64,000 nt of DNA from Negaprion brevirostris (taxonomy: Eukaryota): the NCBI GenBank assembly GCA_030324005.1, contig JARDVH010000084.1, forward strand, positions 92,346,450 through 92,410,449. Reading direction: 5' to 3'. Shown piece by piece: positions 1 to 64,000 of the stretch (positions are counted from its first letter, which is position 1; each line of letters opens with the position of its first letter). The position numbers were made by a program, and so were the translations under genes. The notes under the pieces were generated by a model, which had not been told where the DNA came from, searched no databases, and saw only the letters and a program-made list of their open reading frames with translations.

Positions 1-215
1 TCTCTCCTCATTAGCTAACCCCCTCATCTCCAGTATCAGCCTGGTGAACCTTCTCTGTACTCCCTCCAAGGCAAATATATCCTTTCGCAAATAAGGGGAC
101 CAAAATTGCACACAGTACTCCAGTTCCAGCCTCAACAGTGCCTTGTACAATTGCAGCAAGACCTTCCTGTTTTTATATTCTATTCCCCTCGCGATAAAGG
201 CCAACATGCCATTCT
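1..215 (-). mobile_element. CR1 LINE ORF2 C-terminal fragment
   Basis: Reverse complement encodes MLAFIARGIEYKNRKVLLQLYKALLRLELEYCVQFWSPYLRKD. Confidence 0.9.
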
Positions 216-1109
216 TGGCTTGTCAAGTCGACTTGTCAGGCTTACCTAAGTCGGAGGTAAATGTTTCCACTAAATACCTGGACCCTACTAAACACTGGCA
301 CCAGACGAGCAACACAGTCCTCTGTGCAATATTACAGTTTAATAGTTCATCCGAATTGTTCTACTTCAGGTCAAAATGTTCAAGTGTTCTGGAGCAGAGA
401 ACATCTGGTGCCTGTTTTGAATTTGCTGTTGGAAATCATTAGTCACTAGTTCGTGGAATCAGCAGCTAATTTACATTATGGATTTGATATCAGAATAATT
501 TCTGGTAACCCCAGTAATCCAATGTAAGCTCTGGACAATGTTCAACTAATTCTAATCCAACTAACGAAGAAAGTTTTGCCCACCGCTGTGATATGTGGAT
601 ATGCAACACAATACTTTTCTCCGGAATTATCAGTATTGGCAAAACAGACATTCATCTTGGAGATTTCTGGGCATATTGCCGTTGTCAATTTGTTTGCAAT
701 ACGTGTAACATCCGCCAAGATTACTAATTAGCCACTCAGAAAATCTGTGAGTTACCTGGCCACTTACGATAATTGGAAATAACGAATGTCCACCGTTTTA
801 ACAATGTTCATGAAAAAAATGCGTACCTCAAAGCACACTGTGGTTAGTTGCAAACTCAATAGCTGGCTCGACACTGGGTCATCAGGAAACTACAGTTTCA
901 GCATTGTCTTCTGATTGTTTTTAGCATTTGTGATCAAGTTCTGATTGGGACTTCAATTTTAAAAATAATAACTCACAAATGCGAATACGGTCACATTGAC
1001 CACGGCAGATATTAGTGCACTTTCTTACCTGCTTCTTTTTGGCGGATTAAGCTTTCTGCAAATATATTTAATAAAGACTGTTACCGATAATGTACGAGGT
1101 ATAAGCACA

Positions 1110-1560
1110 CATAGACATCGAAACACACAATTTGATCTGTCAAGCCCTCTACGAATTATAGTTCGATCATGATTGATCATCCTTTCCATCTCCATTTTCT
1201 GGAATTACCTCCATATCCCTTGATTTCAGTGGTATTCAGAAATCTACAGATTTCCTGACCAATTCTTAAACATGGAGATTCCATAACCACTTTGGCTGCA
1301 CATTCCGAAGATTCATGAACCCTTCAGGGAACACATTCATCCACATTTCAGCCCTAAACTGCTTGCTATTATTTCGAGGTTTTTTTTTTCCATCTTCTGA
1401 TCTGTTAATCGCTTCTAATTACATCGAGTGGGCAATTGTCATTAACATTTCAATCATGTCACGCACTGTATGGATTATGCAAGTTTAACGAATATCATGT
1501 TCCATCCCTCTAGAGTACATTTTCTCTAATCACATCTCATCACAAAATGACGCCTTTCTA
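1110..1560 (-). mobile_element. Degraded CR1 3' end
   Basis: Remnant motifs ccatatcccttgat, aaatcta and ttccgaagattc, typical of antisense CR1 3' ends. Confidence 0.5.
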
Positions 1561-2384
1561 AGGATTAATTTGATGAAATAGTGCCAAATCCCCTTTGTGC
1601 AATATAGTAATATATATAGTCACATCAAATAGCTGAAACTGTACAAAGTAATCACGTTGCCTTCTTTCAAACACAGAGACAAAAAATAACCCATTCATGT
1701 TCTTACAGAACTGTGAACCACTTGAGTTGAAGGATGACGCACCAAGAGTCTTTGTGTGTGTGTGTGTGTTTTTTTTGCTGCAGTTGTATGCCACCAGTGA
1801 GGCACACATGGACAATGTCAGCCTGATCCCATTGGATTGTAGTCCTTCGCAACGGCGTGGAATTTAAAGTAAAGTCTTACATTGTCTTTCCTCCAGAAAA
1901 CTGGGTGAAATCATGTTTGTTCGCAGAATCTTCCATCTGACATGCTCTGATCCCATGACTTAGATTGTGAAGTTAACATTGATTCTCCATTGCATTGTCC
2001 TTGTATCGTAAATTTCGTACTTGTATCACGAGAAAATATTGAAATAAAACACCTGATACAAATTTTAAAAGAAATCACATTATGTGATGAGCAGTGGGCC
2101 CAAGTGTTCTTCCTTGCCGGACAGATTTTCATTCTGAGAATGAATAATTTATTACTACTCTGCTTTCTGTCTTTTCAAAGATACCAAAAAAAAAATCTAA
2201 CTTCAAACCGATGTTTATTGTGTCAGACGTTCTCAAATTTGAACTCCGTTTCAGAAATCCAATGGTATGTTCAATCAGGTCGCAGGGTCAATTTAAGTGA
2301 CACAGTTAAATGCAAAATAAACATTGTTACTTCAACCTTCTAAACATTACGATTTCCTTTATGGAATTCATGGAATTCCGCGTT

Positions 2385-5036
2385 ATAAAGCCACAGAGTC
2401 CTGGAGCTACAAAGCACGGATTCTGGCCTTTCAGTTCAATTGGCCATTCTTTCCAACATGCAATCCCAGCCAATTCTATTTTCCTGCACTTGGCCCACAT
2501 CCCTCTAATTGTTTCCCAAGCGTATAAGTATCCAAATGCTCTTTAAATATTGCTATTGGACCTCCCTCAAAAACTTTGTCTGGCAGCTCAGTCTATATAC
2601 ACAGCATTCTCCGTGTGAAGCGTGGAGTTAGTGCATAGTAGTTTGTTACATAAGGTGAAATCTCAAGGGATCCAGGGCAAGGTATCTAAATGGATACAAA
2701 ATTGGCTCCTTGACTGAAGCCAGAAGGTGGTTGTGGAGGGTTATTTTTCAAGCTGCACGTCTGTGGTCAGCAATGTGTCTGAGGTATCAGTACTGGGTCC
2801 ACTGTTATTTGCTATTTATATTAATTACTCGGATGAGTACATAGGAGGGATGATTAGTGAGTTTGCAGATGACCCCAAGATTGGTGGTGCAGTGGATAGT
2901 GAATGAAATGTTCCCCGATTGTAACGGGATCTTGATTAATTGGGCCAAAGAGCTGGCGAATAGCAGAAGTAGTTTATTTTAGATAATTACAAGATGATGC
3001 ATTTTGGTAGATTGAATTTGGCTAGGAATTACTCGGTTAATGGCAGGGCGTTGGGAAGAGTTACAGACCAAAGGGACTGAGGGATATATGTTCATAATTC
3101 CTTGAAAGTAGAGTCACAGGTGGACAGAGTGGTGAAGAATGCATCCAGCATGTTTGATCTCATTGGTTAAAATATTGAATACTGGATTTGGGATGTCTTG
3201 TTGAAGTTATACGAGGCATTGGGAAGGCCACATTTGGAATACCGTGTACAGTCCTGGTCACCTTATTATAGAAAGAATGATATTATCAAACTAGAAAGAG
3301 CACAGAAAAGGTTCACTGGCATGCTACCCGGACTTGATGGTTTGAGCTATAAGGAGAGGTTGGATAGACAGAGATTTTTTCCTCTGAGCACAGAAGGCTA
3401 AGTGATGATCTTCTAGAGGTCCATGAAATAATGAAGGGCAGAGATCAGCGAGATAGTCAATATTTTCCCCAAAGGTAGGGAAGTCTAAAACTAGAAGGCA
3501 TAGGTTTAAGGTGAGAGGGGAAAGATACAAAAGTGCCCGGATTGGCATTTTTTTCACACAGTGGGTGGGGAGTGACTGGAACAAGGTGCTAGAGGTAGTA
3601 TAGAGGGGGGTACATTTTTTAAAAACATTTAGAAAGACAAATGGGTAAGATTGGTATGGAGGGGTATTGGCCAAATGTTGGCAATTGGGATTAGTTTAGG
3701 GTTTAAAAACAGGTGGCATGGACAAGTTGGACCGAAGGGTCTGTTTCCATGAAATATACCTCTGTGACTCTATGAATCAGTTGCCCCTCAAGCCCTATCG
3801 CTATTGTCTCCCGTCACCTTAAACCTAAGCCGTAAGGTTTTCATTGTTTTCTTTCCTCAGGCAATGATGACGTGCTTCCACCCTGTCTATGTCCCTCATC
3901 ATTTTATACATGCCAGCAAGATCACTACCCATTTCCCTTCATTTCAAGGAATAAAGTCCGAAATTAGCTAAACACTCGCGATATTTCCGGCCCACTAGTA
4001 AAAGCAAAATCTTCGTTGACCAGTGGCTTCCATATAACAGAGTGCACGCATCTGTGTTCCGCAGTCCAAGTTTGACATTAACAACGGCTTATACCACTAC
4101 AACGTAATGCCTCAAATCCTATCTTTAATTCCCTGACTGTTGGGGGGTGGGGGGAGCGGTTTGCTAAACGCCTTCTTCACCTCCCTATCTAGCTGTGAGG
4201 CTGCTTCCATGAACTATGTAATTTTACTTTGTGGTCTTTGTGTTCCTCAACATAATCCAAGGTGCTACCATTCAGTATATCAGTTCTCTAGAGTTTGGCT
4301 TTCCAAAATACAACTGCTCACAAATATCTATATTTCAATCCACTTGCCAATACTTGTCTTACGTCCGTAACTGGTGATGGTTATCCTGCATTTTTTGATA
4401 AAATTCTTCACTATCAACAAATGTCCGAAGTTTGTATCATCTGCACAATTACCAACCAAGTCGAGTGTATTCACATCCAAATCATTAAATCAATACCAAA
4501 CAGCAAGGGTCTGAGCACTGAGCCCTAATACATACCACTAATCACCGTCATTCAGTCCGAGAAATATATTTTAAAAAAAATCCTCGACCATTAATTTATT
4601 TTCCTGGCAGCGAGCCAATTTTAAATCGAATTAGCTAGCTGCTACTAGATCCCACGCCAGCTACTGTCTACACTAGCCTGACATGCGGAACCTTCGCACA
4701 GGCTTGCTTAAGTCCAAGTAGAAAACTCTCATATCTTCACCCACCCCCTTGGTCACCTTTCTGAAAATCTCGAAAAGATTAAGCAGACATGATTTCCAAC
4801 GCACAAAGCCGTGCAAACATTGACTATTCAAATGTTGGTAGATCGTGTCCCCAGACTTAGTTAAGTCACTTAACCAACACTGAAATCAGGTTTACAGGGC
4901 TGCAATTCCCTGGCTTATCTTTGCTACACTTCTATAAGAAAGGGAAAAAAAAACATTAGCCACCCTCCAGTCTTCGAACCTTTTACCAGTGGAACCTAGA
5001 AACAAATATGGGCCTCTGCAATTTCTTACCTCGCCT
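2385..5036 (-). mobile_element. Old CR1 LINE (3' end to RT), interrupted at ~2621-3775
   Basis: Antisense 3' tail at 2385-2620 resumes at 3776 (gttgcccctc..ccttaaacct); RT remnants such as tttgtatcatctgcac. Confidence 0.8.
2621..3775 (+). mobile_element. Younger 5'-truncated CR1 LINE (RT to 3' tail)
   Basis: SVLGPLLFAIYIN..SEFADDPKIGG; LYEALGRPHLEYRVQSWSPYY; tail ctctgtgactctatga. Confidence 0.95.
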
Positions 5037-5559
5037 NNNNNNNNNNNNNNNNNNNNNNNNNNNNNNNNNNNNNNNNNNNNNNNNNNNNNNNNNNNNNNNN
5101 NNNNNNNNNNNNNNNNNNNNNNNNNNNNNNNNNNNNACCTCGCCTCCCAGAGGTTCTAAGGATGCACTTGATCATGCCCGGGTGAATTATCCACGCGAGT
5201 GCGATTTAATGTGCAAATGCCTCCTCCCTAAAACAAAAATGCGCGTGGCCGAGGAAATGAAAATGGAAACAAAAGAAGGATGACCATTGCAGCCATATTT
5301 GAAAGCGCCACCTTTAGGATAATGTGAGTGTTTGCAGATGACACTTCAAAGGAAAAAGATTGAACGGACCGATTAACCGATTATTACATTGCTCAAATAT
5401 CCCCGAGGATACACAATAAAACGTGTATCGTTTATACTCTTTGCCATATAAATGTTGATAAACTGCAATCAGAAAATATTAAAATCCTGTATCTATCCAC
5501 TCAATCACATACATTTTGATTTTTTAAAATTGGTCTGACATTGCACAGTAGGAAAAAAA

Positions 5560-5762
5560 AAACAGACGAAGTTTTTGGACGACAATTCTATGCTGCGAGT
5601 TGTGTTCGAACTGCTTCACGGGTACAGTTACTGCGACCAAATAAAAATAGGAAACTGCCTTTCGTTTAAAATGAATTACTTGTTCAGTTTCAAGTGATGA
5701 GAGATGTTTCAACTGTTCGTAATATGACAATGAAGGACAAGGATGTGTGATTTCTACTGCAT
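5560..5762 (-). pseudogene. Ferlin probable last exon: transmembrane tail
   Basis: Acceptor TTTTTTGTTCTCAG|; hydrophobic ILVL/IVIL then Y..TVP..IVVQKL vs YSVPGYLVKKI. Confidence 0.45.
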
Positions 5763-6559
5763 CTGAGAACAAAAAAACACGTAATATTCCATCTAAAACA
5801 TTCGAACAGAGGACAAAACATAACTTCAACATTAGACAATTGGTATCAATTGTCATAAATATATTGACGGCTTAACTTCTTGGGGAAGTTTCAGCTAATC
5901 GTCGCTCTCCTGGATTGCAGACCAATGCTCTCTGGCCACGTCATGTCAGGCGAAAACAATTGAATTGACAACGAAACATAATGCCTCATTATGATCAAAA
6001 GGCAGTTGTCGATTGTCTTGAAATTCATGTACTTTGAGGGCAACGAGTCCTGGTTCAGCCAGAGATAGATATTGATAGACATGGGTATGAAAATCCAGAC
6101 ACAGTCCCGTCATGATTAAACATGTCCGTATGGGACCACAAGATAGTGCTCATCTAGGGAGACAGGACACTGAGGTTGGAGTGTTTCACCCAATCTGGCC
6201 ACTGCCTTGTTGTTAAAAATTAGATTCATAAAACAATTTCCAATTGAATTGTCAACTTGTTTTGCCTGCATGAAACATTTTTTGCATTTGTCACAACACC
6301 GGTTTTATGAAGCAAAACTAGATTTCAACCTGCAGCACATTGCCTTTGCAGGCATCGTTTCAAAATTGGTCAAGGAATGATTTTGCTGATTGCCGAAACT
6401 ATCGGTATTATAGTGACTCGAATCTCTTGAGCACCAAAAAAAAAAATCTCAACGAGCCTTATTTAAGGACAGAAAATTCAAGCCTGGCGCAAAATTTCAA
6501 GTTACTTCATTAATTTGATTTGTACCAATGACCCAGGTTGGTGAATTAGAAAGGCATCA

Positions 6560-6830
6560 ATTGTGTTCATGGTAGCTCTCAGTTTAGAAGGAGTTCTTTA
6601 AGGAAGTTGAGCGTTTTTCTGCAACGCTTATTGAAAATCACTGTTCTGATTGATCGGCAAGGGAGTCAATGTTGAAAACAGTGGATGCGTTGCCAAACCA
6701 GTTAGCGTCCTTCCCTTCCAATGTGGGAAGCTTCTTGACTGCTGTTAGAGCCACAATCATCCAGGAAATATGAATGCATTGCATTAAAAACGTGTCTTAT
6801 GCCTTGTAAAAATGGAGAACGTTGTCAATC
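6560..6830 (-). mobile_element. Degraded LINE fragment (CR1/L2 group), same family as 61730-62760
   Basis: agcttcttgactgctgttagagccacaatcatccagg is antisense to the element at ~62280-62350. Confidence 0.55.
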
Positions 6831-7399
6831 ATCTACAAGACTGGTGTAGTTAAATTATTGCTCATTTCTTAAACCCCGAGGTGTTGGAAGGAGATGCTCA
6901 ACCATAGAAATAGTTAAGGTCATAGCACATACATTTTCTTCATTTCTTCAAATCAGAGATTTTGCGTGTGGCAGTCAGTTAGTTATCTTTAAACATTCCT
7001 ATATCGCTTATGTGCTGGGAATAGAACGATTGGCTTCGAAAAAACACCACCATTATGTTAATCTATTTTGTCAATTTTCACAAACAGGCTTTAATGCTGT
7101 CAACGATCCTGGAGAAATTCAATTTCGGCGCCTTGAAACAAATTTTGCACGACATTCTTTCTTCGGTAACATTCTTAAATCCACCATATAGTGAGCACTT
7201 TGGTGATGAATCTGCGTAGACCGACGGCTCTTATACACATTACGATTGGATTGCTGAGCTTTTGTTAAGCATTGAATACCTGGAAATGTTTCAAATTACC
7301 AGGTGGATGCACGTCATTCTTATACTTCGTCAGACATTGGACTGCGTTGAGCAACAATGGACTTTCAGAAAACTACTAGGATTTGTACCCTTTCTCATG

Positions 7400-7748
7400 A
7401 CCTTTACGTCCAATGCATTAACTATGTTGTAGATTTCACATGGATAAATGTCACTGAATAAATCAAAACATAACTGGTAATTGTGATGCTGGGGACTTCT
7501 CAAATATGGTGAGTTGCATTTCCATTTCCTCATCCATTGTCCAATGGGTCTTTCTGCAATTGTGACATTGTTCCTTTGATGTCAGGTATCTCAGCAAGCT
7601 CCTCTTCCATCTTATCCTAAGTCGCACTTTTTGCTTGGTAAAGTCAGAATGAATGTGCACGTGTAGTACCATTTCCAGGCCACTGAATCCGTGTTGACAA
7701 GCCGTTCATTAATAAAGCCAAATATTGAGCTTCAGAAATATCTGAAAC
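7400..7748 (-). pseudogene. Ferlin exon: C-terminal juxtamembrane segment
   Basis: Acceptor TGTGTTTTATAG|; GKMEEELEILTSKEHAERPIGQGRKWKCNSPYLRSP after removing 7 insertions, vs dysferlin [36 protein letters not shown]; 3' end approximate. Confidence 0.8.
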
Positions 7749-8799
7749 CTATAAAACACACATGATGTATTGTAAATGTTTGAACAATTTCTCCTCACAC
7801 CCTTTTCTTTGTACGGATGCATATGCAGACCAAGAGTGCATTGCTAAACTTTAAGAATCCGATTTAAATACTGTCTCATTATACCATATTGTGTTAACGT
7901 GTCCAGAATATTCTGGAGAACACATTAATAAGCCTGCCTAACAACGATAATAATATCGTGTGATCATATTTCCGTACCATACTGTTCGATCTTTTTGTTC
8001 AATTTTCCAATTTCTGGAAAAAAAAAACAGAGGACTTTTATCCTTATTTCGGCGAATGAACTGAATTTTGTTTCACATGAAATTCCAAATTTATTGCACC
8101 AATTTTCAGCTCTGCAATTTCGAAATCATTTTAATGAAAAGCTGAAGTTTTCATCGTCTTCTAATAAGAAATAGCCTTGAGCAATGTGCTAATTTTATGA
8201 AGAGTACTTCGTGCCTTTTTGCGCCATGTTTTGATGTAAATTTCAACGCTTTTTTTGGAATCATGACGGAATACTTATCAGTGGGACCTATTGTCGAGAA
8301 TTATCACTGCCAATACGCCACACACACAAAATAATTACCTAACATTTTAGTTTTCGCTGATTTTAATGCCTAGAACTACCCCCAGTGCAAATTAAAATGT
8401 CTGATCACTGTATATAGGGAATATATCGTTTTGATCGTGTTGCTGCTTGAAAATTGGAAAGACGCACCTCGCTGCCTGTGCTACATATATTGGACTTGGT
8501 GGTTACTATATATATATATATATATATGCATATATTTATATAAAACATTGCTAAATTTACCAATATGTTTCACCAATTTCATGGTCATTCTACCTGCTAA
8601 CCCTATTAGCCAATGCAACAAAAACTTCTTTCTTTGATATTGGTTAATGTTTGTTTCCTTAAATATATTCGCACTGTCAATGTCAATATTTCAACAGCTA
8701 ACTTTTTTTTTGCGGGGGAACATGACAGCGTAGATAGGATGAAGGTTCAGCTGATTATATTATGATACATATCGGGAGTTCACATACTTAAAATTATGT

Positions 8800-9055
8800 G
8801 CAAAAGAATCAAATGTGCTACGCAAGTTTTTTTTTCATGCAATGAGGGGTTCTGGTCTGAAAGCACAACTTGGAAATGTGGTGGAGGGGTATCAATCAAG
8901 GAATTTAATAGGGAATTTAATGATTGCATCAATGGAAACAATGTGTACAGTTATGGGAATAAGACCACAGAACTGAGCTATGATGCACCTTTGGACTGAC
9001 ACGATGGAACAAATGTTCATAATTGATTCCATAAGAAATCCATGACTCTATGTTT
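8800..9055 (+). mobile_element. Degraded CR1 3' end
   Basis: FF..RV..WN-type remnant and tail ccatgactctatg. Confidence 0.6.
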
Positions 9056-10201
9056 CTGAAAAAGCAAGCCTAACATGTTGAAATGGTCGATATTTGATAT
9101 GTTTTTATATTTAATTCAATCTATATTACTTAAATATATATTTTTGTCGTCTAATTTTACTGTCTTACAAGGTGATTACATATACGTAGCGCAAAGTTGT
9201 GGAGAAACCGCCAATAGTTCTTGAATGCCCGCCTTGGTCTAATGCACGCGGACAAGAAAATTGTTGTTGACCATTATTACCCAGTTCAAACTGAGTGACA
9301 TATGAATAAAACTTCTTGGAATGCACTCTGGTTTGAATCTCCATGATGCTTGTTTTGTATATTCAGCGTCCCCATAATCATCAAGTTTTTTTTTTAAATA
9401 GTTAAATTGCTCTTCAGTTAAGAAAATGTATTTGAAAAATAGGATGGTACAGTATCATAACGCGTACGTCTGTGTTGTCACTCGAAACATTGTGCCACAG
9501 TGCGACATTCATTGGCTAATAAGTTCAATGGAACAACATTGGCCCTGTTGAGTCCTAAGACTGACACAATTACACATAGATATTCAAACTAATTTACCAA
9601 CGTCTTTTGCAAGCATCTGTCTCACTGTAAGAGGGATCAAAGTATCAGAACATTAATTATCAGGAGATGATAGTTGTAGGACCATACGGCTTCAAGAACA
9701 AGAATGATTCTTCAGTTTTAGTTTCGCATGCAAAAAATGCATAATATTAAGCTAATAATCATTTTGCAAATGCATAAGAATACTTGTTTATGTATTTTTT
9801 TAAAATTACAATCACTGACAAGCCTGGTATAATCAATTGTTACTGAATACCTATTCATGTTTCGAGATGCAAGTGTTACGCTTCAAAATAGTGCTCTCTT
9901 GTTCTTCAAGATGCTGAACGCAAGTGGCAGATATTCGTCATCTGTAGTAACTGTGACCCTATTATATCCAAACATATTATTAATAGAGGAATGATTCTAG
10001 GTAATATTCTCGAGGAACAAAAATGTTATTTAGATTCATTCTTCTATTAATAATATGTTTGGATATAATAGGGTCACAGTTCTAGCAATAATATTTCACT
10101 CGAATTATGTCTGTTTAAACTTAATAAATTGCCGATAGACGTTTGCTAGAATAATCTTTAATATACCCGTTTCTGTTGCGTGTTTGTGCTTTTATTTCCA
10201 C

Positions 10202-10325
10202 CCAGTGTAATTACTACATCCGCGCTTTTGGATTATCTGAGAAGCTCAGCAGTTGTTCCTATTCTTCTGCAAGTTACTCCTTGAAAAGTCGCGTTCCCAT
10301 GTTCAGGGCTGGAAACCACTGCCAC
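10202..10325 (-). pseudogene. Ferlin exon: end of C2F
   Basis: Acceptor TTTCTGTTCCTGCAG|GT completes a phase-1 Gly as in FLG|; LN..RL..SDNPKA.CS vs LNRFPRGAKTAKQC. Confidence 0.55.
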
Positions 10326-10374
10326 CTGCAGGAACAGAAATGCGTCACTGGAGGGAATGTAAGATGCAAGGCAT

Positions 10375-10600
10375 GACTACTCAAAGGAAAATAGAAGCCG
10401 TAAATATATGAGTTCTTTGATGGAGCCTGGGAATCCTTACCCTCCAGAATTCTAGGCGATTCTCCCAATCGTCTCTGCACCAACCCTCGCTATGACGCTG
10501 CGTCTGAATGATCAATCATGGCTAATACACCAAACGTACACATCTTTGGGGACTAAGGGACAATTTTGCATGGCCAATCGATTTAATTACACATTTCTGG
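10375..10600 (-). mobile_element. V-SINE (HE1-like) fragment
   Basis: cacatctttggggactaagggacaattttgcatggccaatc motif. Confidence 0.55.
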
Positions 10601-10989
10601 GACCTCCAGAGCTGCGATTCCTTGAATCACAGGCGTGTAAGATAAGGGCATCTCATAGCATACTATAGCAATGTAATACTAATTCATTATTATTGTTACT
10701 TTCATGCTGCGTGGGCTTTGCTGGCAAAAAAAACAGCATTCATTTTGACCAAAGTAGATGCTGACTATCTTCGCTGATCCAGCGGTACAATTGGCCTTAG
10801 CATGGCTAAAACGCTACGAGGAAGTTACATCCAGGACAGTGGACTTTAGTTAGAACAACAAATATGATACCCACCTTCCCTGTTCACAGCCATTAAAAAG
10901 ATTACAAGTGCAGCGGCGGTGGGCAGAAAACATGTAAGACATATGTTGTGGGCAAAGCGATGTGATTCCACAAGTGACGAATCGGGTGA

Positions 10990-13900
10990 ATACTCTTCTG
11001 GCGTAACTCATCGAGTCGTGATGTAACTATATGCAATGCAAATTGATTATTTCAGAGAGATTTTCTGGATATGGTAGTTTGTACACCTCTGAATTTAACG
11101 AAATCCCATGCAGAACTCAGAAGTGCCTTATTGTTTTTGCCACATAGCTAACTGCTCCGATGGATTTATGATAATATTATCGAACGGCAACGTGAATATA
11201 AACAAACCGGCAAGTCATTCAAGAGAAAAAAATTACAGTGAACATTTGTTGTTCGTAAAAAAAGTGGTGCAGCTGCTGCTTCGTTTTCTGGCTATCTATA
11301 AACACCACATTTATTTAGTTCCCAATTGGTTCGTCCTTGGATTTCTGTTGTCATTCGAAACTGCTTGAGTTTAAAATGATACTGGTCAATTGCCCTCAAA
11401 AATGTTGAGCATTCGTTTGCCAGTACTGAAAATTGTGTTCGGCAGTATTTTTTAAGTAAATCAAACGATGTGTTGAAACTCCGTTTTCCAACTTTTAATA
11501 CAGTCTTCTAATTGAGAAATGTAATGCGAATCCGACTTTGTAACAGTATTGACTTTTCTGTGATCAATAATTATTCGTTCTGTGGCGTCTGACATTCGTA
11601 CTGGCGATATTATTCAGCACCAATCGTCACAGTTTTATTTAAACATATATTTTCAAAATATACAAACTCCGTTTGAACCTGTTCCTTTTTTTTAGATTGA
11701 GTTCGTAAGAATGTTGCTTCATTGGAACAGCTATCCTACACATATGCCATGATAAAAAAAATGCTGCTTCCTAGACTGTCCCCAATTATAGGGTCGTTTG
11801 ATTGCAGTGACTTTTTTTCAGGTCTTTTTACCTCGGAAGTCTAATGCTTTGGTTTATCCTAATTTCTGACTACTTCACGATTGTCCAGTTGATTTTGCGG
11901 AATGAGAAACTTTGACTCATTGGATTTGATTTTTAATTCTGAGTTGTTGCAAGTAACACATCTTCCTCCTGCATTCTGTCTATATCAAAATATCCTTTCA
12001 ACATAGTGTCATGGCGCAGTCTGTGAAATTCCTTTTTATCTAGCTTTCTAATTAAATCATTCACTTCATTTAATTTTGAACTGATAAGGCCCCATAAACT
12101 ATGTATTCATTGTTAATTTACCGCTGGGAATGATATTTTCTTCCCACCATTAATACCCTAATATTGTTATCTATCGTCTGCATTCTCTTTCATCACATGT
12201 AAGGCAACGTGTATATATCGTACTGACAAATAACCAGTCCTATTTAATCCTAACAGATATTTTGACGCAATCGCCAACAATGTGATCCCTGAGCACTGAC
12301 TCAGGAACCAATCCATGATTAGTTTATGTGACTCAGTTTTCTCATCAACAAAACTTCAATTCAAAATAACTGAATTTGTTCCTGAGGTGCATGCCTAATT
12401 ATAAGTAACATAAATGTAATCAATTTTCCGCAATCCTCTGGATACTCCTAATATTGGCCCTGAACATAGTCTCCCTGACATACTGAATGATAAACAAGTA
12501 AATGAATGAATTTACTTTAAAACTGCCAATAACGCCCTTGAATAACTGCCACGTAATTTTTTAACCTTCATTTGATTGGATTTCGGTGGGCAGTCTGTAT
12601 ATAGTACATAAATGAAGTGAGCCTTTTACAATCCTTATTTCTGTAGGTTTAGGTAATGACATGGCCCTGGAAATCTAGCAGACACATTCATTTTTGGCAA
12701 ACAATAAGTAATTCCTACGCAGTGTCACGCAATCATTTAGGACCCCAGTGAAATGCAAGAATGTGTACTAAGGATGTCGGATGACTTTTTTTTTCATTTC
12801 CTGAAATGTGCCGCATATACCACGTAATTCAATCACGTGCTTATGCAGTTCCAGCCGATGTTTTTTTCCAGCATTTCTCCTTGCGTTTTCCTTTCTCAAA
12901 AACGGCATCCGTTTGCAACTGCATGTCTAATCTGCAAAACCTCATTTCTATCACTCACTGATAATTAAACATGATAAAATTCTGGCCATTTATCATGTAG
13001 GGGAATATGTAACTGTCTCCACTTTCTAATTTTAACATTACTTTTAATGCAGTGCATTCTAATAATTTATTCGTATTCTCCTTTCTCAGCTTTCAATTAC
13101 TTTATCTATACTTCTATTTAATTCTGTCTACTTTCCTGTATTCAAGAAATTCATTTAACCTCTATCAGTGTTTGTTATCGTTATGAAACATCTTGTCAAA
13201 TACTGTTTCTGATAACTGAACCACCGTCTCGTTATGTTTAATGGGCAATGTTTCCCCCTTATGTATCAAGATGTGGCTTTGCGAACTTGTTTCCACACCG
13301 TCGGACATCACAGAATATGCTACCTGCAACACCTCTGTTGTTTCATTGTCCGCTGATATTTGATCCAGATTAGCCATCACCTCTGACAGTGACGCAGCTA
13401 TACTGTTCCTCATTGTAAATTGAATCCCTGAAAGAAGTCATTCCTCTGTTACTACTAACAACATATTAGCAATTACCATCGAACGCATCTGTTATAACTT
13501 ACATGGTGAAACATCACCCTCCTCCCCCACTAATTGTACTTAATAACATTTTTTCTTGCCGTACTCATTCGGAACTGCATATCACCTCATCTCTCACCAT
13601 TAGCAATTGATTTGCTTCTGTCTGCTATAATATCATAAGCTATTTACTAATCAACCTTGCATATATATTTAAATTACCACATACACAAAATAAATTAAAA
13701 TGTCTGACATCCGCTTATCATCTATCCTCAGAATAGTCAGTGAATTACTTTCCACATCATCAGCTTCAGTTTCAGAGTCATTTGCCTATTTCCCAAACTC
13801 CAAGAGCTTAACTAATTTCCAGTCAGTTTTCCCAACAATGTCCTTAATACAGGAATATTGCGATGTTGTGCCCGAATGTATTACAATGACAAGATTCAAT

Positions 13901-15030
13901 GTTTCTTATCTCAGGTCCATCTTCATACTTTTCCTCTTCAACCTGAGGCAAACTATCGTTACTATCTGCAATGACACTTGTGTTTCCTTGACCATCTGCT
14001 GATCTCACTTTTGTACAATTGCTTTCGCTCGCAGTTTGACATGTATTGAAAACCAACAGTTGATATAAGAACTATCTGTCTGCCAATTCTGCTACCAGTC
14101 CCACCGTTTTAAGCGGTTACTCTGGAAGTGAATTTAAAAAAAACCTCAATAGCCATTTTCAAAGGAGCATCTCAGATTTGGTCTATTTTTTTGCTCTTAT
14201 CCACGAATCGCAAATAATTTTCTTGATCCATACAATTTTGTTTTGCTTCTTACCTGTCTCCTTCCTTATATTTCGATAACTTTGTGTACTTTGATGCATT
14301 TTCTCACGTTATTATGTTAGTTAGACAAGTTATCTGATGGAGAAATAACTAACTTTAGCAACTCAACTCATTTCATCTAGTAATATCTACAAGCTCTTTG
14401 GCCATTATAAATGTTTAATTCTTTCTCACATGAAGTGACCCGGGCTTTGACATCCTTCTCTTCAAAATCTGGAGGTTCTAGAATATTGCAAAGCACATCA
14501 CATCGGCCTCTTACTAAGATTTGTTAATAATTTGACATTACCTTCCTCAAATTCTACCTTTGTAATCACCACTGTAATTTTTTTTTTGCATATTGCGTTT
14601 CTAAAGTTCTGTTTTTCCCTCTCTCACATTACGCCGATTTATCCCTTCAAATCTAATTCAAGCCGCACATTTCCCTGTCTCCGTTATATAATTTGCAACT
14701 GAATTGCTATTATTTTCAACAATTCATCATGTTTATCTTCTGCATTTCGACGTTGAGGTTTGATATTCCTCTTCATTCTTTCGGGTAAAATTAAATTCTG
14801 ATAATTCCCCAAATCCAAAAGTTTTAATTCAACCACCCACTCCAAATGCCACACTTTGTATCAAGAAACACATCAGGAACTGAAACAGCGATCTCTTGCA
14901 AATTAATCCCTTTTGAAACTAGGTAAATACAGTGCCTGAATAAAAGCACCGGTTCGTGAGCACACAATGTAATTGAATTCATTAATCCCATGAAATAATT
15001 ACGCTGTTTAATCCAGATAATAATTCGCAC
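10990..15030 (-). mobile_element. Degraded Ty3/Gypsy internal region, Gmr1-type order gag-PR-IN-RT-(RH)
   Basis: gag PDFEEKDV (~14470); zinc-knuckle remnant CHCNTFGH (~13880); protease end GIQFTMRNSIA; integrase YRLPTEIQSNEG (~12590); RT DHRKVNTVTKSD..LEDCI and FDLLK (~11450-11570); CGVYID. Confidence 0.9.
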
Positions 15031-15034
15031 GTTT

Positions 15035-15660
15035 TATTACGAATCTGAGCCCAACCCAAGGTATTTTATGAAACAAGAGTCGAGACCAGCGTTTTTTTTA
15101 TAATTGGGATAACGGTGAGAATTGATCACTGTATTCCGCCGACAACTTAAGACTCAGTTATACAAATTAAAACATTACTTAATAAGACAGTTAAACCAAA
15201 ACTGAATAAAATAAATGTGTTCAATTGTTATCCATTTGATCTGAATTGAAGTATGGCAATAAATATCTCTTGCTTCTAACTGTTCCCAAAATGGCACATT
15301 CATCTTCCAGACTCGAAAAACACTATTAATATAGATAGCAACTGTAAATATATTGATATAAGTAGCTTAAACAGACTTGAAGCTTCAAAGGGATTTTGTC
15401 GAGTGGACTGTCTGCAGACATCCGTCTATAAGCAAAAATGAAACACAACTCATTGTCTGCGAAATACTCCGCTCATTCATGGATTCATAACAACAGATAA
15501 CTGCGTCTACATTCACATTCAGTGTGCTAATCAATTCCCACAGGGGCCGTTTTATTTTGCTTGGGAAAAGTACGTTATCGCTTAACTAATGATCACATTC
15601 AGTAATTAAATGTTTTCCCCGCAGTCACGCACACCCAGCTAAAATGTTCCAATATAATGG
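15035..15660 (-). mobile_element. Probable 5' LTR remnant of the Gypsy element
   Basis: Non-coding segment directly upstream of gag; termini degenerate and boundaries approximate. Confidence 0.45.
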
Positions 15661-15677
15661 AAATTCTAGAGTCTAGT

Positions 15678-15860
15678 CGGGTGGGACAGTGTCACAGTTG
15701 TTGACACTGCTGCCACACTGCACCAGGGACCCATGTTTAATTCAATGCCTGCGCGGAGTATGCATGTTCTCGCCCCCACCCCCGGCATCCCCCCACTCCC
15801 GTCTTCGTGGCGGTCCGGTGGTTCCCCTAGTGACTAGTTGCGTGCATTGTCCTTGCTAAA
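15678..15860 (+). mobile_element. V-SINE (HE1-like, tRNA-derived)
   Basis: cactgctgccacactgcaccagggacccatgtttaattc head; ggagtatgcatgttctc V-domain. Confidence 0.75.
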
Positions 15861-16869
15861 TTCTTTATTACTGTCTTCNNNNNNNNNNNNNNNNNNNNNN
15901 NNNNNNNNNNNNNNNNNNNNNNNNNNNNNNNNNNNNNNNNNNNNNNNNNNNNNNNNNNNNNNNNNNNNNNNNNNNNNNNNNNNNNNNNNNNNNNNNNNNN
16001 NNNNNNNNNNNNNNNNNNNNNNNNNNNNNNNNNNNNNNNNNNNNNNNNNNNNNNNNNNNNNNNNNNNNNNNNNNNNNNNNNNNNNNNNNNNNNNNNNNNN
16101 NNNNNNNNNNNNNNNNNNNNNNNNNNNNNNNNNNNNNNNNNNNNNNNNNNNNNNNNNNNNNNNNNNNNNNNNNNNNNNNNNNNNNNNNNNNNNNNNNNNN
16201 NNNNNNNNNNNNNNNNNNNNNNNNNNNNNNNNNNNNNNNNNNNNNNNNNNNNNNNNNNNNNNNNNNNNTGGGGATGGTTAAGTGTTGATGGCAACGACGC
16301 ATTTGCTTAAATAAATATGACATTTTATTGCTTAATGTATCCAGAGAAATTTCGAACCAGTGTGGGGTAAGGTTCGTATATATTTCACTTGTTGGACCCT
16401 GTGACGCACCCTGTTTTTTTAAAATTTCCATCTCATCTTAGTACACTTTGTCATCAGTTCCTCGGTGTAGATGCCTAGACAATGTCATTCCAGCTCCATC
16501 CGAAATGGCAAACGCTGTATCGTAATATAAGAGTTATGGAAGGTCAGTTTTGAATGCATACGTCCGTAAATTATTAATTTCTTTTCAGAACTGAAGCAGT
16601 CCAGGTCGCCATCAGCAAAAAAAATACTGGACAACATTGAATCATCGGATCAGAAGCAATTAAAAATGCTGCCACACAACTTCGATTACGATGATATTCA
16701 TTGAGACAGAATTGAACAATGAGCATTGAGAATTGTCAAAGTCACGAATAATTGAGCAGGGGACGGAGGAGATGGGAACTGGGTTAAAAAAAAAACAGAA
16801 AAAATTGAAGACAACTTCGGACATCATGAGCATAAAGGGCAAAAAAAAAACATGCCACCGGCAAAGTCA

Positions 16870-18860
16870 TCAGTGTAATGAAAAGTGCTAGTGTTCTGCA
16901 TCTTAATGCACATAGTGATAAACAAATAACTCACGATACAAATCGGTAGAAGTGATATTGTCTGACGGCCATTACTGAGGAATGTTAGCAAGATAATCCA
17001 ATTTTTGAGATCAAAATTCAGAGTTATTTGACTTCTTGGAAGGACAGACGGGATGGAAGCAGCTCTGCAATAGGTCTGATATCAAAAGAGCCAGTTAGTG
17101 CTGTTCTGACGAGCGATCAAAGTTCAACGAATGTGGTGTCCAGTTGGGTGGAAGTGAAAGAAATAAATGATTTAGAAATAATGGTATAGTTAGTGCATGT
17201 CTCCTGAGAAGTAATCAAAATGCCTTAAAGTGTTAACATGGAGAAATGCAAAAATATGTTCAAAGAGCTCTACCTTAATTATGATATCTTAAATTTTCGT
17301 GTAGATTTAGCTAACTAAATTAATTTAACATGATAGTCAATCTGATTACTTAATACAGCACATTCACGATGGATTCTTCCAGCAACATATTATGGAGTTA
17401 TGTAGCTATCAGGTGAAGTTTAATCTGGCAATGCACAATGAGGAAGCTAAAACAAGTTTCGCTGCGATTAAATATTGTTTCGGAACTACTATAAACAATA
17501 TTACGTCACTTAACATTCAGATAAATTATTGAGAAATTGAGACTACAGCGTGCATGATAATTTAAAGATGAATTGCAAAGATATGGGAATGCAATTTGCC
17601 AAAGTGGTCAGTTCATATAGATCAGGAGGTAAGGCAGTCGATGAGAGCAATTCAGTGTGGCATTTCATGAATCCAGCCCAAAAAAAACAATAAGGGGGAA
17701 AGAATATAGAAAGCGAAGCAACCAATAATGAATCAACAATGAATTCAACGCGGGTATTTAGACACATAAAAAAATATAAACTGTTATAGAAATTGGTAGG
17801 GCAGAAAAGTGCGATAGATACAGAATACAACAAATGCGGACTAAAGATACCGTGACAGAGAAAATACATTACGGACAAATCTTATGCTACAAAGGGAAAC
17901 TGGAAAACAAAGTTTTTTTTTTAAAGTAATGTAAAAGGGAAGGAGACATAACTCTGAGAATCACAAGAATAGCAGAGGAGTTCAAAATGTATTTTGATTC
18001 GAAAATACTGCAAGCATCGCATATATATATATTTTTTTTAAGTAGGCAATTACAAATAGTCAAATTCACCATAAAAAATGAGGGCAGCGACTTATGGAGG
18101 CAATGTGTGAACCAGTGTTCGGACGGCAATTTCTCACAACAGTAGGAGTGAAAGCAAGTTGTAATGAAGTTCTAAACAACTTACAACGAGATGTTGATAA
18201 GTTAAGTCAATAGACAAAAAAAATGTCATATGGCACTCTATACGGGAACATTTGAGATTGTTAATTTTGGAAGGCAGAACAAGGTGGCAGGTATTGTATT
18301 AATTGAGAGAGACAACAGAATGTTTTAATGAAAAAAAAACAAAACAGTCGTGGCTCTTTGTTCTTGAAAAGTATTGTTAGCATACAGGTGCGTGTCTTAA
18401 TAGGTAAGACGAATGGAATGCTGACTTTAATTTGAAAGTGGCAGGAGAATGAACGTTACAAACATGGTTTGTTGCAAATATATAACATATTAATGTTGCC
18501 ACATTTATAAACCTGAACCATGATTTCGTCCCTTATTTAAGGAAATACAAATTACCAGTTGGGGCGCCAAAAGGAACAAAAAAAGCTGGGAAATTTCAGC
18601 AGGTCTGGCAGTGTCTGCAGGAAGAGAAAAGAGCTGACGATTCGAGTCCAGATGACCCTTTNNNNNNNNNNCTGTTTTGGTTTCTCTTTCTTTTACTTTC
18701 AGATTTCAGCATCCACAGTAGTTTTCACCAATTCGGGCAGTACAAAATTCTAAACTGGTATATGAAAATTGCTCACGAGAAAACTTTAAACAAGTTTCTG
18801 TCTTCACTCCTGGAGCATCACATGTTTGAGAGGTGATATAGTTGAAACAAATAAAATTCA
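16870..18860 (+). mobile_element. Highly degraded CR1 ORF2 (endonuclease to C-terminus, internally deleted)
   Basis: LHLNAHS..AITE endonuclease start; later QRDVDKLSQ and NGMLT remnants. Confidence 0.7.
18565..18725. repeat. Penelope-type palindromic short repeat inserted in a CR1
   Basis: cagcaggtctggcagtgtctg..gagtccagatgaccc..cagatttcagcatccacagta. Confidence 0.65.
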
Positions 18861-19609
18861 TGACGTTTGCTTGTTGATGACCTTACAAGCCACTGAATAG
18901 GGAAGCGAGGATGGAATCTTCCATGAATAATGTATCCAGAAGATGACCCACTCACCACGCCAACATATTCACTACACCGCTATTCTTAACCCCTTGTCAC
19001 CAATCGCCTGCGCTGCTTCCATGATACTCAATTGGTGTTCAAAGAAAAAAAAAATGTCGTTCGATTTGTCCATTTTCATGGTTGAATTAAATTGCTGACG
19101 TTCGGTATTTCCAGGTCAGAACCTCGAACCATTTGTGTGTTGTACTGAATGGCTTCTGTTAATATTGATTCCTCCTATCTATTCATAACTCTTCTTCGCA
19201 TGTTTTTGTTTCTTTTCCCTAAAACGTATTTTTTTCTTGAAACATCCTCATTTTATGTAACTGTGCCCAGTCTTTTAAATGAGCAAGCAAGTATGCGAGA
19301 AAAGTTGCATGTGCCACCCTGACTTTCCACAAATCATTTGATAATGTGCTTCATTAAAGATTAAAACAAATAATGATTTCTTTTTCAAGTGAAAGACAAT
19401 GTGGGGCGTACGGAATTCATGCTAGCATATTGACATTGATTCGTGATCGACTGGCTAACGGGATCTAGGAAGCTGTCATAAACGGGTAATTTTCTAATTG
19501 ATAGGAAGAGACGAATGGTGTGCCGCAGGTATCAGCGCAGGATGTCAAGCTTTTACAATTTATAAGCATAATGAGTAAACATAATGTAACTGCTGAAATT
19601 TCATAAACT

Positions 19610-20470
19610 CATAAGATACAGGGGCAGAATTTGGCCATTGGGCCATCGAGTCTGTTCTGCCATTCGATCATCTGTGTTAAGCTCCGCATCCCCATTTCCT
19701 TTAACACATTAGCAATTAAAAATCTGTCTAACTTCTCTTGAAAGTTAGACACTGCCACAGCACCATTCGCATCTTGGGATAACAAATTCCACAGATTCAC
19801 AACCCTTTGTGAGAAGTCGTTTCTCCTCAACTCTGTTTTAAATTTGATACCCCTTGTCCGAGCATTATGACTTCGAGTCGTCCAAGAGAAAGCATCCATT
19901 CCACCTCTAATTATCCATACATGTTATCATCTAATACACCTCAATTCTATCTCCCTGATTCTTCTCAATTTCAGACAGTTTCGCATTAAACTGTTCAATC
20001 TCTCTTCATACCACAAACCCCTAATCTCTGGGTTGAATTTGCGGAAAGCCTTCTGAACCGCCTCCCACGCCACGACATTTTTCCTCAAATACTGGGACAA
20101 AACTATGCACCATACACGAGGTGATGTTTCACTGATACCTTGGACGGTGGTAACCGTGCATCCTTTCCTTTATATTATACTCCTTTGGCAATGCATGCGA
20201 AAATTCTACCCACATTCCTTATTATCTTCTATACCGGCACGATAGTTTACTGTGACGCATGAAAAGAACGCAGAGATCCCTCTGCACCGAACCTCCCAGA
20301 CTTCTCTCTGAATTTAGATAATTCGTCAACTTCCCATTTTTCCAAGCAAAATGCATACCTCATTATTATCTATGCTGAATTCCATCTGCCATCGTTTGGC
20401 CCACTCTCCTAACCTATCTATATCCTCTTGAAAGATTCTTACTAACTCATTTCAAACTACTGACCCGCCC
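19610..20470 (-). mobile_element. CR1 3' portion
   Basis: ORF 19609-19899 FKTELRRNDFSQRVVNLWNLL..KLDRFL. Confidence 0.9.
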
Positions 20471-20479
20471 CAGTTTGGC

Positions 20480-20780
20480 AACACAAATACAGTTAGTGAA
20501 ATTATGACTGTATCTTTGGTCCAAGGACACAGTGTTATGCTCAAAGGACAAATGTCCAAATCCTATTTTACAGGTAACAGAATTTCAATTCAATATTAAT
20601 CTGCATTTAAAAAGACTAATGTTGACCAGGAAACACTGACAAAAAAAAACTAATTCAGTAATGTCCTTTAGGGAAGGAACTTTGTGACTTTGTCAATTCC
20701 AGCTTACACGCGACTCCTGGCACTCGGCAATGAAGTCGAATCTTAATTGCCTATTGAATGGCCGAACAAGCCTTTGGACC
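20480..20780 (+). mobile_element. tRNA-derived SINE (degraded)
   Basis: Core taatgtcctttagggaaggaa..cgtgactcc-like..cttaattgcc, recognised as a common shark SINE. Confidence 0.6.
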
Positions 20781-20789
20781 TCAATCAGG

Positions 20790-22630
20790 CCGTGCTCAGG
20801 ACTATCCGACCAACATATCACCAATATGTCTCCTGTTTCACCAGAGGCACAGATATCCCGGACTTCTGCTACACAAACGTGAAGCATTCCTACCGTTCTA
20901 TTGCCCATTCAGGCATTGGCAAATCAGACCACAGGGTTGTGCTGCTGCTTCCGACTTGAAAACAACAACTAAACCGAGAGGATCCGTCAAAAAAAAAATG
21001 ATGTTGGTCTGCGGAATCGGATAGCATCCTGCTTAGTATGAGCAGATTGGTCACCTTTTAAATGCACTGCGACCAGCATGAACGGGAATGCCATGCGCGA
21101 AACTCCCTTTCGTAGCAAGTGTGTAGAAGCAAATCCGTGTATTTCCCAATCAGAAACTATGGGTGAACGTGGTTATCCTCTGATTGCTGAAGTCCACGTC
21201 TGAAACGTTCGAGTCTGGCGACGCTGTGTTTTACAAAAAGAAAGTCACATGAAAGCTAAGGAGATACATTACATACGTCAAAAAACGCAGCGGGACCAAA
21301 TGCGAGTCCGAAGCTAGTCACAGGGGCCCCCGATGACTATGGAAAAGACTGAAAAATATAACGGACTACAAATATATAAAGTCGCCGGAACCTGGTGAGC
21401 TTAATGCATTCAATATCCGTTTTGTGCAAGAGGTCACCGAGAGCACGCGTTTCACCCTGGAATCCCTGGGTGAACTGTTACTCGAGGTCACCGTTTGCAG
21501 ATGGCAGGGCGTACCGCTCGAAGTCCACACCAGGAAAAGTGACTGACCCGGCTAGGATATCAGGACGTACGCTGTACGGAGCAACTGGCCGGGTATCTGA
21601 GAGATGTTCAACCTCTCTTTACAACAATCTGAGGTCCATGTTTGCTTTAAGAAGATAATCATCATTCAGGCACTAAAGAAAAGCAGAATGTCTCAGTGAA
21701 TATCGGCGGGTGACTCTGACGTGAATCATTATGAAGTGTTTGAAAAATTAGTCATGGTGCGATCCACTTTCACTCTTCCCAGCAAATTGCCTGGATCCAC
21801 GACAGTTCGCCTGGTCACGCAAAAAGGCCACAAGTGACGCAATTTCCTGGCCCTGCCATCAACCCAGGAACATCGAGATAACAAAGACGTATTTCAAACT
21901 CTCTCCCACTTATTGAATACAGCTCAGTCCTCAACATGATTATTCGGACCAAACTCATCTCCAAACCCGTGGCCCTGGGATCGGCACCTTTGAACACAAT
22001 AGCTATTCTTCACTGTCAATAAAGAGAATGAGATAATTATTGACTTCTGGAAGCATAGTGGATGGCATACCCCTGCCTCTATCAATGGGACGAAGGAGAA
22101 ACAGTCAAAAACTTCAGGCCTTTAAGTGTCGAGGTCACCAACAATGCATCCTGATCCCTCTATGTGGATGGTATAGTTAAGAAAGTCCATCTCTGTATTT
22201 TCTCAGAGGGCGAGGGAATTTGGCCTGGCTGTTACCAAAGCTCCAAAATAGATTTTTTTTTTCTATCACAGTTTGGTATGGCTCTTGTTCGTCCCAACCT
22301 CGCAAGAAAGCACAACCTTCGTACAGAGAAGTCCGTCACTTAAAACCAACCTCCCAATCATTGCCCCTGCCCACATTTCACGTTGTATCAGAAAAAAAAC
22401 ACCCAGCATAGTTAAGGGCCCCACACACCACGGGTGTAATTGATTCTCCTTAGTCCGTCTAACTGAAACATAAAATTCTGAAGACATGTAACATCCAAGT
22501 CAAGGGTAGCTTCTTCCCTTATGCAATCCGAAATTGAGTGGACCTCGGTTGATTTTTCTCTGCACCCTAGCTATGAGTATAACATTCCATTCCTTCGTTC
22601 TCTACGAATCGTGTTCTTCGTCTGTATAGT
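20790..22630 (+). mobile_element. Rex1/Babar-clade LINE, degraded, with an internal RT deletion
   Basis: Endonuclease end YHQYVSCFTRG..DFCYT..GKSDH..LLLP; RVFPNQKLWVN; LDPRQFA; 3' end KGSFFPYAIR. Confidence 0.85.
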
Positions 22631-22635
22631 GCGCC

Positions 22636-22713
22636 AGATGTGGAGGTGCCGGCGTTGGACTGGGGTAAACACAGTAAAAAGTCTGACAACACCAGGTTTT
22701 AGTCCAACCGATT
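22636..22713. mobile_element. Penelope-like element terminus running into an assembly gap
   Basis: gccggcgttggactggggtaaacacagtaa..acaacaccaggtt..agtccaac. Confidence 0.6.
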
Positions 22714-24099
22714 NNNNNNNNNNNNNNNNNNNNNNNNNNNNNNNNNNNNNNNNNNNNNNNNNNNNNNNNNNNNNNNNNNNNNNNNNNNNNNNNNNNNNNN
22801 NNNNNNNNNNNNNNNNNNNNNNNNNNNNNNNNNNNNNNNNNNNNNNNNNNNNNNNNNNNNNNNNNNNNNNNNNNNNNNNNNNNNNNNNNNNNNNNNNNNN
22901 NNNNNNNNNNNNNNNNNNNNNNNNNNNNNNNNNNNNNNNNNNNNNNNNNNNNNNNNNNNNNNNNNNNNNNNNNNNNNNNNNNNNNNNNNNNNNNNNNNNN
23001 NNNNNNNNNNNNNNNNNNNNNNNNNNNNNNNNNNNNNNNNNNNNNNNNNNNNNNNNNNNNNNNNNNNNNNNNNNNNNNNNNNNNNNNNNNNNNNNNNNNN
23101 NNNNNNNNNNNNNNNNNNNNNNNNNNNNNNNNNNNNNNNNNNNNNNNNNNNNNNNNNNNNNNNNNNNNNNNNNNNNNNNNNNNNNNNNNNNNNNNNNNNN
23201 NNNNNNNNNNNNNNNNNNNNNNNNNNNNNNNNNNNNNNNNNNNNNNNNNNNNNNNNNNNNNNNNNNNNNNNNNNNNNNNNNNNNNNNNNNNNNNNNNNNN
23301 NNNNNNNNNNNNNNNNNNNNNNNNNNNNNAAAAATGCTTTTAAATGATTTAAACAGTTCTACAAGGTAAGTTCTTACTACGAAAGTGCTTTAAACTTATT
23401 TAAACAAGTTTCTAACAGGTAATTTCTTGTCTGTCTCTCTGCTCCTTCACTCGTCTGCTCCAGCAAACAATGGAAGGCTTCACTGTGTGAGCACCTGATA
23501 ATTCGTGTAGGCAGAAATGCATGAGTGTGAGGATGAAGATTCAATCAGATCAGCCATTATATCATTTAAGAGTGGTGTAGACCCAGCCGGCAGAATGCTG
23601 GCTCTCAATCCTAATTCATATGCTCGTATGTTGGCAAAATAGTTCTCGACGGACAGGAGCAGAAACATATTGCGGTGCGCAAAGGGCTGATATCTACGTA
23701 CTTTAGCAAAAGCGGAGTCACAGAAAATCCTGCCTTTGAAGTTGGGTTTACGTTAATTAAAGTAAAAACAAAACCTTGTGCATTACGTAGTTTGAACTCA
23801 TAATTCGTAAAGTATTGTCCAATGGTTAGTATTGTACTATCTTACTTACTGCTCATTTGAAGAAGCTTTTTGCACTCTAATGAGAAGAAAAATCTTGCAT
23901 GAGAAAATGTCACGATAAGCAATTAAAGACGATTTGAAGGATCCAGCGTTTAAGTTATAATGCCTAGCTGATAATAAATAAAAACGTGATACGAGCAAAT
24001 TTTTTAATTAACCAAAATTAAATATGCTCAGGCATCATTATTTTAAGTGATTATATATTTCGAAATTTGCATAATTTGCAAAGTGCTTCTGAAGAATGC

Positions 24100-25859
24100 G
24101 AAGTGTCTCTGCGCTTTTGTGAAGGAACAGCATGCAATTGCATATTCCATCCAGATGATATCCTTAACCAGATGATCATAATGTGCAACTTGTGTTAAAT
24201 TTCTTAAGATTCCTGAAGATTCTTCCATCCGGAGTTTTTTTTTTGACTTATGAACAGAAATCAAATAAATGTTAACTCAGGGGGGAAATAGCAATTAAGT
24301 CTTAATGGGTATTTGAATCTCAACACGAATGCTGTGAGTAACATAGTTTTTGTGGAAAATTGGCTGATAGTACTTGGCAGGAAATTGGAGTAGTAATCAT
24401 AATTTAACCGAATTGCAGACCAGTTTTGAAGGTCATATGTAATTAAAGTGCTGCAATTTGTTGAGATCTAAGTCTTAAAAGATATTCTGCATGGAAGGAT
24501 TTTTTTTTTTGTATTACGTCCTCAGGAATGGATTAGTAATATAGAAGGGGGAGGTAAAATGCACTTCTTCCGGAGTTGTCTTTCTGATCCTAAGGCAAAT
24601 CGGCAGTGTTTCAAATTCCACCAGCAGCCATCAAGGCAAAAGATCGTGAAATTTAGCATCAATCCCAACGTGATATCATTACATATTCGTTGATACAAAT
24701 TTCATGCAGAGTTCCTGCCACGCCGGCTCCGTGAGTGTCCTACCGCTCCTTCTAATGTTTGTGACGATATGTGTAGTGTACGTATGTTCGTCCTGTAGTT
24801 TCGTATTTGCATGGTGATTGTCGAGACTCCAATTTATTTTCATCACAACGCTCATCAGAAATATTTCCTGCTTTACCATGCGTACTGGTGTTGCTGAAGT
24901 GTTTATATGTTAGCAGTTAATCTGTGTTACCGCATTGTTACCATCAAATCAATGGGATTTAGATCAGGAGTTCCAGGCCTAAAGGTTATCAGAGCAAAGC
25001 TGCAATAGAAGACTTCCACAGCAAATACGCGAATGGCCCTTTTCAGTTAGTTTGCGAAGGAAACACGAAATTTGACCAGTAAGTAAGGATGAACATAAAG
25101 TCAAAAAAAAAACGACAATAATTGGGTGGCACGTGAGTTTCCATTGGAACCTAATTCGGCTACAGAATCAGCGGACAGAGTTGAAATTAAAGGGCCGACT
25201 AAAATTACCTCTATCTTGGTCAAAAAAAAATGAATATTAAAGTAACATGGCGCCATTTAGGAATGAGTGCACAGCCTATCTGGCAACGACAGGGCAATCT
25301 GTTCTTATTAATTGTGCGAGAAAGTTTACATGGTGTAATTCTAAACAAAAGTTGAACTGATAACAAGAAATAACTCAAAATCAATATGGATTCGATAACA
25401 GGAAATTATGTGTGAATTGCTTCATTGATATCCCTTTTGGTTGTTTAACAATGATTTGACGTGGTATTCGGTTACTTTCCCCAGTTAAATCAGCACGTTT
25501 CGATGTCATCCAAAATATGCCAATGCCTAAAGTTGATAACGAAAGTGTGGGACCATGTTTCATTTCTGGATGTGTATTCGTATCTCGCTTGACTCTCCTG
25601 GAATCGACGAGTATGTAGCATGCCCACCGTCACCCTTCCAGAATTAACGGCAGAGAGCTGAAGGAGGGAGCCTACAGTGTAAACCGGCGTTGCTGAAACT
25701 GCACCTACATCTGTATTGAGATCGATTGTGTGTAGTTTATCTATCCTGCGATAAATCACCGCTGTGATTAGTCGCTGTCTCGACGTGAAACTTCGTCCTT
25801 CAGTAAAGAGTATTCAAGGACATGCGGAACATGTCTATAATGGGGTTTCAATCATGCAG
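24100..25859 (-). pseudogene. Ferlin exons: C2F (25476-25859; 24931-24999; ~24100-24246)
   Basis: IDMFRMS vs VDMFPMD; FNW just before a GTAACC donor, as in GNFNWR|; FALITF..LMVTMR| vs FIFPF..CTIAKK|; LTQVAHYDHL vs LTLQIWDADHF. Confidence 0.65.
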
Positions 25860-25966
25860 CTGAAATTATGGCATTATTATAAAATTCTCCGTTTAATTAT
25901 GGTATATTATAATTTTTATCTACGTCATCAACCCTTATGCCTGACATGAATACATGGACATACGTA

Positions 25967-27597
25967 CCTATGAATTCTTCTTGCTGTGTGCCTGCGACTG
26001 GAACGTAAGAAAATCATGAGAAAAATAAACACAAAAAAAAAAATGGAGAACATTTTTCCCCTGGATCAATGTAACTATCTGAAAAATGTAAGCAAAAAGA
26101 TGTTCCCTACAGCAATTCGTAAACACGTCAGTCCAACAATAATGCCTTTAGAATAGTGAATATCACGAAGTCAACAACATCTCCTTGGCAACCTTTTTGG
26201 TGCTCTTCCACGCAAGTTAACATTCCCATAATAGTAATTCATACATCGTATTCTTTGAAAATACGTTTCTTAAACCCATAATGAAACTGGAAAATCTGCC
26301 ACTTACTTGTAACTTGTTCTTTGGATAGTTTTTCTGTAGATATAAGACAAAATCAGAAGTTTGTCGAGAACAATGTGACAACAGAACATTAACCTGTACT
26401 GACGAGTTTACCAATTTTTAGTGACACCCTTATTCACGATGTTTTCAGAATGAACATTGTGCATAAGGTTGGTTGCCAAGGAAAACAATACTACTTGGAA
26501 AGATTACATAAATTGCCTTCATTCAAACCATCAAACACATTTCTTCTTAAAATATTGCCAGTAAGATTAGTGCAGCTCTGCGTATTGATGTTCATTAAAG
26601 CGGCAACATATTTTTTGTTCAGGCAGCAAACACGCAAATTGACTGTTCGCTAATGTAACTTGCTAATGCAGATAAGTGAAGGTTTCCTAGAGTTAAGCCG
26701 TATACCGCAGATAAATGTTCAAGGCGAACTAAGCAAGTTAATGGTGGAAAATAAAAAAAGAAAAATCAAGATAAATTTCAGAAAAAAAGTATATATTTTT
26801 CAGATAACAAATCTCACCAGCGTCCGACAATTTTGTTTTCAGGTTCATAATTTCTTAAAAACAAAGTCAGTATGCATATCACATGTTAGGAACTGTCAAG
26901 GAGGTTTGCGTGTTCTGACATGAAAACAACAAAATAAAAGAAAATGTCAGCAGGTCTGACAGCATTTGTGGAGAGTGAGGCTGTGTCAATATTTCATGAT
27001 TCATATTTTATAGGGCGTATCGGAAGTCGTTAAATAAGAACACAATGTGTTAAATCTATTTTTGTCTCAACAGATGCTACCAAACCTGCTAACGTTTTAC
27101 AATACTTTCTGTTTTAAACAAAGAGAAAAGTTGTGCCGCTGTTCAATTATTTTGAGATACATTAATCTTGTAGTGGTCGTTATAAAACTTTCATGAAATG
27201 TTCATTCATTTGAAGAGTCCACACTTCCACTTGGAAATAATCATTTTATTAATTTATAGAAAAAAACATATTCGGAATAAAACGTCAATCTGTTGTTTTT
27301 CAACATAACATTATTCTGAACGAAAATAAAATGGAGTTCATCAACTTTGCTGCTTACATTATTCTTCACTTATTCTAGAAAGCAAACATTTAACACCAAC
27401 AAAATACGCATATCATGGCTTGTTGCAAACCGATTTTGAATTTTGTGGCATAATCAATGCAACAGTTCAATTATGAATGCAAAAATTGAAATGTGGCATA
27501 TATTTCACATTTAATGCAACTTAATAACCGTCCATGTCCTAAATTTACTTTTTGATGTTTTGAGCAGGTGTAAAAGAACATGTTCATGTTCCAGTTT
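25967..27597 (-). pseudogene. Ferlin exon cluster: C-terminal C2E and C2E-C2F linker, including a 27-nt micro-exon at 26307-26333
   Basis: CEIYATF vs FDIEASF; QIDV vs KIDL; RKPSLI vs MKPSQI; VEEH..RH..WTDV vs EH..RHWEDI; AGTQQ vs PGIEQ; several canonical splice sites. Confidence 0.6.
26920..27115. repeat. Penelope-type imperfect inverted repeat (hairpin)
   Basis: Arm agcaggtctgacagcatttgtggaga pairs with tctcaacagatgctaccaaacctgct. Confidence 0.7.
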
Positions 27598-27769
27598 CTG
27601 CACATGCATAATATTGCACTGCACTATGCTTGCAGCTAAATTTATTTAAGCTCAATTTCCGTTTATATTAATTAATTTGAAAAAAAAAATTCTGCACCTT
27701 TATTGGACAAAAATTACACTATTGAACCTCTTAAAATTTATCNNNNNNNNNNNNNNNNNNNNNNNNNGA

Positions 27770-28620
27770 CAATGAGAGAGATAGATAGTGGTAAGTCTGT
27801 GTGTTCGAAAAATAGAGTGATGACAATCTTTCACTGCGAGACAGTATGTTTGCATGGTAAAAAGTGCATGAAGACTGGACAGAAATATTTAGGTTAATTG
27901 AACGGAAACATAACTGTCAAAATATGTTACAAGTCAGGGAATGCGAAATTGCCTATTTTCAGGAAGAATCGGCATAAGCACAGCATCAAATAAGAGAGGA
28001 ATTTCAGATCTCGAAAGGCAGAGTGACCTGCTTAACCCAATACATGAAATGCAATTACAGTGCCAGTAGAGCACGTATTTAGGAAAGCTTAAGCAATATT
28101 ATCGGCTTTTTCTGAGTAGCGCTGAAAATAGAAGTAGAGCGAATGAGCTTCAATTGTTCAGGTGGCCAGTGGGAGCCATTTTGGATGACTACATATTGTG
28201 CATGGTCACGTTATTTAATGAAGGGTATAAACACCGTGGAAGCAATTCACCGATGTCTTATCGTTATATTAGGAAGGGAGGGACACGCTCGCCTTCAATC
28301 TGTCGGTGACCATCATAAAATAAGTGAACTGACTGGGTATATAAGTTTCTGAGTCGTCTCGATAAGGTGCAGTTAAAACAGATTTTTCCATTTATGGGGT
28401 AATCTAGAATTAAGATCCGTAGTTCGTCNNNNNNNNNNNNNNNNNNNNNNNNNNNNNNNNNNNNNNNNNNNNNNNNNNNTGAAAAGATGATGCAAATAGA
28501 CCTTTGAAAAAGATTACTTCTGGTAGAGTGGACAGACCTGTGGTAAGTAAGGTGTGTTTAGGTTATCGTTGTTACCCGGTTTGAATACAGGACCGAATAC
28601 AAGGCTTGAATACCGACTTC
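27770..28620 (+). mobile_element. Degraded CR1 3' portion
   Basis: CETVCLHG remnant; YCAWSRYLMKGINTVEAIHR vs YCVQFWSPYLRKDI.ALE.VQR. Confidence 0.65.
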
Positions 28621-28924
28621 AGGGTAGGATCAAAGCACGTACGCCCGGATCAAACTGGAGGGTCTACCGATCCTTCTGCTGCCGACCTTCCTGCTTCTTT
28701 ATTGCAAGCTGTGAGCTTAGCTGATCGCAATAGACCCGTGTGGAGATTACATACCAGAATCTTTTTGCAATAATTGTCTCACTGAAAATCAAAGTGGCAG
28801 ACGGTTTATTTGTTTCCACACGTTATCATGCATTTTATTTTACAAACTTTAATTGACACTGTAACATCAAACCAAGTAGAATAGATTAGTTGTACACAGA
28901 TGAGCTCACTCATTGCGCTCAAAG

Positions 28925-29040
28925 GCTGGACGGCGGCTCAATGGTTGGCATTGAAGGCTCTTGCGCTAGGGGCTCCAGCTTCAATTCAGGCCGTATGTGG
29001 AAATTATATAAGCTGCCCGTGCCTGTCTGGGTTTCCAACG
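28925..29040 (+). mobile_element. V-SINE 5' part, degraded
   Basis: ggcggctcaatggttggcatt..gtgtgga-like..gggtttcc. Confidence 0.6.
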
Positions 29041-29593
29041 TAAATGGATAAGATGTCCTGACAGAGAATCAATGCTAATACGATGGACAGAAGGGAGTAT
29101 TTCTACTCTATTCATCTGCAGAAGGTCAGCTACGCCCAGCAATACTACTTTCCTTTGAACTGAACTGCTTGATGACAATTTCAGCGTTCTTAGTTCAGTT
29201 TGTACTCTCTACAGTGAACATCTCTTTCAGTCAACGTGATGTGTGTTTCTTTGAAACAACTCCTGCAAAGAGCAATCACCTTTATGTTTCAATTCCACAG
29301 CAATTGATATTTTTTTGGCATCATAAAAAAAATGGCGATGAAACAGGACCTCGTTTATCTCATGTGAATACCAAGAAAGATTCAAGACCACCAAGAAATA
29401 CCAAGAAAAAGTTAGGACTAATCGTTCAGGGCCCACAAACGTCGAATATTAGAACACTAGGGAGAAGGGGCAAGTGAGATAAACGTTGAGGTGCCAGCGA
29501 GGGAAGACCACAGAAGAAAACACTTCTTTGTGAGTTTAGAAATACGGTTCATTTTTATTTAGATAAACGTGAGACTTTAGACATTGATTTGCA

Positions 29594-29835
29594 TATAGAA
29601 CATAGAACATAGAACATAGAACATTACAGCGCAGAACAGGCCCTTCGGCCCACGATGTTGCGCCGANNNNNNNNNNNNNNNNNNNNNNNNNNNNNNNNNN
29701 NNNNNNNNNNNNNNNNNNNNNNNNNNNNNNNNNNNNNNNNNNNNNNNNNNNNNNNNNNNNNNNNNNAGTAAGGCACGACCTACCTGCAACAAAACCATGC
29801 TGGCTGTCTCTAATCAATTTATTACTCTCCAAATA
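29594..29835 (-). mobile_element. Young CR1 spanning a gap
   Basis: (AGAACAT)n tail; YLESNKLIRDSQHGFVAGRSCLT. Confidence 0.9.
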
Positions 29836-29926
29836 ACTATAAAAATATGTGAAAGGCAGAAATGGTTGATGTACTTCAAGGGTAATTTTTAAAAAAATCA
29901 TAAATCCAGCCAATGGTCTACAGGTT

Positions 29927-29968
29927 GATAGATCGAGAGATAGATCGAGAGAGAGAGAGAGAGATAGG

Positions 29969-30008
<40 letters not shown>

Positions 30009-30027
30009 CAGATCGATAGATAGACAG
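29927..30027. repeat. Compound (GA)n/(GATA)n microsatellite
   Basis: Visible directly in the sequence. Confidence 0.95.
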
Positions 30028-30119
30028 ATGCGCTGACCTGCTCGTACAGGCAAAAGAGATAGCGTCCCGATTTGTGTCTTCAATCAGCAAAGCAAAAAAA
30101 AAAATGTTCCTCTGCATAG

Positions 30120-30380
30120 CGTATTCTGCACTTTGGGGAAGAGAGCAACATTACAAATGGATCGCTCATAACAATATTTCTGCCTATAATATAATGTAAA
30201 TCATTTAATTCCTGAACGTTGGTTCATCTGGCAAAACCAGGAAACACAATTAAGGTGGCTTGCAAAGATTCTTGATTGAAAAAACCATGATGCTTCATAA
30301 CGAATAATCATCGTGGGACTGTTCATGTTCCATTTAATGATTCATGTGGAAAACAAACGCATTGCTCAGTCTGCGGCAAC
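30120..30380 (-). pseudogene. Ferlin exon: N-terminal part of C2E
   Basis: Acceptor TTTTGCAG|; PTMIIR..ASHL..MSDPFVML vs PINVLVR..ATDL..KADPYIAI. Confidence 0.65.
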
Positions 30381-30479
30381 CTGCAAAACGTTGATGCAAC
30401 ACTGCATTTGCTGAAAAAGATACAATTTCATAAAGCTTAGTTTGTGTACACAAAAACGAAGATTGCTTGCTGAACATGC

Positions 30480-31800
30480 CTTGTCTAGAATGGTGGCCGT
30501 GGGAGCTGCAATATCGATAGAACTGACTGCCAAATTATCATCACAATTTTGTGCAGGAATGAAAATCCACTATTTGGAAATACCCACAAATGTCAAAACA
30601 ACAACACATAACTCAGGAATATGTCAAAATCGCTCATTCAGCGAGTGAATGCTGGGGCAAGGATTGCGGCAAATGGTGTCAGAGTGCAAGTCTTGGGCGA
30701 TGACTGTTTCCCTGAGGATAACATTCAAAATAAGCAGATGAAAAAGAAATTGATTGCGATAAATGAAATTTATATATATATAAAAGAAAAGCATTACAGG
30801 TGTATAAAAGAGAATGTGGAAAAATACAAAGAGCTCCGTGTGAACGCATGGTATTTACAGGATGAATCATACAGATGCTGGGTAATTCCGAAATTACAGG
30901 GATGACATATTAGGAAGTAAGTTGATACTGGTGTAATTTCTGAGTCTACATACCAAAAAAAACGAATGTTTTTTGTTTAAAATATGCTAATAAAATTTTA
31001 AGTATATACACGAGAGCGTTTTTGCGACTTAAATTTTACATCATCATCAACATGCAGTCGAGGGGGCAAAAATGTGAGATAGCCCTTCAGGTGGTGTGTT
31101 GTAATTTTTCTGGTCTTTTTAGGATACAATTGATAGAAAATATAAATATTAACTGGAGTGTTGTCAGCAGATTGTTCGATGTCAAAAGTGATGGAAAAAC
31201 TTTCTGGATAATTAGCATATTGCATTCGAAGAGGCTTAGTGAATTAAATGGAAGAGAAAATCAAGAGAAATCCTAATAGTCAAGCAAGATTTTATTTTAA
31301 ATCAAGAGTAGTGTCATATGAATACGGCCTCAAGAATAAACATGACTTGTTAACATTGGAGTGTTAGATCTGTACACGGTCTGCGACGTGGCTTCACCCA
31401 TTTACAAATACAATGAACTAAGATGGTTCAGCTCTGATTTCTGATTATGTTAAAACAACAATAAATACAGTGTTATGCATGCAAGAAATATGTACCAAGT
31501 GTAATTTGATGATCTACGGTAGCGTTTCCTGCTCACTCAGAGTGTTAGGAATCTTTAAAGATCAACAGGAAATGACGAAAAATGCTATTAAGAAAAGTAT
31601 GATATGTTATGAGAGCAAGTTATCTTAAAATGCAGAAACAGTTAGTGAAAGCTTCTACATATGTAAAAATCGCAGCAGAGTAGCTAAGGCAAACATTTAT
31701 CATTTAGAGGGTGAGAATGCGTATCAATAACTGAAATTATGAAATGGTCGAGACATTGAACAGGTCGCTATTGTGTAGCTATTGTGACAAAATGAATAGT
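30480..31800 (+). mobile_element. Highly degraded CR1 (endonuclease/linker region)
   Basis: NAWYLQDE vs TETWLQE; YESKLS..SESFY linker remnant. Confidence 0.55.
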
Positions 31801-32530
31801 ATACTCCTCTCACATAATTAACACTCAAGGAACGCAAGAAGATGAGCTTCCCTTTCATAATCAATTTTAACTGTGTGCGTACGTGAAATAGTACCATCTG
31901 CCTGTCGCAATTTTATTGCCTAATTTAAAATAGCCACCTGGGACTCTCTCTTTAAAATAACAAGTAACACTTTATTTTGTCTAACAAACAGTGAACAGGT
32001 TAAGTAAACGACAAACAAACAGGATAAATCAGCATTTTATATTCGAAGAGATATTCGGCTTAGTGAATGAAATGGAAGACAAAATCAAGAAAAAGCCTAA
32101 TAGTCAAGCAAGTTTTTTTCTAAAATCAGGAGTAGTGTCATATGAATACGGCCTCAAGAATAAACATGACTTGTTAACACTGGAGTGTGAGATCTGCACA
32201 CAGTCTGTGACATGGCTTAAATAATAACAATTCTGACTTATTACCAATAATAAAATATAATTTTTAGTCACATTAAAAATGCAGTCAGATTTGTCGACTT
32301 CCTGGAATCGTTTTGCTTCTTTGATTTTGCTCTTGTGTCTTTTGAGAGGAAATAAGGCTTTCTCTTGAAACATATATTGTGGCTGTCACACTGGCAGGAA
32401 GTTATCTGTTTGCATCTCTCTAGCTGTGAGCTATGGCCTTAGTTGGTGGAAGATGCAATGGCTGTTTTGTGACATTTCGGAGCTGTGAGCTGTAGCGTTT
32501 AAACTCGCAGTGGCATACCAACATTCGTAC

Positions 32531-32930
32531 AATAAGATTGGGTCACAGGTCATCAAAACATCAAAATCCAAATCCGATAGCCTGCTGATTTTCAAATGCC
32601 TATTTCAAATTATTTGGTTAAAATAAAATAAAAACATATTCTGGTTCAAATACCTGAAATCTGTTACCAATGTAATCCTAATGTCGCCTGATGCCTTGTT
32701 TCAGTCTGAATTGGATTTTAGCACCTGTATTCTTTTTTATATATACAAACAAAACTCCTTTGCAGTCATCGCCCTTTTTTTAAAAAAAACAACTGTTTCA
32801 CCCTTTTACAACACTAACTTTGAAACATCTCACCCTTTCGGTAAAGAAAATGAACCTTCGTCATAAAAAAAATGCTTCATGCATTTTCCTCTTTTAAAAT
32901 CGCAAATTGCATCCAGAATCATATTGATCC
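32531..32930 (-). pseudogene. Ferlin exons preceding C2E (~32834-32930; 32654-32724; 32531-32599)
   Basis: SFSLPKG vs TFNLLRG; DYIGNRFQ|GT followed by HLKISRLSD vs IVGRFK|G and GLFKIYPLPED, with the intron at the homologous position. Confidence 0.65.
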
Positions 32931-33069
32931 AGTGTCAGCTGGATTGGGGGGTGGGGGTGGGGGGTGGGGATAACTATGTGAGGTTACAGGAGTAGGGCCT
33001 GGGGTGGTCATTGCAGATTTGTTGGACTGAATGCCCTCCTTCTACACAGTAGGATTTCATTAATTCTTT

Positions 33070-34685
33070 ATATGATTAAAGGCAGACAAGCCCCCTTGCC
33101 CTGATGGAATGTATCACAGGCTCCAAACAAAATGGTGGGGAAATTGTAAACGCATTTGTTGTAATTTACAAAACGTTGCTGCACTCTGGGCCATTCTTGC
33201 AGGTTGGAAAACAGCAAATGTAACACCATTAGTTACAAAGGGAGGTAGACATAAAGCAAGAAAATATTGGTTGGGTAATTTAACATGTGTATTGTGGTAA
33301 CTTCTTCAGTCTATGATCAAGGACAAAATAGTGGGACTTCTGGGTGTGAGTAATCCCATTAGGATGATGCAAAGTGAGTTCATGACAGCCATGCCATTTT
33401 AAACTCGTTTACTCCAATTATTTCAGGACATTCCCAGCAGAGCTTGCTGTGGTATATCTGGATTCCCAGAAGATAGTCAACAAATTTCTGCACAAAAGGC
33501 TGTTGCATATGATAAAGTTGTATAGCATAATGACTAATGCTCTGGCATGGGTAGAGGATTGGTTAACTAACAAAAAGCATAAATAGGGTAAATTGAATTT
33601 TTCCTGATTGGCAACCAGTGACGAGTGTTGTGCCTCAGTTATCAACATTGGAGCCGCAATTGCTTGCAATTGACCAAAGTGTTTGTACTTTCGGAGAAAG
33701 TGCAGTGTGTCAAAGTTTGCAGATGACATTAAGATGAGTTACAAAACTAAATGTGCAGAGAACACTCAACGTCTGCAAACGGATACAGTTATTCGAAGTG
33801 AGTGTACATGGGTCTGTCAGATTTGGCACACCTTTGGTAAATGTGAGATCATCCATTTTTGTAGGATCAACAGAACAATGGCCCATTATTTAAATGCTAA
33901 ATGTTGCAGCTTGCTGCTGTGCACAGGGTTCTGGCTGTGTGTGTGCATGGGGTTCGCAAAACGTTGGTTTGCAGGTGCAGCAGGTAATTTGGAAGGCAAG
34001 TGGAATTATGTCCTTCATGGCTGGAGGGAAGGAGTTTAAAACTGGGATGTCATATTGCAGCTATATAAGGCGCTGGTGAAGCCACACCTGGAGTACTGTG
34101 TAAGGATTTGGTTTCCTTATTTAAGACATAGCATACTGGCACTGGATGGGGNNNNNNNNNNNNNNCAGGGGTGGGGGGACTTGGTGAGGGGGTGTAGATG
34201 AGATTCACTAGGTTGAGTCCGGATTTGACTGGGATGGCTTAAGAGGAGGCATTGCTTCGACTGGGACTGAATTCCATGGCATTTAGAAGAATGAATGGGG
34301 ATTCTGTGGACACATTATCATGAAGGGTATAGATAGATAGAAACAGGGTGATTATTGTCCCTGTCAGTTAAGCTGAAATCGAGACAATGCCTCAACGTGA
34401 GGGGGACAAAATTTGCGACTAATTTGAAGAGGAACTCCTTCAACAAAAATGATGTGATCTGTAGAATTCCCTGCTCAGTGAAGATGATGAAGCTACTCAT
34501 TGATTTGTTTTACGTTCAGGGAAAGATATATGTTTAAACAAAACGGGATTAAGGGATATGGTGAGTGGGCGGGTAAGAGGAGTTGAGTCCATGGAAATAT
34601 CAGTCATGATCTTATTGAATAGCGGGACAGGCTCAAGGTGCCAAATGAAATCCTTTTGCTACTATTTTTATGTTATTACGTTCTG
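33070..34685 (+). mobile_element. CR1 RT to 3' end
   Basis: WKTANVTPL..KGGR; VSKFADDIK; ALVKPHLEYCV. Confidence 0.9.
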
Positions 34686-34711
34686 AATGAGCATTGCACG
34701 TCATTACTTAC

Positions 34712-35815
34712 TGCTCGTTTGAAGCAGTTTTCTGCATTCTAATGGAAGATAATAAGAAACATTGCAGTAAATAACTGAAACCTCATAACGGATCAAACAA
34801 TTAAATTACAATGCACGAACATCATTAAATAAAACATGACATGGGAGGGAAATGTTTAATGCATTGCAATACATTGTTATTTTTCGGCAGTTACATATTT
34901 CAGTATTTGCCTAATTTNNNTTTTGGGGGGGGGGCGGCGTGCGTTGCAAGATGTCGATGTGTCTTTCGTATGGAAGCACATTATACCACGTAACCAACAG
35001 ATAGTCTCCTGAGATCGGAAGATCCTCGACGTGCAACTTGTGTCAAATTGCGGAAACAGAATTGCCTGATTCTGTCCACATATATTAGAAATTTGAGGGT
35101 GTTGAAAAATGTGTGGAAGAGGGAGCAATTGACAATTGCCCGAATGCACACACAACAGTTCTACCGTCGATGAAAAACGCGATGCTCATGACAGTCCGAT
35201 AAATGTTTTCCGCCAGGAAATGTCTCGCCCTCACCTGAGAAGGATCTGTAATGTTGTGGAAGGATCGATGTTTAAGTACATGTTGTAGGCTGGAGGTACA
35301 GACTTGATGGTAGTGATATCAATTTATTTCCATCATTCGGCTCACTAGGAACTTATTCCGTGATAAATGTTTGCAATTGGAGTCAAATGCGCTACACGTT
35401 GATGCATGGACGCTAAATTGTTGCCATCAAATCCACAGGAATACAAAACTTGAGCTCCAGGCTTAGAGGCAATTCTGGCACATGCGTGGTGCATTTTCAA
35501 AGAGGATTGATAGTTTAACTTTCTTGAAACGAGATTTTGTCTTTCAAGGTTATAATCAGACACTGTTTTCCATGTCAATAATTGAATGATTAGTGGTTTG
35601 CAAGAGGACATCATTTGGATAGAGAGTACACACATTACTATAATGAGAAAACAAGCAACACCAATCCACTAAATTAAAGATGAAGACATACACACAAAAA
35701 ATTAAAATATATCACATGACACCATTTCGCATTTGCAACACTTGGCAGGCAATCGACAACGAATCGTACAAAGACATGACAATCTCTGGTGGTCAACGCT
35801 GTGGGTAAAGCAGCC
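34712..35815 (-). pseudogene. Ferlin exons: end of C2DE, linker, WW motif and IY..LE exons (~35700-35815; 35235-35637; 34895-35071; 34712-34774)
   Basis: ALPT..PPEIVMSLYD/VVDC vs DLPE..PPLNIRVVDC; ICW..W..ASI vs LDWWSKYFASI; IY..PLE vs VYPKELE; donors CAG|GTGAGG and GCA|GTAAGT. Confidence 0.6.
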
Positions 35816-35959
35816 CTGTATAATTTTGAATCAATTCAACTGTTAACGAGCACTACGTTAAAGTGAGTTGAAACTTGGTGAAGAGACATCATAAGCGAAT
35901 AACTTCCTCGAAATGTTCTTATTTCCAGAGCAGAAGCACGGTTCATCATTATATGGAAA

Positions 35960-38735
35960 GATAGAGCATATAAAATAGCAGCAAGAAAAGTCTATTCACC
36001 CATGGGAGGCTGCACCAAAAAACATAATGACCCTGGCTAATTATGGAACTCTGCAACTTGCCCCCGCGTTCCCGCCCATATCCTTTGAAGTCTTTATACC
36101 TAATAGTTAAATCTAACTATTGATTGAAAACAAGCAAAGTCTTGGTCTCAAATGCGTTAGGGCAATCCATAGGCTTACCATTCCCTGCGTAAAACATTTG
36201 TTCCTCCTCTCAACTGCAACCACCTTGCGTGTCTTTCTACCAAAGTGATTAAGCACTCGTTTTTGTTTTTAACTGCAAACTACTACTTCTGCAACACATT
36301 TCCTCACTCGCTCAAAGTATTCCAATCGCACTGAAGAATCTCTGCATCCTTCTGCCTATCTACTCTCTTATTCAGCTTCTTGTCATCTGTAAACTTGGAG
36401 ATACTACATTCAGTTTCCTCATCGAAAGCATTACAAAAAAAAAAAACATTTTACATTGCTGCAAGGCTGCCATTGATCACTGCGGCGTCCCACTATTTCC
36501 TGTCTGCATTTTTTAAAGTGCCGTTCCCCATGAAAATCCAATAGCCCTAACCTCATGAAGTTTAATTTTCCGCGCTAATTTCCAAAGTTCATTTTCTTTT
36601 TTAGAAATTCTTCAAAAATCCAAATGTATTATTTCCACACCTTGCTCCAAATCAACTCTACTCGTTAAGTGGTCGAAAAATGCTCGTGGTTTCTCAAGCG
36701 TAATAATAATGCTTTCATAATTCCGTACTAACTCTTTCCGATTGTCCCATCATTTTCCAAGACTTCTGCTTTGAAATACTTCGTGTTAGACTCTAGCATT
36801 TTCTCAACCAATCCCCACCAACCGACGCCAGGATCACTGGCCTATCATTTCTTTTTCCCGCTCTACCTGCGGTTTTAAACTGTTGTTACAACAGCTGCTT
36901 TCAAATCCAAATGAACTTGCAGAACCGATATAACGTTTGGAAGATAAACACCAACGCATCCAACTTCTTTTTCAGTGCACAGTCCTTGTGATCTCTCGGA
37001 TATAGATTAACAGTTCGTGGGGATTTATTGCCCTACAATTCCATTAATTTCCACAAGGCATCGTTCTTTTTTTTATCTGAATGACTCTGATCTTCACTGC
37101 GTCCATTTTACTAGACCACACATTCCCCTCATATCTGGTACGTTGTTCCGTGTCCTCATGTTTGATGACAAACGAATGCACGTATTATGTTGGTTAGCCA
37201 TTTCCTTGTTCCAACGTTGTCAGTTTATTTGCTTCTGACTGTAAGGGGACTACACTTCATCACAAATCTTTTCTTTTCACTTATGTGTGCATATGTTTGC
37301 AGTCAGCTTTGATCTTTGATTCCTTGCAAGCATACTCTCATATGCAAATATGCACACACCCCCAACATACGCACCTCGCTCCACCCCCTCCGTCCACTCC
37401 CCGCATTCTTAAGCACACCAGTTGTCATTTTCTGCTGAATTCTAAACAGGTCTCCACTTTGGCTCTGGCCATGTTGCACGTCTCTTCTCGACGCTTATGT
37501 CTCATACTGTCCCTAATTTCCCTCGTAGTACATTGTTTGTCCATTCTTCCCTTCCGATTTTTGAACCAATCAAGAAACACCATTTGTTGCAGGTTTTATC
37601 AAGCACTATTTGAATGCTTGCCATTACCTGTCGAGCCCCTTTCCTTGAAGTACCGTTCCCCGGCCAATTGCAGACAACTCGGACTTCACAACACTGTACT
37701 TTACGTTGTTTAGATTTCGGATCCCTGTCTCAGAATCAATTACATCGCCTTCCGTCCTGATGACGAATTCTATCAGATTATGTTTGCTCATCTCCAACGG
37801 TTTTTGCTCAACGAGAATGTCAGTTGTGCCTACTTAATGTCCTAATGCACTGTCTCGAAAGGTGTGCACTCTTATTGGTTCCCCAATGCCGACAATTATC
37901 TCATGCACACTCTAAGAAACCGTCTCCGCAGGTATTGTGACGATCTTGATTATTGCAATCTATATTCAGATCACAATCGCCCAAAATAACAAATGTTTCT
38001 TTGTCGCATCCATCTTCAGTTTTCTGTATAACGTCATTCTCAACATCACCATTACATTTTGGTTGTCGACAGATAAAATCCGCTAAGCTCTTTGGTGCTT
38101 AGCTCAGCTCTACCAGCAAATTGCATACCAATACAACTAATGCCTTCCCTACTCTTCCATTAATTTGCCCCCCTTTTTTCCAGCAATGCAGCTCCACCAT
38201 GTTTTCATATTTTTTCACCAGTGCTTCTTTAATACGGTAAACTCTTGAGTATCCATTTCCCATTCCGGGAATGGTCACCCTGTAGTCTTGTTCCCATGAA
38301 CTTGATTGTGTCATAACCGTTTTTTGTCAATTGTGGATGAAATAAATGTACAATATTGCGAATATTCTCAGTATGACGAAGCAAAGTATCTTTACCATTA
38401 CCTGTCTCATTCCTGTTTTTTTTTGTTTCTGTGAAGCAAGTTAGCTCCTGGATCTTCATACGCCTGCCTATCATTTTTCTTGCTCTTGTTTCTCGATTTG
38501 GCTCTCATCATTGCTGCCCCCATCCTCTGATTCCTTGCAGAGTTTGCCTTCCCACTGCCCGTAATTTTGAAGCCTCCACAACCATTCTCTACCTGAATCC
38601 CCTGAGCACATCCGTCCTTGCCCTTCAGTGGTGCAAGGCATACTCTATGCAGATGTCCTACCTCTTCGTATCCGCCCCAATCACCCACAAACCTGAAGTC
38701 TTCCCCTTCTTCAGTATCCTTCCAGACACAGATTG
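35960..38735 (-). mobile_element. Long degraded CR1 (end of ORF1 esterase, endonuclease, RT, 3' end)
   Basis: FRFVGDW ORF1 remnant near 38690; antisense SKFTDD near 36390; 3' tail near 35970. Confidence 0.75.
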
Positions 38736-38809
38736 ATCTCGTTTGTGTGTTTTTGGGACATCTGAATTTCTAATGTTTATAAGTTATTAAAGTGACACAA
38801 AGAAGATTA

Positions 38810-39631
38810 ATCAAGACGTCGAATATTTCGATGAACAAGATGAGTATGATTTCATTATACACTAAGTTATAAATATGAAGCAATTATATCTCAATATATT
38901 CTAATATCGTCACTGCACATTCCACAGGTGCCTACATTGAAACAAAAAGAAGAATGCAAATATGTACCAATCAAGTGATTGAGTTGACCAGCTGTAACGA
39001 GAAATTAAATTTATCAGTTCATGGCAGATAAGGTGCATCTTACATGTAAGATGCGTGCTGCATCGATAGATAGAGATCAACTTAATAAATGATAATAGAG
39101 ACGCTGTGTTGTAGCAAATAACAAATGTACCAATTCTGCAGGAGTGCCGTTTTAGAAATGTGTATCTCACAAAGGTAAACCAAAGGAAACCACCCCATTC
39201 AGCTGTTTGCCTCGCTACATAACTTTGAGCTAATTGGATCTCATAATACATATACTTTGCAAACTATTTCCCAAAGTTCACAGTGAAAATGTACAATTTA
39301 TATGTTATCTGACGATTTCCTGTTGGAATCTATAGAGGTAAGTTTCATTTGTCAAGAAACCAATCAGCACTCGTTAGCTACTCTTTGCATAGATTACTGT
39401 TTTCAAATAAGTAAATGAGCGATTTATTTATATGTCAGCAATGTTTGCTGGAAGTTTCAGAAGTTTTCTAAAAAAAAAACATTTGATTTTGTTAACAAAT
39501 AAAATGAATATGCCGAATATTTTTTGATGAAAAAAATATGGCGTACATTCAAACAGAATGAAAAATCCATATTCCTGAACAGCTCCAAAAACATCATCAG
39601 CACATGGAATGGTCATAAACATTGGGGCGAA
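38810..39631 (-). pseudogene. Ferlin exons: end of C2D (39547-39631) and C2DE (39131-39329; ~38810-38931)
   Basis: FGAV..GFFILFE vs GELLASFELIQ; RPISSK..FLW..LKR vs [25 protein letters not shown]..IYN vs IECA..IHN; three clear pyrimidine-rich AG acceptors. Confidence 0.65.
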
Positions 39632-40509
39632 CTGAGAGAATGCAGCGGTGGAGAAAACACGAGATGTCAACAGAAATGTGTGACAAGCAAAATATATGTC
39701 AAAATAGAGAATCTCACCAGCTTCCTTCAACTTTGCCTGTAGGGTTACTATGTCTTGAAAACAAATTCAATGGGCACGTTATAATGGGTGGTTGTATTCT
39801 CTTTGAAACAGCTAACTCATAATTCAACGAAAATTACAAGTCAGTGTTTGGTGGTTCTACGATACTTTAAGTCATAACTTAATGGCTCTCCTATTGAGAA
39901 ATTGGGATTATCGCAAAGATCGCTTCTCAATCTACCTTGACAGTTTCCACGTGCGTTTGCTTGACAATTATCCATAAGGCATAACGTCCTGTGAACATTG
40001 GGTTAGAATGGGATTCATCAGCGAACGCAAATGAAAAGAATAACTTCGTATGGTCCTGAGAGTTAGCGATCATGAGGGCGCGGGAAATTTTAGAATGGAA
40101 AATAAAATCTTCTCACTTAAATTCAACTAATTAATTACAGACCTAGGCCAGTGAGACGCGAGAAACGTCAAACACCTTAAAGTCTTCGGCGGGAGTTTGT
40201 TAATCACTTTGATGCAACCAACCATAAATGCCGCCAACAAACGTAGGAAATCAGATTTTCCCGAACTGACCACCAAACTCCACCCTTCCCCACAATGCTC
40301 GGACCTGGCCGGCACTGGCCGTGATGCAACACCACCGAGACACATCCAACACGTCGCATCCTGTGCCCGAAGCAGGTCAAGACCCCGCCAGAACAGGCCC
40401 GACATGACTGAGATAACCTATCCATGCTTCAAATGGGCCAAAACGACAANNNNNNNNNNNNNNNNNNNNCGCCTCCCGACCAACCCCGCTGCCGTCATTA
40501 CCCAATTCT

Positions 40510-41700
40510 GAACAAGAACATAACAACTAGAAGCGAGGGTAGGACATTTAGCATCTTGAGCATTTTCCGCCGTTCAATGACATCATGGCCGAATTATCAT
40601 GGACCGAGCTTCACTCACCCACCCGCTCACGACATCACCTAATTCTTTTATTGTTCAAAGATATCTTTATTTTTGTCTGAGAAACATTCAAAAAGGTTAC
40701 CTCTACTGTTGAATTGTGCAGGGGATACCACAACCTACCTGCCTCTATCTTATCTAGCCCCTTCAAAATGTTACATTAATCCATAACATTCCCCCATGCT
40801 TCTAAATTCCACTGAGAATAATCTCAACCTACGCAGTCCACTGAGACCATTTAAGGTTGACTGTACGTGCACCCTGTCCCAACATCTCAATCACTTAGCT
40901 TTGAAATTTGTCTTCTCCCGTTCAATGGTTCATTTAATGTTAGCTGCGTAATTGCTGATTGTGCAGTAAAATGGCAGGTACCGCCAGTTTGCGTATTTAT
41001 GTGTTTCACTGAGGAAGATTCTGAAATATTTCACTACCTCAGTCTCAGTTGCCAATTGTGACAAATTTTAGGCATACAGGATCTCAGAATTCCAATCGGA
41101 TGTCAGTCGCTAACTAATGACAATTTGCTGCTCATTGTCGCTCCAATGAAGTTACAAATCCGTAGGTCGTTGGCAAAAAAAATGGACCATTCAACTGATC
41201 GAGTCTGCTCTGCCATGAATGAAATCATGACTGATCTGAAATTCCACGACAACATTTTTCCACTTTTTTTTTCCAAAACCATGATTTTCCACTGATATAA
41301 AATCTGTACATCACATTTTTCACCACACATCTCATCCATCATAACCTTACATGGTAAGTCATTCAACGATGCATGACCTTGCGACAAGAAACTCCTTCAT
41401 CCTGCCTTAAATGGCCGACTATCTACCCCGAGATTATGCCTTCCGCCCCTCGGATAATGGGGAAACCAATTATCAGGACCCTTCCTGTCAAGCCTCCAAG
41501 GAACTATATGCATATCAATAGAGTAATCGCTCATTCTTTTGAACTTCAATTTTAAGAGGTCCAAACTGCTAAGCCTGCTCTCAAAAGAAAATGCCTCCAA
41601 TCTAGGCATCAACATAGGGAACCTTTTTTTTTGTACTGCCTTCAATACCACTATATGTATCCTTAGAGAAGGGGTCTAAAACATTTCACAATATCACGTA
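40510..41700 (-). mobile_element. Two degraded CR1 3' ends (~40510-40880 and ~41150-41700)
   Basis: aacaagaacataac tail; ccatgaatgaaatcatgactgatct; cctgtcaagcctccaagga. Confidence 0.65.
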
Positions 41701-42536
41701 GTATGTTCGATGTTAGTAGAAGTGAAAATTGTGTCTAGGCTGCACTGTATGCAATCTGTGCCTGACGATTAAGCTTTCCCAAAATGTGCGTTCAAGAAAA
41801 ATACGTGTTACAATCCCAGAAATATTGGCAACGCAAAGCACTTCTGTACTCAAAGAATGGAAAACGTTTGGAGTACCTAAAACAAAAGGAAGCAGGATGG
41901 ACAAAGCACAATCCATCATTATACTACAAATTAATGCATTAGTGACTCAACAAGGAACAAAAAAAAACAACATTGGGATAAGATTGTGGGCCCTCCAAAA
42001 TTCGGCAGATCATGGTGACATCAGTAAACTAAAAAAAAAACGTCTGAGCGTATGCCTGTATTCTGTCACTTTTAATGTACCCATCCTGATGCCTGTTTAA
42101 TATGACTAATATCCCTCCTTTCGTCAGCTGTGAGCTTTGCTGCGTATGTACACACTTGCAGATCACATACCCGCATCTCGTAAGAGAAGGTGTCTCACTG
42201 AAAGGGAAGCAAATAACACACAGTGCCAATTTTGTTTCCGAGCATTGACATGTTTAAGAATTTGACGGAATATCACTTAAAAGCGCATATAGCCGTTTGC
42301 ATATCGAATTATAAGGCAAAATTCAATTATTCCAAAAAAGAAGCTAATTTCTTCTTGTGAATATGACTATCTGCAATTCAGCTTGTTTACAGTTCTACAA
42401 GGCAAACATTTCCATAGAAAGTTTATATCTTATCAAAATAACTACCATTCTGATCATTATTAGGTACGATTAATAATGCAAATGTTATCCAGGGTGAAAT
42501 ATGTATACAATAGTAATATTCATGATTCTCGGTTAC

Positions 42537-42900
42537 CTGAACAACTGGACTATTCACTGTTGGTCGTGTTGAATTAATTTTTGACAGCCTGCATTACGTA
42601 TGATTCGACTGAACTTTGCTTTGTATCATCTCGGATGCGAGTGTGGGGAAGACAATATGCATAATTCTGCACAACCAATTCGTCCATTCGGTCGTTCACT
42701 CAAAATTAATTGATGCGATCATCATTTTTCATGATCAGCACCACAATTATTTGTACAGTTCACTTTTTGTCACATCTATTCATTAGGAAGATGCTGCAGA
42801 TGTTTCTATCTGCAACCATGATCTAGTTCGAGCAGTCTTCTCTCATTGCATTCATTGATTTGAACAAAAACGGGTCCTTCGCTTTTGTTTTGGTTGCCAG
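42537..42900 (-). pseudogene. Ferlin exon: middle of C2D
   Basis: IIVVLIMKNDD..IG..YCLP vs IIVIEIYDQD..MGRCICQP; donor CAG|GTAACC; start approximate. Confidence 0.55.
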
Positions 42901-43855
42901 CTGTTCCTCGCAGTCTTTAAGTGGTGACAAGCTTTGTTTTCGTTTCCTTTAGTTCTTGATTACTGCACTGGTTCTTGAGCTAACTTACGCTGTGATTAAT
43001 TATGTAGCTTGTGATAACGTCCACTGCTTTTGGCACCGGTGCCATACTTATTTTGCCTATTGTACTTTTCACTTAAGTTGCATTTAGGCACGCGTCAACT
43101 TGAGTGGCGGCAGTCATATGGCGGTGCATGTGCAATGAAGTGAGGGTAAAATTTGTCAGTGTCTATTCCATGCATAATTTAGCGTTGGCCATTTATTGAC
43201 CATTTCAGTGAAGTTACCGTCCAATATCAACTGGTGGACTGAGAAAGCGCTTTAAATTCGTGTCCACGGGCTCTCAAAGATATTCAGCCCCACAGATCCC
43301 CTCCTTCCCCCAATCTTGCTTCTATCCTACAATCTTATCCCAATCCCTCAGGCCACATTTTTTCCCAAGCTGAGATTGCCACATTGCAGGGGCCACAGAA
43401 ATGTTGGTAAATTAGATTGGCTCATCATTGTCTCAGGTGGGCCGTCCCATCGAAGAAAGGGTGGAAGTACTCTGGAGGAATTTCTGCCTCCGTTTACTTA
43501 ACATTCGAAGGAGCACCAATTAGCTGATTTGCAGCAAACAAAGGTTGTTTTTTTTTTCCGTCAACCATTCAAATGATGGTGTAGGCGTCCCACCAAAATC
43601 ACTGACCATTTAAACAAAATTTCCTTAAATAACCATTAATTCGACTGACTTGATACCTGAACCTGCGCTTTGCGATAACTGTTTTTTTTTAATTATTCAA
43701 ATTTATTTCAAACTTTGGTTGATGACTGATATTTTTCGAATAGCGTAGATCACGATTCAATTAGAAGTTCATACTTTTTCTTTGCAAACTGTGCCAATAC
43801 TCTCAATCTTTAAATGGAAATATGAGATAATATACAACTCCCTGAAGGGACTTAC

Positions 43856-44423
43856 TTGTTTTTTGGAGAAGTGTTCTGCATTCATCTAAAAATGTTGTAA
43901 ATGCATAAAGAAAAATAAGAACACAGAATTAATTGTATAGCAATGCCATTCTGGACATCTGGTGTGTGCCTTTGTCGTGTCATTTAATTTAATTGTATTC
44001 CATCTTTTCATCGCCTCTTGTGAGCTTTGTAGAGGTAGAGTAGTAGCAATGTTCCGGAGATCCATACGATAGGCAATGTCAAATGTTCTTCCCTAGTTAC
44101 ATATCTTTTAAATTCATAATAAAGTAAAATCTAGTCAAAAGTAAACATTTTCAAACAGCATTTTTTCCCAAAATTAATGGTGCAACTCTATTGGCACTTA
44201 ATCGGTATTTATTTCCTATTTTACGAAAAAATAAAACAGTTTAATTCGGGGTATCAACAACTTTGAGGTAATACGTTCAAGTATTTGATTCCAGAAATGA
44301 CAGTCACTAATGCAATCAAAAATTATCCCTCCACACGTTAAGTAGATGTGATATTGTTTAATCCCGCCACAAATCTTTCATTTGACAAACATTACGAAGA
44401 GTCAAAGTATAATTTATTTCCTC
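43856..44423 (-). pseudogene. Ferlin exons: end of FerB (44275-44423) and N-terminal half of C2D (43856-44092)
   Basis: TLTLR vs TLFLK; HIYL vs ELYL; YRMDLR..CY/YLYKAH vs YHLRCYMYQAR; donor CAA|GTAAGT. Confidence 0.65.
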
Positions 44424-44609
44424 CTTAAATCAGCTCACATATTTCAATTTATAAAAAAAAGATGAGCAGGTGATTTAATGAAGCCGACAATTGGCATGTA
44501 GTATCTTTGATGGACCATTTGTTAATTTACGGCTGAACATTTTTTTGAATGCTTAAGCATTTTTGCTTTCAGCAAATTTAGAAAATATGAAATATTCCTA
44601 CGCCCTTAC

Positions 44610-44855
44610 CTCAAAGGAGACTGCCGATTTGAAAAGGTTTTTCGAACGTATCACCAAGCGGTGCATGTGTTATATGTGAGACAGGCGGGTTCGCAGCATA
44701 AGCATCCAAATCAGCATAAATGTCATGGGTATTGCAAATGCAGGCTGTACATAATTCAGTTTATAGAAACATTTCTCGAAAAGTTTGCACTGTTTCGCCT
44801 GGTTATGCCCGGGTTGTATGATCTTCCTGACATATTTCCAGCCAAAGCACTCCAC
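44610..44855 (-). pseudogene. Ferlin exon: FerA-FerB junction and FerB core (246 nt, phase 0/0)
   Basis: GCAG|GTG...GAG|GTAAGG; KLFEKCFYKLNYV then PAFAIPDIYIWMLCEPACLTYARIRSKNLFKSAVSFE after removing 24 inserted nt, vs [37 protein letters not shown]. Confidence 0.85.
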
Positions 44856-45347
44856 CTGCGCTATTTTAAGAGCAGTATGGCTTAGTATACATTATTCAGG
44901 CAACTTATCCCATAATGCAGAGCACAAAAATTAAAATGTATGCTTACTCAGGGTTGCTACAGATTCAGTTGCTAAAAGAAACAGAAACAAAAACCTCATT
45001 GCATATTTTGTCACAGTTCATCAATGTTAAGATTACAAAATATAATCGCAGACATTTTAAACCAAATACATTAATTATGGTTATTTTTGTAAATTTTGCA
45101 CAAATCGCATTATAGTTTTTGCAATATCACACCTTCTTCTACGCATTGCAGACTGAACTTGCGCATTAACCTTAAGAAAATATTGAACACGGACTCCCAA
45201 GTCTATTTGTGTTTCTGATTTCCTGAGTTTTTCCCCATTTTAAACATAGTTTATGCCTCCATTCCTCTTTCCAAACTACATAACCTCATACTTTTCCACA
45301 TTGGGTAAAGAATTGGCAGATGAAATACATTCCCTTAATCCTGATAC

Positions 45348-45674
45348 ATCAGGGTTCTAAAGTTCCTGTATAACAACAACGTACGTAGGGCTTTGATCTG
45401 CCAGTAACTTGTTTGAAATAAAGTAAGAACATTATCATATATGGTGCCACGGAATGCAAAGCATGAGGAATGGCTGATACTGGAATAATACTCGACCTAC
45501 AAAATAAGGGGGAACTCTATGCGTGAAGCAACAGAAGTAGTGGTAAGGGGTCTCCTCGGTAGTTCTCCACGTCTTCATCCATGTGTTGCTCAACAAATTC
45601 TATGCAACACTGGATTGCACGTTTTGGGAAGAGTATTTTCAAAGTGGCCGAGGAGGCAAAGAATAGGCTCATAA
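45348..45674 (-). pseudogene. Ferlin exon(s): FerA
   Basis: AIQCCIEF vs LSCGCCRF; DQ..LRTL.C.IQEL vs LDRERLKSCMREL; AG acceptors before 45674 and 45496. Confidence 0.5.
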
Positions 45675-46065
45675 CTTAAATAAATTAACCAAATTAGAAT
45701 TTCATGAGTCGTTGTCTTGAAATCTATCGGGCGTTTTATCGCAACCAACATAAGGCACTTTGGAACAAAACAATGCAGTATGCATCAAGGACCACTGCAT
45801 CGACAAGTTTAAATAATTAAGCGTTGACGCAACTTGTGTATACAATATTGTGCGCCTAAAAGAACGCACACCAACGTCCACTACTAGACCAGAAAGGGCC
45901 AAAACAATGATCAGTATGGATGAACAACATTCTCTCTCCCAGCATGCCCACCACATGCCCCTCCACCAGCACCCTCGCCCCTCCCCTCCCCTCACCACTG
46001 CCCCTATAGACCAGCCAGTTAAAGAAATGTAAGGATCTTCACATAAGAATCAGTACATCATTTAC

Positions 46066-46454
46066 CTTCCAGCAGCTCCATGTGGTTTTTATGTTCTGCA
46101 CTACCGGTTTGACGATGAAGCGGCAAATGAATATTTCAACCAGCCACAATATTTCGCATGACGAAAATGGATTGATGAGCAACAATTCCCCATAAGTTGA
46201 ATGGTTCTTTTTCTATTTACACATTTTGCGAACGTAAAATTCAGGAACCATATGGAGGGACAAAATCATCGACAAAAAGGCGCTGGGGATGGTTGATGAG
46301 ATGTACCAACATCATGTCTTGTTCGTGGGAAGTGTGAAGCTGATATTTCAGTTCACTCGGCTCTGTGTTGTACTCCACGCCAGAAGAGTCGCATAGTGGG
46401 CAGAGACAGGGATGCTAATGAAGTGCTGCCTGATAACTGGACCCAATCAGACTC
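46066..46454 (-). pseudogene. Ferlin exon: linker preceding FerA
   Basis: SLASLSLPTMR vs otoferlin LASVSSTPPMR; donor AAG|GTAAAT. Confidence 0.55.
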
Positions 46455-47232
46455 CTTTAAGAGAATCTTAAACAACTGAACATCACTTAGGTTATGCAAA
46501 ATGCTATTGAGTTTGTGACAGTTTTTTTTTCCCCCCCCTGCTATATCTGCCAGGGGCTGAAGGAACAAATCCTAGACCTAAGCTTAAAACACATTTGCTT
46601 GGTATCTCTACCAATTTTCCATTCAAGTTTTCTCGTAGATTGATCTACGCACACATCTGTCGTAAGCATGGAAGCAACTTTGATATTTGTATGCAAACAT
46701 AGGTATTCAATAGGCAAGGGTTCCTTCTGTGAACTCAGTCGTTACAATTTGAGTATTCCTTCCATGAATTGTGCTGAACAATTCATTCAGGATTCAATCA
46801 TGTAAAATATAATTGCGCTCGCATGTAGTATACAGGAAAATTATTGGAATTTCAAATATAATTCAACCTTCAAAGTTTTGTTTCAGATTCTCAACACCAT
46901 TTTCACATAAGGCGGGGTTTCAAACAGTTATTACTATTATTATTTTAATCCAGCAAATGTAACAACGATTTGAAAATCTGTAATATTGTCTAAGCCTTAA
47001 CCAGTAGGATTTATTGCACTGGGTGTTTTATTGGTTGATTGAAACTCTCACTCAAATATTAATGTTTTCTTTAATTTACCATTATGAAGAGAAAATAAAT
47101 CGAAAACACGTGAAATGTATAGGCAACTTCCGCTGGCGACACGGCATTCATGACTGGGGGAAACGGTCCCGCCTGCGCTGCGAGGATCATTGTGAATAAC
47201 TTCGAAAGTGGAATTGTGTCGGATAAACGTAC

Positions 47233-47643
47233 TCTTTCGAATTCATAATGATTTTTGAATTCCATTACTGACCCCTTACATCAAAGCTTGTAGTTATAAC
47301 ATTCCGATGTTTCCACAGTGATAAAGCGAAGCATATATACCACTCTCGGTACTGTTGATAGAATAGCCTGTCAGTTGGAAGCAAAAACAAAACACAATGG
47401 TCCAGGGCAAAGCTAAAACAAACCTTCCGGTGGTTTGCTCGTTATTTCCAGACAACTAAATGTGAACAGGAGGGGCGTTTTGCAGTTGTCCTTATGTTTA
47501 TTTTTTAGATAGCATCCACCCCGTGAGATGTTCATCAATAATCGCAATTAACGTCGAGGTGGCCATTCAATAAAATAACAGTTTTGGCAACGTTTGATTC
47601 GATCCAAACTCAATGTTGTGCCTCCTGAGGCAACACGCCATTA
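47233..47643 (-). pseudogene. Ferlin exons: end of C2C and following segment (47424-47643 and 47233-47367)
   Basis: RLLMNIS..VDAI vs RLLLGLAVEIV; ETS..ML..MEFK vs EASMI..ITFE; strong acceptor TTTTGTTTTTGCTTCCAACTGACAG. Confidence 0.55.
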
Positions 47644-47659
47644 CTCGGTCGTGCAGTGA

Positions 47660-49200
47660 AAAAAAAAATACATATTCAAAATCACTGCCATTTCCTTATT
47701 TCCCATTATTCATTTCCCAGTCTCACTCTCTAAGGAACTAAAATCACTGGAGCTGCTCTTTTGTTCTTTATGGAGTTTTGTATTCTTTGTTTTTCTATTT
47801 CTTCTTAGTTTTCAATCAAACTCCAGTATCTCCCATTCTTTTTTTAAAGTAACCTTTTGCTGGTTTCTAAAATGTTTTGAATCTTCAGACCGAGCACTAG
47901 TCTTTGCAGCACTGTTTGTTTCTTCTTTAGTTTGATACCATTCCTAATTTCCTTCATTAGCCACAGATAGTGCATTCTTCTCACAGTGTCTTTCTTTCTC
48001 AATGTAACTTATCTTTTGTGGAGAGTTGTGAACTATCTCCTGAATTGTCTGTTAGTCTTTCTCTCCTATTAATCTATTTTCCTATTCCACTTTAATAAGC
48101 TTTGCCCTCCCACCCTTGTAACAGCCTCCATTTATGTTAAGACTCTAGTTTCAGATCCACATTTCTCACCCTCAAACTAAAAGTAAAATATTATCATGTA
48201 ATGATCATCTTTACCAAGAGGATTCTTAACTATGAAGTCATGAATGAATCTTGTCTCATTACATATTAGCAGATCTAAAATAGCTTTTCACAGGTTGATT
48301 CCAAAATGTATTGTCCCTTGGTACTAATGCCCCTAAACGTAGCTCATATTTGCTTTTCTGGAAAAAGAAATGGGCACAAATAATTTGTATTCTTTCCTTC
48401 CTTGTTAGGATACTGCTAGCTTTCTCACCATATTGTTAGGAACACACTAGTTTGTTTGATAATGTTCCTTAAGTACAAACTGATGTCAGGGAGCAAGTGA
48501 AAAAACATATTGCACAAGATTCTCTGGCCTCCCAGCCAATGGGAATTCCCATTGATGTCACCCCATGCTGGTAGGAAACCTACGGGAAGGGGTGCACTGC
48601 TGGCGGGATCAGGGATTCCTGCCAGCATGAATGGTATTGTCCCTTTGACACTTGTTTCAAAACTTAAAAACTTCTTCCTTTGAATTTCCTGTCTCTTTCT
48701 CTGAACTCTCAACTCCTTTCTGCTTTGTTACTTACCTTTGTCAAAAAAACCACAAGGAATAGGAACAGAAATAGGCCATTTGGCCCATTAAGACTGTTTG
48801 ACCATTCAATAAGAAGATATCTGATCTGACTGTGGCCTCAGCTCCTCTTTCCTGCCTGTTCCTGTTACCCTTGAATTCCTTGTAGATCAAAAATCGTCTA
48901 ACTCAGCCTTGAAAATATCCAATGACTCAGCCTTCACAGCTCTTTGTGGAAGACAATTCCAAAGACAAACAACCCTCTGAGAGAAAAAATTCATCATAAT
49001 CTCCATCTTAAATGGGAAACCCTTTACTTTGGCATTGTTCCCCCAGTTCTACATTTTCCCAAGAGGGGAATCATCCTCTCATAGTCTCACTCAGATCATT
49101 ATTTGTTCCAATATGATCACCTCACATTCTAACGAGCCTTCCCTCCTAAGACAACCCCATCGTCCTAGGAGTCAGTTAATGAACTTTTTCTGAACTCCTG
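47660..49200 (-). mobile_element. CR1 fragments (ORF2 linker 47660-48330; 3' end 48750-49200)
   Basis: ctgccatttccttatttcccatt; aggaataggaacagaaataggccatttggccc..ccattcaataag. Confidence 0.8.
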
Positions 49201-49989
49201 CATTTGCCCACCTGCCCTAACTCTCTCACTACTTTGCATTGGTTTATCCTCCAAGACCTGCCCTTGGGCAGTTTGCAAATTTTAACGACTGCATAAAAAT
49301 CCAAACTACTAACGCTTTTAAAAAAACTTATTTTTCTATCTTCTTCAATTCTTCTGCACCATTCACTAGCTGCAGATGGGCAGATACCCTCAGATCAGCC
49401 CCTCTCCTAATGCGAATGCTTAACCAGCCATGAGAAGGTCCACAGTTGAAGCTGAACTGCCTTTCCTCTACTGCCTGCAACCCGAATGTGAGAGATACCT
49501 TCTCCGGCAACTTGTCAAAGAGCAGGAACATGCTGCTGTAACTTCTTAAGAAATAGTTAAATTCCCTAACTCTTTGTTACAACAGCCGGCATTGAATAAA
49601 ATATGCCAGTTATATAGGCATCAAGAAGGGTTCCAGCACAAAACATTTGAGCTGCTATGCAACAAACACTGTTGGATACATTTGGATTCCAAGTATAGAC
49701 TATAACACTGGTAGATTTTTGTGAAACATCCTGAACCACAAGTAGATACATTAGACTTCACTGAAAGAACACCCTCTCAAGCTGCCAGCCTTTACTGCAT
49801 TCTGCCATTCCCTTGTACTGCCAGGCGGCCAATATGTGCCTTCAATGCTAAAGGACTTTTCCAGGATTTGACAAATGGGCTAACCACCTTTGGAGAGCCA
49901 ATTCAGCACTGCAGCTGGGATTAGAAGCTCCAGAGATATTCAGATCCCAAATCTCCAGAAACCAATTGAATATCAGTATTCAAAGAGGA

Positions 49990-51470
49990 GCAGCGCAGTT
50001 CTTCTACTGTCCTGCTCAACGGTTATTCATCAACCAACCTCACCAAGTACTCATTGTCTGGTAATTATTCTCATTGCTGTATGTAAGATGTTCCTATGTC
50101 CATGTAGGTTGCAGTGTTTTCTACATTATAGCATTGACTACATTTTGAAAGTACTTTGTTAGGACCCCAGTTGGGATTATAACTGGACTGAAATATCCCA
50201 GACTGGAACCCTGGCTTAACTGAATGTAACTTAATTTTTTTAAATCAAATGTGGAGGTGCAGTCACAAGACTGCTATATAGTTTTAACAATAAGAAAAAA
50301 ATCAGTAAACATAAAAAAGGATCATAATACACTCTTCCATTAGGTTAGCAAATACACACAAGTTTTAAGATTAGTATGAGTTACACAGTAACCTTAAGCT
50401 ACAATTGTCTCATGAATACACAAAGTCCTTTTGATGCACATTAGATACCTATAGTCAAATATACACTCCCCTCTGAGCCCAAATCAGTGTCTGTGGTTTT
50501 CTACTCAGCAGTCGCACCCGCCCCCCTCACCCCCGCCACCCCACCGATGATTGTCACATAAGAGTTTCCAAACTCCACTCCCAAAAACATGTTTTAAAAT
50601 CTTATCTCATAATAATATCTTCCCTTAGCAGTTTGCGTTCCGAATACCAGTCCAAGTTTTACAAATGGCACTTTCAAAGAAAGCTTCCGTTCCACATTTA
50701 ACAGCAAATCCAGTCCAGGATTTTACTCCAACCCCTTTAGGAATTTCTTTGTCTCCACTGCTGTGCAAACTGATTACAAATGTTTTAACAATTCCCAGAC
50801 TCTCATCAAAGTTACACCAAATGTTTCATCTACCTCTGAAATCTGCTATCCCATTTTAAATGTAGTTACAACCATTCTCTTTATAACTCAGAACACACTT
50901 CCCTGAATTCTTCTGAACAATATCTTGGTCTTTGTTCACTTAACTTCAGTCATCTTAAACATTCCTTCTGTCCCAATTCCCTAGTTATCTGAACTATGTC
51001 TTGCTCCTTCAAACGCTTGCATCTTTGCAACTCCTTTGTCCTATCCAGTTTCTCCTGGCAAAATTAAGAGCTGTTCATTCCTCACTCAGTTACTTGGCTC
51101 CAATTGCTCTGGCTTCCAGTTAAAACTAAGACAAAAGGAAGGTGGCCTCCTGTCCCAAGCAACGCCCCAGTTACTGCCATCTATTCTTCATGGCACAGGC
51201 CTCTCTAAGCAAAATAGAAACAAAGTTGGAAGTTAGCCAATTCCCACACACACAAACACCTTCTTCCAGCATTAACCTAACTATAGGTTTTACCCTTTCA
51301 GGTACAGAAATATTAAATTAAACCCACTTAAAACTATACCTTATTTCTAATGTTTACCAGTACAAATATGAATCCCCTAAAACTATCTTTGTTTCCCTCA
51401 CAACTTCTACATAACTAAATTAATTTGGGATATCCTGAATGTGGTGAATATAAAATGCTTTCATTTTCTT
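49990..51470 (+). mobile_element. Deu-domain-like SINE 3' part split by a solo LTR
   Basis: ctcattgctgt..ctacatta..gactacattttgaaagtactt [LTR] ..tttgggatatcctga..tataaaatgc. Confidence 0.65.
50157..51402. mobile_element. Solo LTR (1246 bp) with a 4-bp target-site duplication
   Basis: TGTTAGG...CCTCACA termini flanked by ACTT at 50153-50156 and 51403-51406. Confidence 0.85.
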
Positions 51471-52259
51471 TGAAAGGTCTACCAATTTATATTATGACAG
51501 TTAAGAATTCATAGTATGAAATAATATTACCTTGTCAAGATTTAATGCCATCCATAGAGGTGATGTCATTAACTTAAACCAGTCTCCACTGGTTACCAGT
51601 CTGGCTGCCCTATTGGAAATACTTTTCCATCATGAACTCAATCAAAACCCATCATAATTTTGAATAGCTCGATCAAATCAGGCCTTAACCTCCACTTTAA
51701 GGAGAACAATACCAGTTCCTCTACTTTCTTTGCATAACTGAGGCACCTCAGCCAAGGCATTGACGTCCCTCCTAAAGTCTGGGGCCAAGAAATGGACACA
51801 ATACTGGATGATCCATAATTAATGATTTATAAAGTTTTAGTAATAATTTCCTTGTTCTTATCTGTATCATAGGGATTCTGCGATTCTATGATTTATTTAT
51901 AAAGATCTTTACATTTTTTTTCAACAGACTTCTCAACTTGGACTAGCACCTTCAGGGACCCAATCACTGGTCTCTATTTGTGCACCCTAATTAAAATGGT
52001 TCCATCATATAGACACCTGAACAAGTTTAACATGGACACAAAAGCAAAGTACTTTCATTATTAAATTATAACCTTTTAAGTATAGGCAGAATAATCCCAT
52101 TTGTCAATACAAATGCAGAAGGTCAAGTTATNNNNNNNNNNNNNNNNNNNNNNNNNNNNNNNNNNNNNNNNNNNNNNNNNNNNNNNNNNNNNNNNNNNNN
52201 NNNNNNNNNNNNNNNNNNNNNNNNNNNNNNNTTAAATGTTGTGTGACTGATGACAGCTT

Positions 52260-55200
52260 AAACCATCTCTACTTAAGAAGCGGTGTATTGGAAGCGAATT
52301 GAGGAAACCTTAGCCGATAGCATATTATGAGAAAGAAACAACCAGTGTAAGTTTGATTATCTGCAAATTTGTAGCATGGTAAGAATTCGTTTCAGTTTGG
52401 AAGTTTTTTTGGTATGTTTTTTATTTAAAGTTTACGTTTTCAGAGAATGGACTTGTCCTACTCCAGCTGTACGTGCTGCAGGGTCTCTTGGTTACTGGTG
52501 GATAAGGACCGGCAAATATATATTATTTTAATAATTCACGTTCTTCAGTGTGTACTTGTAGTTAGTAAAAGCTAACTTCCATCGTAAGAAGGACCAGAAA
52601 TAAATGCTCTCGAGTAAGTTATGATAGTTGATAATACATATTTTTCAAACAGTACAATTTATAAGGGTAAGCAATGGCAGGACAAAAATCGTGCTTTATA
52701 TGGCAAGGTATGAATAGTTCCAATGCCGGGGAGATCGTATGTGCAGGGAGTGTCTCGAGCTTCATCATCTGGAAGTCTGATTTTGAGAGTTGCTGCGGTG
52801 ACTGGGAACACTAAAAAGCATCCAAAATGCAGAGTATATTATGGATACTAGGCATAGCGAGGTGGTCAGGTCGTAGGCTAACATACATAGGTACGAAGAG
52901 AATGACTGACCAGTTGGAGGAGCAAAATTACACGGCAGACAATACAGGATTCTTATGTGGCTATTTCCCAGCGAAGCATGTATACCACTCCTGATGCTAT
53001 AGAGGAGAATGGCCTGTTAGTGGGAAACAAAAACAACTCTTTTTTTTTTGCAGCATGGTTGGCTTGTTTGCACAAGAGCGAAATTAAAAGCGCTGTGATG
53101 CAGTAGTTGTAGGGAATCAAGTTTTAGGCGCCCATATGACCTTTTTGTGGCCACAAAAAGGAGACATTAGGGTGTTATATTGCCGACGGTAGTGACCCCT
53201 GCATTACTACCACGTGCGAGTTAAATACAAATGGATGTTCATATTGGATTAATATGTGATTGAAGGGATTGTGCGAGTGGGAAGATTTCAGATTTATTGG
53301 TCATAGCGAGCTGTTTGGGATGTACCCTGAAACAATACAAACTTAAACCTTTACACGTGGGCAGAATCTGAACTGACGTCACGGGCATTATTTTTTCCCG
53401 AAAGAATTGGGGATTGTTTAAACTCAAACAGCACGCGTATGACAAACTATACGATCAGCCACAGGATGGAAAAAATCAAAAAACAAGAAACTATTTGGGT
53501 AAAATAAGAAAAAAAAAGATAGGCCGTAAGCAAGGTCCAGAATCAAGTACAGCGACAGCAAAAAAAATAAAATAAAATCCTGAGTGTGACGAGTCAAGTT
53601 AGGAAAAAAAAACAGAAGTCGATGAATTAATATGTGGAGAGTCGCAATACCTCGCAGAAGTAATGACACAAATGAACAAGGAGAGTTCGGGTACAATGGA
53701 GATTCCAAACCTCCTTGTTGGGTTAACAGGAATAGTAAATATTTATGTAGCTGTAGACAACATTTTGGAAAGGCAAACTAAATTGAACCAAAAAGAAACA
53801 ATTGAGCTGCATTGCTGGTTAAAGGGGGAAAAAAAGAGAATAGTGAGGGACGGTATTTGCTTCGAAGGTTTGAAATGTGTATGGCCTGTGCTGAGTAGGG
53901 CAACGACCAAACAAAAACATTGCTTTATGTTATACAGACTACTGAAATTTACTGATGATTTTCTGAATGAAAGTAAACGAGGAATTTGTGAAACGTGTGC
54001 TCAAGAGGTATTTGTGATTCGGCTGAACTTCAATCTGCATATGGATTGGGCCAACCGATTTAGTGGCAAATGGGAACGAATATCTGGCGCGCATACAGTA
54101 TTTTTTTTTCGGACAACGGCGTTGATAAACCAACTAGAGAAAAGGGATCCCTCAATGGGTGTTGCGTAAATGAGAGAGAGAAAAACAAATAATGCTTTTT
54201 CATCTAGTTACACGACAACATCGCGGATATGTGAGCATTATTTGATATAATTGTTCATCAAGATGGGGGCTAATGGACATAATCCTGAAAGCAGAGTCAT
54301 GAATCTTAAAATGGGGAATTATGATGGTTAGAAGCGCAAGTTAACTCCGATAGATCGTGAAACGGTTCTTTACAAGATTATTGTAGAAAGGCCAATGCAA
54401 ACATTCAATGAATGGGTGAACTGCAACGATTGTGTTTTCCACTTTGAGGCTCAGAAAGAAAATTAGGCCAAACATAGGTTACATGATCAATAATAGACAT
54501 CACTAGATGCAAGGAAGCGGCATAAAACATGGCCAGATAGATAAACAGTATTAGGGTTGGGAACATGTTGCTATACTGCAACAGAAAACCAAGCGTTTGA
54601 ACTAGAAGTAGGTGTTCGGAATGACAGTGCGTTTCCTGCGAACATAAAAAAAAAATCCCAGTTATATGAACAGAAACACAAAATTGGTGAAGTCAGATAT
54701 AAATCCATTGCATTCGGAAAGATTGCAACTTCTCCCTGGAGACATAGAATCGTTGTTCAACTAAACGCACATGTTTCGCTGTCTTTGCAAAGGAAGACAT
54801 AAGTGACATACCAGCAATGCTGAGGCACATAGGGTTCAGTGAGAGGGATGTATTGAATGAAATTAGAATTAGTAGAGGAAAGGTGTTGGATAAATGCATG
54901 GGATTAAATGCAGGTAACTTTCCATCGCCTGATATTTCACATCCAGGAGTACTTAACGAAGTGCCTCTAGAAATAATCGATGCATTCTTGGTAAATTTAG
55001 AACATTCTATAAATTTTGAATTTAATCCTGTAGAATGACATGCAGGTGAGATAATAATCTAACGTTATGGGGAATGCACCGAAAAACAGGGAACTGCATT
55101 CAATTAATCCGAAGGTTGAGGTAGAGAAGGTACGAGAGACCGTTATCAATGATATAATAGCAGAACACTTTGAACAATAAAGTAAATTCGAAAAGTCGTC

Positions 55201-55395
55201 ATGAGTTTCGGGAAAGAAAATGATCTTGATAAATTTAGATTAATTTTGCGAAGATGTAACTGATAAGGTTATTGAATGTGTGCAAATTAATGTTTATATT
55301 TAATTTGAACCTTAAAAAGACTTTTGACAACGTAAAAATAAAATAGCGTGCGAAAGTAAAGCACATCAGATTGGCTGCATTGTCTCAAGATGAAT
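52260..55395 (+). mobile_element. Degraded CR1 retaining 5' part: ORF1 (zinc finger/coiled coil, esterase), endonuclease, start of RT
   Basis: MCRECLELHHLE ORF1; KCMGLNAGNFPSPDISHPGVLNEVPLEIIDAF; KKTFDNV. Confidence 0.8.
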
Positions 55396-55409
55396 AGGGA
55401 ACTGTTTAG

Positions 55410-55944
55410 CAGAAAAAAAGAACAGTACAGCACAGGAAACAGGCCCTTTGGCCCTCCAATCCTGTGCTGCTCGTTGGTCCAACTAGACCATCCGTTTCTA
55501 TCTCCCCATTCCCAGTCTGCTCATGCGACTATCCAGGTAAGTCTTAAACGATGCCAGCATGTCCGCCTCAACCACCCTACTTGGCAGTGCATTCCAGGCC
55601 CCCACCACTCTCTTTTTAAAATCATCCCTCTGACATCTGAGTTATACCTCGCCAATCTCACCTTCAGCCCGTGACCCCTCGTGATCATCACTTCCGAACG
55701 GGAAAAAGCTTCCCACTATTCATCCTATCTACACCCTTCATAATTTTGTACAACTCTATTAGGTCCCCCTCCTTCTCCGTCTTTCCAGGGAGAACAACCC
55801 CAGTTTACACAATCTCTCCTCATAGCTAACACCCTCCACACATAAGAACATAAGAAATAGGATCAGCAGTAGGCCATCTAGCCATTCGAGCCTGCCCCGC
55901 CATTCAATAAGATCATGGCTGATCTGAAGTGGATCAGTTCCACT
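55410..55944 (-). mobile_element. Two younger CR1 3' ends in tandem
   Basis: aaagaacagtacagcacaggaaacaggccc; acataagaacataagaaatagga. Confidence 0.9.
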
Positions 55945-56399
55945 NNNNNNNNNNNNNNNNNNNNNNNNNNNNNNNNNNNNNNNNNNNNNNNNNNNNNNNN
56001 NNNNNNNNNNNNNNNNNNNNNNNNNNNNNNNNNNNNNNNNNNNNTGGAATGCAGCTCTGTTCTATCACACTGGCTGTGTCAATGTTTTGCAACTTTGCCA
56101 TGCAGCTCCCTGTGCCGAGACATCATGGGCTGTTGTGGTTCAAGAAGGCAGCTCAGCGCTATGTCCTCAACGTCAATTACGGATGAACAATATTTTCTGG
56201 CCTGTCCGCAAAAATCTCATTCCTGAAATTTACGTTAAATAGTTGTTCCTAACAATCGGCTATCCACAGTTGCACACATTTTATTAATGCAATGTTCCAA
56301 TCGTCAGTAGGTTGTTCCACTTTAAATTGCCTAGGTCAGTTTCACAAAAAAAAATGACAGGCTGTCATAAATCTCCAAAAAGGAAAAAAAAAACGTGGC

Positions 56400-56805
56400 A
56401 GCTGGCATGAATACTAAAGTTGCCAAATGTAACTGGAATGTCCATGTCAATGGAAAGTGTTTCCATTCCGCCATTCTTAAAAAAATGCCAGGAAATAAGG
56501 GCAATTACCAGCGTTTTATGCCGTTTATCGAGGGAGCTGTGATGATTTGTGTATCGTCCATAACTGTAAGGTTTCATGTCAAAATGCATCAAGACTTGGA
56601 AGAGGTGGAAGCTTGGCTTCTTTCCTTGGGTTGATGCATTTCGACTCACCTGCTTCACTACATGAGGATTTGCGAACGGTACTTTTTTAAAACTCTAAAA
56701 CCGCAAGATTCTCGTTGCCTCCACTGCCTGGATGGTCGCCTCGTGGGACGAAGCTCTTTATTCTACTCAAAATTTAACTAATTACGCCAAGCTGGCACTC
56801 AACAT
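56400..56805 (-). pseudogene. Ferlin exons: N-terminal part of C2B (two exons separated by an 86-nt intron, 56564-56649)
   Basis: TIQAVEA..ANPHVV, donor CAG|GTGAGT, acceptor CCTTACAG|, then MDDTQIIT..GNCPYF vs otoferlin SITVIEAR..MDPVV..VGDDKKYT..TNCPYY. Confidence 0.7.
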
Positions 56806-57267
56806 CTGCACTCAAATGGACCCAATCACCGGAATCGTTCATCCGAAACGCAAATAAATGGATCATTGGCCTTCTCGAGTTGAGGTTTTGTTATTCCAGT
56901 TTTATTTATATAATCTCTTGAATGTATTTCTTTTGAAGTTGCTGTCAGCTGCTCAGTGCACAATATGCTTCCAGCAAGAGGTGACTACATTGGAAGAGGC
57001 CCCACAGAAGACGCTTCAATTATTGTTTCTGTGGAAGACATACTTTTCCGCAGGCTACTGTATAGTCCCAATGTGAGTGAGGACCATTCTTGGAGATTGT
57101 AAGCTCTGAGTGGCTGTGATTCTGAGAAATGCCAGCGACGCAGCCAAAATATACTAAATTGATTGCAAGGGAAACGTCACCTTACAGATAATAATTTATG
57201 AGTCAGTCCTTTCATCCTGAAGTCAAATTACGCTGCAAAAACAAATGCAATCTAGCTGCGGGAATTA

Positions 57268-57720
57268 CTCTTAAGTGGGGAATAAACCAAGCAACGATTC
57301 CATCCCAGGCACAGGGCAAAAATGAAGAATGCTGATCAGAATTTTATAATAATCTAAGTAGCTTCTCCAGACATAAGTCGCAGACTTGCAGCATTTATGG
57401 AGCCAAATTGGGAATCTGCGCACCTTCCAGTTGCCTGTTCCGGCAGGCTTCCGAACCCCGCTGGCGACGTTTAGTCTTCAGCACGCTGTTTATGCCTGCT
57501 AACATTTTATTGGCCAAAGAGTATGAAATAAACGTCTGGTTCCCATGACGGTTGGGGAACGATTAGGTATAAGCTTCAGATTTGGACGATTACTTCTGAA
57601 TACCTCGTTGAAAACTCAGCCGCATATTCTGTGGGGAGGCAATGACGCTATACATAGCGCATACCATAACATCGACAATAACACTGACGTAGACAGTTAA
57701 CTGTCTCAGATTTCGCTGTA
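57268..57720 (-). pseudogene. Ferlin exon: C2A domain (exon may start at the acceptor at 58246)
   Basis: QLTVYV...SFRGIQKSSKLIPNRSQPSWNQTFSYSLANKML (after removing 6 insertions)...RNRQLEGAQIP vs dysferlin C2A [33 protein letters not shown]...RNRFLGEAKVP. Confidence 0.8.
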
Positions 57721-60249
57721 TCTCAGCCAAGCATTTAAAGCTAAGAGGGCCAGCCCAGACGCTTTTACCGGATCATCTGCTGTTAATAAGAATGGTGCGT
57801 CTTTGTGTCATTTCTCCAAACACGAACAAGTGATATGCCCACACCTCTTCCGTTTTTGTCCGAAATCGTCCAAATATCTTAAAGTCTTGGAAGAAGTTTG
57901 CTCTTTGAATAGCACGGTCTCTTATCGGAGAGTAGTTCGAACAATCGCAAGATTGACGTTTTGACACTATTAGAAATGCAACGCCGGCAATCAATCAGAT
58001 TCGCAGGTTATGTGTTGGGCTGGACCTACTACGCCTGACAGTCAAAAGATCTGTCTTAGGGAAGTGCACCCACAGCCATTTTCTCTTGAGCGTGCCATCT
58101 CTGAATCTCGACCGGGTTTCTGCTCCTGGCTCTTCCACTGTATGTTAGCTCGGCGACTGATGATCTGCTAGCCATTGAATACATTCCGTTAAATCGATGG
58201 TGCATCCGTCTGCCCAGGTGGATGTGATAATTCAAAAGCATCATCTGGAAGAACTGAACAGCACACAATCTTAGTGCATAGCCTATCATTTAATTGTTAA
58301 TCAGCTAGGGGAAAAAAGCTGGCAATTGTCACATTGATATTCATAGAAGCTTCAGACTTGGATAATTGCTACTAAACATCCTAACATTACAACATATCCT
58401 GCGTCCTATAAGTTTAAATCGACTTGGCAATAGACAGCTTTCAATACTAGTATTGTATTGAGCCAGGAGCGAAAGGAAAGATTACCCCGCTTTTGATATT
58501 TGAATTAAAGGAGTGATTTTTGAGGGTCGAAAATGCTCAACAGATAAGATACTTTGGCAGGATTTTGGGAGAAAGTTTCTGATTTCCTCCAATTCCGATG
58601 TCAGACGTAACGCATCATTAAATGTGGATCATTGTGTTTAAGCATTGAACAAAATAGCATTATGCTTTAATAATCAATTAAATATGATCGCACTTCGAAT
58701 GCATGGCGTGTACGTTTGCACAATAGTGACGTTATTTTCGAAATTTCCCCAAAACCAAACTAATCCATAGGGTAGGTTAAAAAAATAGTTAGAACATCAT
58801 TCATTCTAACAACTGCAACACAATTATGTTCTGAGACGAAAAAAAATCAATAAATACAGGGAATAATTAAACTGAAAAAAGCGGATTGTCAACGTAAAAT
58901 GTTGTTTATTTGTTTCCTTCTGTATCCTCTTATTTTTGTAATTGACAATGTTAATTATCAAACTCTTATCGGAGAGTAAGTCGAAAGTATCGGGCGGGTG
59001 GTACAGAATTACAAGTTTGCTCCCGTTGGTTCAGCTGGTACAGGAAATGTATTTATTTTATAGACGAACATGCAAACAAACAATGAACACATGCACACAG
59101 TTACAACTGCGCATGCACATACTTACATCTTGTCGCCCATTAGGATTCTGTTTTCTCACTTACCGGTTGACGTTGACTCTCCTGCAGCGTTATAATTAAT
59201 TCGTTAATTATTTGGTATCAGAGGACATTTGGAACATTCGCTTAATGGTAATTCATCTGTATGTATGCATGTGTGTTTTTCGCTTGCGGGTATCTTAGAC
59301 ATTGACTTCATACACGCAAATTTCCTACGATACAGAACAGCCTACCTGCCCTTATTGAGATCTGAAAGACTGTTTCGAGCCACTGCAGGGTTCACAGGCA
59401 CTGACAATCGCTCAGCCACTACATTTAATAAGTATGCTTTTGATGATTATTATAGCAAATACTGTAAATGATCTGGAATTACACGGCGGGAAAATGGCCA
59501 AAAGTTGAATATTCTCCAATGCATACCTCAGTTTAGATTTTTGAATGTTAAATGATCCGTCCTGAAATTTAGGATCACGGCCTTCATCAACATTCATTGA
59601 ATGTTAATTCCAAAAATAAGGACGACATTGAATTTGGGTAGGTTTATGACCTTTCCACGTGAGCAATTTATTATTCAGTGAGTGTTCTAATTCTTTGAAA
59701 TATTGTTATGTATTTGTTCTTTATTTTGCGTTCTATAAAACTCACTACCATCAATATTTTGATTTAACAGCATGTTCAATATTTCCTTGAACAGATGTTG
59801 GATCTTTTTCTCCCGAAATGGAAGGTTTGACAGATGTGCTTGTACCTGAAAACAAATTTTAAATGCATGGTCAATGTTTGCTCTGCAATGGTCAAAGGCG
59901 GTTTTATGGCAATGTCGCTTCATCATTGATTAAGACCCACAAGCTGTGATCACAGTTTAAATCCCAGCAAAGTGCATGTTTGAATTTAAATGAAACCAGT
60001 AAAAGTGTTCGTTACTGTTTGAACAATGACGACCAAGGACGATTGGGTCAATGTGCTGTTTAATGGAAGCAAAATGTCTCCTTGTCGTCATTTCAACTAT
60101 CTGTGACGATAGAGTAATTGGAATATATACAACTCTGAATCCGCCTCTAAAATTGTTCAGCAAGCCTATCAGTTGAAACGAGCCACTAAGCAACGTAACA
60201 AAAAGGTAGTGAATTGAATATTGTGTATGGGAAAATGCATTTAAATTGT

Positions 60250-61360
60250 ATATTGCTGACATGCAATCTTCCCCTTTCGAAAATTTGCACACTTTTGCTA
60301 AAATGCGAGAGTTGGCCCATGTGAGGGAACATGTGCCAGAAGGAATTCAAGCCGGGAAATGCGAGGGGGTGCATTTTGGATGATTAAATTTAGGTCTGAA
60401 ATATACCGTAAATCGCAGAACCTACAGAGGGATCTGGGGTTACACGTCCCCAGTCCCGTGAAAGTGGCAACACAGCTTGCAAGCTGATAATATGAAGGGA
60501 TGTGACGTTCAAAGAATCATAGAAACCCTACTGAGCAGAAGTAGGCCGTTTGGCCCATCGAGTCTGCACCGACCACAATCCCTACCCCCATATCCCTATT
60601 TACCCGCTAATCTCTCTAATCTACGCACCTCAGGACTCTAAACGACATTTTTTAGCGTGGCCAATCAAGCTACTCCGCACATCTTTGAACCGTTTCCTGC
60701 GTCAGCTAGGGCACTGAGTTAAGGAATTTGGAAATCATGTTACAGCTATATAAAAGTTTAGCCAGCCCGCATTTTATTGCATTGCATGCAATTCCGGTCA
60801 TCAAACAACCAGAATGACGTGGTTACTTTGGATAGGCTGATCTCAAGATGTTGACAATGAGGAAAGATTGATTCAGCTAGGATTGCGTTCGCTCTAAAGG
60901 CAGAGGCAGGGGAGGCCTGATAGAGATTCANNNNNNNNNNNNNNNNNNNNNNNNNNNNNNNNNNNNNNNNNNNNNNNNNNNNNNNNNNNNNNNNNNNNNN
61001 NNNNNNNNNNNNNNNNNNNNNNNNNNNNNNCACAAACTTAAGGGAGACATAAGCAGGTTGGATTGTCAGATGCCTTTTCTGGGGTGGAAGTGTCAATTAC
61101 AAGGGGGCAAACCTTCAACCTGAGAGGGGAAAAGTTTACCAGAGATGTGCGGGGGTTGTTCTTCACGCAAAGAGTGGTGGGTGCCCTGAAAGCGCTGCCA
61201 GGACTTTGTGGAATCAGGAACATTGCTAACATTTAACAAGGGTCTGAATGGCTGCATGCACAGTGAATAAATGGCTTGATAGAGGCAGGGTAAGGGCAGA
61301 GGACCTTTCTCATTATTGGCAGAGGTTTAGACGGCTGAAGGGTCTGCTTTTGTTCTGTGC
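60250..61360 (+). mobile_element. CR1 3' portion with an antisense V-SINE fragment inserted (~60512-60690)
   Basis: WQKEFKPGKCEGVHFG-like; FFTQRVVGA; insert catagaaacccta..gcgtggccaatc..gcacatcttt. Confidence 0.8.
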
Positions 61361-61729
61361 TCTTTGTTCATTGTTTTTTGGTTCAAATTTGTAGCAGCTT
61401 TCATAAAATAGGCGAGGAAGGCTTGATAAATAGACATGTTTATTAAGAAGTGAGTCACTGTGCGCCTGAATTATTTCCTCCTGTTTCATAACTGCGCGCA
61501 TATTTTGGGGTGTCTTTGCGTTAGTGCAGACTTTGTTTACTTTATTCATCTTTCCTTTTCCATAGCCCTAGAAAATCAGTTTGCAATTACATATTTCATA
61601 ATGATTTGCGGACGCCTTCAGCGTTTTGAAATGTATCTAAGTACTTAAATATATATCCTGCAACGCATACTATATAATCTTCGTTATACCGAATTCTGCA
61701 AGACCACATTTAACCTCTATTTCTTTATG

Positions 61730-62760
61730 GTAATTCATAAGGCCTACTCCATACCCTGAAAATGTTATCGCTTGTTCCTGACGCTCAGCCAGAGGAAATG
61801 ACGACCTTGAATAAAATCTCTCCGAAGATATCAGGATGTTAGCTTTACAAACTAACTCAGACGATATCAGAATTGGGGATATTCATCGATGATTGGAATG
61901 TACAAAACCATTCCCAACCCCTCAGGTACTGAAGCAGTCCATGTTCAAATGTAACAAAGTTAAGACAATATCCAACTTGGACTGACAAGTGGCAACCATC
62001 ATGCGCAGCACAGAGGCACCAGGCAATGATCAGCACAAATGTGGGGCACACTAATCTTTTACCCCTAATATTCTGTGGTGCAACCATCACTGGACCCCCC
62101 ACTGCCAATGTCATTGGGGCTAGCATTGAACAGAAACTCAACTAGCCACGCCACGTAAGTACAGTGCCTACAAGACGTTTTAAGATTATAGGAGCACTGC
62201 GGCATGTAACTCACCATCGACACCCAATGTCTGTCCAACATCTAAAGGGCACTAATCAGGAATGTGCTCGAATAGTCCGAGGATGCCTGGTTGCATGCAA
62301 CTACAATAACACTCAATGAGGTTGGCACAATACAGCACAACAGAGCCGGCTTGACTGGTACTTTATCGAAAAGCATTTCCTCCCTTCCCCACCTATGATA
62401 ATTGGCCACAGCGTGTACTACCTACAAAATGCAGTTCAGAAACCCAACGAAATTAAAAAACAAATCCTTAAACAAAAACTCAAAGCCCCAGAACAAATAT
62501 ATCTAGAATGACAGGGGCACAGGTACAATGGAACACGACGAACTGATATCCCCCCTAGAAGTCACTCACCATCCTTACTTGAAATGTATCCTCTTCCTTC
62601 ACCAGACCTAAATCCAGGAATTCGCTTCCTAACGGAATTGTGGTTCAACCCACAACACGTGGACTATACCGATTCAAAAGGGCAGCTCACAACTGCTGAC
62701 TCAAAGGCATCAAATGAAAAGTCAATTTGGCCAACCAAATACGCCTATGCTGCAGATTAA
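61730..62760 (+). mobile_element. CR1/L2-group LINE, RT to 3' end
   Basis: GIFIDDW; WTDKWQ; VIGASIEQKLN; tail gattcaaaagggcagctcac. Confidence 0.75.
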
Positions 62761-62789
62761 ATTAGAGCATAATAATATTTCAGCTGAAA

Positions 62790-64000
62790 TTCGCATAAAA
62801 CACTGGGTGAATCCTTGCTGTGCAATTACTCGGACAATTCTATATTTTCTTCAATGAAAAGAACCGAACTGCACATAATATTCCAGTTATCACCTTAGAA
62901 AGTAGCTGAATCCTGCCATGAAATATTTTTACGCCTGTATTGAAATTCCTTGCGAATAATACATACAAGCAATTTGCCTCCCCTCCTCCGCCTCCCCCAC
63001 CGCCTTCCACCAACTTATTTGCAAGTGTACATGCGTTTGTTCATCGCCGAGTTTCCAAGGACACCTATGTCACTATGCACGACAACGGATATTGAGTCAT
63101 CACCGTTTAAACATAATTTTGCCATGATCTCCTTCTGATGTTGATCACGGTGATCCTTATTAACGTTAACTTGCTCCAGGAATGCATTTCTCCACTCTCT
63201 CAAATTGCCTGTACGACCTTGTAACATCATAACATCTTCATTGAACTCAAATTTCCACTATCCTCTCGTCAATTACGTTGCAGAATCAGATTTGTCTCCA
63301 TCATCCAAGGCAGTGTTGTTCATTGTGAATGTATACGTTCCAATCACTGATCCTCCTGAGAACACTTTGCTTACCGTCGGTTAGTCAGAGCAAGCTCACC
63401 GTATTTTCTACTATTTCCTCTTTGTCTGCGTAGCAATGTTCAATCCATGCATTAATTTCCCGAAATGCATACATTTTTGCACATGGACAGTTTATATGGC
63501 ATTTTATCAAAATCTTTGCATAGATCCAAGTACACCACAAACACCGCTTGATCCGTATCTACTAATCAAGCAACAACCAAACAAAAAAAAAACACTCGTA
63601 GGTATGTCAAACAAGATATGCAATTAATAATTATAAGCTTAAATTTGAATAATTCTATTTATATTTTCGAATGACATTGCTACAACGTCGTCAAAAAAAA
63701 CATCCCACACTTTGTCTACTATTAATTTTAGACAGGCCTATTTTTACCTTTATTTCATCCTAAGTCCCTTCTGAAGTTTGCAAAATTTCGTTTACAACCC
63801 GCTAATAAGCATGGACGATGTCCAAAACCCAGAGAGTTTCGTAGATGACAACCCGTCATATAGCTCCTTGACCAACTCCATCTTTAATATCCGATGTGGA
63901 TTTTTCGGCGTTCAGTCCGTTAGAGCCCTGGGACTTCAGGTTTTTCTTCCCTATGGTCCATCCAAAACTATTTTTCTTAGAAATGCGCATTCCTTCTGTT
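62790..64000 (-). mobile_element. Degraded CR1 RT region
   Basis: Antisense RT remnants (gtcatcaccgtttaa, cactgatcctcctgagaacac, gatccaagtacac). Confidence 0.6.

Follow-up and report, generated by a model that had tools for sequence, protein, structure and literature searches.

An apparently wrecked ferlin gene of a shark is most likely a working gene with many 27–36-base exons for a long coiled rod akin to butyrophilin tails

We found that the window (the whole stretch of 64,000 nucleotides of Negaprion brevirostris DNA analysed here, on scaffold C84) is, to judge from its sequence, very probably part of a functioning protein-coding locus, belonging to a cartilaginous-fish family of coiled-coil plus B30.2 proteins without RING, B-box or Ig domains and probably without a membrane segment. 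The supposed wreck of a ferlin is most likely a functional shark gene with many exons of 27–36 bases, which code for a long coiled rod that is most likely related to butyrophilin tails. Symmetric phase-1 exons, each 27, 30 or 36 nt long and set apart by kilobase introns, would code for the rod. As each exon has the same codon phase at its start and end, its duplication, skipping or loss leaves the frame intact, a symmetry that would let the rod lengthen through tandem duplication of exons (the window has three A-B-C units) and be trimmed by exon death and alternative splicing.

The exons and their frame are directly evident in the window and, like all exons and array parts described here, lie on the minus strand. 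In unit 1, the 30-nt phase-1 exon of type A (43856..43885), which is open, bounded by AG..GTAAGT with its donor at 43856, and paralogous to those at 34738 and 23876, is accompanied by phase-1 exons of type B (27 nt; 42171..42197) and type C (36 nt; 39718..39753). Unit 2 comprises 27-nt exons of types A (34712..34738) and B (28755..28781) and a 36-nt type C exon (26818..26853), and unit 3 has the same lengths at 23850..23876 (A), 9598..9624 (B) and 7978..8013 (C). Three further micro-exons stand outside the units: one of 27 nt at 26307..26333, one of 30 nt at 25968..25997, which was taken in on its site scores and open frame with no paralogue identified, and one of 27 nt at 1029..1055. These 12 were hand-picked from 30 scored candidates, with paralogue support for the nine unit exons only. 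When spliced, they yield a coiled-coil segment of 118 residues with no stops, against 12 and 6 stops in the other two frames.

The coding nature of such exons is also supported by their numbers. AG..GT pairs spaced 27 nt apart occur 11 times on the minus strand of the window and twice on the plus strand (mean 2.5, maximum 8 in 30 simulations); across 624 kb there are 82 on the minus strand versus about 17–18 per length in controls. Phase 1 is open in 75 of these 82 and phase 0 in 40; for 36-nt pairs the corresponding figures are 27/33 and 9/33. The excess is seen at 27 nt, and also at 30 and 36 nt, but not at 21 nt. Purifying selection among the copies was observed directly: comparison of the three tandem units gives a pS of 0.68, a pN of 0.33 and a dN/dS of about 0.25, a ratio that mirrors past rather than present selection, as dS (1.77) is near saturation. 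Identity between units is lower at third codon positions (38/81) than at first (52/81) and second (55/81) ones, and is higher in donor positions +1..6 (44/54) than in intron positions +7..25 (58/171). The median donor score is 8.4 in the window exons, comparable to the 8.1 of 11 control exons, and acceptor scores are somewhat lower (6.9 vs 9.5, p 0.13). We posit that near-consensus splice sites have been kept as the borders of coding exons, and that the window exons are expressed.

Six near-consensus donors had been singled out in the initial annotation as signals maintained at exon remnants with wrecked frames, and all six 9-mers are present on the minus strand where they were reported. Three (43856, 34712 and 26307) close exons of 30, 27 and 27 nt, respectively, each paired with an acceptor and open in phase 1, whereas 44610, 35235 and 56650 have no acceptor that gives an open, frame-preserving phase-1 exon. 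GT sites as strong as these three number 6 vs 5, 2 vs 1 and 1 vs 1 on the minus and plus strands, respectively, and the aligned paralogous introns lack any site corresponding to 44610 or 35235. The donor at 44610 (44604..44612) is thus probably a chance intronic site, as is probably that at 35235 (35229..35237), whose open candidate exons measure only 55 or 11 nt and are not multiples of 3; that at 56650 (56644..56652) may be a chance site or belong to a non-coding or alternative first exon. Overall, strong donors (score ≥9) are modestly enriched, with 33 on the minus and 23 on the plus strand against 19.7 ± 4.1 in 30 Markov simulations. That the donors are chance matches in AT-rich DNA, or that the odd sequence is an assembly error, is extremely improbable: chance does apply to three of the six donors, but the length-, strand- and phase-specific excess, the stop-free splice and the unit comparison refute it for the micro-exons, and contigs of run X1, possibly the assembly's own source, reproduce long stretches with 0–1 differences. 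Run X1 behaves as DNA and has no bearing on expression; all 15 of the joints covered, from a total of 22, are repeat-driven, and none of these 15 has splice-site ends.

The claim of wrecked reading frames is not borne out, as the real exons are open and the disrupted frames are those of introns; the earlier reader took intron DNA beside tiny exons for decayed long exons. The companion claim that intronic repeats are far more eroded holds, also against repeats outside the locus. We retain the proposal that splicing, and hence a transcript, is under selection, with the amendment that this transcript most likely encodes protein and is not of ferlin origin. A decayed unprocessed ferlin pseudogene with splice sites kept for a non-coding transcript, as first proposed, has a negligible probability in our estimate, although the donors are real and the stretch 44745-44610 loosely resembles a FerB exon by eye. 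That stretch reaches only E 3.4 over 18 nt, and Pfam was negative on the 44610 exon. Nothing was found in the window by tblastn with six ferlins (results listed for four), nothing above a reversed-window control by five HMMs built from 29 ferlins, and nothing better than E 0.22 by nhmmer with DNA profiles made from the shark's own ferlin exons, a DNA test that weakens above about 30% extra divergence (2/6 planted exons at E≤0.05). Likewise, collinear exons with C2, FerI, FerB or Ferlin_C domains were not recovered, within the same limit of power. Of the motifs named in the initial annotation as marking ferlin intron positions, GRFK and FNWR are missing from all three minus-strand frames, and searches with FerB and Ferlin_C locate six ferlin loci, their FerB exons intact, on other scaffolds. 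The well-supported exons are members of another family, and all 12 chosen exons are open where a pseudogene would have disabled frames. The locus thus has nothing detectable in common with ferlins, with no C2, Fer or DysF homology.

Homology to annotated proteins was directly observed for the window. Relatives were collected via the B30.2 exon alone, and the spliced window peptide was compared with them afterwards: it matches, across exon junctions, proteins of the ray Narcine (XP_069775385; 59% over 34 aa, z 6.2) and the catshark Scyliorhinus (XP_038672308; z 8.6), both annotated coiled-coil plus B30.2 proteins without RING and Ig. Four other family proteins show no clear match (z 2.5, 2.0, 0.4 and −0.7), and five ferlins have z≤1.5. 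Isoforms of the matched relatives vary by internal blocks of 6 or 9 residues. The chondrichthyan RefSeq models (XP_069775385, XP_038672308, XP_060706632, XP_078422387 and XP_042191567) share with the locus a helical N-terminal rod, a 30-residue unit and a divergent B30.2 domain (whole-exon identity up to 57%); they are 175–460 aa long, whereas the exon array of the locus spans about 2.2 Mb with, by extrapolation, a few hundred exons. Their automatic names (zinc-binding protein A33-like, TRIM39-like, BTN3A1-like) are misleading, as Pfam finds no RING, B-box or Ig domain in 8/8 relatives scanned. RING and B-box are also missing from the 36 ORFs scanned at both array ends. The maximal 19-residue hydropathy ahead of the B30.2 domain is ≤1.48 in six relatives, and the single-sequence fold of XP_069775385 is poor overall (pLDDT 51), with the helices alone usable. 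The window protein is likely to be a soluble helical coiled-coil dimer, potentially with a TRIM/BTN-like role as a scaffold inside the cell or a rod that binds ligands. A protein database search with the micro-exon peptide alignment, a weak search, gave 125 candidates, none at E≤1, and the ESM Atlas yielded nothing beyond generic SPRY clusters. A survey of titles and abstract openings in the non-subscription literature found no paper on this coiled-coil plus B30.2 family or on the domain described below.

Window-type exons extend from 93.41 down to 91.20 Mb of C84, about a third of this stretch having been read. The most upstream strong exon found (C84:93,405,636-93,405,710) is, at 75 nt, also the largest found ahead of the final B30.2 exon, and no long coding exon was recognised by eye in 624 kb. 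The array ends in an intact B30.2 exon (C84:91,195,602-91,196,120), 1.15 Mb downstream of the window on the same strand; a PRY at 91.007 Mb was rejected as the gene's end, being part of a separate RING-bearing TRIM. The upstream end yielded neither a start codon nor a first exon, nor any convincing transmembrane exon, and IgV and IgC have no match in C84 91.0–94.0 Mb or in the 134 kb of 5′-end sequence read (masked N stretches remain). Ig domains at 94.15 and 94.39 Mb were rejected as the 5′ end, being located past a further SPRY exon and outside the domain described below. Inside the array is a dead B30.2 copy (C84:91,621,352-91,622,017) with 68% DNA identity to the intact one and 9 frameshifts, so that one giant gene and tandem genes are both possible. 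We consider the chances evenly balanced that the window exons are joined in one transcript to the intact B30.2 exon.

The dead copy, the nearest B30.2 downstream of the window, also raises the case that the gene with the window exons belongs to the same family but died recently or has no B30.2 end, leaving young pseudo-exons or a rod without B30.2. Exon-like remnants just upstream of the dead copy are frameshifted or contain stops, and in a downstream family of 9-residue exons, dN/dS is about 1.1 and both AG and GT survive in only 7/20 further copies detected through similarity of exon interiors; decay is thus under way in parts of the array. We nevertheless regard this case as unlikely for the window, as all nine unit exons keep frame and AG/GT: with frameshifts as frequent as in the dead B30.2 copy (9 in 494 nt), none in these exons has P about 0.007, and retention of all splice sites P 0.02–0.003 at 10–15% divergence. 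Moreover, open exons occur in samples from either side of the dead copy, and a rod without B30.2 would still be coding.

The array, and with it the whole window (1..64000), coincides with a CpG-rich, homopolymer-rich, fast-diverging domain (C84 about 91.23–93.46 Mb) that is more diverged than its flanks and has no clear transcription-linked strand skew. It is possible, but rather doubtful, that the entire 93.41–91.20 Mb array is one transcription unit of ~2.2 Mb, whose roughly 250–400 micro-exons, a count that would rival titin, would encode a length-tunable coiled-coil rod of several thousand residues with a B30.2 tip, and that family loci are subject to a germline mutational regime of their own, with little CpG decay, transversions about doubled and homopolymer growth, that would follow the family to another scaffold and speed rod turnover; five paralogues lie on scaffold C121. 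The sharp coincidence of locus and domain makes it possible to test for a regional mutation regime of gene size in a vertebrate germline.

More generally, a gene class of this kind is invisible to ORF-based and homology-based annotation and reads as a pseudogene. Among known systems, butyrophilins, including a shark BTN in the same B30.2-rich cluster of the scaffold (C84:89.48-89.51 Mb), share with the locus phase-1 27-nt exons for a coiled-coil linker ahead of a B30.2 exon; the shark BTN has five such exons between its membrane and B30.2 exons. BTNs have IgV, IgC and a membrane segment with only few micro-exons, whereas none of those domains was found upstream of the array. The window gene may well have arisen from a butyrophilin's cytoplasmic tail. 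In chicken, BG genes and zipper protein have a long coiled-coil tail of many tiny exons varied by alternative splicing (PMC4046983, PMC5938342), with 13–36 exons of 21 or 24 nt per BG gene (PMC4046983); BG carries an IgV and a membrane segment, and no B30.2 domain is described for it (PMC8813856). The locus shares the many tiny coiled-coil exons, but these measure 27, 30 or 36 nt, not the 21 nt of heptad exons, and it has a B30.2 exon, with no IgV or convincing membrane exon found. TRIM proteins, whose genes neighbour it on the scaffold, similarly combine a coiled coil with a C-terminal B30.2 domain, but the locus has no RING or B-box and builds its rod from micro-exons. The locus would carry the micro-exon coiled-coil design of butyrophilins and BG over to a B30.2 protein that is probably soluble, and would do so on a megabase scale within the shark TRIM/BTN cluster.

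The window (G000:C84:92,346,450-92,410,449) belongs to a genome of 2.69 Gb whose genes have their closest protein relatives in cartilaginous fishes. All six donors listed by the initial annotation (44610, 56650, 43856, 26307, 34712 and 35235) were located as described, on the minus strand, and its inference that selection acts on splicing proved right. The ferlin identity itself failed in tblastn, HMM, DNA-profile and motif searches of the window: six type-I ferlins gave no E-value below 0.55 among the tblastn matches listed (for four of the six), HMMs from 29 ferlins of all groups detected nothing above the reversed-window control, and DNA profiles of this genome's own FerB and Ferlin_C exons reached a best E of 0.22 in a test that recovered six of six planted exons at 20% extra divergence and just two of six at 30%. 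The ferlin motifs GRFK and FNWR are absent from every minus-strand frame, and six ferlin loci, their FerB exons intact, are found on other scaffolds. By these searches, the ferlin-pseudogene account of the window is wrong. At the otoferlin locus (L004, L005, L007; C25:75.32 Mb), three Ferlin_C terminal-exon matches fall inside 2.7 kb, one of them differing from the other two.

Exons of 30, 27 and 27 nt end at donors 43856, 34712 and 26307, respectively, and a scan of all AG..GT pairs revealed a length-, strand- and phase-specific excess. Of 27-nt pairs, the window has 11 on the minus strand and 2 on the plus, against a mean of 2.5 (maximum 8) in 30 Markov simulations; in 624 kb the minus-strand count is 82, compared with 17-18 per length in controls. 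Phase 1 is open in 75 of these 82 and phase 0 in just 40, with a like bias among the 36-nt pairs of the 624 kb (27/33 versus 9/33). For donors 44610, 35235 and 56650, no phase-1 exon is both open and frame-preserving, and plus-strand sites equal them in strength; the first two also have no counterpart in paralogous introns, and we read all three as chance sites.

The micro-exons of the window are most likely coding. Twelve of 30 candidates, selected on paralogy, order and site score (the remaining 18 being dropped as probable background), splice in order into 118 codons without a stop, while the other two frames contain 12 and 6. Nine of the twelve constitute three tandem trios, the A-B-C units, which differ from each other at pS 0.68 and pN 0.33 (dN/dS ~0.25, with dS near saturation) and whose identity is lowest at third codon positions (38/81 versus 52/81 and 55/81). 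Their donor positions +1 to +6 are identical in 44/54 cases, as against 58/171 for the following 19 intron bases, which are not conserved. Scored with simple frequency matrices rather than MaxEntScan, the window exons equal 11 control exons of the genome in median donor strength (8.4 versus 8.1) and are somewhat weaker in acceptors (6.9 versus 9.5; p 0.13). Two minus-strand 67-nt segments (47325-47390 and 52970-53036), 81% identical, each hold a weak-donor AG..GT pair measuring 27 or 28 nt. The 28-nt copy is interrupted by a phase-1 stop; the two may represent a live micro-exon and a dead one.

This exon type persists across the surrounding 624 kb and recurs in samples spanning 93.41 to 91.20 Mb, of which about a third was read. 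The 624 kb hold 142 open phase-1 candidates on the minus strand versus 34 on the plus, so that a loose extrapolation to 2.2 Mb gives 250-400 exons. Dozens of PRY/SPRY genes cluster around the array, which terminates in an intact, divergent B30.2 exon (91.196 Mb); at its opposite, 5′ end, no Ig exon, membrane exon or start codon was detected in the 134 kb covered. Inside the array, L048 ~5735-5900 (minus strand) is open for ~55 codons before a stop, a possible alternative terminal exon. Two Ig V-like exons (L124 and L131; C84:94.39 and 94.15 Mb) look, by eye, like domains of the CD2/SLAM/CEACAM type.

Separating the window from the intact B30.2 is a dead copy (91.62 Mb, L095:1353-2018; 68% identical, nine frameshifts in 494 nt). 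This leaves two readings of the array, at least two tandem genes or a single gene skipping an internal dead end, which we regard as about equally probable. Broken exon-like remnants adjoin the dead copy (L137). The dead exon retains a strong acceptor (8.5), and the upstream remnants strong donors. The earlier picture of preserved splice signals in wrecked frames holds for this copy and its remnants only, not for the window exons, whose spliced frame is open. If the dead-B30.2 frameshift rate is taken as a local clock, the probability that all nine unit exons escaped frameshifts is ~0.007, so they probably did not die together with that copy. Array exons undergo birth and death. A downstream family of 9-residue exons preserves its splice positions (identity 0.85-0.89, against 0.72 for exon and 0.48 for intron sequence) and avoids stops (1/26 versus 5.6 simulated), but has a dN/dS of ~1.1; among 20 additional copies recovered by exon-interior search, just 7 retain both AG and GT. 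At window-relative -33 to -150 kb (L023-L045), one 9-residue exon with a conserved GTAACAT donor is repeated in tandem more than 40 times; some of these copies look live, and many are dead.

The array also makes up a probable mutational domain, with a CpG observed/expected ratio of 0.66 inside (708 kb) versus 0.30 outside (166 kb), 8.8 versus 2.4 A/T runs of ≥8 per 10 kb, and a composition shift that falls at its ends. The erosion of intronic repeats noted by the initial annotation holds up: copies of two repeat families are more diverged inside the array than outside it, with medians of 0.21 (n=40) versus 0.155 (n=29; p 0.0014) and 0.20 (n=44) versus 0.146 (n=34; p 2.5e-6). CpG transitions are rarer inside, and transversions up to twice as common. 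Earlier insertion of the array's repeats could explain part of this excess; our best guess at the cause is that a very long gene is hypomethylated in the germline and mutates at a higher rate. A single homopolymer-rich 4-kb flank sample of a family B30.2 on C121 has a like signature (CpG 0.64, 7 runs). Contigs of X1, a sequencing run behaving as DNA that may be the assembly's own source, reproduce the sequence. Within the window, 48001-52000 (13-14 CpG per 2 kb versus 27-79 elsewhere) is probably a more recent insertion that has yet to take on the local composition. The window's introns also carry self-complementary stretches (9949-10081, 86%; 26923-27115, 60%) and a direct repeat (31186-31394/32002-32218, 84%).

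Queried alone, the 91.196-Mb B30.2 retrieves RefSeq models from rays, sharks and one chimaera. All eight relatives scanned have SPRY, four a weak PRY match and none a RING, B-box or Ig domain. The spliced window peptide matches the Narcine protein (XP_069775385; 59% over 34 aa, z 6.2) and the Scyliorhinus protein (XP_038672308; z 8.6) across predicted junctions, four other family proteins weakly or not at all, and none of five ferlins. Isoforms of the relatives vary in internal blocks, 6 or 9 residues long; these models presumably have RNA support, as is usual in their making. Residues 3-189 of the Narcine protein fold as long helices in single-sequence prediction. Six further members of the divergent B30.2 subfamily lie at C121 6.23, 8.31, 8.81, 8.85 and 10.95 Mb and C84:93.461 Mb. 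Short family members are present in RefSeq under misleading automatic names, and the literature searched, judged mostly on listings and abstract openings, held no description of the family. The ~2.2 Mb scale, the dead B30.2 inside the array and the coincident mutational domain are new.

We propose that the symmetric phase-1 exons would serve as building blocks of a modular rod, lengthened by tandem duplication and shortened by exon skipping or death, always in frame. The product would probably be a soluble coiled-coil dimer with B30.2 at its end, in effect a butyrophilin tail minus the outer part. By analogy with TRIM/BTN B30.2 proteins, a putative intracellular scaffold or ligand-binding rod ranks first, at about an even chance; a tropomyosin-like cytoskeletal role is a distinctly less probable second, followed by a putative BTN-tail partner or germline structural role. 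The cytoskeletal option draws its proposed likeness from the BG-derived zipper protein, for which such a role is reported (PMC5938342, PMC4046983). The butyrophilin at 89.5 Mb shares with the array its 27-nt phase-1 exons (five in number) preceding B30.2; it also has IgV, IgC and a membrane exon.
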